Shown here: piece after piece, positions 1 through 63,166 of the stretch
Numbering within the stretch: position 1 is the first letter of the stretch
How the letters are laid out: every line of letters begins with the position of its first letter
DNA from: a virus
Taxonomy: Duplodnaviria; Caudoviricetes
IMG/VR virus record: IMGVR_UViG_3300037191_001756
Location: 1-63,166 of that record
Length of the DNA stretch: 63,166 nt
Strand: one strand, 5' to 3'
Notes under the pieces: model-generated
Told to the model about the DNA's origin: nothing
Database searches by the model: none
Seen by the model: only the letters and a program-made list of their open reading frames with translations
Translations under genes and position numbers: made by a program

Positions 1-1
1 G

Positions 2-1027
2 TTTATAATACAACTACCTAGAATTGTACTTGCCGAGCTAAATACACACCGAATGTTTAGCAGAAACTCCGCAAGTAGTAGAGCTATTCCATTTAATAAA
101 ATGGTTAAGATGGTGATGGATAATCCTTTTATCCCCATTGCTTGGCAAAAAGACCATAAAGGTATGCAAGGAAATGAATATTTAACTGACATACATGATA
201 TAAATGGACAAATAGATAGTTGGCTAAAAGCTAGAAATGAAGTGATTTATTATGCCAAAGAGTTAAATGTAAGTGGTGGAGTAACAAAACAACTATGTAA
301 TAGGCTATTAGAACCTTTTATGTGGCATAAGGTAATTGTTACAAGTAGTGAAGAAGGTTTGATGAATTTCTTTAATTTGAGATGTCCTCAGTATGTAATG
401 GAAGAGGTACAACCAAATCTATCTAAAACTTATTATAAAAGTTGGAAGGACTTATGTAAAGACCAACCTCAAATGGTTAATTGTAGTATAGAACAAAGGT
501 TACTAGGAAACAAATCTCAGGCAGATGTCCACATTCAGCAAATTGCTGAAATGATGTGGGATTCAATGAATGAGTCTAAACCTAAGCAATTAAAATCAGG
601 TGATTGGCATGTTCCTTTTGGAGATAATATAAACTTATTGAAACTGTTTATTAGTCCTGCAATAGAAGGTGCTAGAAATTTATGTAATTTTACAATAGAT
701 GGTATATTACCTGCACGAGTAAAGATTGCCACAGCTAGGTGTGCTAGAATATCTTACAACAACTTCGAGGGTAAGGATGATTACGAAGCAGACTTAGATT
801 TGTATAACTCTTTGGTGGTAAGACCTTATACTAATAAGAAAGGTATTGAGTTTACAAAAGATGACCCTGTTCATGCAAGTCCTGCTGAACATTGTGCAAG
901 AGCTATGACGAACTTTGAATATAAATCAAGGTATTTAAAAAAAGAGAATGATGATACTGAAGAAGGTTGGTGTAGAAACTTTAAAGGATTCATTCAATTA
1001 AGACAAATTCAAGAAAACAATATTTAA
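2..1027 (+). CDS. thyX: FAD-dependent thymidylate synthase ThyX (5' truncated by window edge)
   Basis: Frame is open from base 2: LPRIVLAELNTHRMFSRNSASSRAIP, then GVTKQLCNRLLEPF, FFNLR and HASPAEH, typical of phage ThyX; the ATG at 53 is internal. Confidence 0.9.
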   Translation, partial: FIIQLPRIVLAELNTHRMFSRNSASSRAIPFNKMVKMVMDNPFIPIAWQKDHKGMQGNEYLTDIHDINGQIDSWLKARNEVIYYAKELNVSGGVTKQLCNRLLEPFMWHKVIVTSSEEGLMNFFNLRCPQYVMEEVQPNLSKTYYKSWKDLCKDQPQMVNCSIEQRLLGNKSQADVHIQQIAEMMWDSMNESKPKQLKSGDWHVPFGDNINLLKLFISPAIEGARNLCNFTIDGILPARVKIATARCARISYNNFEGKDDYEADLDLYNSLVVRPYTNKKGIEFTKDDPVHASPAEHCARAMTNFEYKSRYLKKENDDTEEGWCRNFKGFIQLRQIQENNI

Positions 1028-1050
1028 CATTTAAAATTATAAAATTATGA
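1025..1050 (+). repeat. Gene-junction repeat copy 1, TAACATTTAAAATTATAAAATTATGA
   Basis: Identical to 1586..1611; variant at 1308..1338; spans the stop of one gene to the ATG of the next. Confidence 0.85.
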
Positions 1051-1310
1051 ATACTAATAGCATTTTAATGTATGAAAGTAGAAAAGCTTCTTCAAATATC
1101 TGGGTATTATTTTTATTCCTAGGGTGGTCTCATGGCTCTCTTGGTAAAATGGGTTTACAATTTCTTTTTTACATAACATTAGGAGGTTTCGGAGTCTGGA
1201 CTATTATAAGATTATTCACTCTTAATAGTGCAATAAAAAAGTATAATCGTAAGATTGCTAATCAAGTAGGTTTAAGTCAAGAAGATATGATTGCATTAGA
1301 TTTAATTTAA
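1047..1310 (+). CDS. TM2/NINE-domain small membrane protein
   Basis: WVLFLFLGWSHGSLGKMGLQFLFYITLGGFGVWTII matches the TM2 two-helix pattern. Confidence 0.75.
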   Translation: MNTNSILMYESRKASSNIWVLFLFLGWSHGSLGKMGLQFLFYITLGGFGVWTIIRLFTLNSAIKKYNRKIANQVGLSQEDMIALDLI

Positions 1311-1338
1311 CATTTAAAATTGTAAAATAAAGACAATG
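1308..1338 (+). repeat. Gene-junction repeat variant TAACATTTAAAATTGTAAAATAAAGACAATG
   Basis: First 21 nt match copy 1 with one mismatch. Confidence 0.75.
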
Positions 1339-1611
1339 AGTTCAGAATCCCTGCATAATTTTTTTATAAAAGAAATCTATGAAAATATCTACGAAAACAA
1401 CAAAGGAGTATTGAAGATAAAAACTTGCTTCGTTAAAAAAGCCGCCAAAAAACTTGGCGGTAATTATGATTTATTGAGTGATTTGCAGAAGTTCTGTTTT
1501 AAAAATGATATTGTAACAGAACGTGTTGATTTACAAAAGGGGTTTGATGTTTACTACCTTAATGGTACACAATCACAGGCTAAAATAACATTTAAAATTA
1601 TAAAATTATGA
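1336..1611 (+). CDS. hypothetical protein
   Basis: 91-aa ORF in operon-like packing. Confidence 0.7.
   Translation: MSSESLHNFFIKEIYENIYENNKGVLKIKTCFVKKAAKKLGGNYDLLSDLQKFCFKNDIVTERVDLQKGFDVYYLNGTQSQAKITFKIIKL
1586..1611 (+). repeat. Gene-junction repeat, exact copy of 1025..1050
   Basis: 26-nt exact match, embedded in the 3' end of ORF 1336..1611. Confidence 0.85.
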
Positions 1612-1781
1612 GTAAAAAAACTAAATATCACTGTGATGATTGCTATTGCAGAGACTGTAGAAATGAAGAAACAGCAAGCCGCTCAAAAAGATTTGAGGAA
1701 GAAGAAAATTCAAAAGATTATCAAAAACTTGTTAGAGACAATGAAAGAATTCAAGATGAACTTTTTGGGTTTTTATACTAG
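1608..1781 (+). CDS. small Cys-cluster hypothetical protein (57 aa, not in ORF track)
   Basis: MSKKTKYHCDDCYCRDCRNEE...ELFGFLY*; ATGA overlap with the upstream stop; preceded by the junction repeat. Confidence 0.7.
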   Translation: MSKKTKYHCDDCYCRDCRNEETASRSKRFEEEENSKDYQKLVRDNERIQDELFGFLY

Positions 1782-1906
1782 ACATTGTAATTGACAAACT
1801 TGACTCTTAGAGGAACAAAGTAATAGGCAATTACTTTACTTTTTAAATTAAGTAGTAATGAGCTGCTTATAATTGGCTTAATAACAATAATTAAAATTAG
1901 TATAAA

Positions 1907-2116
1907 ATGGCAAACGGATTAGACTTTGCAATTAGAACAGCTTACAAAGATGCTCTTAAGAGCATTGAAGATAAAGACATAGACAATGCTGAAGAACTTT
2001 TTAAAGCTTATGCAGATTTAGTTGATTCTGAAAATAAACTCAATGCACAAGAGTTGGGTATTACTGTGATAGTAAAAGATTTTTGGGAAAATAAATTTTT
2101 AAATAGAAATCAATAA
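1907..2116 (+). CDS. hypothetical protein
   Basis: 69-aa ORF with A-rich start context. Confidence 0.7.
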   Translation: MANGLDFAIRTAYKDALKSIEDKDIDNAEELFKAYADLVDSENKLNAQELGITVIVKDFWENKFLNRNQ

Positions 2117-2118
2117 TT

Positions 2119-2292
2119 ATGACAAATCAAAAGGAATTACAAGAGAAAATTGAGCGTAATGATAGAGAAATCAAAGCTTTGCACGAAAAACGTGATAAGT
2201 TAGAAGAGAAAATAATTGACGCTTATTCGTCAATTAAAGTTTACATTCAAAGATTAGAAAATTTAGAAAAATCTAATGATGAAAAAATTTAA
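2119..2292 (+). CDS. small coiled-coil hypothetical protein (57 aa, not in ORF track)
   Basis: MTNQKELQEKIERNDREIKALHEKRDKLEEK...; starts 2 nt after the upstream stop. Confidence 0.65.
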   Translation: MTNQKELQEKIERNDREIKALHEKRDKLEEKIIDAYSSIKVYIQRLENLEKSNDEKI

Positions 2293-2425
2293 AATAATCT
2301 ATAAAGAAGGAAAGAGTGAAGCTAATAACTTTACTTTTATTAAAGCTTTATCAAAAGGCTTAGCTAGAGAAATATTTGAGAAAAATTTCTCAGATGATTG
2401 CTTAATTTTAAACATAGAAGGATGA
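2276..2425 (+). CDS. small hypothetical protein (49 aa, not in ORF track)
   Basis: MMKKFKIIYKEGKSEANNFTFIKALSKGLAREIFEKNFSDDCLILNIEG*; ATGA-coupled to the next gene. Confidence 0.55.
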   Translation: MMKKFKIIYKEGKSEANNFTFIKALSKGLAREIFEKNFSDDCLILNIEG

Positions 2426-2691
2426 AAAAGGTAACTTACCATAAATCACACACTTTTACAGATTCAGAAGGTATTAAAAATACTTTTCAAACTGAGTTAT
2501 ATTCTGTAGGGATATATTGTATCATTAATAATGACCCTAAGCAACAATTAAGTTTAGAACCAAAAAATTTGTTTGATATAGAAAAGAAATTAATTGAATT
2601 AGAAAACGAAGAAAAAATATCAGATTTAGTATTCGGAGAAGAAATAACAGTTTCTGATGAAACTGGATTATGGAAAGAAGTAAAATTATAA
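2422..2691 (+). CDS. hypothetical protein
   Basis: Track ORF 2398..2691; the ATG at 2422 overlaps the upstream TGA and is the likelier start. Confidence 0.7.
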   Translation: MKKVTYHKSHTFTDSEGIKNTFQTELYSVGIYCIINNDPKQQLSLEPKNLFDIEKKLIELENEEKISDLVFGEEITVSDETGLWKEVKL

Positions 2692-2694
2692 ACT

Positions 2695-3615
2695 ATGATA
2701 ATTTCAATAAGTGGTTTAAAAAACTCAGGAAAAGATTTAGTAGGGAGAATTATTCAATGGATAAATTCTCCTGCTGACCAAGAAGAAGGTTGGGAATTTA
2801 ATATCAAAGACGATTATAATGTAGGAGATTGGAAAATTAAGAAGTTTGCCGATAAACTGAAAGACATAGTTTGTATTCTCTTAGATTGTTCAAGAGAAGA
2901 CTTAGAGAATGAAGAGTTCAAGAATAAGGAATTAGGAGAAGAATGGTGGTATTACAGTGTTATACCAAGTCCTGAAATTAAAATTCCAACTTTACTACTT
3001 TTTGATAGCAGTAAAAGTTGGCTTGAAATTTATAAAAAAGTATTTCACACTTATCATTCTTATGAACTTATTAAACTAACTCCAAGACTTCTACTCCAAC
3101 TAATAGGAACAGAGTGTGGAAGAGAAATTATACATCCTAATATTTGGGTTAATAGTTTAATGAAAAATTATATAGCTGAAGACCATAGGTGGGATGATTG
3201 GACTAAATCAAGACCTGGGAAATCTTATCCTAATTGGGTAATCACAGACCTTAGATTTATCAATGAATATAAAGCTGTTCAAAAACAAAAACATTTGCAT
3301 ATTCATTTGGAAAGGTTTAAGGTGGGTGATTTAGTTGATTTCAAAGGTGCTTATTTTGATATTATTAAAATTGACGAGGAACACTGCGATTTAGAGCCTC
3401 TTGAAGATGGTTACAAGTTTTATTATAAAATACCTTACTCAGAATTATCTATTGTAAAAGATGATTTACATAAGTCAGAAAATACAGAACTATTAAGAGA
3501 ATCTTTTGATGAAAATGTTGTATATTTATACAATGTTGGTAGTATTGAAGAATTAATAAATAAAGTTAAAACAATTTATATTTATAATAAAATAATTAAA
3601 GATGACAATAAATAA
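2695..3615 (+). CDS. deoxynucleoside monophosphate kinase
   Basis: P-loop ISGLKNSGKD, FADKLKD, TPRLLLQLIGTECGR and VITDLRFINE motifs of phage dNMP kinases. Confidence 0.9.
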   Translation: MIISISGLKNSGKDLVGRIIQWINSPADQEEGWEFNIKDDYNVGDWKIKKFADKLKDIVCILLDCSREDLENEEFKNKELGEEWWYYSVIPSPEIKIPTLLLFDSSKSWLEIYKKVFHTYHSYELIKLTPRLLLQLIGTECGREIIHPNIWVNSLMKNYIAEDHRWDDWTKSRPGKSYPNWVITDLRFINEYKAVQKQKHLHIHLERFKVGDLVDFKGAYFDIIKIDEEHCDLEPLEDGYKFYYKIPYSELSIVKDDLHKSENTELLRESFDENVVYLYNVGSIEELINKVKTIYIYNKIIKDDNK

Positions 3616-3892
3616 CTTAAATGTAGGTGTAAACTTAGATAAAGAAAAGTTAGCTATAGATTTAGCTAATTTCTACATGGCAGAGAAATATTCTCTCATA
3701 GAAAATAAAACAGATATTAATAGTTTTCTATTTAAAGATGGAAAGTTTGATTCTAATAATTACCAAGATACATTACAACCAGAATTTACAAGAATGAAAA
3801 ATTTGTACTTATCTATGATTAATAGTAATATCAAAAGTTCTGTAAAAGAGCAAGTTAATATTTCTAATTTCACTGGAACTTTAAATTTATAA
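3602..3892 (+). CDS. hypothetical protein
   Basis: 96-aa ORF, tightly packed. Confidence 0.7.
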   Translation: MTINNLNVGVNLDKEKLAIDLANFYMAEKYSLIENKTDINSFLFKDGKFDSNNYQDTLQPEFTRMKNLYLSMINSNIKSSVKEQVNISNFTGTLNL

Positions 3893-3893
3893 A

Positions 3894-4451
3894 ATGAATT
3901 ACCAACTAATAGCAGAAATGATACAATCTAATACTATTTATTGGATTGTAGAAACAGAAGAAGATGACTTATACCTTGTTGGAACTTTAGACTTAAAAAT
4001 GATAAATGGAGTACATTATGAAAACCCATTGTTATTTTCTGATGTACATAGTCAAAGATATAAGGACATCAATAGTAACTTATCTTTAACAAAAGATTAC
4101 TTTCCTTTTCAACAATTAAGTATAGGGTCGTTTAAGAAAGGATTTCCACTACCTTACCCTACTTTTTTAAGTGCTACCACAGCTAGTAAATTACTTTTTA
4201 GTTTTTTAGCAGAAGTAAAGGGACCCAATCTTAAATTTTACAGTATTAATCTTTTGTGGTTAAAATATTTAAATGATAATTTACCTGAACACATAGGAAG
4301 TATTGATAATAAAGCAGTCTTTGAAAGTCTTGATAAAAAGGATTTCTATCTTAAGCAGTTAGAAGGAGATTACGTTTTGTATCATAAAGACCACAAAGAT
4401 TTATTATTTTATGAAATTTATGGTGTTATGAAAAAAGTGCATAATAAATAA
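3894..4451 (+). CDS. hypothetical protein
   Basis: 185-aa ORF, tightly packed. Confidence 0.75.
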   Translation: MNYQLIAEMIQSNTIYWIVETEEDDLYLVGTLDLKMINGVHYENPLLFSDVHSQRYKDINSNLSLTKDYFPFQQLSIGSFKKGFPLPYPTFLSATTASKLLFSFLAEVKGPNLKFYSINLLWLKYLNDNLPEHIGSIDNKAVFESLDKKDFYLKQLEGDYVLYHKDHKDLLFYEIYGVMKKVHNK

Positions 4452-4454
4452 CAG

Positions 4455-4901
4455 ATGAAATTTAAAGGATTTATAATAACAGACTTAAGCAGGTTACAGT
4501 TTAGGTCTGAAGTCCCTGATAGTGTAGGGACATGGACATTTAAGGAGTTCAAAGCAGTAGAACATCATAGTATTTTTACAGTTCTCATAGATTGCAGTAA
4601 AGAAGACTTAGAGTTAATGTTAGAATCTCTTTGGGATAATAAAAAACTGTGGATAGAAGAGAATTTAAACTTAAACAACTTTGGAGCTAATCAAGTATCT
4701 GAAGCTATTGTACCCTATGATTATGATATGCAAAGAAAAGTAGGGAATATTTATTCTGAAGATTTACCTGATGATAAAACAGATTTCTTAAGTTATATTA
4801 AAGTAAAGAAGCAGATATTTTATCAACCTGTAGATATTGAAGGGAAACCTTTGAGTGAAGAGTTGATTTTAAAATGTATTTTTCAGCAGTATTTTATTTA
4901 A
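4455..4901 (+). CDS. hypothetical protein
   Basis: 148-aa ORF, tightly packed. Confidence 0.75.
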   Translation: MKFKGFIITDLSRLQFRSEVPDSVGTWTFKEFKAVEHHSIFTVLIDCSKEDLELMLESLWDNKKLWIEENLNLNNFGANQVSEAIVPYDYDMQRKVGNIYSEDLPDDKTDFLSYIKVKKQIFYQPVDIEGKPLSEELILKCIFQQYFI

Positions 4902-4908
4902 AACTAAT

Positions 4909-5250
4909 ATGGATATTAACAGCAGATTTAAAGTAGCTTTTGAGGATTTAGGAATGTCTTATGATTCATTCTTAAAAAGTATTAATGTAGAGTTAGAAAA
5001 AACTCCATTAAAAATGTCAATAAGTAAAACAAGATTAACAAGAATGTTATCAGGAAAGACTTTTATACCTACATCAGTGTTATTTTACATGTGTGAAAAA
5101 CATGGATTTAATATTGAATTTTTCACAGAGAAGTCTGATGATTTATACACTCCAATTGTGGTTCCTGAAGATTCCTGTCAAGATACAACTGATATTGACA
5201 GTATTGACGGAAAATTGTGGAATAAAATTATTAACTTTTTTAAAAACTAA
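4909..5250 (+). CDS. putative XRE-like helix-turn-helix protein
   Basis: INSRFK...ISKTRLTRMLSGKTFIPTSVLFYMCEKHGFNIEFF resembles an XRE HTH. Confidence 0.55.
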   Translation: MDINSRFKVAFEDLGMSYDSFLKSINVELEKTPLKMSISKTRLTRMLSGKTFIPTSVLFYMCEKHGFNIEFFTEKSDDLYTPIVVPEDSCQDTTDIDSIDGKLWNKIINFFKN

Positions 5251-5254
5251 AAAC

Positions 5255-5635
5255 ATGAAGTACATTTGTATTATTGTTGTTATGCTTTTAAGTATGACAA
5301 TGTCAGGGCAAACTTTGCTGCCTAACCAAAAAGTAATCAAAAAAACGTTTAATTACTTTTTAATTGAAGGAAAGTCAAAGAAAGGAGAGTATAAAACTAT
5401 GTTGTATAGTTATACAGTTAGTTTTACACATAAAAGTAGTATAAAGTATGTTTATGCAGGAAACACAGAAGAAGAGGAACAATTGTACTCTGTTGTGTTA
5501 GACAATAGAAGAAACACTTCTAACTTTTTAAATGATTATAACTTGTTTACTTGGTATGTACAAGATGGAATAGTGCATTTAAGACAAGAAATATTATCAG
5601 GAGAGTATAAAGGATTGGTTTTAATATTTAAATAA
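5255..5635 (+). CDS. exported hypothetical protein with signal peptide
   Basis: Track ORF 5093..5635; the ATG at 5255 gives MKYICIIVVMLLSMTMSG/Q, a Bacteroidota-style signal peptide followed by Gln. Confidence 0.7.
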   Translation: MKYICIIVVMLLSMTMSGQTLLPNQKVIKKTFNYFLIEGKSKKGEYKTMLYSYTVSFTHKSSIKYVYAGNTEEEEQLYSVVLDNRRNTSNFLNDYNLFTWYVQDGIVHLRQEILSGEYKGLVLIFK

Positions 5636-5655
5636 AATACTGCTAAAATATTATT

Positions 5656-5663
5656 ACCTTTGA
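5656..5663 (+). promoter_or_regulatory. candidate Bacteroidota sigma-A -7 element (TACCTTTG)
   Basis: Exact TAnnTTTG in a ~100-bp intergenic gap; no clear -33 TTTG element. Confidence 0.4.
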
Positions 5664-5693
5664 TTTAGTTAAAATAGTATAAATAAGATTTAT

Positions 5694-5723
5694 GGAGAGA
5701 GGAGAGTGCAATCTTCTCTTTCC
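5694..5723 (+). promoter_or_regulatory. 5' leader hairpin GGAGAGAGGAGA-gtgcaa-TCTTCTCTTTCC
   Basis: 12-bp stem with G-U pairs, ending 16 nt before the ATG at 5740; no U tract. Confidence 0.5.
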
Positions 5724-5739
5724 AATTAAATTAATAAAC

Positions 5740-6459
5740 ATGAATAAAATAAATAAAATTTTACTTGCTTCGATAGCTTTACTGCTTGTTACTTGGGCAA
5801 TAAGCCTTTTAGTTATGATATTCTCAACAAGAAAAGTTGAAAACATAACTTTAGAAGATAATTCTAATACAAGAAGATGGACTGAAGATAGTGCTAATGT
5901 AGTAAGAGTTAATTCAATTAACTCTTTAACTTTAAGAGAGTTAAAAAAGTTAAAAACACAAGATTCTTTAATTAAAGAACTTATTATTACTGTAAATCAG
6001 TTTAAGAAAGAGCTTAAAAAAGGAGGTAGTGTCACTAACTTTACTACTACTAATATTATTAATGATACTATTTTTACTGATATCACTGATGTTGAATATG
6101 AAGTTGTTAATGATACTGTATTTGTATACCCTACTTATGAAGGTAAGCTTGATAATTTATGGTACTCAGGGCTTATTAGAGCCTCTAGAGAGACTCTAAT
6201 TCTTGATTCTTTAAAAGTGTATGGAGATTACTCTTTAATTCAAGGTACTGAGAAATATGGCTTTCTAAAGTTAAAACAAAAGAAATTTGTTCAAATTAAA
6301 TGTAACAATCCTTACGCTGAGATTGATAAAATAAAAACTTTCATAGTTCCACCTAAACAAAGAAAGATATACTTAGGAATTGGAGTGTTTGGAGGAATTA
6401 GTAATAAACAAGAACCTACCTATGGAGTAGGTATCAACCTTAGTTATAAAATATTTTAG
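5740..6459 (+). CDS. membrane-anchored protein, putative spanin-like lysis component
   Basis: N-terminal TM helix, coiled coil, DT-rich beta region and C-terminal GIGVFGG...YGVGINLSYKIF outer-membrane-type strands; likely start 5740. Confidence 0.5.
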   Translation: MNKINKILLASIALLLVTWAISLLVMIFSTRKVENITLEDNSNTRRWTEDSANVVRVNSINSLTLRELKKLKTQDSLIKELIITVNQFKKELKKGGSVTNFTTTNIINDTIFTDITDVEYEVVNDTVFVYPTYEGKLDNLWYSGLIRASRETLILDSLKVYGDYSLIQGTEKYGFLKLKQKKFVQIKCNNPYAEIDKIKTFIVPPKQRKIYLGIGVFGGISNKQEPTYGVGINLSYKIF

Positions 6460-6460
6460 T

Positions 6461-6790
6461 ATGTGGAATAAATTAAGAAACTTAATACTTAATAAGCTTG
6501 ATGCAACAGGTAATGAAATTGTAAAGAACAAACTAATTCCAGGAAGCATAGTGCTTAATAATATAGAACTGGAAGAAGGAGCTTTTAAAGTTTCTTTTCC
6601 TAAACAAGTTTATAAAGACTACACTGAAGATTTTATAAACTCCTCTATTAAGGATATGCTTATAAATGAACTTTTGAAAAAAGAAGAATTTTCTATTCTA
6701 GAAGAAAATGAAGTAGTTGAAGAAGATTATGATTTTATTCACATATACTATAAATTTAAGTATTATTTTAGATTTATTGAAAATAAATAG
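6461..6790 (+). CDS. hypothetical protein
   Basis: 109-aa ORF. Confidence 0.7.
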   Translation: MWNKLRNLILNKLDATGNEIVKNKLIPGSIVLNNIELEEGAFKVSFPKQVYKDYTEDFINSSIKDMLINELLKKEEFSILEENEVVEEDYDFIHIYYKFKYYFRFIENK

Positions 6791-6792
6791 TT

Positions 6793-7050
6793 ATGGATTT
6801 ATTAAATTTAAGTGGGTTGCTAGTTATTATTATTTTACTAGTTGTATTAGTTAGTTTAAGTTTCTATCTTGGGTACAAGTTTAGAAGCTCTTTGTTGTTA
6901 AAAGACAAGAACAGAAAAATTGTAGAAATAACCTCACATATTGTACATTGCTTAAAAAGTTTAACTCCAGAAGCTAAAAGTAATGATTATTGGGCTGAAA
7001 TTCAAAATTTTTGGATTATAGAAATAAAATCAATCTTAAAAAATGAATAA
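6793..7050 (+). CDS. small membrane protein
   Basis: N-terminal hydrophobic helix LLVIIILLVVLVSLSFYLGY. Confidence 0.7.
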   Translation: MDLLNLSGLLVIIILLVVLVSLSFYLGYKFRSSLLLKDKNRKIVEITSHIVHCLKSLTPEAKSNDYWAEIQNFWIIEIKSILKNE

Positions 7051-7330
7051 TATGAAAGAAACAAAATACTTAGTTGAATTAATTCAAGTAGGTTTAAATA
7101 AAAAGATTGTACTACATACAAATTTTATTATTACTCCTAGTTTTATAAATAACATAGATGGTATAAATAACTTTTCAATTCAAGGAAAATACGAATGTAT
7201 TATAGCAAAAGGTAAATTATTTAGTTGGAGAAAATTGTTGAAAAATATATCAATTGCTGTAAGAGAAAAAGATAGTCCTATTGGAATTATTGATGTTAGT
7301 AAAATTAAAGACCACCCTCACTATAAGTAA
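7043..7330 (+). CDS. hypothetical protein
   Basis: 95-aa ORF, last gene of the + strand block. Confidence 0.65.
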   Translation: MNNMKETKYLVELIQVGLNKKIVLHTNFIITPSFINNIDGINNFSIQGKYECIIAKGKLFSWRKLLKNISIAVREKDSPIGIIDVSKIKDHPHYK

Positions 7331-7352
7331 TTAAAAACACATAAAATTTAAA

Positions 7353-7390
7353 CCCGTAACAACCATAATAGGTTGCTTACGGGCTTTTTT
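7353..7390 (+). terminator. intrinsic terminator between convergent gene blocks, possibly bidirectional
   Basis: CCCGTAACAACC-ataata-GGTTGcTTACGGG followed by cTTTTTT; A-rich tract on the other side. Confidence 0.85.
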
Positions 7391-7399
7391 ACTTGACCA

Positions 7400-10300
7400 T
7401 TAAAATCTTATCTTTTTCCTCTTTTTAAGCTTAATTATTTCTCCTTTTGCATTCTTTCTTATAGAAGATATGTCTATAGCTTGATTACCTTTTATCTTTT
7501 CAAACCATTCTTTTTGAGAGTATTTCTTTTCTTTACCAGGAAACCTTCTTCTTACAGCTTCTGCTGTTGTTTTATCATCATGTCCTTGTCTTTCTAATTG
7601 ATACTTATAAACAGCTCTTAATTCTCTGTTTTTCCTGAAAAAAATCTTAGTCTCACCCCAAAACATAGCATCATAAGGAGAAGGAGCAAATTGTTTTTTC
7701 ATTTGACTTTCAAATCCAAACTGACCTTTTAGAATATTAGGTAAAAAAGACTTAATTAACTCTCTTTTAAGACCTGATTGACCTGCATGAGTACCACTAA
7801 GATTAGTATCATTTCCTTGAGTCAAATCATTAAAATCACTACATACTTTTTTAATACTAACAAAAAGTCTGACTATTGCAGGTTCTCCTATGTTTTTAAT
7901 CATAGTTTCAGGATTGTTATACATCCCTAAAGAATTACTTAAAGCCATCATTTTATTGACTAACAAGTTATGAGCCACTCTAGATATAGAATCCTCTTCA
8001 TCTTCGTCATCCCATAGTAAAGCTTTCGCAGCTAATATTCCTGCTAACCACATTAAAGTTAAAGACATTTCAGAAATATTAGTTCTGATATTTTTAACAT
8101 CTCTACTAGAATAGCCAGGTAAATTGTCTGCAAACTTACCTTCTTTTATGATTTGCTTACCAGTAATATTATTTAATGTAAACTTAAAAGGATTTAGTAT
8201 TAATTGACCTGTAAGAAAAGTTAATTCTTTTAAAGAGTCTACAACTCCTAACTTTGTTCCTCCTTGCTTATCTTGTAATAGTTTACCTACTAAATAACCT
8301 GAAGCAGCACCAAGCCCAATTCCTGTAATTCCTGCTCCAATTAAAGCCAATCCTCCAAACCCTAGCACAGCTCCATGCATACTAGCACTTACTTTGTCAT
8401 GACTTAAATATCTACCTTTAAAATCAGATATACCTGCTTCTAAATCCATTTGTTGTACTCCAAATCTTGCCCAGATTTGTCTAGCCAACCATTTTTTATA
8501 CATTAAGACAGCTTTACCTGAAATGTACTCACTTCCCATAGTTCCTCTTAAAGCATCATAATCTCCGTGAAGATTTACTAAAGATTTATCAAGTTTTCCT
8601 TTAAAATCCAGGTAATCTTGCCCCACACCATCTACCCAATTTTCATTGTTTTTTACATTATTAAATCCTTCAATCATATTACCTTCTTTGTCCATAGCAT
8701 GAAATACACTAGAAGTAATTTCTTTTCCTTCTGCATCTACTCCTTGTATTTTTGTATCTAGTAATAAAGCTACCATAACTGGTGCTTGATTCAAATACTC
8801 CACTCTTTGAGTTCCTGCGTAAGGAGATAACCTGTTTATACTAGCAATAGCTGAATTGTTTGAAGCTTTTTGTAACTCATTAGTTTGATCTTGTAGTGTA
8901 TCATATCTGTCCATGCAAATTCTAGTAATTGCAGCACCTTTAGTTACCACATTGTTAAAAGAAGCATATTTTAAAAAAGAACCTTTTATAATATTATTAG
9001 CTTCGTAAATTAAGCCTGGTTCCCAATAATCTCCAGAAGAATCCCCAATCAAGTTTGAGCTTTGACCTTCCATAAAGTTAGTAATATATGAATTTATATT
9101 ATACCCAAGTCCAAGAAATCTCACTAAGTTAAACATTTGGTCTAACCCTTTTTTAACAGATAAATTACCTCCCAATCTTTCTTGTCTTCTATGGTTTTTA
9201 TCTAAAGCTCCTTTTAATAAAGTTATACTTCCTTCTCTGTCTGAAGCATCAAAAACATCTTCTTCTTCAGTAATATCAGCTTTTTCCAATAAAAGTTTAT
9301 CAAGCTCTTCTTGAATTTGTTTTTCTTGACTTATTAACAAGGCTTCAATTTCTTTTTCTTTTGCAGTTAAAGCTTTCTTACTCGTAATTAAATCTCCTAC
9401 TTCAGACTTAGAACCGTAATTACCTAAAACTGCTCTTTCAAACCAACTATCCATTTGCTTTATAGCATTAGCTCTTTTTCCAACTACACCAACTCTAGCT
9501 TCTTCTTTTCCTTCTCTATTTACATTACTAATACTTTTTCCTTCTTTAGTTAATGCAGTATCAGATACATTTTCATATCTTTTTTTAATAGCTTCAAGCA
9601 TAGGTAATGCTAAATTTCTTGCTTGATAAACACTAATCATCTTAGTGTAATACTTAATGATTTTAGGTAAATCCACACTTTCATCTGCTACTATTCTGTG
9701 TGTAGCACCTGCTTTAATCAGCTTTGACAATTCTATCTTTCCTGACAAATCCTCATTAGGTAGTCTAGCTTGTAATTCTGCATCAGTATTAACTCCATAT
9801 AGCTCTTTTAAGACATTTAATACTTTACCTTTAGCATCAACACTTAATTCATTTAAATCCATGTTGTACTGATTAACAAGTACATCAGAGGATGTTACCA
9901 TAGCTATTTTAGCCATCATAGTGTCATAAGTGACTTGTATTTCTTCTTTATTATTCTTTAAAAAGTCATCAGATACTTTATAGTCAGGCTTACCTGTTAA
10001 AGGATTAACTAATCCTACTTGTTTTTCACTTTGCTTTATCTCTCTGAACATCTCAATAATACTATCAAGGATAGTTCTAAAAGTTTTTGATACTTTTGCT
10101 AATCTTTTTGTATTTGGGTCAGTTAATATCTCTATTAATGACTGCTGCATGTGAGGGATACCTTTTCTTAATATCTTTTTCTTTACAGATGTAGGCAGCT
10201 CTTCTATTTGGTCCTTAAATGCTCCTAATATTTCATAGAAATCTGATAAATCCTTATTACCTTCTATAGTTTTAAAATCACTATCATAATGACCTTCAAC

Positions 10301-12058
10301 TTTAGGGTTAGGAACTATAGTATTAAATTGCAAAGAACCTAATGTGTTTGCTTTACTCTGATAAAAGTTTCTAGAAGCAGTTAATGGATTGTTGTTTTTA
10401 TCCCAAAAAGTATAGAAATTCTTACCTTTAGTAGATAAAGAATCATAATCTTTGACATTTTCTTTTTCTAAAAGAGAATCTAAATAAACTTCTTTTTTTA
10501 CTTTAAATTCTTTTACTTTCCTGATTACCTCTTTTTTAATATCTTCATAGTGCTTTTGTCCCAACTTGTCTATCATGGAATCTGAATATGTACTATCAAT
10601 ATTTGGGACAGCTAACCCAAGTATTCCATACACTTCAGAGAAAACTTCAGGTCTTACTAAAATTGCATTGTCTTTAATCCAATCTCTCATACCATTAGAA
10701 GCTGCTCTCAACTCTATATCTCCTCCTGCTACTGAAGCAAAAGCTTGCTTTCTTTTGCTGATAAATCTACTAGCAGCTTCAAAAAAACTACTTTCGTAGT
10801 TAGAAGAGTATCTTTCCACAACAGCTCCTGTGTAGCTACCATTACTATCCCTTTGTCTAAAAAAGTCATAAGAAGCTCCTCTTGGACCAATTTTGTACTT
10901 TTTATCAATCTTTACTAAAGCTCTATTAACTCTTTGTTGTAAAGTTCTTCCTGTTTTATCCTTAGCTTCTAATGCTCCAACAATTTGTGAAGACCTATAA
11001 CTAGATTTAGCAATTACATCTCCCAAATAAGACCTCATGTATTGAGGAACTAACCCATTTGTGCTTGTTAAACCATTTGTGACATCCATCATCAGAAGGT
11101 CATAGATTCCAATGTCTTTCATTCCTTTGCTTGGGAACAAGTATTCCCAATCAACATCTACTCCTAAATTTTTGACTTTACCATAATTCATGATATGGTC
11201 TGAAATCATTGTTCTATCTTTTGCAGATAAATCAATAGCTAAATTGTTTGCTTTAATAGCTATTAATCCCAAAGTTTCCTTAACACTATCTTCAATAGCT
11301 AAGGAGCCATCTTCATTTCTTTTTATTTGTCTTGTATCAAAGTTAAATATAGGGTTGTCGTTATCTTCTAAGTTAAAATTACCTAAAGCTGAGTAAAACT
11401 CTACAGTTTCTCTAGCTGCTTTTAAATTATCAAAAGAACCTGATTCAATTTGCTTTGCAGCTAATTCTAAATCTCTATTGGAAGTTTCTTCCATTACAGA
11501 CAAGTACCCATCTTCTTTCATTTCTTCAATCTTATCTCTTAAAGATAAGGTTTTATTGTCTGGGTCTCCATTAAGTAATAAATCTAATTCATTTTCTAGA
11601 GCTCTAAGTTTCTTAGTTTCTGTGATATCTTCTTTAGCAGATTTAATACTAATCCTGACTTTGTTTAAAGCAGCTTTAATTCTGACAATTTGATTTTCTT
11701 TATACCTAATATATTTAGTAAAATTAGGCTCTATATAATCTCCTCCTACATCAAAATCAATAGATTGTTCAAGATAATCTTGGTAACCATCTTGTTGCTC
11801 AGGAGCAAAAGAAGGCTCTAGTGCCTCTTTTACTTTATCAATTTTTTCAAACATAGCACTATGAAACACAACTCTGCCTTCTGAAATTGAAAATAAATTT
11901 CCAGTAACTTTGTACTTTTTTTCAGAGGCAATTTTATAACTCTCTGATAATTGATGTAGCTTTTTTAAAGCTACATCATCCTTGATTGTGTTATCTAAGC
12001 TTATCAAACCTTTGTTGATAAGCTGTCTTTTTAAGTTTTGTAATGAACTACAAGCCAT
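7400..12058 (-). CDS. large virion cargo/ejection protein (1552 aa)
   Basis: Directly downstream of the vRNAP gene as in crAss-like phages; helical, with C-terminal hydrophobic segments (GAVLGFGGLALIGAGITGIGLGAASGYLVG, LTLMWLAGILAA). Confidence 0.7.
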   Translation of the reverse strand: MACSSLQNLKRQLINKGLISLDNTIKDDVALKKLHQLSESYKIASEKKYKVTGNLFSISEGRVVFHSAMFEKIDKVKEALEPSFAPEQQDGYQDYLEQSIDFDVGGDYIEPNFTKYIRYKENQIVRIKAALNKVRISIKSAKEDITETKKLRALENELDLLLNGDPDNKTLSLRDKIEEMKEDGYLSVMEETSNRDLELAAKQIESGSFDNLKAARETVEFYSALGNFNLEDNDNPIFNFDTRQIKRNEDGSLAIEDSVKETLGLIAIKANNLAIDLSAKDRTMISDHIMNYGKVKNLGVDVDWEYLFPSKGMKDIGIYDLLMMDVTNGLTSTNGLVPQYMRSYLGDVIAKSSYRSSQIVGALEAKDKTGRTLQQRVNRALVKIDKKYKIGPRGASYDFFRQRDSNGSYTGAVVERYSSNYESSFFEAASRFISKRKQAFASVAGGDIELRAASNGMRDWIKDNAILVRPEVFSEVYGILGLAVPNIDSTYSDSMIDKLGQKHYEDIKKEVIRKVKEFKVKKEVYLDSLLEKENVKDYDSLSTKGKNFYTFWDKNNNPLTASRNFYQSKANTLGSLQFNTIVPNPKVEGHYDSDFKTIEGNKDLSDFYEILGAFKDQIEELPTSVKKKILRKGIPHMQQSLIEILTDPNTKRLAKVSKTFRTILDSIIEMFREIKQSEKQVGLVNPLTGKPDYKVSDDFLKNNKEEIQVTYDTMMAKIAMVTSSDVLVNQYNMDLNELSVDAKGKVLNVLKELYGVNTDAELQARLPNEDLSGKIELSKLIKAGATHRIVADESVDLPKIIKYYTKMISVYQARNLALPMLEAIKKRYENVSDTALTKEGKSISNVNREGKEEARVGVVGKRANAIKQMDSWFERAVLGNYGSKSEVGDLITSKKALTAKEKEIEALLISQEKQIQEELDKLLLEKADITEEEDVFDASDREGSITLLKGALDKNHRRQERLGGNLSVKKGLDQMFNLVRFLGLGYNINSYITNFMEGQSSNLIGDSSGDYWEPGLIYEANNIIKGSFLKYASFNNVVTKGAAITRICMDRYDTLQDQTNELQKASNNSAIASINRLSPYAGTQRVEYLNQAPVMVALLLDTKIQGVDAEGKEITSSVFHAMDKEGNMIEGFNNVKNNENWVDGVGQDYLDFKGKLDKSLVNLHGDYDALRGTMGSEYISGKAVLMYKKWLARQIWARFGVQQMDLEAGISDFKGRYLSHDKVSASMHGAVLGFGGLALIGAGITGIGLGAASGYLVGKLLQDKQGGTKLGVVDSLKELTFLTGQLILNPFKFTLNNITGKQIIKEGKFADNLPGYSSRDVKNIRTNISEMSLTLMWLAGILAAKALLWDDEDEEDSISRVAHNLLVNKMMALSNSLGMYNNPETMIKNIGEPAIVRLFVSIKKVCSDFNDLTQGNDTNLSGTHAGQSGLKRELIKSFLPNILKGQFGFESQMKKQFAPSPYDAMFWGETKIFFRKNRELRAVYKYQLERQGHDDKTTAEAVRRRFPGKEKKYSQKEWFEKIKGNQAIDISSIRKNAKGEIIKLKKRKKIRF

Positions 12059-12078
12059 CTTTATATATATTTTTGGTT

Positions 12079-15000
12079 TTAATCACAATTAATTAAAGTT
12101 TCTTGAGCTTTTCTGTTCTTAAACTCTTTAGTAATATCTATTACTTTCATCAAGTTTTTTTGAACTTTGTTATCTCCACTTAAGAATTTTTTTACACCAC
12201 TATTATGGATGTCCTCCAAAGATACATTAAAATCTTCAATGATTTTTTCTTTGGTTAATCCAGGATTTGTTTTGATGTAACTAGCTAAAGTTTGAACTTT
12301 ATCATAAGCTAAAGAAGATATATAAAAATATCTAGTTTCTCCATTGTGTTCTACAGGATATATTCCTGGTTTATTAAGCTTACTCCATTCAATTCCTCTA
12401 ATAGTCAATTTTTTATCACCGTCTATGACTTGCTGTACTGTAGTTTTATTCATTGGAAAAGTACCACCTTCAATACCTTTTGCTATTATAAAGTCTAAGT
12501 TAGATTCCTCTAAACTATCACTTTCAACAGCTCTTCCTTCATTTATATAATACTCAGTAGCAACAGGTTCCTCGAATATAATTTCTTCTTCTGCTCTAGC
12601 TTCATTAATCATAGCTTCAATTTCTGCATCATTTTCTATTTTATCAAAAGCAGTATTTTTTTCTTCAGGAAACCATTTAGCTTTTAATTGATTATCTACT
12701 GTAAATAGTTTTGAAGAAACTATAAATGTATTATAAGCAACAGTGTTTTTGTTTAACCTTTTTAATCCAATTTTAGTTAAAAGTTTTGCAATTAACTTTA
12801 AAAAATCTTCACCAAAAGACACTCCGAAAGACACTTTTGATCTTACATTATTCATTTCATCTCTAAAAGATTCTTTAGTAAACATTTCTGCTACAAATTC
12901 TTTTATATTGTAAAAAGGGTAGAATTTATCAATAGACTGCTGATAAGTTTTCTCTTTACTATTATCAGGAAATTTGTACTCAGATAAAGGCTTACCTTCT
13001 GCTCTTAAGTTTTTTCTTCTGTTATACTCAGCTCTAAACTGTTGTAATTCCACACCAAATGTAGCAGATTTACTATCAATTGCTTCATTAAATAACTTTA
13101 ACAATGTAACAGCTTCTATACTAGCATTTTTAGCTATAGTAATACCGTCTTCTATATCAAACTGAGTATTTAAATAATCAACACTCACAATATGAATACT
13201 TTCATGAAGTAAGACTCTTAGAAAATAATCTCTACTACGATTACTCATAGTTTTCATATTTGAGCTTATTTTTAAAGAAGCTTTACCAGCCACACTAGAT
13301 GGAGTAGCAAATCCTGCTGTTTGAAGATTAGGGTCAATTCCTACTTTAATACCTTTTAAGAACGGTGATATAGCTTCAATAAGGCTTCTAGTTGATTCAC
13401 TTACTTCATCATAGTTTTTAGCTGATTCTAAGTAATCAACCAAACCTCCACCATTTCTAATACTTTGCTCTAACTTTTTAACCTCTCCTATGTATTCTGA
13501 CTTCTCTTTAGGTTTTACTCTTACCACAGGAGGAACAACTGCTTTTGGAGCTAATTTAGGAACAGGTTTAACTTTATTTTTAGTATTACCTAAGATAGTT
13601 TCAGAGTAACCCACTGTGTTAGGAGAATATTCTGACATACCAAAAGTACCTAAAACAGGTATTTCAATATACTTCTCTTCTTGGAGCATAAATATTCTAT
13701 ACTTTTGTTTCGGAGCTTTGATACTTTTGTCATACATAGCTACAAAACCAGTACCTCCAAACAAACTTAAAATAGAATTTTTATCTTCTATAGAAAAACT
13801 TCCATCTTTATTTTTCTTTAAATCTTTAGGTTGAATTTTAGACAACAACTTAGGATTATTTTGAAAGAATTGAGTTTCAAAATTACTTAAATCATTTAAA
13901 AAATCTTTACTGTCCATAGTATTAAAATACTGAGAGAAACCTCTTTCTTTCAATAAGTTTACAGGAATATATTTAATAAATTGAATAGCTTCTTGAACAC
14001 CACCTTCTAATAAAGAATACTGAATCAAGTCATCAATCAACATATCCACTGTATAATCTTTACCATTTCTCTTTGGTAATACTATACTACTCTTTTGATT
14101 CTCTAGCATAGGTAAAGAAGCGTATAATAAAGAGTCATCAAAAGCTTCTCCAACTGCATTGTTAAATTCTAACAAAGATGGACCACCATTCTTACCTAAT
14201 TTGTAGGTAAATCTTCCTAGTAATTTGTTTTCTTTTAAAGCTGGTATATTTTTAAGATTAGTCAATAAATATTTAGCCAATGACTCATTAGAGTTTGTAT
14301 CTAAAAATAATTCTGCTCTTTTATTACTCGCATTCTCAGGAGAAATGTTGTTTTTACTATGAGAATTAAAATACTTTTTAATCTCTTTTAACAGTTTTAT
14401 TTTAAATTCTGTTACAGCAAAATCGCTTTCAGCATTTGTTTTACTTATTTTAAGTAATTTATTAAAGTATTGCTTAACTTCAGGTGAATCATATACAAAA
14501 AATCTTGACCATAGTTTCTGAGCTACAAAAGCACTTTCTACTATCATCTTAGACATTGGATTACTAGGTTTTATAAAAACACCATTAAACTCTCTGTACC
14601 CATCTTTTTTAAGTTGTCTTACTTTTTCTATACCATCATTTTTTTGTAAAGTTTCAATTTGACCAAATAAAGCTTCATATCCTTCTAAATAAACTCCTTC
14701 CATTGGTTTATATCTACCAACAATGTTTCCTAATCCATCATATTTATCAGAAGCTTCTAATCTAGATTTACCCAAACCTTTGTTTGCATTCAATTGAGAT
14801 TGTAATGTTCTTATAGAATCTGCTTTTTCATCAAGTTTTAGAAACATGTTCAACACTGCTACCTGAGTTTCATTCTCAGGGTTAGTAAGATTATTGTATA
14901 ATGACTCTCCTGATAAGTCAGGGACATTACCCACTTCTATACCATACTTTTCTCTTAAACCATCAATAAATACTTCTTTAGCATCTGCTGTGAAGTCCTT

Positions 15001-18000
15001 AGTTTGAGAACTTAATGCAGTTAATCCTGCTACATATTCTCTTATTATTGGTTGAGATAGAAATAGAAAAGGAATATTACCTTTCTTATAGTACTTGCCA
15101 CCTACTTTAATGGTATTTTTTTTATTGCTTTTAAATTCTTCTTCAGTAATTTCCCAAGCATCCATATCAATACCTAAACCTACTAATAACGCATCTACGT
15201 TAATAGTTTGAGAATTAATATTGACTCTACCTAATACTTGCTCTTTTACATTATCTGTAGCAATATTTTGTCTTTCTGCTAATACATCTGTGTTACTTCT
15301 TCTGATTTTATCTGCAACAGCTTTTGGAAGTACACTACTAGACAAAGTATCACTTCTACCTAAGAAACCATCACTAGTTGTATTACCAAAGACAATAGGG
15401 TCATCTTTTAATATTCTAGTATTTTCTTCTTTCGAGGAAACTTTAATTTTTATACTACCTAGTTTTTTTGAACTAGATTGTTGAACCATAGAGTGGAAAG
15501 TAACCATATTAGAGTAAACTCCAATTGCTAGTTTTCCTGAGCTACCTGCTTCCATTTTTCTTCTTTGATGAGAAGGAGAAGCTAATGTAAACATACTAGA
15601 CTTGTCAGCTATTAAGGTGTCAATCATTTCTGCTTGACTATTAGCAATATCCATTGATAATACCTTATTAATTCTTTTTTGAACTTCAGGTTCTGCATTA
15701 CCTAATACTTTACCATAAACTCTAACTATCTTATTTTCAAGAATTTTCTTTTTAAGTTTTCTTAATTTCTTTCTATCTTTTAATTTTAAGTTACCTGCCA
15801 ATTTATTATTAATCTCTTCTAAAGAATAGATTTCATCAATAGGTTTTATATTACCACTAGAATCTACTTCATGTCTTAAATGATAAGTAGTTTCTTTATC
15901 TACATCAAAATCTAATCCTTTTTGAACTGTAAGGTTCTTAGGGACTATCATAATATCTCCACTTTCAAAAGGTAAGATACCTACAATCTCTAATTGAGTC
16001 ATAGATTGATGAGAAGATGTTGGAACTCTAAAAGAAGTTATAGATAATAAATCTTTAGAAATACTATCTTTTAACATCATTTTACCACCTTTTTCCTCTA
16101 CGTAAAGAGGATTAGGAGTTCCATCAGCAAATATTAACTCAATTAATTTTCCATCGTTATCTCTGAACTTAGGACCAACCATTATTTGAGCTTTCTTAAG
16201 CCCTATTATTTTACCATTCTTATCTTTATAAAACTCAGCAGCTTTCAATTCTCCTTCCCAAGCTGAAGTATAAACAACATGGTCACTAGGTTTTTTTGAA
16301 GGATTATCTTTTAATTTAGTTTGAAAACCTGTATTTGAAGGTTGAATTTGAGGTTTCTTTTTGTTTAAAATCTCATCTTTTACTAAATCATCTGCTTCTT
16401 CAATTTTTTCTTGCTGTGGAGTAGTTTTAGTATTGGTCTCAGTCCCAAATATATTAAAAAATAAATCACTTTCAGATATACCATTTTCTGCTAACTTACC
16501 TGATATTGCATTATATAATAAATTAGGAATTTGGCTTTCAAAAGTAACTCCTTCAAAAGGATTTTTATCTTTTTGACCTTCTTTTAATAGTTTTTCAGCT
16601 TCTTTCCCAAAACTAATTCTATCTTTTAAACTTGATTCTTCAACAGAAAACAATTGTAGAGATTTAAATTCTGCTGCTAAAATTGCTTTATTGTTAGAAT
16701 TTTGAATCCAGTCAGGTAAAATACTTTCTATGAAAGATTCTAACTTATCACTAAAGTCAGTCTTAGTATCTTCAAGTTGAGTATCAACTTCTGTGTTTTG
16801 ATACTTTTGTTCTTGTTTTTTAACTCTAGGTAGTGATGGTTCAAGTTTTTCAACATTAGCTTTATCTAAAGTTTTATTTAATTTAGATTGTACTACTAAT
16901 TTATGACTTGCTCTTGAAATAGCTACATATAAAGATTGATTTTTAGCTTTACTAGTTCCACCATTAGTGCTACCTAATATATTATCCTCCATTACATAAG
17001 CATTTCTATAAGTAGACCCTTGTGCTTTATGAGAATTTATAGCATAGCCATATTGTAAATTTGGCAACTGAGCAGAAACTGTATAAGCTAATGCAGGATT
17101 TTTATCAATACCTAAGTTTTTATCTCCTTTAAACAACTTTTGTACTTCATTTTTAAGTCTATTTTTTTCTTCAGGAATAGGTATTTCAATAGTAATTTCC
17201 TTATTAGTCATATTATTGACCATAGTGACTCTTACTGCTTTATACTTTAAATTTGTAGAAGTAGTCCCTTTTCTTGTAGTTCTTGAAAAATTTTGAATCT
17301 TATCAAAAACTTCCCCAACTTCTGAAATAGTAAAATCAGTAGAGTTTTCAACTATTACTTCTTTATCTTTCATTAAAGTATCGTAGAACACCACTTGTTC
17401 TCCTTTTACTATTGAAAGAGCATCTTTACCATATAATATCTCTCTAGCTTTATCATTTAAGTTTTTAACTGATTGTGAACTAGTGTGATTTTCATTATTA
17501 AATGTAACAAGTTTAGTAGAAGTTGGATTCTCTTTAAAATCTTCTGCAAATTCTTCTAAAACTTTTGATTCATCTTTAAAGAATAAAACACCTTCATTAG
17601 TATCTTCATTAAATTTACTAGTTCTTTCCTCAATTACTCTTGTTTTAGGAGATTCAGATTCTACATTATTAGCTACAATATCAGACAAAGGTATAATTGG
17701 AGACAATTCATCTTGTCTCATTCTTTCTGATAAATTAGCTCCAACACTTTCTTCAAAAACTTTAGAATCATTGCTTTGTCCTACAGGAGGTAGTTGTGCA
17801 TTATCCCCCATAAAGATAATTTTAGCATCAGGATTCATGTCTTTTTTAATCTGTTTTAGCAACTCATCAGAAACCATAGATGCTTCATCTAATACAATAA
17901 GATTATATTGTTTTATAGCTAAAAATTCTCCATCTTGTCTTCTTGCATAAATATCTAACTTAAATTTACCTGTAGTTTCATCTAACTTAATACCTAATGA

Positions 18001-21000
18001 AGAAGCTAGAGTATTAGCTCTTACTCCAACAGATTCTGCTAAAACTGTTTTAGCTTTGTGAGTAGGAGCAAGAAATAAGGTATGTCTGTTATTAACTAAT
18101 TTTTTAATTATAGTAGTTTTACCTGTTCCTCCTCTTCCTGTTAATACAAAAATCTTTTCGTCAGAGTCTAAAAACTCTCTCATAGATTTTAAAGCAGCTT
18201 CTTGACCTTCATTAGCATAGACTCCTGGGAATAGTTGAGTTCTTCCTGTAGAATTATCAGGTAATGCATCACCTTCAACTTCTGTAGGTGCTTGTGAATT
18301 ATTTTTATAATTTTTAAACTTTTCTATGTCTTTTTCAGAACCTAATATATGAATTTGAGGTGAAGATTTAACAACGTATTCAGTACCTGTGTTTGTTTTC
18401 CCTTCTCTTTCCCCTATTACACCATCATTATTTTTAGTATTTTGTCCAATCTTATCAATATCAATGTAAGTATTATTAACAATTACCTGCTCTAACCCTC
18501 CTCTAACTTCTGTGGCTTTAGCAGGATTTTTAATATTAATAATTGCAGCAGTTACTGAACCTTTTGGAGTAGTAACTTCCTCTTCATTAGGAAATCCAAA
18601 TATATCTAATTGGTCTTCTGTATAACTAAGGTCAGTAGCTCCTTTTTTAATTGAAGTAAAATAAACACCCTTTCCAAATGTCCCTTTTTGAGAGGGCTTT
18701 AAATCTCCTTCAATTTTATTTTTACTACCATGGTAGACTACTTCTTTTACTTTACTGTCAGGGAATATACTACTTACATAGTCATTATACTCTTCTTCTG
18801 TACCTATAGAAGATAATTCAGAATTAGAATTGAATATTTCTGAAACACCTTTAATTAAAGCTGGTTTTTGAGTATCTTTTTTTACACCTTCATAAATTCC
18901 TGTATCATTATCAAAACCAAACTCTTCTAATAATCTTTGTTTTAAATAAGCATAAGTTTTAGGAGCTTTTTCTTTAAGCTTAGCTAAACCTGTACCTAAG
19001 CCATCTTTAGGAAATACTATAGGTCTTCCATCAGTTTTAATAGCTTGTATGTCCTTTTCAATAATCTTTATATTGGCTTCATACCAACTGTTCATAGAAC
19101 CATCATCAACATCAGACATAAATGCTTCTTCATTGTTATTAGGAGCAACTTTGGTAGAAATCCCAAAAGCATTCTCATTATTCCTAATCTGTGCTTGACC
19201 TCCTGTACCTTTTCTTTTATTGTTATCTCCAAATATGTATATTTTATCTGGATTAGCTTTTACATCTGAATTTGAATATCTTTTTACAACTTCTACATTA
19301 TCTTTTTGCTCTATTTCAGTATCTTTACCTTCAACTTTTGTAGGTGCTTGTTCTTGATTTCTATTTTTCTTTATAATATCACCTAGTGTTTCTTTTATTC
19401 CATACTTTTTATCTATGCTTTCAGTGTATTTAAAATCTATTGAATTTAAATTAAAACTATTTTGAGAAGGAGTTTCTTTTAAATCTTTTTTCATAGATTC
19501 AAGAAGATTTTTTGGTATAGCAGCTTCTATACTTTTCAACATAAACTCTTCTGACATCTTAGAAGAGCTTATAAAAGATTCCTCTCCGTTTTTACCTTCA
19601 TCTTTATAAAGAGTGTAAGAAAAAGGTTTATCTTTTTTTGGATTGTAAGACAACTTTGCCATCCAAGTACCTGATGCTCTCTTAAATAATATTTTAAAAT
19701 TACCACCTGTAGTATTAGGAATTATTTCTGTTATAGTACTTTCATTATTTTCAATATAATCTTTTAATTCAGTGTTTCTAAGACCTACAACAGAAGAGTT
19801 TTTTTCGTCAGCTATTGCTCTTAATATATCAAAGTCAGATTTCTGTACTTTTGGTGTTTCAATTTCAAGTCTTGAAAAACCCTTTTCTTGAGTATTATCA
19901 ACTGCACCTCTGTCAAAATAAGTATCATAATCAATCATCTTCATACCTGCTTCTGAAGCAGCTACATAACTAGAACCTGGAAGCTTAATTTTATTTATTC
20001 TATTATTTACAATAGCATTCATTAAACTTTCAAACTTATTACTATCAGGTGACAACCACAATGGAACTTCAAACTCTATTGATATTATATTTCCTTTACT
20101 ATCTTTTTCAGTTTTTAATTCTAACCCATCAATAGAGTTTTCTGAGAATCCTCTGTCTTTAGCTTCATTAATAAGTAATTCTTGTAAGTTAGTTAAAACT
20201 TTTTGATAGTCTTCTTTACTTTCAATTTCTCCACTTTTAGGAAGACCAATTTCTTCATACAAATCTTGAATTACATTATCTATGTACTCATTGTATAATC
20301 CATCAAATTCTTCTTTAATAGCAGGTCCATCAAATAATTTTGTCTTTAATTGAGAAAGACCATCTCCCATTAATAGTTTTAATACTTGAGAACCCTGTGA
20401 TACTTTGTCATCATTAGATTTTAATGATTTCATAGGTACATCCATTTGAATTCTAAAGTTATTTCTATCTAAAGAAACAGTAGCTTTATCAATCTCTAGT
20501 TGAGATACATCTCTTACTGTATTGTCAGGATTTAAAATTGACAAAGCATTACTAGTTGAACCTACTTTGTTTGCAGATTGGTAAGAAGCTCTTACTCCTT
20601 TATATTGAATCTTTCCATCAGGTCCTTTAGTATAAGCTCTTTTTTCTAGTAATCTTCTTACTTTATCTAATTCCTTACCTTTTGTTAATTGAGGTAATAG
20701 AGGGAAAGAAGAAGATTTTATGTACATAGTTCTTGCAACTCCATTAATAGTGTCATCTATCATTCCTGTATAAACAGGCTTAATAGGTTGCATCATTAAC
20801 TTAACTAAAGCATGACTTAGTAAATCTTTTTTATTTATTTCTCTACCTTCAGCTTCAGCTGCTACTTGATTTCTTATTTTTTCTTTTGATTTGTCATACA
20901 ATTTCTTGGTTACTCTACCTTGTCTGTATAGAGTATTAAGATGTTCTTCAGCAGTAGTGTACTCTTGAGCATCAGCTCCTTCAATCTCAAAATACTTGTC

Positions 21001-24000
21001 TAATTCAGGATAAGTTTCTTTTAATATGTTTTCAGCTTTAACTTTATCAGTAGAATTTTGTGCATTTTTATAATCGTCTACTAATTTCTTAGCAGCAGCT
21101 CTCTCTTCGGTGCCATACTCTAATTCTACTAGAAACTCTACATTTTCTGTAATTGCAACCCAATCATGTAACATAATTTGGTCATAAGAATCATCAACAC
21201 TATTGCTTAACTTAGAACCTGGAGCAATTAGTAAAGCTAATCTCTTATCCATGTTTCCATCTAAAGACTTAGATATCTCATCAAATACTCTAGGATTATT
21301 TACATGTTCTGCTCTTAGTACTCCTGGAGAATCAAAATACTTGTTGATATTTCCTTTAGCATATAAAGCAGGGTCACCTGAAAACAATTGAAATATATTA
21401 GCATTAGAAATTAAACTGTTAAAAGAGAAATCCATTGCAGCTATATGAATAGCTTTGTTAAAATCTGAACTTCTACTACTTAAATATAATTTATCTAATT
21501 TAGAAACATTTTTACCAGTTTTAGGGTCAACAGAGATATACTCATTTTCTCTAAAACTATCAAGAGTATTTTGGTACTCTTGGTCAACTAATCCTTCTAA
21601 AGACACTAAGGCTTTGCTTTTGAAATTGTCTTCAAAGAATTTTACATCTATATTACCTGCTTCATCTAAATCTAGTATCTGAGCAAATGTTTTACCATTA
21701 TGTTTTAATTTATTAATTTCAGGAAACATTAAAAATAAATAAGCTCCTGCATCATACCCTTTAATATCTGTTTTAGCTCCTTTAGATTTAAAGTCAACCA
21801 TTCTTTGAACTTCAGATAGAACTAAGGTTCTGTAAGCCATTTCTATCATCTCTTTAGATGCTATAGCTTTGTTATCTTTAACTTGTACTATTTTATCAGT
21901 TATATTAAATATACCTGTTTTCATAATCATCATCTGAGTTTTATCAGACATATTAGGAAAAAACATAGTAGCCATCCTCATAGGAAGATTCTTAAAAGGA
22001 CTTTTTATACTACCTTGCTTAGTGTCTTGAAAAGCACCTAATTTAGTATAATCATGGTCAATAGCTGATAAATCTGTTACACCTGCATCTCCAAATAAGT
22101 CAGCATTAAGTTGTTTTAATGCTGTTAAACCTAGATGATTTACTTCAAACTTATCTCTTAAAGGAGAGTCTTTCTCTCTTAACATTTCAAGAATATAAGA
22201 AGTATTGTTAAATGCTTTTTCATGCAACATATTTCTATACTTATCTCCATAATCTCCTTTATGTGTCAATTTCTGAGCTGTATCAGTAGCCACTGTAGTA
22301 GCTGTAAACCCAAACACTGATTTACCTGCATCTCTGAATACACTTGGAGATGGATAAGTGTTGTACTTTCTTTCTAAAGAAATTAACCCCTTCAATATGT
22401 TGGACATATCAGAGAAAGGATGATTTGCATCATCTATGCTTTCAAAAGCAGTGTAATCTCTTTTTTCTAACCCTTGTAGCCAATTAGTTAAATACCCAAA
22501 TACTCCTGTAGTGTTCCCACTAACTCTGAACATACTCTCAAAAGTCACTTTCTTAGAGCCATCTTCGCTATCAAAAAACCAACCTTTGTTAATTAAATGA
22601 CTTAATGATTCAGGATTAAGTATTAGACCAAACCCATTAAGAAACTCTACTAACTCTGCAATTTTAATTCCTTGTGGAGTAAAACCTTCTTTATCAAAAA
22701 TAAATCCTCCACTATCTTTAACTTGTTTAGCAAATTTTTCTCCTAAATCTTGAAGTCTTTTTGCTTTTTCTTTATTAATAGATGTGTTTCCTTCTTTATT
22801 TAACTCTACTAATGCAGAATTTTCAAACTCTGATAAAAAGTGTTTTCTTATTACTTTAATAATGTCACTAGAATTTGTGTCAAATATTTTAACATCATAC
22901 TCATTACCTTGCCCTTTTTGATAAGAAACAAATTGCATTTTTAAAGTATGTTTAGTCATCTCATATCCAAACATATTTTGAACACCTTCATCACTTTCAG
23001 ATAACTTGTCATGAACTTGTTTCATAGTTGGGTCAGACTCCCCTTTCTCTTTTAACCTTTCTAATAAGACATCTACACTTGATAATAAACCATCAGGGTG
23101 ATTTAAAGTACTTAAAGTCATGTCATATACTTCATCAAAAGATTTGTATTTAATAACTCCTAAAAATCCTTTCTTAGTTTTATTTCCAATTCTATCTTGG
23201 ATACCAAACATGAATCTTTTTAATTTAGCAGAAGACTTTGATTTTGGATTCATTTCTACAGCTCCTTTATCAAATACTTTATCTTCCCCTACATCATCTG
23301 TGTCAAGGACTTCTTCTTGGTTGGTTGTAGATATATCTACAAACTTGTTAAACTTAGCTTCAGCTCTCTCTAATAGCTCCTCTTTGTTATTTCTAACAAT
23401 ATCAATAATATTCTTTAACTCATTTATTTTAGTAGTTAAAGATTCTGAGTCTGCTACTTCGGATAACCTGCTTTCTAAAGCTTCAATTTCATTTTCTTTA
23501 TTGTTAATAACTTCATCGAAATCTTCAGCTACATTTTCGATTAGAAGTTTTTTTGTAACAGCTTCTTCATCAGTTATATATTCAGCAAATCCATGAACTA
23601 AATAATCTACTAAATCTGAAGTCTGTTCTATGGATAATCCTGTTACAGCATTGTCATTTTCTATTACTGTAGTTGAAGTCATAGAGTTATATAAACTGTC
23701 TATAAGCTCTTCTACATTGTCAATATCTGTTTCTTCTATAACTTCTTCTCTAAGAGCAGAAGCTATTGTAGTAGTGGTCATAACTTCTTCTTCTACACTT
23801 AAGTTCTTACCCTCTACTTCTTTTACTACAGTCTCTTCTGTCTGCTCTATAACAACTATTGGGGAAACAATTTCAGGTTCTACAATAGTAGGCTGATTTA
23901 AATTCTTTTCTACTGTATCTTTTTTCTCTTTCTTAACCTGAGCAACAGCTCCTTCTTTGTCAATTTGAGATTGATTCTTTGATATTTTAAAACTTATCTT

Positions 24001-27000
24001 TGGCTGTACAAAATTAATTGTTTCACCTCCTAATTGAAAAGAATTATAACTAGAAGCCATAGATGCTCCTAATACATCTTTCATTGTACCTTCTCTTTTA
24101 AAAGCAGGACCTGATTCACCTTGTGTAATCATTGGAGAATCCATGTTCTCAAACAAAGTTCTCGAAGGATTAAATTTCATATCAGCAAGTAAAGCTTTAA
24201 AATCTTCTGAACCAATAAAAGTATTCTTATCATAGTAATAACCTACTCTTTTGTCTGTGTCAGGATATTTTTTATTTGGACCTATTTTTCTAGTCTGTGC
24301 AACATATTTTCCTGCTTTGACTACTCTGTAAACTACGAAAAATCCACCATCTTGAGAAAAAATAATATCTTCTCCATTTTTTAAAACTTTAGGTCCATAC
24401 AACTTAGTGGCTGCATCATTAATAGCATTAATTCTTCTTGCTCTGTATCTTCTTTTCTCAGCAGGAGTACCAACTTTATCAGTTTTAGAACCTTTTATAT
24501 TATTTTCGTTTATTACAACACGAGACCCTCCTAACTTAACAAAGTTAAGCAAGAAGTCATTAAAAGTCTTTGGATTTGTATTTAATTCTGCTATACCTTG
24601 AGGAAACCAGCCTTCTGTAAGCTTTGCTAATTTTTTCCCCACAGCATTCTTGCTTTCTTTAGAAGCTGTAGAAGTAAATTGAGCCATCAATCCTGAAATC
24701 ATGTTTAAAAGACTAACATTATCTCCAAGTGTTTGTGGTAATAAGTACTGAGCAATATATCTTCCATCAGGTTTTTCTAATAACTCCATATAAGCTCCTG
24801 GAGGAAAAGGTTTGTTATGAGTATCAACTTCTTCTTTATTGATGACCTTATTTCCAATTACAAAATTTCCAGAACCATCTACAAATGATACAACAGAGTT
24901 AGGTTTTGTAGACAAAGGTCTGATACCTTGAGGATTATCTTCTGTCACAACAACTTGTGGAGCAGTTCCTATTGTCTTTCCTGAAACAGTAATAGACAAA
25001 GAACCATTGCCAGATACAGCTTTTCTTAAAGAGTTTATTTCTTTTTTACCTTTTTCAATTTGAGCTTGTACATCTTTACTATCTTCTCCTTGTACATTCC
25101 ACTCATTAAACCAATCTTGCTCTCTAATCATAAAGACAGGGTCTCCATTCTTATTGTAAGCCATCATAGGTACTCTAGCATACCATTCAGCAGAACCTTC
25201 TACTATGTTGTTTCTTGTAACATAGTTTTGAAAAGTTTCACTTTCTTTAGGTATCCCATTTTCATCAAATTTGTTTATAGAGGTACCAAGAGCATTAGGA
25301 GAAATTTGAATGTGCAATTCATCTCCTTCTTTAACTCCATTTTTTGTCAACAATTCTTGATGTTTAATATCATCTTCTGAATTTAACTCATTAGATGTAT
25401 AGACAAATCCCCATTCTCCTGATTCAAATTGTACTAATTTATGTGGTATAGATAAGTAAACAGCATTAAAAGATATTTCTTCTAATCCAGTATCTATAGT
25501 CACTACTTGCTTTTTACCATTAGGCAAAGCTTTTACTACTTCATTACTTTTTTCAATTTTTTTATCATTGTCGGAGTTATACTCTGCTATCTCTCTATCA
25601 CTAAGTATTTGAGTAGATAAAGTAATTAAGTTATTATTAATTGAGTTTAAACTTCCTCCATTAAATATGTCATCATAAACTTCTACATAATCCATAGAAG
25701 GGTAATTATTTGCTTCCCATCCTATTTTCAAAGCCTCAAACATAGAATCAGCAAACTCTTCATTATTTAATTCAATAATTATCTCTATAAACTCTTGAAA
25801 ATCAGGAGCATACCCTATTTTTCTTTTAGTAGAACTGTAAAATCTTTTTACAGTTTGTTTTAATTTATTTTCAGCTTCTGAAGGTAAATTTTCTTTTAAT
25901 CCTAATGGTAACTCATCTTTAGAATTTAATTCTCCATAAGATATTTCAGCTTTTTCTACTAATTCCCAAACATCTTTTCCTTCTGCATTTCTTACTTTTC
26001 TAAGCTTACCTCTTTTACGTGTTACAATTTTAGTTGCTTTAGAGTCGTAATTACCTATAGTGTTTGAAACAGGCTCTACTCTATTTCCTGGGTCATTTAA
26101 AGTTGCAGTAAAAGTCGTAGGTGAATTATGAAATTCAAACTCTGCGGTATCTCCATCAACAAATAGCTTCCAAATACTAGCTCCTGATTTAGGAGAGCTT
26201 TGTCCATTTTTAACTGTAAACTCACCTTTTCCATTAGGAGCAGGTAAAAACATAGGAGTTCCTTTAGGAGTATCCATTGTTTTAGTTTCAGAAGTAGATT
26301 GTACAGCTTGACCTGGTAATTGAAATCTCTCAATACTTTGTGTATCAACTTTTTCTACAGAAGACTCTACTTTTGTAGCTTGATTTTCAGCGTTCTTTAA
26401 TTCAATAGCAAGATCACTTTTTTGTTTATTAATAGCCTCACGTTCATTAGAAAGTTCTTTTACATTATCTCTACGTGTTTGTTTTTCAAGTGATAACTCT
26501 TCAGCTTTTTCGCTTGTAAATTCACCATCAACAAGTATGATTTTAGATCCTTGATTAAACTCTTTTGCACCACCTACTACAACATCGATAGAGTTAAGTA
26601 TATCGTTTTTAATCTGTTCGTAATTGTCAGTATCTTTATTTAAACCTAAGATAGCAAGTATACTATCAATAACGTTATTTATAAAACTTTTATCTTCTTT
26701 TTTATTTAAAGTATTAACTACCCATTTTCTAAATTCAGAATCGCTAATAAAAGCTGCTTGAAATTCTACTAAATTAAGCTTTCTTAAACTAGTTTTCTTT
26801 TCACTATTAGTCATGTTTATTTTCAAGTCCTCTAATAGTCTATTAAAACTAACGAGCTCTTTAAGAACTTTACTATTAACTCTATAACCTGCTTCATCTT
26901 TTGCTTCTGCCATAGCAGTTTCTATCATCGGTGCTATAGCAGCTTTAGCAATTTCATAACCAAGTGAACGTTTGCTTGAAAAAGGATTTCTAATTGAATT

Positions 27001-30000
27001 TCCATCAGAATCAAGAGTATCTGATTCTGGCGATAACATTACATCTGCTAATTTCTCTAAAAAAGAATCCCTTTCTTTAAATACCATCCATAACTTTTTA
27101 TCTACAGTCATGTTATTAGGTAATGCTTCAATTACAGAATCAGGTATGTTTTGTTCTTTTAAGTATCCTTTAAAATGTTTGTCAAACTCTGCTGTTTCTT
27201 CATCAGTACTTTCGTCAACATCTTCTTCTACACGTTCATTATTATTTCTTTTTTTAATATTAGCTAATTCAATAATTTCCTGTTCAATTATTTTTTCAAT
27301 AGCTTCTTGTTCATCAATCTGTTCTTGAATAAGTTCTTTAAGTTCGTTGTTAAGAGCTATTGTTTTTTCATTTATCTCTTCACGTTTTTTTTCAATAGTT
27401 GTAATTTGAGCTTCTTCTAAAGCAGTTACTTTTTTAGGCTTAGGAGCATCAACTACTTTTAACCCTGATTTAGGTTCTACAACTACAGGAACTACTTTAG
27501 CTTCTTTCTCAGAAGTTAATTCTTCTGCTATACTTTTTAATTCGTTAATTAAATTAAGATTTTCTTCTTCTAGTTCTACTATGTTTTCTCTAGAATTAGA
27601 CATCTCTTCTTGTATAACTATTTCTGGAGAAAATTCTTGCTCTTGAACCTCATATTGAGGTTCAGCTCCAAATTCTTGAGTACCTATTTCAGCAGGTTCT
27701 TCAGGAGTTTTTAAAGGAACTCCTTTTTCGGAAGAAGGAATTTCTGCTGCTTTTTCTTCTTCTTTCTTAATAGCTTTAGCTTTTGCCTTTGAAGCTTTAT
27801 TTTTATTTTCTTCAGTATCAGGAAGCACTTTAGCAGCAGCTTCTACTTCTTTTACAGAAATAGCTTTTTCAATAGCTTCTTTAGCTTTTTTTACTTTATG
27901 TTCTTTTCTAAACCCTTCTTTAGACCAATCTAATAACTGAGTTTCTGCTTGGTCTAATACTTTTTCAGCATGTATTTCTCCTATCTTAAGACCTAAGTGA
28001 GTTGCTTTGTCAATTAAATTCATAGACCTACGTTCTTTAGCTCCATTAGTCCAATCTGGGTCAGCTTTAAGTTTCTCCATTTCATTTAAAACAGAAGTTC
28101 TACCAGCGATATTAGCATTGGTTTGACCTTTATCAGAAGTAATAATCATTGCTGTATTCTGATTCATCAACTCATAATACTCTTTACCTATATCAGATAA
28201 AGCAGCATAATGTTTGTCAACATTTTCAAAGTCTTTTAAGTCTTCTTTAATACTTAAACCTTCTTTTTTTAAATCCCTTACTACACTTTCAGCATGAGCA
28301 GCATTCATAGCTGAGTTGACATCTCCTTTAAACTTATTGTGATATTTACTGTAGTCAGCTTTAATTTCTTTAGCTTCTTCTAATAATGAATCAACATTAT
28401 CAGCCATAAAATCTAAATCAACTTGACTTTCAATTCCTACTACATCTCTTAAGTAATCTAAATTATTATCTTCAATTGCTTTTTGAATCTCTTCTAAATT
28501 ATCAATGTGCAGATTAAATCCTTGCTCATCATTATTTAGTTGGTCATATTGTAGAGCTTCAAAAACACTAGCTTTACTCATTTCTAACTTATGTTCATAC
28601 AAGGCTTTCTTATTCTTAGGGTCAATCTTAGACATAGCTTGTAAGTCCTCATAATTTCTAGCACCCACAGAAGATAGAAATTCTGTGTACATGGCATCAT
28701 TTCTTTTAGTTGCTCTTCTTTCTGTAAAATTTAAAGAGAAAGCTGAACCCATAGCTTTAAAACCAACTCCACCTAAAGCTCCACCAATCATAGAATCTCT
28801 TAACTCATGTCCTTTAGTTAAATGGTCAAGATAAGTAGTTTCTTTAAAAATTTTATCTTTTTGTAATGTTCTAAACTCTGCATACTTAGTCATAGATGTT
28901 TCTAACCCCTCTTCAAAAGCTTCAGATACAACTTGTACTCCATAGTTTATTCCTCCTTTTGCATACTTGTTAGTAACATTAGGAAAAGTTCTTTCTGCAA
29001 AAGACTCAATTAAAGAACCAAATCCTGTCTTAGCTTGAGCTTTACCTCCTGTAAAAGGATTATATTTACCTGCTACAGCACTATATTGAAATCCATTTAA
29101 TAACATCAATGGAATAGCTTGTAATTTAAAATTCAAAGCAGAGGCATCAGCAGCTTTTTGCTTTGAAGTATCATCATCGTATCCTAATTTTTTATACTGA
29201 TTAAAAGTAGCTTCTCCTGCACCAAGAGAATTCATAAATGCTTGTTTAAATCCTTGTGCAGCTCCAAAACCTCTTTGGAATTTAGAAGTATTTGCCATAG
29301 CAGACTTAACTCCAAACTTAAGCTTTTTTGCAAGAGATAATCCTTTTTGTACACTTCTCGCTGTTTTAGCAGCACCAGCAAGATTACCTGTTCCTCCTGT
29401 TATAAGACCTAATGCAGCTTGTTCTGCAAATGTAGCTGCAATTAATCCTGTAGAATATCCAAAGTTTTGTAATTGATTACCCCAATAAGCTCCACTCCAC
29501 ACATCATCACCATCTTGATAGATAGCGTATTTTTCTCCAGCAGTTTTTTGAAAAGCTTTAGCTTGGCGACCAAACCAATTTTCATATTCATAAGTAGCAT
29601 CTTTACTTGCCATAGCTGCCATACCTACAGGGTCATTAGAACCTAATAAGTCTAAAACTCCTGCCTTAAAGTTTAATTTAAATCCTGCAATAGTATTTAA
29701 AAATACCTCTCCTTTACCTTGGTTAAGAGCAGCTACTCTCTCTGTGTCTTTCATATCACCAAAAGTGTTGATATTCTTTCTAGCTTGTTCATACCTAGGG
29801 TCTAAGTATTTCTCTCCTTGAAGATTATCAGCATTAGCTGTAGTATATCTAGTATTTCTTGGGTCAGGACTATTTATTTTTCTTTTTCTATCATTCTCTG
29901 CATTACTTCTACCTATGTCAGCAAGTGTTTCTTTAGAAGCATAAGTATATCCTTCTAATTGCTTGTCTACTTTTTTAGGAGGTTCATTACCTACATTCTT

Positions 30001-30024
30001 TGACAAATCTATTGGTTCAGCCAT
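12079..30024 (-). CDS. giant virion RNA polymerase polyprotein (5981 aa) with fused accessory domains
   Basis: Two-barrel RNAP motifs ADAQEY, QPIKP, YIKSS, SANKVG, FRIQ, KLPG, FRVPT and catalytic GLDFDVDK; also SF1 helicase, ART-like, macro-like, HExxH and ASCH-like segments. Confidence 0.92.
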   Translation of the reverse strand: MAEPIDLSKNVGNEPPKKVDKQLEGYTYASKETLADIGRSNAENDRKRKINSPDPRNTRYTTANADNLQGEKYLDPRYEQARKNINTFGDMKDTERVAALNQGKGEVFLNTIAGFKLNFKAGVLDLLGSNDPVGMAAMASKDATYEYENWFGRQAKAFQKTAGEKYAIYQDGDDVWSGAYWGNQLQNFGYSTGLIAATFAEQAALGLITGGTGNLAGAAKTARSVQKGLSLAKKLKFGVKSAMANTSKFQRGFGAAQGFKQAFMNSLGAGEATFNQYKKLGYDDDTSKQKAADASALNFKLQAIPLMLLNGFQYSAVAGKYNPFTGGKAQAKTGFGSLIESFAERTFPNVTNKYAKGGINYGVQVVSEAFEEGLETSMTKYAEFRTLQKDKIFKETTYLDHLTKGHELRDSMIGGALGGVGFKAMGSAFSLNFTERRATKRNDAMYTEFLSSVGARNYEDLQAMSKIDPKNKKALYEHKLEMSKASVFEALQYDQLNNDEQGFNLHIDNLEEIQKAIEDNNLDYLRDVVGIESQVDLDFMADNVDSLLEEAKEIKADYSKYHNKFKGDVNSAMNAAHAESVVRDLKKEGLSIKEDLKDFENVDKHYAALSDIGKEYYELMNQNTAMIITSDKGQTNANIAGRTSVLNEMEKLKADPDWTNGAKERRSMNLIDKATHLGLKIGEIHAEKVLDQAETQLLDWSKEGFRKEHKVKKAKEAIEKAISVKEVEAAAKVLPDTEENKNKASKAKAKAIKKEEEKAAEIPSSEKGVPLKTPEEPAEIGTQEFGAEPQYEVQEQEFSPEIVIQEEMSNSRENIVELEEENLNLINELKSIAEELTSEKEAKVVPVVVEPKSGLKVVDAPKPKKVTALEEAQITTIEKKREEINEKTIALNNELKELIQEQIDEQEAIEKIIEQEIIELANIKKRNNNERVEEDVDESTDEETAEFDKHFKGYLKEQNIPDSVIEALPNNMTVDKKLWMVFKERDSFLEKLADVMLSPESDTLDSDGNSIRNPFSSKRSLGYEIAKAAIAPMIETAMAEAKDEAGYRVNSKVLKELVSFNRLLEDLKINMTNSEKKTSLRKLNLVEFQAAFISDSEFRKWVVNTLNKKEDKSFINNVIDSILAILGLNKDTDNYEQIKNDILNSIDVVVGGAKEFNQGSKIILVDGEFTSEKAEELSLEKQTRRDNVKELSNEREAINKQKSDLAIELKNAENQATKVESSVEKVDTQSIERFQLPGQAVQSTSETKTMDTPKGTPMFLPAPNGKGEFTVKNGQSSPKSGASIWKLFVDGDTAEFEFHNSPTTFTATLNDPGNRVEPVSNTIGNYDSKATKIVTRKRGKLRKVRNAEGKDVWELVEKAEISYGELNSKDELPLGLKENLPSEAENKLKQTVKRFYSSTKRKIGYAPDFQEFIEIIIELNNEEFADSMFEALKIGWEANNYPSMDYVEVYDDIFNGGSLNSINNNLITLSTQILSDREIAEYNSDNDKKIEKSNEVVKALPNGKKQVVTIDTGLEEISFNAVYLSIPHKLVQFESGEWGFVYTSNELNSEDDIKHQELLTKNGVKEGDELHIQISPNALGTSINKFDENGIPKESETFQNYVTRNNIVEGSAEWYARVPMMAYNKNGDPVFMIREQDWFNEWNVQGEDSKDVQAQIEKGKKEINSLRKAVSGNGSLSITVSGKTIGTAPQVVVTEDNPQGIRPLSTKPNSVVSFVDGSGNFVIGNKVINKEEVDTHNKPFPPGAYMELLEKPDGRYIAQYLLPQTLGDNVSLLNMISGLMAQFTSTASKESKNAVGKKLAKLTEGWFPQGIAELNTNPKTFNDFLLNFVKLGGSRVVINENNIKGSKTDKVGTPAEKRRYRARRINAINDAATKLYGPKVLKNGEDIIFSQDGGFFVVYRVVKAGKYVAQTRKIGPNKKYPDTDKRVGYYYDKNTFIGSEDFKALLADMKFNPSRTLFENMDSPMITQGESGPAFKREGTMKDVLGASMASSYNSFQLGGETINFVQPKISFKISKNQSQIDKEGAVAQVKKEKKDTVEKNLNQPTIVEPEIVSPIVVIEQTEETVVKEVEGKNLSVEEEVMTTTTIASALREEVIEETDIDNVEELIDSLYNSMTSTTVIENDNAVTGLSIEQTSDLVDYLVHGFAEYITDEEAVTKKLLIENVAEDFDEVINNKENEIEALESRLSEVADSESLTTKINELKNIIDIVRNNKEELLERAEAKFNKFVDISTTNQEEVLDTDDVGEDKVFDKGAVEMNPKSKSSAKLKRFMFGIQDRIGNKTKKGFLGVIKYKSFDEVYDMTLSTLNHPDGLLSSVDVLLERLKEKGESDPTMKQVHDKLSESDEGVQNMFGYEMTKHTLKMQFVSYQKGQGNEYDVKIFDTNSSDIIKVIRKHFLSEFENSALVELNKEGNTSINKEKAKRLQDLGEKFAKQVKDSGGFIFDKEGFTPQGIKIAELVEFLNGFGLILNPESLSHLINKGWFFDSEDGSKKVTFESMFRVSGNTTGVFGYLTNWLQGLEKRDYTAFESIDDANHPFSDMSNILKGLISLERKYNTYPSPSVFRDAGKSVFGFTATTVATDTAQKLTHKGDYGDKYRNMLHEKAFNNTSYILEMLREKDSPLRDKFEVNHLGLTALKQLNADLFGDAGVTDLSAIDHDYTKLGAFQDTKQGSIKSPFKNLPMRMATMFFPNMSDKTQMMIMKTGIFNITDKIVQVKDNKAIASKEMIEMAYRTLVLSEVQRMVDFKSKGAKTDIKGYDAGAYLFLMFPEINKLKHNGKTFAQILDLDEAGNIDVKFFEDNFKSKALVSLEGLVDQEYQNTLDSFRENEYISVDPKTGKNVSKLDKLYLSSRSSDFNKAIHIAAMDFSFNSLISNANIFQLFSGDPALYAKGNINKYFDSPGVLRAEHVNNPRVFDEISKSLDGNMDKRLALLIAPGSKLSNSVDDSYDQIMLHDWVAITENVEFLVELEYGTEERAAAKKLVDDYKNAQNSTDKVKAENILKETYPELDKYFEIEGADAQEYTTAEEHLNTLYRQGRVTKKLYDKSKEKIRNQVAAEAEGREINKKDLLSHALVKLMMQPIKPVYTGMIDDTINGVARTMYIKSSSFPLLPQLTKGKELDKVRRLLEKRAYTKGPDGKIQYKGVRASYQSANKVGSTSNALSILNPDNTVRDVSQLEIDKATVSLDRNNFRIQMDVPMKSLKSNDDKVSQGSQVLKLLMGDGLSQLKTKLFDGPAIKEEFDGLYNEYIDNVIQDLYEEIGLPKSGEIESKEDYQKVLTNLQELLINEAKDRGFSENSIDGLELKTEKDSKGNIISIEFEVPLWLSPDSNKFESLMNAIVNNRINKIKLPGSSYVAASEAGMKMIDYDTYFDRGAVDNTQEKGFSRLEIETPKVQKSDFDILRAIADEKNSSVVGLRNTELKDYIENNESTITEIIPNTTGGNFKILFKRASGTWMAKLSYNPKKDKPFSYTLYKDEGKNGEESFISSSKMSEEFMLKSIEAAIPKNLLESMKKDLKETPSQNSFNLNSIDFKYTESIDKKYGIKETLGDIIKKNRNQEQAPTKVEGKDTEIEQKDNVEVVKRYSNSDVKANPDKIYIFGDNNKRKGTGGQAQIRNNENAFGISTKVAPNNNEEAFMSDVDDGSMNSWYEANIKIIEKDIQAIKTDGRPIVFPKDGLGTGLAKLKEKAPKTYAYLKQRLLEEFGFDNDTGIYEGVKKDTQKPALIKGVSEIFNSNSELSSIGTEEEYNDYVSSIFPDSKVKEVVYHGSKNKIEGDLKPSQKGTFGKGVYFTSIKKGATDLSYTEDQLDIFGFPNEEEVTTPKGSVTAAIINIKNPAKATEVRGGLEQVIVNNTYIDIDKIGQNTKNNDGVIGEREGKTNTGTEYVVKSSPQIHILGSEKDIEKFKNYKNNSQAPTEVEGDALPDNSTGRTQLFPGVYANEGQEAALKSMREFLDSDEKIFVLTGRGGTGKTTIIKKLVNNRHTLFLAPTHKAKTVLAESVGVRANTLASSLGIKLDETTGKFKLDIYARRQDGEFLAIKQYNLIVLDEASMVSDELLKQIKKDMNPDAKIIFMGDNAQLPPVGQSNDSKVFEESVGANLSERMRQDELSPIIPLSDIVANNVESESPKTRVIEERTSKFNEDTNEGVLFFKDESKVLEEFAEDFKENPTSTKLVTFNNENHTSSQSVKNLNDKAREILYGKDALSIVKGEQVVFYDTLMKDKEVIVENSTDFTISEVGEVFDKIQNFSRTTRKGTTSTNLKYKAVRVTMVNNMTNKEITIEIPIPEEKNRLKNEVQKLFKGDKNLGIDKNPALAYTVSAQLPNLQYGYAINSHKAQGSTYRNAYVMEDNILGSTNGGTSKAKNQSLYVAISRASHKLVVQSKLNKTLDKANVEKLEPSLPRVKKQEQKYQNTEVDTQLEDTKTDFSDKLESFIESILPDWIQNSNNKAILAAEFKSLQLFSVEESSLKDRISFGKEAEKLLKEGQKDKNPFEGVTFESQIPNLLYNAISGKLAENGISESDLFFNIFGTETNTKTTPQQEKIEEADDLVKDEILNKKKPQIQPSNTGFQTKLKDNPSKKPSDHVVYTSAWEGELKAAEFYKDKNGKIIGLKKAQIMVGPKFRDNDGKLIELIFADGTPNPLYVEEKGGKMMLKDSISKDLLSITSFRVPTSSHQSMTQLEIVGILPFESGDIMIVPKNLTVQKGLDFDVDKETTYHLRHEVDSSGNIKPIDEIYSLEEINNKLAGNLKLKDRKKLRKLKKKILENKIVRVYGKVLGNAEPEVQKRINKVLSMDIANSQAEMIDTLIADKSSMFTLASPSHQRRKMEAGSSGKLAIGVYSNMVTFHSMVQQSSSKKLGSIKIKVSSKEENTRILKDDPIVFGNTTSDGFLGRSDTLSSSVLPKAVADKIRRSNTDVLAERQNIATDNVKEQVLGRVNINSQTINVDALLVGLGIDMDAWEITEEEFKSNKKNTIKVGGKYYKKGNIPFLFLSQPIIREYVAGLTALSSQTKDFTADAKEVFIDGLREKYGIEVGNVPDLSGESLYNNLTNPENETQVAVLNMFLKLDEKADSIRTLQSQLNANKGLGKSRLEASDKYDGLGNIVGRYKPMEGVYLEGYEALFGQIETLQKNDGIEKVRQLKKDGYREFNGVFIKPSNPMSKMIVESAFVAQKLWSRFFVYDSPEVKQYFNKLLKISKTNAESDFAVTEFKIKLLKEIKKYFNSHSKNNISPENASNKRAELFLDTNSNESLAKYLLTNLKNIPALKENKLLGRFTYKLGKNGGPSLLEFNNAVGEAFDDSLLYASLPMLENQKSSIVLPKRNGKDYTVDMLIDDLIQYSLLEGGVQEAIQFIKYIPVNLLKERGFSQYFNTMDSKDFLNDLSNFETQFFQNNPKLLSKIQPKDLKKNKDGSFSIEDKNSILSLFGGTGFVAMYDKSIKAPKQKYRIFMLQEEKYIEIPVLGTFGMSEYSPNTVGYSETILGNTKNKVKPVPKLAPKAVVPPVVRVKPKEKSEYIGEVKKLEQSIRNGGGLVDYLESAKNYDEVSESTRSLIEAISPFLKGIKVGIDPNLQTAGFATPSSVAGKASLKISSNMKTMSNRSRDYFLRVLLHESIHIVSVDYLNTQFDIEDGITIAKNASIEAVTLLKLFNEAIDSKSATFGVELQQFRAEYNRRKNLRAEGKPLSEYKFPDNSKEKTYQQSIDKFYPFYNIKEFVAEMFTKESFRDEMNNVRSKVSFGVSFGEDFLKLIAKLLTKIGLKRLNKNTVAYNTFIVSSKLFTVDNQLKAKWFPEEKNTAFDKIENDAEIEAMINEARAEEEIIFEEPVATEYYINEGRAVESDSLEESNLDFIIAKGIEGGTFPMNKTTVQQVIDGDKKLTIRGIEWSKLNKPGIYPVEHNGETRYFYISSLAYDKVQTLASYIKTNPGLTKEKIIEDFNVSLEDIHNSGVKKFLSGDNKVQKNLMKVIDITKEFKNRKAQETLINCD
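12090..12470 (-). other. C-terminal ASCH/PUA-like domain in the polyprotein
   Basis: FPM...QQVIDGDKKLTIRG resembles the ASCH I-x-x-G-x-K-x-x-T-x-R motif. Confidence 0.4.
12720..13400 (-). other. zincin metallopeptidase domain in the polyprotein
   Basis: VLLHESIH (13192-13206) with downstream NIKEFVAE. Confidence 0.75.
15898..15912 (-). other. RNAP catalytic motif DFDVD
   Basis: GLDFDVDK, preceded by FRVPT...GDIMIVP. Confidence 0.9.
16890..18230 (-). other. SF1B (Dda/RecD-like) helicase domain in the polyprotein
   Basis: GRGGTGKTT, LAPTHKA, DEASM, GDNAQLPPV, MRQ, YAINSHKAQGSTY, YVAISRA. Confidence 0.92.
18271..18295. repeat. 25-bp direct repeat, copy A (ACCTTCAACTTCTGTAGGTGCTTGT)
   Basis: 24/25 identical to 19327..19351; encodes QAPTEVEG. 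Confidence 0.85.
18310..18860 (-). other. ADP-ribosyltransferase-like domain (H-Y-E type) in the polyprotein
   Basis: VVYHGS...FGKGVYFTS...DGVI...TEYVV...QIH pattern, preceded by SELSSIGTEEEYNDYVSSIFPDSKVK. Confidence 0.7.
18900..19300 (-). other. macro-like phage domain in the polyprotein
   Basis: NPDKIYIFGDN..GTGGQAQIR..NAFGISTK..IVFPKDGLGTGLA, a phage family (A1S_2505-like) with macro-type glycine loops. Confidence 0.6.
19327..19351. repeat. 25-bp direct repeat, copy B (ACCTTCAACTTTTGTAGGTGCTTGT)
   Basis: Encodes QAPTKVEG; offset from copy A is 1056 bp (352 codons, in frame). Confidence 0.85.
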
Positions 30025-30036
30025 TTTACTTTAATT

Positions 30037-32340
30037 TTACAAACTGTTTAAAAAATTTAATGCTGCTTTTTCACTAATAAAAGCTTTTCCTATTATTATA
30101 TCTTTGCTTTTATCTAAAACTAATGTTCTGTACCCTAAATCTGCATCACTCCAGTATTGTTTTATTCTGTATTCTTTTGAACTTTTAGGGTGAATATAAC
30201 CTTTAAGTTCTTTTGAATTATCAGAACCTCCTGAAGGTATGTTTTTTAAAGTACTCCACAAGTCATAAGCATCCGCTTCTAACTTATTTTCATGTATAAA
30301 ACTATCTTTCCCAGTTCCTGCTAAAGCCAAATTACTTACTAGCTCATGAGATGTTTTAACACTTTTATCAGGTATAATAATTGTACCATCTGCGAGTTTA
30401 AATGCAGTTTGAGCATGTTTGTTTATTCCAGTAGTTTCTATATCTGTCTCTACATTTTCCATCAACTCTTCTTTATCTTTTCTACTTGTAATTTGCTTAC
30501 CAGTATTGTCATAGAAATCAAAATATAATGGAAAACTTTTTATTTGAGCTACTATATTATCAGATTCTGGTGTAGCTACAGTGTTATAAACATATACTTC
30601 ACTTGACCTAGTAGAAACATTGTCTTTATAATAATTATCTATAGACTTAAATCCTTCTTTAGCTAAAGATTCAAAGTTTGCTTCATTTCTTTTGTAGTCA
30701 ACTCTTATACTTCTTGTGGAAGTAATTTTATTTCCTTTCATGTCTACATTTGGGTAATCTTCACTTGCAAACTCTGACATTTCTACCCCTCTATCTTTTG
30801 CAAGTTGTTTGAAAGTAAGCTTTATATTTGTAGCATTATAAGGTCTGTCTCCATGTTTTTTGTAAACTTCTTCTTTACTTAAAGTAAAGTATTGAATACT
30901 ACCATCTTTAGCAACACCTGAAAAATTTAATCTATTACCTGGAACATCAGGAACACTTTCAACTAATTGGTCATTTGCTTCTCTTCTTCTAGCTATAATA
31001 GTATTAGCTGGGCTACCAGGTACAGTTTCCCACCTCATAACTCCATTTACGCTTCTTCTTTTTATACCATTTTCTCTAGATGCTTTCATTAACTCAGAAA
31101 GGTCTCCAGCAGCTGTTATATTTACACCTGGTAATTTTCCTGCCAACTCATTATTAGCTAAAGTAATAGCAGCATCTTGATTTAAAGCTGCACTAGCAGC
31201 AGGAACATCTCCATTTTCTAAACCTATTAAAATTGCATTTTGCTTAGCTTGCCACTCATCTCTTTCTTTATCATTAGTAAACTTAGCTTCCATCCTTGCA
31301 GTAGCAGCAGCTTCTTTTCTAGCGGCAATAGCTTCTCTTGACCTAATATTATCTTGATTTAAGCTGACTTTATCTGCTTCCATACCAACTTCTCTAAAAG
31401 AGTAGATACCTTGAAGTGTATTTAAGTCACTAGAAAATCTATATTCAGAATTAGTTTGAGGAATAACAGATTGTTTTTCTTTGTCTGTCATCGTCTCATA
31501 TTTATCTTCTGATATCACTGATTGAGTAGCATTATCATATAGTACAACTGGTTTAATTAACATTTCTGCTCTTTCTTCATCAGTTTCAGCTGACATAAAA
31601 TCTTCAGTGGAACCATTAATGAATCCTTGCCCTTGCCCAATCATTACTTGTTGTTGCATATACCCTTTGTACTTAGGGTCAGACATAACCATATTTAAAG
31701 CAATTTGTCTCACTCTACTTTCAGATACTTCTGTATTTTCATATATATAATGACCAGCTTTAGTACTAGATTTTCTTGCTTTAATCTTATCCATCATTAA
31801 AGTCAACTCTTTCTTAAATAAGTCAGGTCTTCCTACAAATTTTTCAGGAGTAAATTCATAATCTCCACTAGCAGTAGTTCCCTCTTTGAACTGCTCATAG
31901 TAGTGGCTTAACATTTGATTATAAGTAGTTGGGTCAGTCTTTTTTAAACCTTCATTTTCTTTCAACATAGTTTGAAAAGAATTATACCTGCCAACAACTT
32001 TTGAGGTTTCTCCAGTGGTTAAGTCCTCTGTGAGTTCTTGCTTTAAGTTATTGACATCAGGCATATAACTACTAGCGTCAAGTACATTATCTAATATCTG
32101 ATTAGTGATATCTGTAGCTTTTCCATCATAATAGTTTTTCTTATCTTCTACTCTTTTTCTTTCAGCTTCAATAGGCATATACTTAACCTTACTGTATTCA
32201 TTTACAACATTCTGAGATTCAGCTATTGTAACATCTACTTCCCCTTCTTTTTTTGCCATGACTCTATCCATAAGCTTAAAATCAGGCTTATACATAAAAT
32301 CTTTAAACTCTCCCTTACTTGTGTTATAAAATCTACTCAT
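30037..32340 (-). CDS. virion cargo/ejection protein (767 aa)
   Basis: Lies between the cargo-1-like gene and vRNAP; helical and Cys-free. Confidence 0.65.
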   Translation of the reverse strand: MSRFYNTSKGEFKDFMYKPDFKLMDRVMAKKEGEVDVTIAESQNVVNEYSKVKYMPIEAERKRVEDKKNYYDGKATDITNQILDNVLDASSYMPDVNNLKQELTEDLTTGETSKVVGRYNSFQTMLKENEGLKKTDPTTYNQMLSHYYEQFKEGTTASGDYEFTPEKFVGRPDLFKKELTLMMDKIKARKSSTKAGHYIYENTEVSESRVRQIALNMVMSDPKYKGYMQQQVMIGQGQGFINGSTEDFMSAETDEERAEMLIKPVVLYDNATQSVISEDKYETMTDKEKQSVIPQTNSEYRFSSDLNTLQGIYSFREVGMEADKVSLNQDNIRSREAIAARKEAAATARMEAKFTNDKERDEWQAKQNAILIGLENGDVPAASAALNQDAAITLANNELAGKLPGVNITAAGDLSELMKASRENGIKRRSVNGVMRWETVPGSPANTIIARRREANDQLVESVPDVPGNRLNFSGVAKDGSIQYFTLSKEEVYKKHGDRPYNATNIKLTFKQLAKDRGVEMSEFASEDYPNVDMKGNKITSTRSIRVDYKRNEANFESLAKEGFKSIDNYYKDNVSTRSSEVYVYNTVATPESDNIVAQIKSFPLYFDFYDNTGKQITSRKDKEELMENVETDIETTGINKHAQTAFKLADGTIIIPDKSVKTSHELVSNLALAGTGKDSFIHENKLEADAYDLWSTLKNIPSGGSDNSKELKGYIHPKSSKEYRIKQYWSDADLGYRTLVLDKSKDIIIGKAFISEKAALNFLNSL

Positions 32341-32346
32341 TATTGA

Positions 32347-34125
32347 TTATTTACCATACTTAAGGTTAGTATTCATATTTTGTACTCCTGCATTCATTTC
32401 AAATAACCTAGAAGAGAATTCATTATCAGACTTAGCTGTTTTCTTTTTTACTTTAGATTTAGTTTTATCTACACTAAGGTTACCTTTCATATCTATCTCA
32501 ATACCATATTTGTCATACAATGTATTAATCATATTAGTCATAGTATCTCTGTACTCGGCTTCATTAAGATTAGCTCCTACACTTTGTAATCCTTCTGTTA
32601 AAGTCATTAAATCTTTACCTCTTTGAGAATAAAAGTTAGCTTTGTCTTGTCTATTAGCTAAATCAGCTTCTCTTTCTCCACTCATTTTCATCTCATCAAC
32701 TTTAGATAAGAATTGAGATTTATTCTGAGCCATTCCTATTAACTGCTGTTGAAATTGAGCCACAGATTGATTAAGACTTTCTTGATATTGTTGTTCAGAA
32801 GAAGAGTCCAATGCTCTCCTAGTATTCACACCTCTAGCACTTAAGCTGTTTTGAGCTTTCTGAGTTCTTTTAGATTTTGCTAACCTATCTACTTGTGATT
32901 CATATACAGATTTCATAGCTCCTTCTGCATCATCAAGCTCTTTCATAGAGGCATCTCCAAAGTTTTTAAAGTAGTTTTCATTTGCTGTATCTGAAGCTCT
33001 TTCTTTAAGAGTATTTCTAAGAGGCAAAATACTTTGAGCTAAAGAAGACCCAATACCTACCATATCTCCTCCTGTTAAGTTGGGTTTATTTTCTATAGAT
33101 TCTCCTATAGCTTTTCCTCCTGCTTCTGTAGCAGTCTTAGCACCTTCTTTAACTGAATCTCCTAAATTTGAAAGACCTCTTAATATAGGAGTAAAGTCAA
33201 AATCTCTCTCCATATTACCTGGACCTTTAATTTCAGGGCTATACATATCTAATTGAGGATTATCTAAATAATTAGGATTATCTTTATAATTCTTAAATTC
33301 TTCAGCGTTGGCAGCTTTTATTTTTTCAACATCTTGTTGTCTTGATAAGTAATCAGCATAATTATCAGGAGCTCTTAAATAAGGCTTGTCATTGCTTTTA
33401 TTATAATCAATAACTTTCACTTGTGCTAAATTTGTATTGGGTAACAGTTTCATCTCTTTGTCCATAATATCTCTGATATCCCTGATAGGGTCAGGACCTG
33501 TTCCATAAGCTAACTTACCAGGACTGTTAGGATTATTAGCCATCATATTAGCTAGCCCTTGAAGTTGTATGTCAAAAGCTTCACTTTTCTCATTATTCAT
33601 TTTAATCTTCTTACTAGTTTTTTCTAGTAAAGGGTCAAATCCTTTTTTCAATTGATTGTCAATTTTTTGTAAGGACTTCTCTCTTTTCTTTTTTCTTTCA
33701 GCTAATGTCTCTCCTCCTATTCTAATTCTATCAGAATAAACTTTAGAACCATTTTCTAAGTCAACATCAATACCACCTTGCTCATGAGAAGCACCTTTAA
33801 ATTCCATCAATCCTCCTCCTGGAGTTTCAGCTACTTCATCTCCTTCTACTTCTACAGGAGTAGTTCCAACTTGTCCTCCGTAAGCCATAAAGTTTTCAAG
33901 ACCTTCTTTCCCTATTCCTTCTAAAATACTTAACTCTCCTCCTGTTACTTTACCACCAGCATACTGCATACCAATCCCACCAAGAGCTGCCATGATATCA
34001 GTCATAGGAGTATTTCCTTCTTCTAAAGCTTTAGCTACATTTATATCATTTTTAGCTAAAGCCTCTCCAGGAGTCTCTATGTTAAGTTTAGTACCATACT
34101 TATATTTATTTCTTTTCTTTTTCAT
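32347..34125 (-). CDS. crAss cargo protein 1-like (592 aa)
   Basis: VEVEGDEV...FKGASHEQGGIDV...VYSDR motif, AYGG motif, coiled-coil C-terminus; follows the muzzle gene. Confidence 0.7.
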   Translation of the reverse strand: MKKKRNKYKYGTKLNIETPGEALAKNDINVAKALEEGNTPMTDIMAALGGIGMQYAGGKVTGGELSILEGIGKEGLENFMAYGGQVGTTPVEVEGDEVAETPGGGLMEFKGASHEQGGIDVDLENGSKVYSDRIRIGGETLAERKKKREKSLQKIDNQLKKGFDPLLEKTSKKIKMNNEKSEAFDIQLQGLANMMANNPNSPGKLAYGTGPDPIRDIRDIMDKEMKLLPNTNLAQVKVIDYNKSNDKPYLRAPDNYADYLSRQQDVEKIKAANAEEFKNYKDNPNYLDNPQLDMYSPEIKGPGNMERDFDFTPILRGLSNLGDSVKEGAKTATEAGGKAIGESIENKPNLTGGDMVGIGSSLAQSILPLRNTLKERASDTANENYFKNFGDASMKELDDAEGAMKSVYESQVDRLAKSKRTQKAQNSLSARGVNTRRALDSSSEQQYQESLNQSVAQFQQQLIGMAQNKSQFLSKVDEMKMSGEREADLANRQDKANFYSQRGKDLMTLTEGLQSVGANLNEAEYRDTMTNMINTLYDKYGIEIDMKGNLSVDKTKSKVKKKTAKSDNEFSSRLFEMNAGVQNMNTNLKYGK

Positions 34126-34131
34126 TTATAA

Positions 34132-37100
34132 CTATCTTTTAGAAGGAATAAAATTAACTTTTAAATAGTTTAAAGTCAATTTTATATTAGTAAAGGTATT
34201 GAATTCTAACCTAATTCCCAAGTATTTGTCTCTAATAAGTTCTACTTCATTCCAATTTTTGTCAAAACTAACTACAGAAGCATTAAGTTCAGGTAAAAAG
34301 CTTGTTTCTTTGATGATAGTACTCTCATAATCTATAACATAATCTCTTATACTATTGACTTTCCAAATATTTTCTCCATAAGAAGCTTCTACTTCAGGTA
34401 AATTAGTTGTACCTGAATTAAAATAATTTTCTATTTCTTTTAAAACTATCTCTAATTCTCCTGAATATTGTTTTCTAGTATAAAAAGAAACTTTATCAAA
34501 AGTAATTTTTTTATTTTTAAATCCTTTTAAAGAATTATCATATTCTTCAGCTTTTGATACTATAGATAATTCTTCCCAAGTTACATTAGTAAGAGGGTTA
34601 GCTACTGCAATACAATCTACTATAAAAGATTGTTGTGAATTATAAAAAGTCAAGTAACTCCCTTTAATATTATGTTTCCATATTGAAGTAATTACACTAA
34701 AAGACAATCCTGTGACAGAAAATAAATCACTTCTAGTATTAAAGTAATAGTAAGGAATGTAAGAATGAAGTCCAACCCAACTCTGAGTTTTAAAAGAGTA
34801 AGATAATGTCCAAGGATTATTACCATACTTTGTAAGTAAAACTCTTTCAAATTCTCTATCATAAGCTGATATAAAACTTGAAGAACCTATTAATTCTTCT
34901 CTAAACTTAAAGTTCATTACTTTGTCAGTCAAAGGTTTTAAACTTTGTCCATCAAATTGATAGTATCTTCCTTCTCCTTTAGATAAAAAGAATGTTCCAT
35001 AAGGAGTTTTTATAGTTGCCCACTTATCTCCTATTTCAACTCCTGCTGACAAACCATCAGCATCCACTATTTTTCTACTAGGTATATTAAAGTAATCTCC
35101 TGTTCCTAAAAAAGATACTATTTCACTAGTTACTCTCTCTTGGAAATTTTGAGGTTGGTGCCATAATATTTTTTCTGTATGAATAAATATATTATTTTTC
35201 ATTACAAATAAATCAGTAATTTCTCCCCCTTCTCCTGATATATCTTTATAATTATTAGGCAAGAAAACTCTAAAATTATCAAAAGAGTCTTCACTAAAGC
35301 TTTGATTGGATTTCCAGATTCTATGAGGAAATTTCTCTATACAAGTACTACAGTAATCGTAAGTGTTTGAAATAGCAAAAAAAGCTTTTTGTCTTTCTCT
35401 TCTTTCATAGTCAGGGTTTATTTCATATAACTCAGCTCTACAAAAACCTAAGTAAGCTCTTCCTTGACTTTTATCTTGGTCAACTATGCTTACTTTGTCT
35501 AGTAAGTGTGAGTTAGCTATTTCTCTTACATGATTTAAACTAGGAGATGGTAGAAAATCACTAACAGCTAAGTTAGATTCAATTCTTAATCCCATATTAA
35601 TTTGGGACTCAAAAAATACATCCTTAAGTGTGTCCATAAACCACTGTATCTCGTCATCAGTAGTAGTACTTTCAGGAGGATTACTTGTTAGTACATCAAA
35701 CTCTGCTTGAATATCAGAATCTAATATGGTGTCTTTTAAACCTTCTTCATGCAAGTCAGTGTAAGCTCTTGCTATATTGGCTTGTTTAATCCCTGATGAT
35801 AACATAGAGATACCAAAACTAACAGCTGCAATACCTGGTGCTGCTGACAAACCTGCTGTAGCCACACTTAATAAAATTAGAGCAGCTCCTGCTATTATAG
35901 CATAGACTCCGAGTATGAATTTCCAAACTCCTTTCTTAAGTCTTCTTGTGTTAAGAATTCTAATGTCATAAAATACACTAGAAGAGTAAGACATAGAAGA
36001 TACAAAAGAGTCTCCTTTTTTAACTAACTTGGTGACTACGGCACCATTAGTAGCTTGCTCCATATTGCTATGGCACTTATAATAAGCTCTATTATCAAAA
36101 TCAGAGTATTGATTTACAACATCTCTAGTTAATAGTATGTAAGGATACTTGTTTCCAATTACATCATAGTCTACATCTTCATTTAAAACTACAAATCCTA
36201 CTTTATTATCTGAAGATAGATTAAAAACATCGGTTCCTGAGTCTAATTGATAAGACTCTAGAGTATCAAGATAAAATACTTCATCTACTGTTAAACTTAA
36301 AGCATTACTTTTAGTGAAAGATAAATTGTTTTCTCTTATTGCAGTGTGTAAAGTAAAACCATCTGAATCTCTAGACCTTCTTTTATGAACATCAGGATTG
36401 TAAGAAGTTCCTGCTTGAGCATCTTCTACTTTATTAGTTCTTAAGTAAGTGTCTCCAACTGTATAGTAGCCTTCATGTTTTATATTAAATCCTGTGTGTT
36501 TATTATTTTTAAACTTAAACTGAGGATTAATTAAAGCAAATACAGTTTTAGAATATATTGAATTATTAGAAGGAGATTTATCATTATTTAAGACATGATG
36601 AGCGTAGTACCCATCAGTGTTGTTTTCTATGACAGGAGTTAGAATAGCACTATCAATTATCACTTTGTCATATTCTGTTCTTTCTGCTTGAACTATGTAA
36701 TACCCAATTATTTTTTCTGTGTCAAATACTGTGGGAATTTCAATATTAGAAAAATCTAAGAAAGCCATATCAGTAAAATGACCTGAAGCAGTTTTTATGT
36801 ATAAGTCTGTATTAAATTCTGTTCTTGTAGGCAATCTGTGATGTCTTACATTTTCTCCTTCTAAAACATCCCCTTGAAAATCTAATGACCAATAATCTAC
36901 ACAATCTCCTTTATCATCATAGACTTTTGTAATTGTATTATCAGTACTCATGTTTGTAGAAGAAGTAGCACTTTTACCAGGAATATGGAATACAGGAGAT
37001 GTAAATCCTTTCTCAAATACATATACAATACCAAAAGCATATAGTTCTCCAAACTGATAACTAACTTCTGTAGTATGCACATTACTAGATTTGTATCCTC

Positions 37101-38214
37101 TTTCTGTAGCAGCAGTATCATCTCTTATAGAATCTATTTTCCTATTTTGAGTAGATAAGCTAACATTGATTTTAGAAGCATACTTTTGTAAGCTACCCCA
37201 ACTAGCACTTGGACCTTCTGTATTAGCTAGTAATAACATATTATCTACAGTATCAATATGTTTAGCTGAAGAAATATAATTAGTAAACTGTTGTACTTCA
37301 GCAAGACTGCCTTCAAACAATTTACTGTCATCAGAATACACATGGATATTCTGAGTAGTTTTAATATAGTCTGTATAAGATACTTCATTTATTAAACCTA
37401 TTCCTGTGTTAGCTTTTATAACAGCTACTCTGTAATAAGGGAATGTAGTGTCTAATTCATTTATTTTTAACTCTATAGATTTATTAGTATCTATAGAAGT
37501 ATGGTAGAAACTACTTTTAGAAGTAGACCCTCCAATGTTTTCGTAAGAAGAGTATTGGTCATCATTATAAATATTTATAGTATCACTTACTAAAAAGAAT
37601 TCTAAAGAATTGAAATCTTCATCTATATACTGAATAGCAAAATTATAACTACCAGGAGATAATGAGCCACCTGAAGCTTCTCTTACATAATCAAAATTAG
37701 CTTTACTATTTCCAATTTGAAATAAACTTAATTTATCTATTCTAAAAGAGCTACTTACAAAATAATCAGATATAGAGTCTATGTTAATTCTTCTAGGTTC
37801 ATTTAATCCATCTGTAAAATAAACAGTTCTTTCACAACCTTTTCTAAGCCTGTAAACTGAATCTATTTTATAATTAGAATTAAAACCTAAAGCTTCATTT
37901 ATTAAAACAGTATTAGTTTTTCCATTAAATATAGAAATTATATCTTTTCCTGATACATCATTGGAGATAAATAGTAATACATTATCTTCATCAATGTTCT
38001 GTGAACCAATCACAGTATATGCGTAATCTTCTTCTACACCTAAATTTAAATCAGATATTAAAACATTACCTCTTTCTGTAGTTAAAGAACCTAATTCTCC
38101 ATTATCTTCTTCTACTACAGCATTTACAGCAAACCTATAAGTATTCTTAGGTTGCTCTTCAAAAGAGGTATTCAAACTAATACCACCTATAGGTTTAACT
38201 ATAACTTCTTTCAT
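34132..38214 (-). CDS. tail muzzle / stabilization protein (P22 gp10-like)
   Basis: 1360 aa, beta-rich; VYFTDGLNEPRRINI, GELYAFGIVY, FRVFLPNNY..GEIT, WTLSYS..WVGLHSY; synteny. Confidence 0.85.
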   Translation of the reverse strand: MKEVIVKPIGGISLNTSFEEQPKNTYRFAVNAVVEEDNGELGSLTTERGNVLISDLNLGVEEDYAYTVIGSQNIDEDNVLLFISNDVSGKDIISIFNGKTNTVLINEALGFNSNYKIDSVYRLRKGCERTVYFTDGLNEPRRINIDSISDYFVSSSFRIDKLSLFQIGNSKANFDYVREASGGSLSPGSYNFAIQYIDEDFNSLEFFLVSDTINIYNDDQYSSYENIGGSTSKSSFYHTSIDTNKSIELKINELDTTFPYYRVAVIKANTGIGLINEVSYTDYIKTTQNIHVYSDDSKLFEGSLAEVQQFTNYISSAKHIDTVDNMLLLANTEGPSASWGSLQKYASKINVSLSTQNRKIDSIRDDTAATERGYKSSNVHTTEVSYQFGELYAFGIVYVFEKGFTSPVFHIPGKSATSSTNMSTDNTITKVYDDKGDCVDYWSLDFQGDVLEGENVRHHRLPTRTEFNTDLYIKTASGHFTDMAFLDFSNIEIPTVFDTEKIIGYYIVQAERTEYDKVIIDSAILTPVIENNTDGYYAHHVLNNDKSPSNNSIYSKTVFALINPQFKFKNNKHTGFNIKHEGYYTVGDTYLRTNKVEDAQAGTSYNPDVHKRRSRDSDGFTLHTAIRENNLSFTKSNALSLTVDEVFYLDTLESYQLDSGTDVFNLSSDNKVGFVVLNEDVDYDVIGNKYPYILLTRDVVNQYSDFDNRAYYKCHSNMEQATNGAVVTKLVKKGDSFVSSMSYSSSVFYDIRILNTRRLKKGVWKFILGVYAIIAGAALILLSVATAGLSAAPGIAAVSFGISMLSSGIKQANIARAYTDLHEEGLKDTILDSDIQAEFDVLTSNPPESTTTDDEIQWFMDTLKDVFFESQINMGLRIESNLAVSDFLPSPSLNHVREIANSHLLDKVSIVDQDKSQGRAYLGFCRAELYEINPDYERRERQKAFFAISNTYDYCSTCIEKFPHRIWKSNQSFSEDSFDNFRVFLPNNYKDISGEGGEITDLFVMKNNIFIHTEKILWHQPQNFQERVTSEIVSFLGTGDYFNIPSRKIVDADGLSAGVEIGDKWATIKTPYGTFFLSKGEGRYYQFDGQSLKPLTDKVMNFKFREELIGSSSFISAYDREFERVLLTKYGNNPWTLSYSFKTQSWVGLHSYIPYYYFNTRSDLFSVTGLSFSVITSIWKHNIKGSYLTFYNSQQSFIVDCIAVANPLTNVTWEELSIVSKAEEYDNSLKGFKNKKITFDKVSFYTRKQYSGELEIVLKEIENYFNSGTTNLPEVEASYGENIWKVNSIRDYVIDYESTIIKETSFLPELNASVVSFDKNWNEVELIRDKYLGIRLEFNTFTNIKLTLNYLKVNFIPSKR

Positions 38215-38216
38215 TA

Positions 38217-39275
38217 TTATATTTTTACCATTTCTATAGTCATTGCTAAATTATTTACATTACCTGTAATTGTAGTAGCTTCAAATTTTAAAAATTGATG
38301 ATTAGCACTGTTTATACTGTAGAAAAGGCTAGTACTAGCTGTACCAGAAGCAGCATTTAAAGTCGTAGAACCTATCACATTGTTTGCTCTGTCTTTAATC
38401 GTAATTAAAACTGTCCCAACTCCTACATCACAACATTGTATAAATTCATATATTTGATGAGTATTTCCAAAAGTTGTAAATGAAAGAGCCATAGACCCTA
38501 CAATGTCACCATTATTAGCAGATGTTAAAGCATTACTAAACACAGACACAGGTAGGTATTTTCTAGGCTCAGGTTTATCCAACAAATACAATTTACTGTC
38601 TCCTGTAAAATACCAAGCATAAGTATAGTCAGTAGTTAATGTAGTTGTACCATTAAAATAAATTACTCTGTTCTTTATACTACCTTGTACTGCGGCTGAC
38701 AATCCCACTAAATGATTTCTTATTTCTGTATTAGTAGGGTGCCCTGTAATACCAGGTGTAAAAACTGATGAATTTACAAAATAAGCTGAAGTATAAGTAT
38801 GTGTTACAGAGCCATCATTTGTAACATTTAAAGCTCTAGGAATTTCAACTCCAGGATGTATGATTGGTAAAGTAGTACTACTAATACCCATTCTGTACTT
38901 ATTATTAGTAGAGTACATTGTAGCTTGACCAGTGTTACCAACACCTATAGAAGCATACGATGAAGCTGCATTATTTTGTAGCTCCGCATAAGCTGCTGTA
39001 GTTTGTAATTTACTATGGGAACCTCCAATAGTACCACTAATAATCTTATTAGATAGGATACCATGAAGAACAATTTCAGCAGCATTACTAAGATTTAAGT
39101 TTTTAGTACCCATATCTACAGTTCTATCAGCAATTGCAGCATTTAATGTCCCTTCAGTAATATTAACTGGGTCTACGTCAGGAGCTTCTGCTCCTTCTAA
39201 TAGTTTAACTCTTTTTAAAAGTTTAGCTCCTAAATGGTCAACTTTTTTGTCTACTCTTTCTATGTCTTTAAACAT
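38217..39275 (-). CDS. putative virion fibre/spike protein
   Basis: T/S/N/G-rich beta protein with a short N-terminal coiled coil, within the tail module. Confidence 0.5.
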   Translation of the reverse strand: MFKDIERVDKKVDHLGAKLLKRVKLLEGAEAPDVDPVNITEGTLNAAIADRTVDMGTKNLNLSNAAEIVLHGILSNKIISGTIGGSHSKLQTTAAYAELQNNAASSYASIGVGNTGQATMYSTNNKYRMGISSTTLPIIHPGVEIPRALNVTNDGSVTHTYTSAYFVNSSVFTPGITGHPTNTEIRNHLVGLSAAVQGSIKNRVIYFNGTTTLTTDYTYAWYFTGDSKLYLLDKPEPRKYLPVSVFSNALTSANNGDIVGSMALSFTTFGNTHQIYEFIQCCDVGVGTVLITIKDRANNVIGSTTLNAASGTASTSLFYSINSANHQFLKFEATTITGNVNNLAMTIEMVKI

Positions 39276-39287
39276 TGTTCTTTGTTT

Positions 39288-40241
39288 TTAATTAGTTAAA
39301 TTTTCATTAAGTATATAAGAAGCACTAGCTTCTTTCGATAAGTCACTAAACATGTCTCCAAATACTTTTAAACTTGGTAACATTTTATAAGTGTTTTGAT
39401 AGATATTATCCATAGTAGCTAAGTCAGGCATCATAGCATCATTTTTAGCTTGTTTACAATACTTTAACCATCTGGCTTCAAATCTATCATTAAGTGATAC
39501 AGAACCCTGTACTCCTCTTAGCATTTGTACTTCAGCGTGTTTCCACAGTAAGTAGTATTGTATAGCTGATAGATGACTTTGATTGTCAATTACCATAGGT
39601 ACCTCTCCTGAATTAAAATCTTCTAAGTAAGAAACTGCTACTACACCTTCTTCAAAAGTGAATCTAAATTCTCTATTGTGCAAGATAGTGTATTCATAGC
39701 TAGAAGTAGAATATAATTCTTTCCAATTTTGTTCTTTACATACATTACTTTTAAATAATGTGTTAGTAGAAGCTCTGATTGGAACAAATCTTTTACCACT
39801 ATTGTAAGAGACTGAATTAGTCCATTGATTATAAGTTATTGGAAAAGGATTGTAGTAAGGACTGGGTCTATAAAAAGCTACAGGAACTTCACACAAAGGA
39901 CTTCCATCACAAGCTAATAATACTCCTTCGTCTACATTACAATCAGCTACAGTAGTTGTTGTTGATACAGTAGGTATTACTTCTGCTGTTTTACAAAATA
40001 ATTCAGTAGGAGATTCATCTCTGGCTACTTGTAATAAAGATTTAAAATACTTAGGTAATGGAGCTTGATAATTCTTGACTTCTAAAAATATCAAAGTTTG
40101 TTTTAATACAGTTGGAGTACTTAAAAAGTTATTAGCTTCTCCAATCCATTCATATATATCATCTACATTGATATCACCTGTTCCTACAGTTCTCATAAAA
40201 GAACTTATTACCCTATCTGATTTTATTAAATTATAACTCAT
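39288..40241 (-). CDS. tail ring / tubular protein (P22 gp4-like)
   Basis: DIYEWIGEA, EVKNYQAPLP, AIQYYL, WLKYCKQAK; crAss ring-protein position upstream of the muzzle. Confidence 0.75.
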   Translation of the reverse strand: MSYNLIKSDRVISSFMRTVGTGDINVDDIYEWIGEANNFLSTPTVLKQTLIFLEVKNYQAPLPKYFKSLLQVARDESPTELFCKTAEVIPTVSTTTTVADCNVDEGVLLACDGSPLCEVPVAFYRPSPYYNPFPITYNQWTNSVSYNSGKRFVPIRASTNTLFKSNVCKEQNWKELYSTSSYEYTILHNREFRFTFEEGVVAVSYLEDFNSGEVPMVIDNQSHLSAIQYYLLWKHAEVQMLRGVQGSVSLNDRFEARWLKYCKQAKNDAMMPDLATMDNIYQNTYKMLPSLKVFGDMFSDLSKEASASYILNENLTN

Positions 40242-40798
40242 AGTTTTAAACCTTTTCTTATTAACTCTGCAAACCTAGCTTTAAAAATATAATCTGATAA
40301 AGAAAAATGATAAAAACTAGAGTTTTTGACAGCTCCCCTAGGTTTTCTCCAACTTACTCTATAAGACTTATATTCACTGTGTTCATTGGTATAAAATATT
40401 CTCGTCTTCTTTTCTTTTTCTTCAGGGTGTTCAGCCCATAATTTTTTAGTTCTTTGCCAATCAACAGGAGCCACTACATTACCATTAGCATTAGGTTCAA
40501 AAGAAGTTAATTTACTTTTGATTCTCAAACCACCTAATTTAAATGGCATTTTTATAGTATAGCCTTCCATCAAAAGTTCATAAATTAATATTACAAGTTC
40601 TTTGATTATAATAGCATAATTCTTCTTAGTTATCCTACTGTTTAATGGTACAGACTTTTTGTGTAACATATAAGCATCCTCAGTAGTATATGTCTTTTTA
40701 TCAGGTAATTCATCAAAGTTTACTTTAATGTTTTTTACCCCTACTGTCCAATCTATTTTAGGGTATTTTTTAATCCCTCTTTGATGTTCTGTAGCCAT
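40238..40798 (-). CDS. crAss IHF/HU-like DNA-binding protein
   Basis: EGYTIKMPFKLGGLRIK, VDWQRTKKLW, IFYTNEHS; located between two ring genes. Confidence 0.75.
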   Translation of the reverse strand: MATEHQRGIKKYPKIDWTVGVKNIKVNFDELPDKKTYTTEDAYMLHKKSVPLNSRITKKNYAIIIKELVILIYELLMEGYTIKMPFKLGGLRIKSKLTSFEPNANGNVVAPVDWQRTKKLWAEHPEEKEKKTRIFYTNEHSEYKSYRVSWRKPRGAVKNSSFYHFSLSDYIFKARFAELIRKGLKL

Positions 40799-41493
40799 TA
40801 TTTTGATTGTTGAGTCAGAGAATCTTGATTATTATTAGTTAAATCTTCTCTCATTTGAGAAAACTCTTTAACCAACTCTTGATTAGTTAATCCAATCATT
40901 GGCTCAATTAGTGACTCTTGTATTTTAAATTCTGTATCTAAATAAGAAATACAACTTTCACAATCTACACAATCTACTTCACAATCACTAGCCACAGGTT
41001 CTAAAAAATTAGAAAGTATTACTTTTATAGTAATGTAACTTGGTAAATTATTTCCATAAAGATATAGATAACCACCTTCGTATATAGCTTTATCAGTTCC
41101 TGAAAACCTATTTCCTGAACTAAATTTATATTCTATGGTTGTTGTTAAACTAAATACTCTTCTTTTATCTAAAGAAGTAACATACTCTATTTTAATATCA
41201 TTTCTACCTTTAAATAATTTAGGTAGTTTACTTTCTGTTCTGTATACTTTACAACCAAGAGAAGGCAAACAAGGACAATCATAAGGTAATTGAGGACTTA
41301 CTTTTATACACTCTAATATAGAGAAATCATCTTCCCCAAAAGAGTTTTTCTTTTGTTCATTCTGCTTATATAGTAAAGCTCTTACAGATATTAACTTATT
41401 AAATATATGTCTGTTAGATAATCTACTATCATCAGATTTTACTCCTTTAGAGTACAAACCTTGTACTCTTTGTATTATTTCTCTTATTGTCAT
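40798..41493 (-). CDS. tail ring protein
   Basis: MTIREII...DDSRLSNRHI...RALL...RTESKLP...GYLYL; C-terminal EDLTNN. Confidence 0.75.
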   Translation of the reverse strand: MTIREIIQRVQGLYSKGVKSDDSRLSNRHIFNKLISVRALLYKQNEQKKNSFGEDDFSILECIKVSPQLPYDCPCLPSLGCKVYRTESKLPKLFKGRNDIKIEYVTSLDKRRVFSLTTTIEYKFSSGNRFSGTDKAIYEGGYLYLYGNNLPSYITIKVILSNFLEPVASDCEVDCVDCESCISYLDTEFKIQESLIEPMIGLTNQELVKEFSQMREDLTNNNQDSLTQQSK

Positions 41494-42263
41494 TGTACAT
41501 TATTAAATACTCTTTCTAAAGATTTAAGACTTTCTTTTTTATACTCAGGAATTTTATACATTTGATAATTTCCATTTCTTCTCAACCAAATTAATACCAT
41601 ACCTTCTATATCAATTCCTACTACTTGTTCTAACATAATTTTATACATATTCAATTGAATTATATAATGAGAAAAAGCTTCATCTTTTAAGAAATCCCAT
41701 TCTCCTAACATATTTTTTTCAAAATGATTAAAGATGTTTTTATTAGTTTTATAATCTCCTAAAATTAATTTGTCAGTCTTTTCATTATATAAAAGTATAT
41801 CTCCTGTGCCACCAAACATATATTTAAAATGAAACATAGTTTGCTCCATAATTAAAGGGTGTATGTGAGAAGGCATTTCATCCCACCATTTTTTACAAGA
41901 TTCTTCTTGCTTATTACTTGGAATTAAACTTCTATCAAAAGGATACAATTCTCCAAATATATGAGTATTAGTACCTCCTCCTTTTCCATTTATACCTTCA
42001 GTAGAAATAGTGTTTAATACACTCCACTCTTCAAGATAATCTTCTTTAGACATGATACCAAGAGATTGCTCACTCTTTTTTATTGCTTGAGCTTCAGTGT
42101 CAAAAGGTTCATAAAAGTTTTTTATAACACCACTAGTAGATGTGTTTAATTCTTCACCTTTAACATAGTATTTGTGTATAGAGTCTTTAAAACTTAAATC
42201 TTTAAAAGCTTTTTCTAGTAAAGATTTAAGTTCGTTAATTCTGTTTTTTACTTCATTTTTCAT
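41490..42263 (-). CDS. PD-(D/E)XK nuclease
   Basis: HKY, GTNTH, E..GTGD..LGDYKTN, HYIIQLNMY. Confidence 0.85.
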   Translation of the reverse strand: MKNEVKNRINELKSLLEKAFKDLSFKDSIHKYYVKGEELNTSTSGVIKNFYEPFDTEAQAIKKSEQSLGIMSKEDYLEEWSVLNTISTEGINGKGGGTNTHIFGELYPFDRSLIPSNKQEESCKKWWDEMPSHIHPLIMEQTMFHFKYMFGGTGDILLYNEKTDKLILGDYKTNKNIFNHFEKNMLGEWDFLKDEAFSHYIIQLNMYKIMLEQVVGIDIEGMVLIWLRRNGNYQMYKIPEYKKESLKSLERVFNNVQ

Positions 42264-42292
42264 ACCCTAAAGATAGTAAATTATTAGGGTAT
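42262..42292. promoter_or_regulatory. 9-bp perfect inverted repeat overlapping the nuclease start codon
   Basis: ATACCCTAA-N13-TTAGGGTAT; contains TATCTTTA (near TAnnTTTG) on the minus strand. Confidence 0.5.
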
Positions 42293-42295
42293 TTC

Positions 42296-42688
42296 TTAAT
42301 TTTCATCTTCCTCAATAGCATTTTTTGTATGATTAAAATCTATTTTATTTAGAATCCAAACTATTAGTTTTCCTAGTTTTGTAAGTGTGTGTTTTAACTC
42401 ATTCTTACCAAGTACACTACTAATAGTTTCATCAGGGTTTCCGAATAAATGCTCTGATTTAATATTTATTAACGTCACATTAAATAACTCTTGACATAAA
42501 ACATTACCAAATTGGTCTAAACTGTATGCTAAGTTTTTAATAAATACCCCATAATAATGTAGTATGCTTTTTTTCTTGTATAAGAAAATTCCTATAAAGA
42601 AAACTAGACATGTGGAAGGAAGTATTAAAATTACTAAAAGTAATACAGCTGTTATCAATAGTAATATACTAATTAATAGTTTTCTCAT
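42296..42688 (-). CDS. phage membrane protein (possible holin or lysis accessory)
   Basis: Long hydrophobic N-terminus then SLDQFGN..FGNPDETISSVLGKN; likely start MRKLL at 42688. Confidence 0.6.
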   Translation of the reverse strand: MRKLLISILLLITAVLLLVILILPSTCLVFFIGIFLYKKKSILHYYGVFIKNLAYSLDQFGNVLCQELFNVTLINIKSEHLFGNPDETISSVLGKNELKHTLTKLGKLIVWILNKIDFNHTKNAIEEDEN

Positions 42689-42690
42689 AG

Positions 42691-43134
42691 TTATAGTATA
42701 AAAGCTCCCTCCCAACCATTCATTGGGGGGCACCAAGTTATCTCAATTAAACAGTAATCAAGATTATCATTTTTAAAATGGCATATATGAGGTAAACCTT
42801 TTCTTATAGTTAAAGTTTCATTTTTATTTAAAACTTTAGTATATTCAGGAGTTATCACAGTTATAGTACCTTCTCTGACAAGAATAGTTTCACTATTATT
42901 TTCATGGAAATGAGCTTCAAAAATACGACCTGCTTTAGCTTTAAATAAACAAGCAGAAACTTTAAGTTCTTTTTCAAGTACAGGAAGTCTAATCCACTCA
43001 TCATCTGTATTATTAAAACTAGACCAAACTAAAGGGATTTCAGGTATTACTACAGATTTTAATTTTTTTATCCCCAGTTTATTAATCCAATTAATACTTG
43101 ATAAAATCTTACGTACTTTACTTGTGTGACTCAT
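42691..43134 (-). CDS. cupin-domain protein
   Basis: AHFHENNSETILVREG...LTIRKGLPH cupin metal motifs. Confidence 0.8.
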   Translation of the reverse strand: MSHTSKVRKILSSINWINKLGIKKLKSVVIPEIPLVWSSFNNTDDEWIRLPVLEKELKVSACLFKAKAGRIFEAHFHENNSETILVREGTITVITPEYTKVLNKNETLTIRKGLPHICHFKNDNLDYCLIEITWCPPMNGWEGAFIL

Positions 43135-43139
43135 AACTA

Positions 43140-43466
43140 CTACTTTATAATTTTTTCTAAGTTATTTAGTGTTGAAATTATAGGGTTATTTACTAAGTCT
43201 AAAGTTTTACGAACTAGTAAGTTAGTATCTTTTAAAGTATTGTTTAAATCTTTTGTTCCTTCTGCAAATACCTGTAAAGATTTTAAATGCTCTTTTTCAT
43301 TCTCAGCTCTTTTATTATTTGCATCAATGTACAACTTAAATAAAATACCTATTACTGAAGTTAAAGTAGCTCCTATTGTAATAACTACTCCCCACAGTAA
43401 AGAGAATACTTCTTTTTGATTTTGTAGTAATTCTAGAGTTAATTTAGATGTTGCTAATTCATTCAT
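43140..43466 (-). CDS. holin-like membrane protein
   Basis: One TM helix followed by a coiled coil; after the tail fibre genes. Confidence 0.5.
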   Translation of the reverse strand: MNELATSKLTLELLQNQKEVFSLLWGVVITIGATLTSVIGILFKLYIDANNKRAENEKEHLKSLQVFAEGTKDLNNTLKDTNLLVRKTLDLVNNPIISTLNNLEKIIK

Positions 43467-44025
43467 TTGTTGATGTTAGTAAATTTAAAAATTGTTGTTT
43501 ATTTAAAATTGTGTAACCTAAAGACCTTAGCAAAAATAATTCTTTTCCATCTAAGTGCTTCTCAGGCTTATCTTTTGATTTAAATCCACTGTAATGGCTA
43601 TAACCTGAAATATAATGTTCTCCATTAACTTCAATTACAAGTTGACTATTAGCTACCCAGCTTTGCCAAGTGTGTGTATTTAGTGTGCCATCAATATCTT
43701 CGTATTCAAAATCTCTAATACTGAGAATGTTAGGATTTTCTTCTGTTCCCACATTGACATTATTAGGAATTTCATTTGTTAAAACTACTTTAATATAAGA
43801 TTGGTAGTTAAGTGCATTTCCTCCTAAAGACACAATATAGTCTATTACTCCATAACTTAGTAATTCATAAGTATTAGTATTATTACTTATTCCTGTGTAA
43901 GTAGATACTCCGTCAACTGTACTGATAACTGAAGCCCCTCCTAGTAATGCAGAGAGAGCTAAAGATTGAATTTGTTCGTTGTTAAGTATTTCTTTATAAG
44001 GTATTATGATTTTTATGAAATCCAT
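43459..44025 (-). CDS. hypothetical protein, tail-fibre associated
   Basis: 188-aa ORF overlapping the end of the fibre gene. Confidence 0.6.
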   Translation of the reverse strand: MDFIKIIIPYKEILNNEQIQSLALSALLGGASVISTVDGVSTYTGISNNTNTYELLSYGVIDYIVSLGGNALNYQSYIKVVLTNEIPNNVNVGTEENPNILSIRDFEYEDIDGTLNTHTWQSWVANSQLVIEVNGEHYISGYSHYSGFKSKDKPEKHLDGKELFLLRSLGYTILNKQQFLNLLTSTNE

Positions 44026-47000
44026 TTTTGTATCTTTTAGTTTTAAATGTTTTGTTACCTGTAATAAAAGTTTCTATATTAATTTTACTTCTATTTGTAG
44101 TGTTAGTATAAAACAATTTATTATCTGAATTTTCTATAATATCTTGAAACCTAATTATATTAGAAGACAGTGTAGATTGGTCATAATGAAAAGAGCTATC
44201 TCCTAAATTTTCTCTAAACACTTCCATTGTTGATTCTGTTTCAGCTCCATTGTGTCCAGCTACTTTAGGATTAGTATAATTAAGTCCTACAGGTTTGAAA
44301 GGTAACTTTGCATTATTTAAATTATAAAACCCATTGTTAATATTGTAGTGGTATGATTCCTGAGTTCCCCATGTTATACTATTCCAGTTTATATAAACAT
44401 TTTCACTTTCTGTTTTATAACTTTTATCTAATAAACCTTCTGCTATTGGAAAATGATAATTATTAGATAATAGTAAATTATACAAAGTACCTTCTGTTAT
44501 TGTTATAGTATTAGTGGTAACGTCTAAAGTAACATCAGCTGTACCAGAATAATTTACTATACTCAAACCTGTACAATCAAAATTAAATACTCCAGTAACA
44601 TTTATACCATTACTATCTATACAATTAGAGTTTATTAGTTTCATGTCAGAAGCAACTTTACCTTTGTATGTAGCAAGCTCCCCTGTTACGTCTAAGCTAC
44701 TATTATTAATAATAGGGATAATTGTATCATTACCTATTAAATCTTCTGCAAGCTCTTCGTACTCACTAAAACCTAGAGGTGCAATAATAATATTAGTTAA
44801 TTGATTAGGTATCAACTCTTCACTAAATAAGGCATTTAAACCTAAATAATTATTCCCTATACTATAAGGATTAAATGATATTGGTACACCCAATGAATTA
44901 AATAATAAAGTATTATGTTCTAATCCACTTCCTTGGTCAAACTTCTTCAACAAACTAGGTGCAGCTGGTGCAAGTAGTTTTGTTTCTGCGTTGTTATGCC
45001 ATGCTCCTGCTGGATTTGTGTATGCTCCGTTGATTTTGTAGGGTCTTTTGACTCCGTTACCAGTATCACTAAACCCACTCACAATATTACTATGATACAT
45101 ACCTTGTGTAGAACCCCAAAAAGTAGCTTCGGTAATATTATTCCAAGTAATGAATTTGGTTGAGTCTTCTCTTGCGTATGAAATTGTTCCTGCTCCTTCT
45201 GCAAGTGGAAAAGTTTTTAATCCGTTAGCGTCAGAAATTGTTACATTCCATAATTTAGTAGCTAATGTTGATGCTGAACCTGGTGTCCCACCAAACATCA
45301 TTGTGAAATTTTTGTTAATTAATTTGCTTGGGTTTGTATGTACAACTGAATAATTAAGCACATCATTTATGTATAAAGATAGAGTATCTACGCCATCAAA
45401 ATGCAGTTTGAATTTAGCAGCGTTTACAGGCATAACACTTCCAGTGTTTGGGGTGTGTCCTGCCGATTCTATCTTCATATTTGGATAGTTTGGCTTAAAT
45501 AAAAGGTACTCATCTGACACAAGGGTAGTCATACTTACTAATACTCTAACTGAAGTATTAGTAGATTCATCAATATCTGCTTCAATCTCCCAGTACCATT
45601 CACCAGTGCCTGTTGATAGCGTGTAACTTAAATCACCGTAATCATCTGTACCATCCAAATTTACACAATTACTCTCAACAAAATTAGCATTAAGCTTAAC
45701 TAGTCCAACGTGTTGTAAGTCGTTTCCTAGTACATCTTTTGTGATGTTTGACTCATCCCTTGGGATTTCTACGTCTGCTGTTGGTGATGAAGTTGTTTTT
45801 TGGTAATCGGTTGCGACTGAGCCAAGTTCTACTTGTATTTCTTTCAAAAGAACCGAGCTTAACCCATCTCCTGTGAATAAAGCAGTTCCATCAAGGGATG
45901 GTCCAATTGCAATATTTCCAGTTGCCGAAGTAGTATTACCCGAAAAAGTTCCTGTTATAAATACATAACCGTTAGCATCAATTGCATGTGTTAAATTGCC
46001 ATAACTTGAGTGTTGTGTAGTAAAAGAGCTTGTCGAAAATTTATAAAACAACGCAGCTGATACAGCACCATCCCAGATATTAAACTTTAACCAATCTGCA
46101 TCTACAAACTTTACTTTAAATTGAAAATATTTAGCTTCCCCTGCGATAAAGTATTGATTTGGTTGAACAATATGGTGAGATGAATTTGCAGTATCTAAGA
46201 TTATAGAGTTTCCAGAAATTGTTACATTACTTTTTATCCATTCCGATTTAGAAAAGTCGTTACTGTACCTTAACAAATTCACTCCCTCACTATACCCAAC
46301 TTGATTTAACCATGAGTAACTAACACCTATATCTGTAGTATGGAAAGTAGATAGTGTAGCGTTTGTAATTGTACCATGATTACCATTCCCAGATGAGTCA
46401 AAAGCTGTTGTTCCTCCTCCTTCATCACACTTATAATGTGTACCATCTGAGAGTAGTATGTTATATATTAATCCTGTTGTAATATCTAATCTCCCTACTG
46501 AAATTGTTGGTATTGCATCACCATCGTAAGATATTACTGTTTCGCTACCTAATAAATATGCGGAAGCAATATAATCGTCTACTCCATCAAAGTTGTAACA
46601 ACGCCCTGCAAAAACCTCACCTTCACGTAACCCAATACTATCCACCATTTGAGTAGCAGAAATATTTGTATACTTAGCAACCGTTCTATTTGTTATAGCA
46701 ATATCACTACCTTCGTAAACAACGTCAGTAACTCCATTTATAAACCTAGGATGAATAATCATTAAATCACTTGAAGAAAATATACTACCTACGCTGTCTT
46801 GACCACCACCTAACAAAATATCACTATTATATGTAGATAGTAATTGTGTTGAAGTTTCTGTTGTAGTAATACTGCCAACCACAATTGTTTTGTTTACATA
46901 ATCAACTATTACTTTATAAATAGTGTTGTCAGTAACTACAGTTATATTTCTTTTATTTTGTCCGTCAAAATTAACAGAAACTTTACCTTCTGAGTCAATA

Positions 47001-47605
47001 ATAATATTTCTATTCGTTGTAGAAGAAATATCATTATAACCTACTACAGTTTGATTTACGCTTGATGTTTGTAAATAAAGAATTACTTTGTCGATATCTG
47101 TAGATATATTTGTATCAAACACGTCATTACTTTCAACTACTTTGAGTCCTTTAGAGTAACCAACTTCATTTGTGTAGTTGGTTAAATCTTTAGACCTCAT
47201 AAGTTGGTGTGTTATATCCCCAGATAATGTAGCATGATTACCGTTACCAGATGAATCGTAAACATTAATACCAGTTCTTTCTTCACATTTATAAAATGTA
47301 CCATCACTTAATAAAATATTAGCAACCCAACCAATTCCTACAGCTAATTGTCCTGTGGTCAAAGTCAATATAGCTGTGCCATCCTTACTTATCACTGTTT
47401 GGTTAGTTATATGGTTACTTAAAATACCAGTACTTATTCCGTTACTAAGATAAACTGACTTATCATATTGCTTACCATGATAACCCCCCACACTATCTAA
47501 CAGGTGTGTTGTTGACACAGCATTAAGTTTTTGTTTTCTAGCTAAACGTAGAAAATACTCTGAGAAATTACCATTTCTTAATGTACCTGTTTTAAAGTTA
47601 TTCAT
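43994..47605 (-). CDS. tail fibre/spike with LamG/ConA-like and repeated modules
   Basis: FDGVDDY, DSSGNGNHG, NLLRYSNDFS..QVELGSVATDYQKT motifs; internal duplications. Confidence 0.75.
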   Translation of the reverse strand: MNNFKTGTLRNGNFSEYFLRLARKQKLNAVSTTHLLDSVGGYHGKQYDKSVYLSNGISTGILSNHITNQTVISKDGTAILTLTTGQLAVGIGWVANILLSDGTFYKCEERTGINVYDSSGNGNHATLSGDITHQLMRSKDLTNYTNEVGYSKGLKVVESNDVFDTNISTDIDKVILYLQTSSVNQTVVGYNDISSTTNRNIIIDSEGKVSVNFDGQNKRNITVVTDNTIYKVIVDYVNKTIVVGSITTTETSTQLLSTYNSDILLGGGQDSVGSIFSSSDLMIIHPRFINGVTDVVYEGSDIAITNRTVAKYTNISATQMVDSIGLREGEVFAGRCYNFDGVDDYIASAYLLGSETVISYDGDAIPTISVGRLDITTGLIYNILLSDGTHYKCDEGGGTTAFDSSGNGNHGTITNATLSTFHTTDIGVSYSWLNQVGYSEGVNLLRYSNDFSKSEWIKSNVTISGNSIILDTANSSHHIVQPNQYFIAGEAKYFQFKVKFVDADWLKFNIWDGAVSAALFYKFSTSSFTTQHSSYGNLTHAIDANGYVFITGTFSGNTTSATGNIAIGPSLDGTALFTGDGLSSVLLKEIQVELGSVATDYQKTTSSPTADVEIPRDESNITKDVLGNDLQHVGLVKLNANFVESNCVNLDGTDDYGDLSYTLSTGTGEWYWEIEADIDESTNTSVRVLVSMTTLVSDEYLLFKPNYPNMKIESAGHTPNTGSVMPVNAAKFKLHFDGVDTLSLYINDVLNYSVVHTNPSKLINKNFTMMFGGTPGSASTLATKLWNVTISDANGLKTFPLAEGAGTISYAREDSTKFITWNNITEATFWGSTQGMYHSNIVSGFSDTGNGVKRPYKINGAYTNPAGAWHNNAETKLLAPAAPSLLKKFDQGSGLEHNTLLFNSLGVPISFNPYSIGNNYLGLNALFSEELIPNQLTNIIIAPLGFSEYEELAEDLIGNDTIIPIINNSSLDVTGELATYKGKVASDMKLINSNCIDSNGINVTGVFNFDCTGLSIVNYSGTADVTLDVTTNTITITEGTLYNLLLSNNYHFPIAEGLLDKSYKTESENVYINWNSITWGTQESYHYNINNGFYNLNNAKLPFKPVGLNYTNPKVAGHNGAETESTMEVFRENLGDSSFHYDQSTLSSNIIRFQDIIENSDNKLFYTNTTNRSKINIETFITGNKTFKTKRYKNGFHKNHNTL

Positions 47606-47608
47606 AGT

Positions 47609-48100
47609 TTATAAATCTATTAACTCAGTATAAGTTTTACTTGCTCTTGCTGTCCATAAAGTATTAAATGCAGCTGTATTAGCTACAATTTCTTGGTAGT
47701 ATTTTTTAGATACTAAAAATCCTACAATAGTAGTTTGCACTAGTGTTATAGATTTTCTATTATTAAAATCAACAAAAGCTTCATAATCATCTTCTACTCT
47801 TACGGAGATATTATCATTAGATAATACTATAGCATTAGCTAAATTATTGACTGAATTTACTAAGTCATTAATATTTCCAGTAAAAGCTGCACCATTGATT
47901 TCACTAATACTAAGTAAAGAAACATGAATAGAATTTGTACCTGAGTTATTAAAATTAGTGCTATCACTAATTAATATAGAAGCAGGAAAACTGCTGTCAG
48001 GATTTACTTTTATAACGATATTAGATGGAAATAAATATAATATATTATCTGCTTCATCTAATAATATTAAACTTCCTGTGTCTGATTTTTGTATTTTCAT
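47609..48100 (-). CDS. putative virion protein
   Basis: Track ORF to 48127; likely start MKIQK at 48100; ends WTARASKTY. Confidence 0.6.
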   Translation of the reverse strand: MKIQKSDTGSLILLDEADNILYLFPSNIVIKVNPDSSFPASILISDSTNFNNSGTNSIHVSLLSISEINGAAFTGNINDLVNSVNNLANAIVLSNDNISVRVEDDYEAFVDFNNRKSITLVQTTIVGFLVSKKYYQEIVANTAAFNTLWTARASKTYTELIDL

Positions 48101-48101
48101 T

Positions 48102-48320
48102 TTATTTACATAGATTGCAAATTTCAACTAATCTTGAAATTTTATTGAATATCAAGTCTTTTTTTATTATATCTTCTTCTTCTACTTTAGTCAATAAGTA
48201 TTCATAACCATATATCAATACCCAAAGACATTTTGAAGTTACTGGCAACATATTTCCAAAATAAATTTGATGTTGCATTTCTTTTTTAACTCTGTTTATA
48301 AAAATTTGTTTTTTGTTCAT
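48102..48320 (-). CDS. small structural-module protein
   Basis: 72 aa, coupled to both neighbours; ends in CNLC. Confidence 0.6.
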   Translation of the reverse strand: MNKKQIFINRVKKEMQHQIYFGNMLPVTSKCLWVLIYGYEYLLTKVEEEDIIKKDLIFNKISRLVEICNLCK

Positions 48321-48898
48321 TACCTAATTTTTATAATGTCATTAAATGTTCCTATATTATAACCTGTTGCAACTGTTATAAAATCACAATTCTCACAAAC
48401 TGTAGTTGTTTCATACAACTTATTAAAAATAATATTAGCAGTAGTAAAATCTTCTAAGGTAAGAGCTACTTTTATAGCCTCTATCTTAGTCAGAATTTCT
48501 GTTGATTTTAAACAAGCTACACAATCACAATCAAAAATATCTATTTCAGACTCTAAAGAATCTAAAAATGCTTTATATAATACACCTAAATTAGTTGCCA
48601 CTCCTAGTTCATAAGAGTTGTTTAAAGGTGTTAGTAAAGGATTAAAGTCTACTACTTGGTTATCAAATAATTGTACATAAAAAATACCATCTAAAGCTGT
48701 AAGTCCTAGAAATGCTGCTGTAATAGTAATATCTTCTGTTGCATTTTCTTGAATTAAACTTTGGATATCTACACTAGTAGTTAATTTCTTATAAGTGTCG
48801 TGATACCACACTAACCCAAACTCATATATTGTAGCAGGAGATGTAGGTGTTGCTTTAAGTCTTAAAGTATTATTTTCTACATAGAATTCTGTAATCAT
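48320..48898 (-). CDS. putative tail hub protein
   Basis: Follows the auxiliary capsid gene; beta N-terminus, helical C-terminus with CDCVAC and CENC; start moved to MITEF because a terminator lies in the longer ORF. Confidence 0.55.
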   Translation of the reverse strand: MITEFYVENNTLRLKATPTSPATIYEFGLVWYHDTYKKLTTSVDIQSLIQENATEDITITAAFLGLTALDGIFYVQLFDNQVVDFNPLLTPLNNSYELGVATNLGVLYKAFLDSLESEIDIFDCDCVACLKSTEILTKIEAIKVALTLEDFTTANIIFNKLYETTTVCENCDFITVATGYNIGTFNDIIKIR

Positions 48899-48909
48899 AA
48901 CTTTATAGT

Positions 48910-48935
48910 AAAAAAGGGAGGAATTAACCTCCCTT
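48910..48935 (-). terminator. intrinsic terminator after the auxiliary capsid gene
   Basis: Minus strand AAGGGAGG-ttaatt-CCTCCC followed by a T run. Confidence 0.8.
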
Positions 48936-48973
48936 ATAATGAAAAATGAATAAACCAAATATATTATTTACTC

Positions 48974-50224
48974 TTACTCAGAAATACCATCTAAAATTGT
49001 ACTAGAAGGTGCTGCTTCAACTCCTGAAGCTCCATCTGTACTTGCTGTAACATCATCAGCTAAGGGGTCAAGTCCTTGCCCTGCTACGATAGCATCAATG
49101 ATAGCAATAAAAGAATTTCTTGCTGCTGTGTTAGCTGTAGGGAAAGCTACAGTCACACTTTGTCTATTAGGAGTATATTCTTGAGTTAATGAGTAGAATT
49201 TTAAATCATAAAATAAATCAACTAAGTCGTACTTAAGAGATTTTTCTACTAATGCTACTGTGTCATTTTTTTGTAATCCTGTGATAGAGCTTACTCTATA
49301 AGCAGAACCTTGATGACCACCTGCATTATATTCTCTTTGATATAAATCATATCCTGAGCCCATTTCATAAGCTAATTCTTGTGTGATAGTAACATCTTTG
49401 TCACAAGAAAATCCATCAGCTAAAGCTACTTTAACATCAGTTTGTCTAGTTAAGAAATAGTTTAAATTAATACCATTAAAACTAGCTTCTGCTATAGCAC
49501 TTACTTCAACTGTTAAGTATGAATAAAATCTTTCAGCAACTGTATCTACAGTTCTGTTGAATTTTGCTAATACTAACAAATCTGCATAAACTGTAATTAC
49601 TTCATTTGCAGAATAATTTTTAGATAAAACACCACCTGCTGCAACATCAGTAATCAATGTAGCTGCTGTCATTACTGCTTTAGCAGTAAGTAATTTGTCA
49701 GTGTCAGCATTAATAGATTGAACCATTAAAGAAGTTACTTCATTAGTGTCTCCACTAAAGCAAGTAAAACAATCATCACAACATCCTGTTTTTACATTGT
49801 AAATCTTAGTATATTGATTAAAACCAATACTTCTATAAATCTGACCATTTTCAAATTGAAACTTAAGCATAAATGCTTTGTCACAATTAGCTTGTGTTCC
49901 AGGATTAATCTTTAAAATCTTATTTCTACCTTGGCTGTAAGATTGAAAAGTGTAACCTGAAATGTTTTTTGATTGAATAGCTAAACCAGGACTCTTGCGA
50001 ATATCAGGAATAACTCCTCCTGTAGGAGTACCTACTCCAATAGCTACATAAAAATCTCTAATTTTATCTAAATTTGAAGTTGTTGCATCAACAGACTTAT
50101 TAGTAGACCCATCAAAAACAGCTACTTGCCCTTCTCCCAAACCAGAAATATCTTGGTTTTTTGCATAAATTGTCGTTCCTGCTTTAACAGGCAAGACTTT
50201 GTTAATATCGTTAATTCGTGACAT
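48974..50224 (-). CDS. auxiliary capsid / abundant virion protein
   Basis: 416 aa, after the ring gene downstream of MCP and followed by its own terminator; GSGYDL..E motif. Confidence 0.6.
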   Translation of the reverse strand: MSRINDINKVLPVKAGTTIYAKNQDISGLGEGQVAVFDGSTNKSVDATTSNLDKIRDFYVAIGVGTPTGGVIPDIRKSPGLAIQSKNISGYTFQSYSQGRNKILKINPGTQANCDKAFMLKFQFENGQIYRSIGFNQYTKIYNVKTGCCDDCFTCFSGDTNEVTSLMVQSINADTDKLLTAKAVMTAATLITDVAAGGVLSKNYSANEVITVYADLLVLAKFNRTVDTVAERFYSYLTVEVSAIAEASFNGINLNYFLTRQTDVKVALADGFSCDKDVTITQELAYEMGSGYDLYQREYNAGGHQGSAYRVSSITGLQKNDTVALVEKSLKYDLVDLFYDLKFYSLTQEYTPNRQSVTVAFPTANTAARNSFIAIIDAIVAGQGLDPLADDVTASTDGASGVEAAPSSTILDGISE

Positions 50225-50239
50225 TATTCGTATTTTTAA

Positions 50240-50944
50240 TTATGAATTCAACACATTAAGGTTAGTCCTTAGCATGTCAGTTTGTAAATTAGTACTACTT
50301 AAGTTTTGAGAAGCTAATAATACAGCTAAATCAACAATGTACTTATGAGTACTATCTATTAATAAACAATCTTGAGTTCCTGTTAAAACTATGCTATCAA
50401 GTTTTGTATAAGTTCCTCCTCTATAATCTCCAGCGTTGTGAAGATATGGATGTTTTTTTATAAAAGTAACATCTAATGAATCAACTACGAAGTCCTCTAT
50501 ATAAGGTTTTATTCCATTTTGGTCAAAAGTGATGTTTAATTCTCTCCATTCAAATGAAGATTTGTTAAAACTATTACCTTGGAAAACATCATCATGTTGC
50601 CTTACAGTAGGTGTAATAGAAATACTAGAGCAGGCTCCTTTAGAACATAGAGCTTCTGACTTGACATAAAACCAATAAGAATCAGGAATTAAAAAGTATT
50701 CTCCATCTTTATTGAATCTTAAATTTGTTACTAAAGTTCTTATTTCTTCTATATTTCTAGTTCCTTTTTCAAAACCCTTAAAGTTTACATCAGATTTCCT
50801 AGGAAAAGCTACATTCTCTACAAACAACTCTAAAGCTAAATTTAATAAATGGTCTATCTCTGGTATAATAAAGTTTCTATTACCATTAGAATCAAGTTTA
50901 TTAATTTTAGCTTTAAAATCGTAATGCATTTCTTTTACATTCAT
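50240..50944 (-). CDS. tail ring protein
   Basis: MNVKEMHYDFK..KLDS..PEIDHLLN..GFE..IEEIRTL..HKYIVDLAV, typical of the crAss ring gene near MCP. Confidence 0.8.
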   Translation of the reverse strand: MNVKEMHYDFKAKINKLDSNGNRNFIIPEIDHLLNLALELFVENVAFPRKSDVNFKGFEKGTRNIEEIRTLVTNLRFNKDGEYFLIPDSYWFYVKSEALCSKGACSSISITPTVRQHDDVFQGNSFNKSSFEWRELNITFDQNGIKPYIEDFVVDSLDVTFIKKHPYLHNAGDYRGGTYTKLDSIVLTGTQDCLLIDSTHKYIVDLAVLLASQNLSSTNLQTDMLRTNLNVLNS

Positions 50945-50950
50945 GGTATT

Positions 50951-51751
50951 TTAATTTTTGATAGCTTTTTTAATTTGCAAACTTAATGGTTGATTAATGT
51001 CTTGCATTAAAAACCTAGAAGTTTCTACTACATTAATGCCAAGTAAAGTTTCAAAATAATGAATACCACCTTCTTTTTTTCTTAATACATTATGATACAA
51101 AGCTTCCTCTACCATTGCATTAGTTAGCAAAAATGCTTTGTCTTCTGAGCTTTGTTTAAAGAAATCTACCACTTCTTTAGTTTTAGCTTCAATTAACTCA
51201 TCTACTGTTATATCTACTGCATCATTGGATAAACCTTTAGTCATTCTTCCTCCAATTAGTAAGCAAAGTGCATCTTTAAGAACTCTACTAGAATTCATTG
51301 CTGACTTAATAGCTGAGTATTTTAATTTTACTCTTGATGTCTTAGTTTCTAATTCTTCTTCTTCACTATAAATATAGTGTGTTGCTCTGGGAAATAGTCC
51401 ATTTTTATAGTCTGCTAATGAATTAGCTACAATAGAACTTCCTTTACATATTCTGTATTTAATAAAATCTAATGGTGTAGTTGTTTCATATACTACAGGA
51501 ATATCTTTTAAAACTACTGTTGCTGTTTTAGAATCCCAAAATTCATGTGGAGATCCATTCTTAAAATGGAGAGATAAGTTCCTGTTCAATTTAACACCAT
51601 ACTCTTCTATCTCTTCACTTGTCATATCCACAGCATATTGCATAGACTTAGAATCTATCAAAGCTGTAAAACTAGTGTCATTAGTGATGCTAGTATTAGA
51701 ATCTAATCCATGCCATCTACTCTTATCTATTGGTTTAATTGTTATTAACAT
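50951..51751 (-). CDS. conserved crAss capsid-module protein downstream of MCP
   Basis: Synteny; FWDS..VVL..TPLDFIKY..VANS..ATHYIY. Confidence 0.7.
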   Translation of the reverse strand: MLITIKPIDKSRWHGLDSNTSITNDTSFTALIDSKSMQYAVDMTSEEIEEYGVKLNRNLSLHFKNGSPHEFWDSKTATVVLKDIPVVYETTTPLDFIKYRICKGSSIVANSLADYKNGLFPRATHYIYSEEEELETKTSRVKLKYSAIKSAMNSSRVLKDALCLLIGGRMTKGLSNDAVDITVDELIEAKTKEVVDFFKQSSEDKAFLLTNAMVEEALYHNVLRKKEGGIHYFETLLGINVVETSRFLMQDINQPLSLQIKKAIKN

Positions 51752-51772
51752 TTTTCATTTTTAGTTTAAATT

Positions 51773-51799
51773 AGTAAAGAGGACTAAGTCCTCTTTACT
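51773..51799 (-). terminator. stem-loop after the major capsid gene
   Basis: AGTAAAGAGGAC-taa-GTCCTCTTTACT perfect 12-bp stem; interrupted U tract. Confidence 0.7.
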
Positions 51800-51813
51800 T
51801 TAATATACACTTC

Positions 51814-53268
51814 TTATTGTCTTTCTAAAATCAATTCTCCACACTTAGAGATATCTTCAATGTGAACACCTTTATGGTCACTTACATGCATCTCATAGAA
51901 TTCTCCACCATGAGCAGCTTCTTGATTAACTTTAGGTCCGTAAGGAGTTACACCACCATTCACATACCAGAATTTATAAGCATCTTTTTTACTTACCATT
52001 TGGATGTTATTTTTGGATCCATCACTACTTCCTAAATCTAAGAAAGTAAATCTCATAGACTCTACAGGGTAACCTGTAATAGGGTCAATCTGAGTGTTCA
52101 AACTTCTATCATCATACAATGGGTTATGTCTCAAAGTTAATGTTGCACCATTAGCCATTTTATATTCTGTGTATTGGTGTCCAATACTCAAAGCATTTTC
52201 ATGATATGGAGAACTTACTTTTTTAGTAGTAACTTCAATGTTTTTCAAGAAACCATTACCATTTACCCATTCTTGTACTACTCTGTTAAATTCTAACATA
52301 CCATACTCACCAGTCCAAGCTTCAATTTGTCTTCCTTTACCTGGAGCTACTCTTGAGTAGAAAATATCCATTAAGAATTCTTCAATTAACTTAGCACTTA
52401 AGTTAGAGTATTTGTGTGTGTGAGAATCTTCTAATTGCTCTTGAATTCCAGGAAAACTTCTTACATCTCTTCCTGTAGAACCTGCAATATTATCAGATTT
52501 TCTATTGTACCAACAAGCTATCTCTAGCTCTTTGTACCACTGTTGCCAAAATTCAACTTCAGCGTAATTAAACCAACTCTTAGACATTTTACCTTTAGAA
52601 TTCTGAATAGCAACTGCTAACACTTCTTCAGCAGCATAATCAGTCATCTCATAACTCTTTCTGAATTTACCTAATCTATTACGAAAAGCAATTCCATCAG
52701 AAAACTGTACACTACCACCTTGAGTAGCTCCTTCTTCATAAGTAGAGAATAATTTAATCCACTGAGAGTTAGGTGTAAAATAAACAGCAGGAATTCCTAA
52801 TTGTCTATCATTAGTAACTAATTGCAATGTGTAAATCCAAGAATTTCCTTGTCTAACTGGATTACCAGTAATACGAGATTGAAATTTCTTACTTCCTGTA
52901 GCAGGACTCATTACATCTCCTGGTTTCCAATCATTGCCATCATAAGCAATTTTAAAAGTCATATTATAACTACCATAAGTAGTTGAAATAGGATTTGGAT
53001 TTTTCATTACTACAGCAGGCTTACGTGTAGCACCTCTCATACTCCATTCCCATTCTAATCCTGAAATTTCACGAGTTCCTCCTTTTGTATTCTGCATCAA
53101 AGCAGTAAAAGGATTGTCAGCATAAATCTGAGAACTAAAAATTTGATTCATAACTTCTTGAAACACAACAGGCTTAGCTTTAAGTGAAGCCCCTAAATGG
53201 TTGTGTTCAGTCATGTTACTGTGCCATTCTTGTTGTTTAATGGCTAACTTACTGATATTAGTATTCAT
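51814..53268 (-). CDS. major capsid protein
   Basis: 484 aa; TEHNHL, EWEWSM, PGIQEQL, TGEYGMLEF, HNPLYDD..DPITGYPVES.RFTFLD, crAss MCP pattern; synteny. Confidence 0.92.
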   Translation of the reverse strand: MNTNISKLAIKQQEWHSNMTEHNHLGASLKAKPVVFQEVMNQIFSSQIYADNPFTALMQNTKGGTREISGLEWEWSMRGATRKPAVVMKNPNPISTTYGSYNMTFKIAYDGNDWKPGDVMSPATGSKKFQSRITGNPVRQGNSWIYTLQLVTNDRQLGIPAVYFTPNSQWIKLFSTYEEGATQGGSVQFSDGIAFRNRLGKFRKSYEMTDYAAEEVLAVAIQNSKGKMSKSWFNYAEVEFWQQWYKELEIACWYNRKSDNIAGSTGRDVRSFPGIQEQLEDSHTHKYSNLSAKLIEEFLMDIFYSRVAPGKGRQIEAWTGEYGMLEFNRVVQEWVNGNGFLKNIEVTTKKVSSPYHENALSIGHQYTEYKMANGATLTLRHNPLYDDRSLNTQIDPITGYPVESMRFTFLDLGSSDGSKNNIQMVSKKDAYKFWYVNGGVTPYGPKVNQEAAHGGEFYEMHVSDHKGVHIEDISKCGELILERQ

Positions 53269-53283
53269 ATGTTTGTCGATTTA

Positions 53284-54309
53284 TTAAAATAGCTCTCTAA
53301 TAGGGACTATTTTTCTTCTATTAATTTTTTTAGTTATTTTTTCTTTTCCTTCAGTTACAAATTGCTTACTTAACCTTGAAATATCAAAATCTTCTTTAGC
53401 TAAAGCTGCTAGTATTGCTAGTTTTTTAGGGTCTTCAAAAGCTGCCAACACATCTCTATGTACTCTAGGCATGCTTCTTCCTGAATCATCTGGAATTGGT
53501 TTAGTAATATACTCATCCAATTCTTTTGCTACTTTAGAACTTAACTTTAAACCTCCTAGATTCTTACTGTCTAACACACTTCTTACTTCAGTGTGAAATT
53601 TTTGAGTAGCAACTTTTCTTTCTTCATTAGCTGCTCTAGATTCTTTAGCTTTTGATTCATGAACTTTACTTTGTTTTACTTTCCACTTATCAAATCTTTT
53701 ATTAGCTACTCCAGTTAATTTACCATTATCTTCTAATGCTTTTAATTGAATTTCTATTTCATCATCTTCGTACCCTGCTGCAATTAAATCTTTCTTTAAA
53801 AAAGACCTAGCTTTATCTTCAGGTAAAGTATCTGATTTCAAGTAGTCAATTTCATCTTCTCTCATAGAAGACATAAACTCTTTTAAACTTCCACCATTCT
53901 TAATAACATACTCATTAAGTTGTCTTAATTCATTAGGTAATCCTTTAATCATTTTATTAAGAGATTCTTGAGTTTTAATTTCAAGAATTTCTTCTAGTAA
54001 ATCTCCTTCTTCTTCTTCAGTTAAAGTAGATATATCAATAGGATTTCCTTCTTCATCTTGTAAATCTTCTAAGTAACCTAGTTTGTTAAGTTTACTGTAA
54101 AAAGGATTTACAACTTTTTCAGGTTCTTCTTCTTTTTCTACTACAGATTCTTCTACCTTAGAAACATCTTCTTCATCCTCAAAATCAAAGAAGTCATCGT
54201 CTGAGATTTCTTTAGTTTCTTTAGTTTCTTTTTCAACTTCTATAACAGGTTCAGTTTCTTCTTCACCAAAAAAGTTGTCCCCTATTAAAATTTCATCAAA
54301 TTCTTCCAT
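53284..54309 (-). CDS. putative capsid scaffolding protein
   Basis: Highly acidic N-terminus, helical; between portal and MCP. Confidence 0.7.
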   Translation of the reverse strand: MEEFDEILIGDNFFGEEETEPVIEVEKETKETKEISDDDFFDFEDEEDVSKVEESVVEKEEEPEKVVNPFYSKLNKLGYLEDLQDEEGNPIDISTLTEEEEGDLLEEILEIKTQESLNKMIKGLPNELRQLNEYVIKNGGSLKEFMSSMREDEIDYLKSDTLPEDKARSFLKKDLIAAGYEDDEIEIQLKALEDNGKLTGVANKRFDKWKVKQSKVHESKAKESRAANEERKVATQKFHTEVRSVLDSKNLGGLKLSSKVAKELDEYITKPIPDDSGRSMPRVHRDVLAAFEDPKKLAILAALAKEDFDISRLSKQFVTEGKEKITKKINRRKIVPIRELF

Positions 54310-54331
54310 GATACTTTTGGTTTATTTTTGT

Positions 54332-54373
54332 AAAGCTACACACAGTAAAATTGTATTACAAATATGTAGCTTT
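54332..54373. promoter_or_regulatory. intergenic inverted repeat upstream of scaffold/MCP
   Basis: AAAGCTACA...TGTAGCTTT outer stem with GTAA/TTAC inner stem. Confidence 0.45.
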
Positions 54374-54393
54374 TCAGATATATAAGTTAATTA

Positions 54394-56760
54394 TTAATTC
54401 TTGTCACTTTTATTTGAATTCTTAATGTCATTGTTTACTTTTTTCTTTTCAAGAGCTAGTTTTTCTTTAGCTATACCCACTTTTTGTTGTTCTAAGTCTA
54501 TCTTAGCAATTTTAGCAGCTATCTCTACATAATCATTAACTCCATCTTTATCCCCATCTGCATCAGGGTTAAAAGAAGCACTAACCATGGCTCCTCTGAC
54601 TATCTCAGTTTTTCTTTTCTCTTCTTCTGAATGAGTAATCAAGTCTTTAGACCTTTGATGCTCTTTGTCTTTTCCTTGCTCTATCTTCTCTAGTTCTTCC
54701 ATTCTTCCTTTCTGAATTTGAGCTTGTCTATCTTCTTCTACTTTAAGTCTTTCTTTTTCAGCAACTTTAAGAATCTCTTTAGCTTCAGGTAAACTTTCTA
54801 CTTCAAATACTGCAATTACATCACTTAATTCTGCTTTTTGATTTTGCATAGCAGCTAGTGCCAAACTAGACAATGTTGCTCTAACTTCATCTACTTTTGC
54901 ATTGTCAGTTATAAATACTCCTAACTTTTGAAAAGATAAAAACTCTCCATCAAATGAAAACATTTGTATCCCCATATCATCAGTAATGTAAGACAATTTG
55001 TTTTCAGTATTTTCTCTATAAGTAATTTTAGCTCTTTCTAGTAAACCTTGTAAAACTTGTCTTTTAAACTCATTATGAAGATTAAAATAAGGTTCGAGAA
55101 TTTGAGAACTTTGCATCAAAGATTGCTTCGTATTACTCACAGCTTCATTAGCACTAATTTGACCTTCTACTTGTTCTGTGATACCAACACTAGCTCCTGC
55201 TTCTCTTTTAATATTCTGTAATAACATGATATACTTTTGTATGTCAGATATCAAAGACATGTCAATTACTTTAGCAGCAGTGTTTATATCATTGTAACCA
55301 TTACCTTCTTCATTAGGATTAATCAAAGCAAAAGGACTATTCTCAAAATAGTTCATAAACTTCTCTGTATTAATACCTTTAGAAGTAGGTACCATACCAA
55401 TGTTTAGTAATAATTTTTTACCTTTATCAGAATTAATTAATCTTTTCAACTTAGTTTTGACAATATTATAGAATACTTGAGGTCCTGACAATCTATCCAT
55501 TAAAGCAACAGAGTCTCCTCCAACAGCATCATACAATACTCCTTTATAGGGCATTTTATCATTGTAGACATCTTCAGGGTCAAAGCTTTGCCCTTCAAAA
55601 GGTCTCATTCTTTTATAAATTGGTTCAGATAAATTAATTATCCAGGCTTCATAAGTTTCAGGAATGTATAAGTTTTCTGCTTCTACATCTCCTGCTTCTT
55701 GGTCAATAACATAAGATTCATCTTCTATAGAGATATCAGGTGTTCCATCTTCGTCAATATTAGTAACTACTACAAGTTTTCTAACTCCTTTCCAAAGACA
55801 ATGTTCTACACAAATTCCATAGCTACTATCTTCATCTGCTAACTTAGAAAAATCTAAGTTTAATTCAGAACTATGAGTAAGTACATTAAATTCATATATG
55901 TTTTCAATTTCTTTTTTAGTTAATTCATTCCCGAACTCAGTTAATATTTTAGACGGAGACCAGTAATATTTGCATACTATTCTCTCAGAATCTTCAATAA
56001 AACCTGATTCTACAGGAGCAAATCTTATTCTTTCAGGTTTTATAGGTACAAAGCAAGGATGCCCTCCTGACTCTCCAATGTAACCACTCTCAATACCTGT
56101 TAATAAACCATATAGAAATGCTTTATTAAATTTATTTTGTAATTTATCTTTTTTTCTTAAGTAAGCCAAGATATGATTACCTGCTACTTCAGCTATATCT
56201 TGATGGTCTCTCTCCATATACCTCTTAACTTTCATTGGAGTTTGAGCTTCCACTTCTTGTTGAATCTTAGATGTGATTTCTTGAGCTTCTTCAGGAGAAA
56301 GTTCTCTTCCCTCCATTTCTTCTTTAGCTTTTAATTCAACTTGTTCTCTTATTGGCTGCATTATACTACTTATAACAGATGTTTTCATTCTATTAAAGTA
56401 CTCCTCTTCTTTTCTACTAGTTGCTTCACTATTTACAGCAATTACTTTAAATGGAAAAGGTCTTTTCATTTCCATTCCTAATACAGCTTTAATTTTACCT
56501 GAAGAGATATCTTCATTCTCAATTTCTTCAAGTATTTTAATATTTACATCAGCTCCAAAAGGTTTTAAAGTACTTAAGTAATCTTCTTCATTAAGTTTGC
56601 CTTTGTAAATATTATAGTTTTTTCTAGCTTTATCATAAAAAGTAACTGAATTATCATTCATAGGAAATATCATATCTTCCCCTAAAGCCCTGACAGCATC
56701 AGCTTCTTTTTTATACCAAGCTTCATTTTTTCTACTCCTACTAATTATTAAGTCTGCCAT
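54394..56760 (-). CDS. portal protein
   Basis: 788 aa directly after terL; KIKAVLG.E.KRP, GITEQVEGQI, C-terminal coiled coil. Confidence 0.9.
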   Translation of the reverse strand: MADLIISRSRKNEAWYKKEADAVRALGEDMIFPMNDNSVTFYDKARKNYNIYKGKLNEEDYLSTLKPFGADVNIKILEEIENEDISSGKIKAVLGMEMKRPFPFKVIAVNSEATSRKEEEYFNRMKTSVISSIMQPIREQVELKAKEEMEGRELSPEEAQEITSKIQQEVEAQTPMKVKRYMERDHQDIAEVAGNHILAYLRKKDKLQNKFNKAFLYGLLTGIESGYIGESGGHPCFVPIKPERIRFAPVESGFIEDSERIVCKYYWSPSKILTEFGNELTKKEIENIYEFNVLTHSSELNLDFSKLADEDSSYGICVEHCLWKGVRKLVVVTNIDEDGTPDISIEDESYVIDQEAGDVEAENLYIPETYEAWIINLSEPIYKRMRPFEGQSFDPEDVYNDKMPYKGVLYDAVGGDSVALMDRLSGPQVFYNIVKTKLKRLINSDKGKKLLLNIGMVPTSKGINTEKFMNYFENSPFALINPNEEGNGYNDINTAAKVIDMSLISDIQKYIMLLQNIKREAGASVGITEQVEGQISANEAVSNTKQSLMQSSQILEPYFNLHNEFKRQVLQGLLERAKITYRENTENKLSYITDDMGIQMFSFDGEFLSFQKLGVFITDNAKVDEVRATLSSLALAAMQNQKAELSDVIAVFEVESLPEAKEILKVAEKERLKVEEDRQAQIQKGRMEELEKIEQGKDKEHQRSKDLITHSEEEKRKTEIVRGAMVSASFNPDADGDKDGVNDYVEIAAKIAKIDLEQQKVGIAKEKLALEKKKVNNDIKNSNKSDKN

Positions 56761-56761
56761 T

Positions 56762-58849
56762 TTAATATGCTTTTTTAAAGAAGTCAGCTACATCATTTTT
56801 GTTTTCAGAAGCTACTTCGTATTGATTAAGGTCTTTTAACATTATTTCTTCTTCTTGAATTAAACACATGATTAAAGATGAGTGCATATCAAAGTTACCT
56901 GTTAAGTTAAAGTTAATAAGTTCTTCTAGTAATCTAGTACTATATATATGGTCTATTGTTGTAATTGGTTCCTCATTTTCATTATAATTCTCTATGTGAA
57001 TTAGCCAAGATTTTACATACCTAATTCCTGCTGCTAGTAGTTTAGTATTCATATGACATCCATAAATCCTTGAAGTTTTTGAGTTTTTAACATTAGCTTT
57101 AATTACTTCATCAGGCTGAAAAGCTAAATACTTTAATAACTTTCTTCTTCTACAAAAAGTTTTTAAAGAAGGAACTTCATTTTCAAACATAACCTTAGTA
57201 TTATAAAGCATAGCAAAAGCTACCGCTATAGTATCATTCTCGTCAGTATCTTCTCTTCTCCCAATCCATTCTGCAACAATGTTGTTTCTTAACCCTTTTT
57301 TAGACTGACCTTTGTAAACTACAATAGCAGCTAAAGAAGTTCCCTGGTCTTGTCTGACAGGGTCATACCCAATTTTATAAGTACCTTTAGGTAATTCATG
57401 GTCAGGATTTTCAAATAACACAACACACCCTCTTGTATCTTCAGGCTCATTAGTATAACTAAGGATTGGCTGAGGGTCTCCTGCTTTAAAGTTTAAAATA
57501 GGATGTACCACTACTTCTCCTCCCACAATATCTAATACTACAGGAATACCTTTTGAATTACCTGCTTTTCTTAGGTAATTTAATCTATGGAACAATTTAG
57601 TAGTAGGATAAGTATTTCCACTAACACTAGCAAAAGCTTCTTTAGGACCAATAGGTTTTTCTTGCATTCTATCACTAATATCTCTAGAAGTAGCTCCTGC
57701 TGCAATTCTTTTCTCTCTCTCTCCTAACTCATAAGCTAATGCACCTTCAACATTTGAGTTACCATTTTCATCATAGAACCCTTCCATGTTTCTTGTCACA
57801 GGATGAAAAAACCCACATCTCTCTCCTTCACTATTTTCATCCCAGATATTCTGCATATCTAAAAACCCATACGCTTTTGGATTCATATGTATTTGAGAAT
57901 AATCCATAGAAGCAGTATTTAAATCTCCTGATGTACCAAAGACAGTTATTAGTCCTGAGCTAAAAGCTCCTGCTTTAGTACAATCTTCAAGTGCTTTCAA
58001 AGACTTTTTTAAGTGCCCTGGTTTACCAAAATCACCTGACTCTTCCACTAATATATCTAATGCATCTTTTCCCCTACCTGCTCCTGTGTTGTCATTAAAA
58101 GATAAGCAACCTATTTCTGATTTAAAACCATCTTCAATCCATATACCATTTTTCTGTTTTAAGTAGGAAGACTTAATCCAATCATTTTTATCTACAACTT
58201 TAGCTGGTAAAGCAAAAGCTGTATTATCATTTATAAAATTGATATTAGCTCTTACTTTAGTAAATAATCCATCTTCGTTAAGGTGACCCATTTTAATAGC
58301 ACAAAGTAAAGTTAATTTATTTGGATGTAAATAATAATTATTACTTGCTATACCTGCATTTTTTAAACTGTAACCACTTCTTCTTTTCTTACCTACAATT
58401 AAATTCCATTGTTCTACTAAATCTTCTTTTTTAATCTTAACATCAAGATTTAAAGATAAGTATAATTTCCAAGCATCTTCTACTGTAGCCTTACCTTCAT
58501 GACCTAAGATAGAAGTCATTGTACCCTTACATATCTCTCTAACCCAAAAATATTCAAAATCTGTATCCCAAAAATCAGGAAACCCTTCTACTTTACCATT
58601 AGTAGGGTCTTTAATATCAAACTTCATTATTGGACAATAGTTTAGGTAATTGTAATGGTCTCCTGTTATAGTACAACCTCCAACAGTATATCCATACTTT
58701 CTTTTTCTAATTTCTTCAGTCCAGAATTCTTCATACCCAGGGGAACCAGAAGGGTCTCCGCAATAATATCCATACTTAGTGAAATGGTCAGCTACCTCAC
58801 TAAATACTTTACTATTAATCCACAACCCTTCTTTATTTCTAATGTCCAT
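56762..58849 (-). CDS. terL: terminase large subunit
   Basis: ITGDHYNYLNY, Walker A-like GKKRRSGYS, Walker B ILVEESG, FGTSG, nuclease GYDP, FENE, GNFD. Confidence 0.93.
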   Translation of the reverse strand: MDIRNKEGLWINSKVFSEVADHFTKYGYYCGDPSGSPGYEEFWTEEIRKRKYGYTVGGCTITGDHYNYLNYCPIMKFDIKDPTNGKVEGFPDFWDTDFEYFWVREICKGTMTSILGHEGKATVEDAWKLYLSLNLDVKIKKEDLVEQWNLIVGKKRRSGYSLKNAGIASNNYYLHPNKLTLLCAIKMGHLNEDGLFTKVRANINFINDNTAFALPAKVVDKNDWIKSSYLKQKNGIWIEDGFKSEIGCLSFNDNTGAGRGKDALDILVEESGDFGKPGHLKKSLKALEDCTKAGAFSSGLITVFGTSGDLNTASMDYSQIHMNPKAYGFLDMQNIWDENSEGERCGFFHPVTRNMEGFYDENGNSNVEGALAYELGEREKRIAAGATSRDISDRMQEKPIGPKEAFASVSGNTYPTTKLFHRLNYLRKAGNSKGIPVVLDIVGGEVVVHPILNFKAGDPQPILSYTNEPEDTRGCVVLFENPDHELPKGTYKIGYDPVRQDQGTSLAAIVVYKGQSKKGLRNNIVAEWIGRREDTDENDTIAVAFAMLYNTKVMFENEVPSLKTFCRRRKLLKYLAFQPDEVIKANVKNSKTSRIYGCHMNTKLLAAGIRYVKSWLIHIENYNENEEPITTIDHIYSTRLLEELINFNLTGNFDMHSSLIMCLIQEEEIMLKDLNQYEVASENKNDVADFFKKAY

Positions 58850-59067
58850 TAATCTTTATGTTCAAATTTAATATCTAATCTTTCTAATCTTTTACCTAAT
58901 ATTTGTAAATAAACACTCATAGTTCTTTGCTGTTCATAAAGTAAATCTTTATCTTTTCTATTTAGTACCATAAACATCTTAGTAGCCATAAATGTGTTCA
59001 ACTTATTAATTTTCTCAGCTAAATCTTGAGTTTCAATAAGTAATCTTTCTTTGAATGTGTCTTTCAT
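58849..59067 (-). CDS. small helical-hairpin protein (crAss001_48-like)
   Basis: FKERLLIE..DL.EKINKL..F...LL.EQ...M..YLQIL.KRL; likely start 59067. Confidence 0.7.
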   Translation of the reverse strand: MKDTFKERLLIETQDLAEKINKLNTFMATKMFMVLNRKDKDLLYEQQRTMSVYLQILGKRLERLDIKFEHKD

Positions 59068-59078
59068 AAATATTATTC

Positions 59079-59600
59079 TTAATCTTCTAAAATATACCAA
59101 TCTTCAGCTAATAAATCTTCCACAGTAGTAATCCAATAAGTTACATTTCCATTTTTATCTACTTGCACAGCTTGGTTTTTATAATGAAATCCTTTTTCTA
59201 GTTTCTTCATAACCTCTTTAACTTCATCAGGAACAGAAGTCATTGCAGGAACAATACTGACATCAATCTTAGCAGGAATTTGTTTATAAATAAACAAATA
59301 CTCTTCAGACTTTGATTGTCTTGAGATTGGTTTACCTTGTTTGAAAGCTTTTAACACTTCTTCAAATTTTAGTAATTCAGTTTCTTCAACTTTTAACTCC
59401 CCTCCAACTACTTTCCAGATATGCGAAGAAGTTCCTTTAAACAATTTAGAAATTTCTTTTAAAGATAAAAATTTACCTCTATTAACTATAATATTACAAT
59501 TTGGAATAATTTTAATTTTATTTTCAAATACAACAGAATAAATGCCTATCATATTTTTTTCTACTTTGATATTATAATCAAACTCATTATCGTAACCCAT
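59079..59600 (-). CDS. DUF2829 / Tad2-like protein with N-terminal extension
   Basis: LKFEEVLKAFKQGKPISR..FIYKQIP..Y.NQ..W...EDLLAEDW. Confidence 0.7.
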   Translation of the reverse strand: MGYDNEFDYNIKVEKNMIGIYSVVFENKIKIIPNCNIIVNRGKFLSLKEISKLFKGTSSHIWKVVGGELKVEETELLKFEEVLKAFKQGKPISRQSKSEEYLFIYKQIPAKIDVSIVPAMTSVPDEVKEVMKKLEKGFHYKNQAVQVDKNGNVTYWITTVEDLLAEDWYILED

Positions 59601-59742
59601 TTTGTTTATCTTTTTTAAAGGGTGTTGTAGTTGGTTCCCTATCTTTTTTTAACTCATTACTAAATTTTTCAGCGTACTCAGTTACTTTCTTTTTAAGTGG
59701 GAGATTCCAGTAACTTTTCTTAGTTTTTAATTCTTTTGCCAT
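59587..59742 (-). CDS. small basic hypothetical protein (51 aa, not in ORF track)
   Basis: MAKELKTKKSYWNLPLKRKVTEYAEKF...NGLR*; fills the gap between neighbours. Confidence 0.55.
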   Translation of the reverse strand: MAKELKTKKSYWNLPLKKKVTEYAEKFSNELKKDREPTTTPFKKDKQNGLR

Positions 59743-59744
59743 AA

Positions 59745-60587
59745 TTATAAGGTTTTAATAAATTTATAAAGTTCATAGTTCCATTTAGCATCAGCTAAAG
59801 CATTATGATTATTAATTTGTTTAGGATAGTTATTACTATCTTGTTTTAATATTTCTAACTTTTTTTCTAAATCGTTATCAATATCGTTAGTATAACCAAA
59901 GCTTCCATCTGAGAATAATCTATCAAAATTCGATGCTTTTAAACCTTTAACCTTACTATCTAATTCTTGTTTTAAATCAATACAGTACATTGGAAACCCT
60001 TCAGGTAAATCAACCATTCTACCAAATAACCAACAAAACACAACCCAATCATAATCTGCGTAGTAAGCATAAAACTCAGGTTTATCAGAACAAGTTTCTC
60101 CAACATAAATGTCAGATTTCTCATCATCTATATTAAAGTAAAAAGTATTGTTCACACCATTGCCAAATATTGAATCATACCTCTTACCTTTTACCATACT
60201 TTCAAACTTGTAATCTTGTACAAATTCAATAATCTCTTCAGCTATTTGCTTTCTTGATTTACCTTTCCATTTTAAAAGTCTTTTAAGCCCTTTATAAGAC
60301 CACTCAGTTGACTTCCAATAGTATGTTTTATGGTAGTTATTCATCAGGCTACTTAACTTTTCCCATATACTTTTAAGCACATTTTCTCTTAACCATTCAT
60401 TATTCCAAGCAGCTTTTAAATCAAACTCATTACAAATAGCAGAGTATTCTCTGCTTTTATCTGTTTCTTCACTAACAATACCAATGCTGATTAACTCAAT
60501 AGTATCAATTGGTTTACCAGTATTAATACCTAATAATTTAGATTGTTTACTATATTCATGAAACTCTGTATCTATAAAGTATTTCAT
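59745..60587 (-). CDS. DEDDh 3'-5' exo(ribo)nuclease, Rv2179c-like
   Basis: YFIDTEF, LISIGIV, YYADYDWV, PMYCIDLKQ, HNALADAKW. Confidence 0.88.
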   Translation of the reverse strand: MKYFIDTEFHEYSKQSKLLGINTGKPIDTIELISIGIVSEETDKSREYSAICNEFDLKAAWNNEWLRENVLKSIWEKLSSLMNNYHKTYYWKSTEWSYKGLKRLLKWKGKSRKQIAEEIIEFVQDYKFESMVKGKRYDSIFGNGVNNTFYFNIDDEKSDIYVGETCSDKPEFYAYYADYDWVVFCWLFGRMVDLPEGFPMYCIDLKQELDSKVKGLKASNFDRLFSDGSFGYTNDIDNDLEKKLEILKQDSNNYPKQINNHNALADAKWNYELYKFIKTL

Positions 60588-61135
60588 TACTGACTTTTAT
60601 ACCTGTTAAAAAATTTACCTAGGATATTACCATTATAATACTCAGGAGTTTCTAGTACATTAAATACAAATTGATATTTAGTTTCATGATAAGACAACTC
60701 AGCTTTGTTGTAGGATAATGCTAAGATATGTTTTTTAATCCTATTTCCATCTTCTATGTCTTTATTTAGTTCTAAGTTAGAGCCTGTGTATGTAACCCAA
60801 TCAGATTCTTTAGTTGTTGTTTTGTGCTTAGATGTCCTTTTATCAACTCTAGCAGATAAAGCTTTCTTCCCTAACTTAGTTCTCCTATTAAATTCTAACT
60901 GTTTCTTACCAATGTATTTTCTACCATTATCAAGATTCTCAATAAGATAAACAAATCCAAAACACTTGTCCCCATCAATACTGTTGAATAATTGGTCAAT
61001 TTTAGTAATTTCTAACTCTTCATTTACATTACCATTTTGAAAGTACCAAGCATTTTTATTTACTTTATCTTTCTTTTTGTCAATAACTAATTTCTTAACA
61101 GATTCTGGTAATATTAATTTTGGCTTATTTTCCAT
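60587..61135 (-). CDS. GIY-YIG family endonuclease
   Basis: GFVYLIEN..GRKYIGKK, W.TYTGS, L.Y.E, YYNGNI. Confidence 0.85.
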   Translation of the reverse strand: MENKPKLILPESVKKLVIDKKKDKVNKNAWYFQNGNVNEELEITKIDQLFNSIDGDKCFGFVYLIENLDNGRKYIGKKQLEFNRRTKLGKKALSARVDKRTSKHKTTTKESDWVTYTGSNLELNKDIEDGNRIKKHILALSYNKAELSYHETKYQFVFNVLETPEYYNGNILGKFFNRYKSQ

Positions 61136-61143
61136 TTTTAACT

Positions 61144-61731
61144 TTATTTTTTTCTTTTAATATTTGAAACTTTTCTAGGGTCAGCAAACATCCCTACTTT
61201 AACTTCTCCTCTGTTTTTAGATATAGATAAATCTTCTGATTGAATCTTAGCTTCTAAATCTTTTAATGTCGCTAAAGTTTTAGGTACTTCATTTACAGAC
61301 CTTAAGATATCAGCAGCTTTGTGTATAGGCTTTCCTCTATCATCTCTTTCATTTACATCTACATTATCAAAGAAATCTTTAACTCCTTCTACTGCCTTTC
61401 TTGACTTCAAATATAAGGAATAAACTGGAGAATGTTTAGTTTGTAGGGAATAAATAAAATCTATTCCTTCTAAAACTAATTTATCAGGAGTATAATTTTC
61501 TCCATTAAAAACTTTCTCCACTACTTTCTCTTCTTTTACATCACTATTGTATCCTGCAAAAGGATTTGATTTCTTTAAAGAAGACATAAACTCAATGTAA
61601 GCAAACTCTTGTAGAGCAACTACTTTCTTCGCAGAAGTATCTCTGGCTAGTATTTCTTTGAAAGGAGATATCATGTAAGCTTCTGCTACAGGTACCACAG
61701 TCGTATTTGTAATTGTAAATAAATATGCCAT
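61144..61731 (-). CDS. conserved crAss-like protein, possible terminase small subunit
   Basis: PF..IL.RD, NPFAGY, ERDDRGKP, C-terminal RG; upstream of terL. Confidence 0.5.
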   Translation of the reverse strand: MAYLFTITNTTVVPVAEAYMISPFKEILARDTSAKKVVALQEFAYIEFMSSLKKSNPFAGYNSDVKEEKVVEKVFNGENYTPDKLVLEGIDFIYSLQTKHSPVYSLYLKSRKAVEGVKDFFDNVDVNERDDRGKPIHKAADILRSVNEVPKTLATLKDLEAKIQSEDLSISKNRGEVKVGMFADPRKVSNIKRKK

Positions 61732-61770
61732 ATTATTTTCTTATTTTTTTAAGTCTTCAAACATTTTCTT

Positions 61771-62058
61771 TTATGTCTGAGTCCATAAATTATTATTTTT
61801 AATGAACTCTATATTATCTAAATCTTCCTTACTTATTTTGTATCTTTCTTGTAATTCTTCTTTGTTAAAGAGTGTAGAAGTTACGTCTTCAACTACTAAC
61901 CCTACTTTCTTTTTAGGTTTAGTATCATAATACTCTTCTAAATCTTTAATCATTTTTTCAGAAGTATATGGGTTTATAGCCATAGCTTTTTCCATATCAT
62001 TTTGTGCTTTTAACAAAGCATCAAACTCTTCTTTGTTACTTGGAAATAATCCTGCCAT
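61771..62058 (-). CDS. hypothetical protein
   Basis: 95-aa ORF. Confidence 0.65.
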   Translation of the reverse strand: MAGLFPSNKEEFDALLKAQNDMEKAMAINPYTSEKMIKDLEEYYDTKPKKKVGLVVEDVTSTLFNKEELQERYKISKEDLDNIEFIKNNNLWTQT

Positions 62059-62059
62059 A

Positions 62060-62311
62060 TTATTTTCTTATTTCTTTTAGTTTCCAATCATTAATCTTTT
62101 CACTTTTCTCAAACTTACATATTAAAGTCTTATAAGTTCTCAAATGAAGATGCTCATATTCAAGTGCTATTGCATTTGAAGAAGATACACTATCTTCTAT
62201 ATTTAAAGGGTAGTAAAAAACATTTAGTCCATTACAAACAGAAATTTTCCCTTTGTTAAGTCTAATAGCAATTTCTATAATTTCCTGTATGTGTTTTAAT
62301 TCTATATCCAT
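62060..62311 (-). CDS. hypothetical protein
   Basis: 83-aa ORF. Confidence 0.65.
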   Translation of the reverse strand: MDIELKHIQEIIEIAIRLNKGKISVCNGLNVFYYPLNIEDSVSSSNAIALEYEHLHLRTYKTLICKFEKSEKINDWKLKEIRK

Positions 62312-62314
62312 TAG

Positions 62315-62611
62315 TTAGTTTCTTTTAACATTGTAATTTATTTTATACTCTTCTACTGACTTATCACTAAAAGTTACAGTTAAAGATTTATTAGATTTGT
62401 AAGTGTTGCCTGAAATATGTTTAGGGTAAGAACTTACTTTAATGTATAAACTAATAGTTTTTGTAACAGGATTTATCTCATGAGTCATACACCCACAAGA
62501 AACAGAAATATTTTCAATTTCCAAATCAGTTTGTGTCATTAAAGATAACTTGTAAGTTGACTTAGATTTTACAGTCTTGTTATTATTTAGTAATATGTAT
62601 ATAAGCTTCAT
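62315..62611 (-). CDS. DUF1573-like Ig-fold protein
   Basis: IENISVSCGCMT and K.LTVTF motifs. Confidence 0.55.
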   Translation of the reverse strand: MKLIYILLNNNKTVKSKSTYKLSLMTQTDLEIENISVSCGCMTHEINPVTKTISLYIKVSSYPKHISGNTYKSNKSLTVTFSDKSVEEYKINYNVKRN

Positions 62612-63164
62612 CGTTATCTGTTTTAAATGTTTTTCCTATGTTTTTAAAAATAGTAGAACTTATATCTACTTCAGTTTTACTTGAGTCTGTTCCTATATTA
62701 TACTTACTTTTTTCTAAGCTTATTTCAAATCCTGTGGGAATAATTGATTCAGGTTCAAGTTTAGTCAATAAGTCTCTATCTATATCTCCTCCAGGTTTAG
62801 TGTTTTCATTTCTAAAAAATAAATCTTTTGTTAGTCTTTCTTCGTAAATTTTTTTAATCTCTTCTAGTACATTTTCAGAGGTTACTTCAGGAGGACGTGG
62901 AACTTCTTTTCCAAACATTAAAGCTGTATCTACTTTACTGTAGTTTACTTTTATATCTCCATTTAAATTAATCCAAAAACAATCACAAGGTTTTCCTCCA
63001 TAATTCTGTTGAGGAACTTGACATCCACAATTTTTACAAGAAGCATTATTAAAACACTCCTCGTTAATTAAAGATTCATTTAGAAATTCTATGGATTCTT
63101 TAATCTTAATTCTTAATACCCACTTAAAATGTTTACTATAATAAGCCCAATATCTATACTTACC
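62583..63164 (-). CDS. Cys-cluster (putative Zn-binding) protein, 5' truncated by window edge
   Basis: Frame of track ORF 62583..62918 stays open to the window end and adds ECFNNASCKNCGC...KPCDC. Confidence 0.7.
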   Translation of the reverse strand, partial: GKYRYWAYYSKHFKWVLRIKIKESIEFLNESLINEECFNNASCKNCGCQVPQQNYGGKPCDCFWINLNGDIKVNYSKVDTALMFGKEVPRPPEVTSENVLEEIKKIYEERLTKDLFFRNENTKPGGDIDRDLLTKLEPESIIPTGFEISLEKSKYNIGTDSSKTEVDISSTIFKNIGKTFKTDNDEAYIHITK

Positions 63165-63166
63165 TA

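Follow-up and report, generated by a model that had tools for sequence, protein, structure and literature searches.

The window analysed here, a 63,166-nucleotide virus record (IMG/VR IMGVR_UViG_3300037191_001756), encodes a polyprotein of 5981 residues in which the core of a two-barrel RNA polymerase (RNAP) is interrupted at a single loop by 1159 residues, arranged as two in-frame modules (M1, residues 3381-3910, and M2, residues 3930-4559). M1 contains a first domain, a DUF7831 domain and a PARP-like ADP-ribosyltransferase (ART) domain, and M2 an SF1B helicase followed by a further domain. The gene exists in two allelic forms, one with and one without this cassette. We consider it probable that the protein is a virion RNAP polyprotein that carries the two modules as passengers in a variable loop and delivers them as accessory enzymes; what we observe is how the protein is built, where the insertion lies, which domains it brings and that two alleles exist, whereas its delivery, its targets, the role of the helicase and the continued activity of the polymerase are what we infer.

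The polymerase core and its point of interruption

The gene is one stop-free reading frame, 12079..30024(-), which stays open for all 5981 codons as the original prediction had it, and for which we estimate a chance of staying open of about 0.92^5981 at 30% G+C. It lies within a virion gene block that also holds the terminase, the portal and the major head protein, and its product is matched in three pieces by phrog_16227, a 'virion structural protein' family. The G+C content is 0.285-0.301 in the insert and 0.287-0.313 around it, with no compositional anomaly.

When the whole protein was compared with PDB sequences by phmmer, only helicases and no RNAP were returned, and the link to gp66 of Cellulophaga phage phi14:2, which we take to be the protein of PDB code 6VR4, emerged only with an iterated profile. 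This profile was seeded with gp66, and its training set contained neither the 5981-residue protein nor P0003, a metagenomic relative of 4387 residues. It matches residues 2061-3371 to gp66 21-1253 (905 bits), residues 4560-4735 to gp66 1239-1391 (190 bits) and residues 4734-5521 to gp66 1452-2149 (530 bits), so that both flanks align contiguously in gp66 model coordinates. Because one gp66-seeded profile matches the two flanks in order, they are regarded as a single, interrupted polymerase core. It had been anticipated that the flanks belong to one two-barrel fold and are near-contiguous in homologues; the profile points to the former at the level of sequence, and the latter is seen in the giant protein of Flavobacterium phage FpV4 (q2044-3363 aligned to Fp1672-2981 and q4545-5841 to Fp2954-4277).

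For gp66, the published account places the Connector at residues 1095-1238, the bridge helix at 1529-1559 and the trigger loop at 1598-1636, and gives the catalytic motif of the family as DFDxD with I or V at the fourth position (10.1101/2020.03.07.982082). The match described here extends over the whole gp66 core, covers both barrels and the Connector in one chain, includes in its second part the ranges of the bridge helix and the trigger loop, and contains DFDxD with V at position four. The interruption falls at gp66 position ~1253, about 15 residues past the Connector and about 108 residues ahead of the catalytic DFDVD. The polymerase motifs stand where they had first been noted, namely KLPGSSYVAAS at residue 3347, VVYTSAWEGELK at 4583, FRVPT at 4665 and DFDVD at 4705.

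The core is embedded between two further regions (Table 1). In the N-terminal one, which has no match in Pfam or NCBIfam, q1374-1701 matches Fp1090-1453 of the FpV4 protein. The C-terminal one carries an HExxH motif (HESIH, residues 5607-5611, positions 13192-13206) and may be a zincin-like peptidase, a possibility raised by its sequence and treated as a lead only, since the Pfam SprT-like match (E 0.096) lies below the cut-off. Searches with phi14:2 gp65 and gp67 against the collected proteins and the two neighbouring ORFs (phmmer, jackhmmer) gave no match, and the terminal regions are not claimed as equivalents of gp67 and gp65.

Table 1. Features of the polyprotein gene, with positions in the window
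Feature	Positions	Strand	Remarks
Virion RNAP polyprotein gene, 5981 aa	12079..30024	-	Stop codon 12079-12081
N-terminal region, residues 1-2060	23845..30024	-	Upstream of the gp66-like core; partly homologous to FpV4 giant protein
RNAP core part 1, residues 2061-3380	19885..23844	-	gp66 21-1253: first barrel and Connector
M1 first domain, residues 3381-3558	19351..19884	-	Stand-alone relatives P0227 (208 aa) and P0210 (292 aa)
25-nt direct repeat, copy 1	19327..19351		Encodes QAPTKVEG; pairs with 18271-18295
DUF7831 domain, residues 3579-3696	18937..19290	-	Pfam PF25176
PARP-like (H-Y-E) ADP-ribosyltransferase domain, ~residues 3727-3909	18298..18846	-	Assigned from relatives, motifs and model fold
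25-nt direct repeat, copy 2	18271..18295		Encodes QAPTEVEG, start of native linker
19-aa native linker, residues 3911-3929	18238..18294	-	Present in short allele; recognisable before P0003 helicase
SF1B (Dda/RecD2-type) helicase, residues 3938-4378	16891..18213	-	All motifs present
M2 C-terminal unknown domain and linker, ~residues 4400-4559	16348..16827	-	P0009 has a 56%-identical copy beyond its core
RNAP core part 2, residues 4560-5521	13462..16347	-	gp66 1239-2149: catalytic barrel
Catalytic DFDVD, residues 4705-4709	15898..15912	-	Aligned to gp66 DFDID 1361-1365
C-terminal region, residues 5522-5981	12082..13461	-	HExxH (HESIH) motif

Composition of the two modules

The original prediction of one insert of about 1200 residues was right about a large in-frame insertion, but the contig joints described below resolve it into 1159 residues, two modules and a retained 19-residue linker. 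The first residues of the two modules are KGFS and QLFP, their last ones NNS and KPQ. Model confidence drops below a pLDDT of 50 at the residues corresponding to 3560-3565 and 3912-3935, and a pair of 25-nt direct repeats, belonging to a repeat family (D2) whose 45-nt copies are 80% alike and spaced by 1056 nt (352 codons), lies at the start of the linker and after the first domain of M1. An intein or intron-encoded insert was considered and rejected, because the Pfam search showed no Hint, LAGLIDADG, HNH or GIY-YIG family at E<=0.1; splice-junction residues, too, are missing at the module ends.

The first domain of M1 gave no match in the Atlas search, and a Pfam search with its stand-alone relatives P0210 and P0227 found no family. 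The second, formerly described as macro-like, is instead DUF7831 (110.2 bits against a cut-off of 27), and no Macro family appears at E<=0.1; the best macro structure found with its model (pLDDT 91.5) is 5hih, at rank 14 with E 1.4 and a TM-score of 0.37. None of 171 PDB matches of this model reaches E<=0.001, whereas nine of 123 matches in BFVD do, six of them named DUF7831 and the other three being an 'NTF2 domain-containing' protein, an uncharacterized protein and an unnamed entry; the Atlas search likewise returned DUF7831 clusters only. Apart from this renaming, the predicted order of an unknown domain, an ART-like domain, an SF1B helicase and a second unknown domain stands.

The ART domain does not itself reach the cut-off of Pfam ART-PolyVal (PF18760), and no Pfam ART family matches it at E<=0.1 except DUF3990 (E 0.016, 15.3 bits against a cut-off of 32.2). 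Three relatives that do pass the PF18760 cut-off (P0007, P0279 and P0250) were linked to it by iterated searching among the collected proteins, with E-values from 1e-53 to 1e-66. An alignment of the domain (A3) contains VYHG, GVYF and TEYVV, which, going by PARP motifs, presumably hold the H-Y-E triad. When its model (pLDDT 77.9) was compared with the PDB by Foldseek, 12 of 342 matches had E<=0.001, 11 of these 12 being tankyrase or PARP catalytic domains at low TM-scores of 0.35-0.39. Both the catalytic triad and the PARP-like fold thus look intact from alignment and model.

The helicase of M2 is assigned by family profiles, with Pfam AAA_30 at 89.6 bits (cut-off 27) and UvrD_C_2 at 30.7 bits (cut-off 27.4), further matches to the Dda-like phrog_325 and to RecD2, and only helicase-type matches in PADLOC and NCBIfam. 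Its motifs were aligned to the PDB chains 9kwf_B, 3e1s and 3upu; Walker A, DE, GDxxQLPPV, HKAQG and the motif VI region align to 9kwf_B and 3e1s, and with motifs I-VI present the enzyme looks intact in sequence.

Two alleles and a loop of variable length

The evidence on the junctions comes from Logan contigs, not from raw reads. In three runs of one study, these contigs contain a second form of the gene without exactly 1159 codons, produced by two joints (16348 -> 18238 and 18294 -> 19885) that remove 629 and 530 codons in frame, so that the short allele loses both M1 and M2 and keeps the 19-residue linker. It belongs to a cassette-free sister strain from the same samples, about 99% identical to the window in the flanks. 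Since the cassette-free form is seen in the contigs of three runs, the cassette looks dispensable and polymorphic. At the insert/flank junctions of the window itself, the overlap with Logan contigs amounts to just 28-30 letters; because no listed contig overlaps them by at least 31 letters, the length set for bridging, the presence of M1 and M2 on one molecule rests on the IMG/VR assembly. The window flanks differ from the high-depth contigs at 7 of 906 and 11 of 1016 positions, and the insert contigs differ from the window at 0-3 positions, for which reason flanks and insert both look like parts of a minor strain. Contig depth, a rough measure with one figure per contig, is about 0-10 in the insert versus 7.95-25.9 for the joined form in the three runs; on this tentative basis the short form would not be rare and might be at least as abundant as the long one, a pattern that would also fit a costly insert.

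Three other joints (16381 -> 17533, 15914 -> 18102 and 16035 -> 16203) were set aside, since their short sides measure 21-26 letters and joints of this kind are often foreign. Loose contig ends occur near 18300-18335. Run X6, from another study (share 0.10), yielded pieces of 30-257 letters only. No conclusion on habitat or absence is drawn from these joints and pieces. A 24-nt word from the flank retrieved no further contig from metagenome_contigs and viral_contigs. Protein-guided scans found relatives at 28-42% identity and one scaffold (L009) that is 100% identical but ends before the junction, so that these scans recovered no assembled contig of the short allele.

Among 171 related proteins, the length of the loop relative to gp66 has a median of +4 residues and falls between -8 and +42 in 167, the four outliers being +149, +198, +878 and +1212; in a fifth protein (P0103), a NADAR domain is found about 20 residues downstream of the loop site. 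More than 80 extra residues within the core occur in five of the 171, all five at gp66 ~1253-1277, and the remaining in-core inserts are all of at most 149 residues. The four outliers and the NADAR domain indicate that the loop has been used more than once, with differing contents. An independent relative, P0003, whose identity is 50% in each flank and 63% for the C-side core in a separate listing, carries an 868-residue insert at the same residue. This insert opens with the same linker and a helicase (54% identical, at the same site as that of M2), but it lacks DUF7831 and ART and continues after the helicase with another segment of about 360 residues. The helicase has thus diverged in step with the core; it alone has an independent relative at the loop, M1 having none.

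Elsewhere in the family these domains usually occupy the ends of the protein. For the helicase, 33 proteins have it C-terminal of the core and one has it within; DUF7831 is C-terminal in 35, N-terminal in five and inside in none, and ART is C-terminal in seven, N-terminal in one and straddles the N edge in one. The helicase is also the passenger most often fused in the clade, being carried by 13 of 120 relatives listed by core similarity only, with 107 of 120 lacking a fused one. The proposal that the loop serves as an expansion slot therefore stands in so far as the loop is variable in length and reused with different contents, but not as a general rule, and because most relatives keep their passengers terminal, it is an exception rather than the normal slot of the family.

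Possible functions, alternatives and known systems

In the reading that we favour, the polyprotein would be the virion-packaged two-barrel RNAP of an FpV4-like marine phage, in which a loop of variable length on the N-terminal margin of the catalytic barrel (gp66 ~1253) would have taken up M1 and M2 in frame. As the passengers sit at the polyprotein termini in relatives, they probably moved into a permissive loop, and, since their linkers are predicted to be flexible, they probably extend outward from the polymerase surface, where the loop itself would lie, leaving the polymerase with its cassette presumably active. The modules would enter the host together with the polymerase and before any phage gene expression, with ART, and perhaps DUF7831 too, acting on host or defence targets and the helicase most likely opening or clearing dsDNA for a kind of polymerase that in vitro favours ssDNA as template; the cassette would be an accessory, as the sister strain without both modules suggests. 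That anti-host enzymes are injected before gene expression, as originally proposed, is a reasonable inference from the virion packaging of gp66-type RNAPs, although the helicase may instead serve the polymerase. As published, gp66 resides in the virion and transcribes ssDNA well and dsDNA poorly (10.1101/2020.03.07.982082), the RNAP proteins of crassviruses travel as cargo in the capsid and leave it in a partly unfolded state (PMC10172136), and the polyvalent proteins include fusions of N4-like virion RNAPs with ART (PMC5512222). In its domain content (an ART, an SF1 helicase and a possible zincin) the present polypeptide would fit the polyvalent type, provided that it is delivered with the DNA. 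A bolder version, speculative and in our view rather unlikely, would make the fused SF1B helicase the missing template-opening partner, which couples ATP-driven unwinding of the entering genome to an ssDNA-reading RNAP, with the loop as a docking point where in-frame cassettes are swapped by recombination at conserved linkers; the helicase sits in the loop at the edge of the catalytic barrel here and at the C-terminus in about a tenth of the relatives.

Several other explanations have to be weighed against passengers delivered on an intact polymerase. The polyprotein might be cut at its linkers, for instance by the C-terminal HExxH domain or a neighbouring protease, freeing the enzymes and leaving the RNAP as two chains, whose beta-like and beta-prime-like halves reassemble as in phages with split RNAP genes. 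This mechanism, different from but compatible with the passenger idea, is given a minor chance. The fused polyproteins of some crAss-like phages are described as probably cleaved, with a zincin-like protease encoded nearby (10.1101/2020.03.07.982082), and crAss001 as having three separate RNAP-associated proteins (PMC10172136); the HExxH motif and the low-confidence, probably flexible linkers of the models point the same way. However, no cleavage-site motif was identified, the SprT-like match stays below its cut-off, and a cut at this place would sever the stretch that follows the Connector directly from the remainder of the catalytic barrel. Less probable still is that the whole insert serves transcription rather than host attack, with the helicase as a template-opening or DNA-pulling motor and M1 regulating the RNAP or modifying phage components. 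The requirement of gp66 for single-stranded or denatured DNA in vitro and that of QDE-1 for a helicase and RPA, both reported in the gp66 study (10.1101/2020.03.07.982082), would suit such a role, as would the frequency of helicase fusions and the retention of the helicase at the loop site since the split from P0003. Yet the short allele and the many listed relatives without a fused helicase show that it is not required, and ART-PolyVal domains are described, where the polyvalent proteins are treated, as conflict effectors (PMC5512222).

Two further alternatives call the long allele itself into question. An assembly chimera, in which the insert, or M1 alone, came from elsewhere (e.g. the C-terminus of a related polyprotein) and was mis-joined via short linker words, is improbable. 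In its favour are two shared nodes (the 57-nt linker and the 25-nt repeat), the short junction overlaps, the usual C-terminal place of the same domains in relatives and the loose contig ends near the linker; nevertheless, both junctions are codon-exact, with the frame open throughout, P0003 has a helicase at the same residue in another assembly, and flanks and insert alike resemble the minor strain. Most improbable of all is a defective minority allele, crippled by the insertion or at least by M1 and persisting through co-infection with the cassette-free strain. The lower depth of the insert, rough as these per-contig figures are, would agree with it, but the long frame has neither stop nor frameshift, polymerase, helicase and ART all have intact catalytic motifs, and the helicase insert has persisted although the protein and P0003 have diverged by 37-50%.

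Against this background, the preferred reading of passengers in a polymerase loop can be set beside known systems. The protein shares with phi14:2 gp66 the single-chain two-barrel RNAP (matched over gp66 21-2149), DFDxD with V or I in fourth place and the virion gene block, but gp66 is a stand-alone protein of 2180 residues with an uninterrupted core, whereas here the core lies within a 5981-residue polyprotein and is split at gp66 ~1253 by 1159 residues of enzymes. The closest cultured relative, about 27-31% identical, is the 'putative structural protein' of FpV4 (ALN97145, 4287 aa, genus Fipvunavirus), with the same polyprotein layout and the same gene order including a large downstream ORF, but with contiguous flanks; no helicase match was found in the giant genes of the FpV records. 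Polyvalent proteins, among them N4-like fusions of virion RNAP with ART or MPTase, similarly gather conflict-type domains (ART, helicase, zincin-like) around a virion polymerase, yet in those described the domains are joined end to end to a T7-like single-subunit RNAP (PMC5512222), whereas here they lie inside the catalytic core of a two-barrel one. The tape-measure-fused virion RNAP of Thermus phage P23-45 is likewise a two-barrel RNAP in a giant multifunctional virion protein, but, as described, it is fused at its end to a structural protein and its core is uninterrupted (10.1101/2022.12.01.518664). A literature search of article texts and abstracts returned no description of such an in-core insert or of DUF7831.

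As crAss-type virion RNAPs are the first phage activity in the infected cell, the long allele and its natural sister form a matched pair for studying template opening by the helicase and the role of an injected ART. The architecture also indicates that a single loop of a two-barrel polymerase core has room for folded enzymes of more than 1100 residues in all, which helps in understanding, and in engineering, the sites at which polymerases tolerate insertions. Lineage-specific insertions of bacterial RNAPs, such as SI3 of beta-prime, illustrate that large domains are tolerated in conserved core loops. To our knowledge, the known bacterial insertions are non-enzymatic structural modules fixed in whole phyla, whereas the insert described here carries enzymes and varies between strains.

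Interruption of the RNA polymerase core

The window is a linear, entire IMG/VR virus record of 63,166 bases (CheckV completeness 68%), whose minus strand carries a virion gene block: terminase, portal and major head protein come first, and large structural proteins after them. Among its 33 ORFs of 150 aa or more, the longest is ORF 12079..30024(-), which runs stop-free over 5981 codons and encodes the giant protein, a virion RNAP polyprotein; by our own estimate (about 0.92^5981 at 30% G+C), such a reading frame is not attributable to chance. The ORFs on either side (1552 aa at 7400-12058(-) and 767 aa at 30037-32340(-)) match no PHROG family at E<=1e-5, and in the Flavobacterium phage FpV4 an ORF of 1596 aa lies in synteny downstream of the giant gene. 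The giant protein matches phrog_16227 ('virion structural protein', 4401 profile positions) in three pieces; from the second piece to the third, about 1450 residues correspond to no more than about 310 positions of the profile.

The cultured phages most closely related to it belong to the FpV4 group, which infects Flavobacterium psychrophilum (about 30% identity). Residues 2044-3363 align to 1672-2981 of the 4287-aa FpV4 protein and residues 4545-5841 to 2954-4277, so that the two flanks adjoin there, in line with the original prediction that they are near-contiguous in homologues. Its central claim, a single RNAP core with an interruption, is likewise borne out, since both flanks match one profile seeded by gp66, the crAss-like virion two-barrel RNAP of Cellulophaga phage phi14:2 (see table). 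This profile (2180 positions, in gp66 numbering) was iterated over 174 sequences, comprising collected relatives and FpV4, with the giant protein and its nearest relative, the metagenomic protein P0003, excluded. The catalytic DFDID at gp66 1361 is aligned with DFDVD at residue 4705. According to 10.1101/2020.03.07.982082, the gp66 Connector, which separates the two barrels, spans 1095-1238. As the profile match ends at gp66 1253, the alignment places the break at the N-terminal edge of the catalytic barrel, about 15 residues past the Connector and about 108 ahead of the catalytic loop. The segment directly preceding it may resemble the beta-prime barrel's first strand. FpV4 is filed as Caudoviricetes/Fipvunavirus, outside Crassvirales, yet its giant structural protein holds a full gp66-type RNAP core.

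Features of the giant protein and of in-core segments in its relatives (placements are relative to the core)
Feature	Residues	gp66 positions	Length (aa)	Evidence	Placement in relatives
Core, first match	2061-3371	21-1253		905 bits, gp66-seeded profile
Core, second match	4560-4735	1239-1391		190 bits, gp66-seeded profile
Core, third match	4734-5521	1452-2149		530 bits, gp66-seeded profile
M1 first domain	3381-3558			stand-alone relatives found
DUF7831	3579-3696			110 bits	35 C-terminal, 5 N-terminal, 0 inside, 1 without core match
ART domain	about 3727-3909			relatives, alignment, structure model	7 C-terminal, 1 N-terminal, 0 inside, 1 straddling N edge (P0007), 0 without core match
SF1B helicase	3938-4378			Dda/RecD2 type; full motif set	33 C-terminal, 0 N-terminal, 1 inside (P0003), 5 without core match
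M2 last segment	about 4400-4559			56%-identical copy in P0009, C-terminal of its core
In-core segment, giant protein			1188
In-core segment, P0003			868
In-core segment, P0103	2814-2976		161	NADAR domain, 51 bits (cut-off 35)
In-core segment, P0059	2747-2898		150	no Pfam family matched
In-core segment, P0109	2800-2927		126	no Pfam family matched; glycine-rich motifs by eye

Insert domains and use of the loop

The insert comprises two modules, M1 (first domain, DUF7831 and ART) and M2 (helicase and last segment), separated by a 19-aa native linker. Of the domains originally proposed, the helicase and the ART-like domain stand, on motifs and PARP-like matches respectively, whereas the 'macro-like' one is DUF7831: none of the 171 listed matches of its model (pLDDT 91.5) to solved structures reaches E<=0.001, and the best macro domain among them has E 1.4. 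Against BFVD, 9 of 123 matches reach E<=0.001. Six of these are named DUF7831, from three giant viruses, a Caulobacter phage, a Rhizobium phage and the gut crAss-like phage cr131_1, and the other three are proteins from two further gut crAss-like phages plus one unnamed entry. The first domain of M1 has neither a Pfam family nor an Atlas match.

The ART domain falls below all Pfam ART cut-offs; three of its relatives (P0007, P0279 and P0250) lie above that of ART-PolyVal, and we read VYHG, GVYF and TEYVV in the alignment as a putative H-Y-E triad. Its model (pLDDT 77.9) has 12 of 342 PDB matches at E<=0.001, 11 of them tankyrase/PARP catalytic domains with low TM-scores (0.35-0.39). The twelfth, cyanophage pre-ejectosome chain 9k3a_B (rank 10, E 7e-4, rmsd 16.7), hints, as a lead only, at ART-like domains on ejected virion proteins of other phages. 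P0250, P0281, P0318, P0278 and P0259 each have the ART-like domain in tandem, with two to four copies per protein. Model confidence is low at the module boundaries, as would be expected for flexible linkers.

Relatives were collected by shared insert domains (56 giant proteins from 932 candidates scored, a set biased by being picked for those domains) and by shared C-side core (160 proteins, 120 listed, from 1052 candidates scored). A gp66-like core was found in 171 of the 176 sequences profile-searched (175 collected proteins and FpV4), and a helicase in 13 of the 120 listed relatives, which were chosen by core similarity alone. More than 80 extra residues within the core occur in five of the 171 proteins, each time at gp66 ~1253-1277; the remaining in-core insertions are all <=149 aa. 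At gp66 1238-1257 the loop differs from that of gp66 by a median of +4 residues (-8 to +42 in 167 of 171 proteins). Judged by this spread and the five large inserts, the loop is variable in length and has acquired foreign domains several times, terminal fusion being the rule. The idea of an expansion slot thus holds in that several lineages use the loop, but passenger domains are mostly terminal in relatives.

P0003 shares 50% identity with the giant protein on each flank and 54% in the helicase. Since its helicase lies at the identical residue of the core, behind a recognisable version of the 19-aa linker, sequence comparison dates the helicase insertion to before these two lineages diverged. 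M1 occurs at this site only in the giant protein, among the relatives compared. A 25-nt in-frame direct repeat (18271-18295 and 19327-19351; 24/25 identical, 1056 nt or 352 codons apart) flanks the DUF7831 and ART domains on both sides, each copy encoding the linker start QAPT(K/E)VEG, a motif absent from all 317 other collected proteins. The repeat looks like the scar of recombination at the linker.

Long and short forms in samples

The window is partly present in nine sequencing runs; a single marine study accounts for four that contain 39-70% of the window's words. Forms were compared on Logan contigs of runs X1, X2, X3 and X6. In X1-X3, position 16348 is joined to 18238, with two extra letters at the joint, and 18294 to 19885; one 242-nt contig of X2 spans both joints (30 + 2 + 57 + 153 letters). 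The skipped lengths, 1889 - 2 = 1887 nt (629 codons) and 1590 nt (530 codons), are both in frame, and this short form retains residues 1-3380, the 19-aa linker and everything from residue 4560 on. Because it exists, the M1 and M2 cassette is not essential. Short-form contigs are about 99% identical to the window flanks (7/906 and 11/1016 letters differ), and contigs within the insert differ from the window by 0-3 letters; depth, in rough figures only, is 7.95-25.9 for the joined form against about 0-10 inside the insert. X2 and X3 also contain a high-depth joint 16381/17533, with 1151 nt skipped within M2 and a shorter side of just 21 letters, which may represent either a further allele or foreign sequence.

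The insert/flank junctions of the window are overlapped by 28-30 letters at most in any listed contig, 1-3 below the bridging rule, which counts against the reading of an intact long form, although overlaps of this length resemble ends of 31-mer graph contigs. A chimeric assembly is nevertheless unlikely, since the junctions are exact to the codon, P0003 carries its helicase at that very site, and the flanks bear the minor-strain haplotype, although M1 alone may have arisen in this way. Searches of assembled contigs returned none of the short form. The ocean-survey scaffold L009 (8.9 kb) encodes residues 4829-5416 in its positions 1-1764 at 100% identity, which places the strain in a second assembly; it stops short of the insertion site and is uninformative on the junction.

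Possible roles of the insert

In the literature searched, main texts only, enzyme domains within a crAss-type RNAP core are nowhere described, and DUF7831 is named in no paper. The component parts are already known; their placement within the catalytic half and their strain-level presence or absence are new. Polymerases of the gp66 type are described as virion-packaged and as initiating early transcription (10.1101/2020.03.07.982082), and Crassvirus RNAP proteins as capsid cargo that must partially unfold for exit (PMC10172136). M1 and M2 would travel with the polymerase, as would any domain sharing its chain. Polyvalent proteins, as described in PMC5512222, are virion proteins that combine several enzymes, ART and helicases among them, and they include N4-like virion RNAPs. 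Most economically, M1 and M2 can be read as passengers of this type, relocated from the polyprotein end to a tolerant loop. Upon arrival, the ART domain would modify a target in the host or its defences. The helicase may work for the polymerase itself, given that gp66 works well on single-stranded DNA templates but transcribes double-stranded ones poorly, and that its eukaryotic relative QDE-1 requires a helicase (10.1101/2020.03.07.982082).

Alternatively, the linkers may be cleaved by a zincin-like domain: an HExxH motif (HESIH) lies C-terminal of the RNAP core at residues 5607-5611 (window 13192-13206), but its SprT-like match is weak and sub-threshold (E 0.096). The region may correspond to a zincin-like peptidase that is encoded by a separate gene in phi14:2. 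A comparably weak SprT-like match is seen in P0103.
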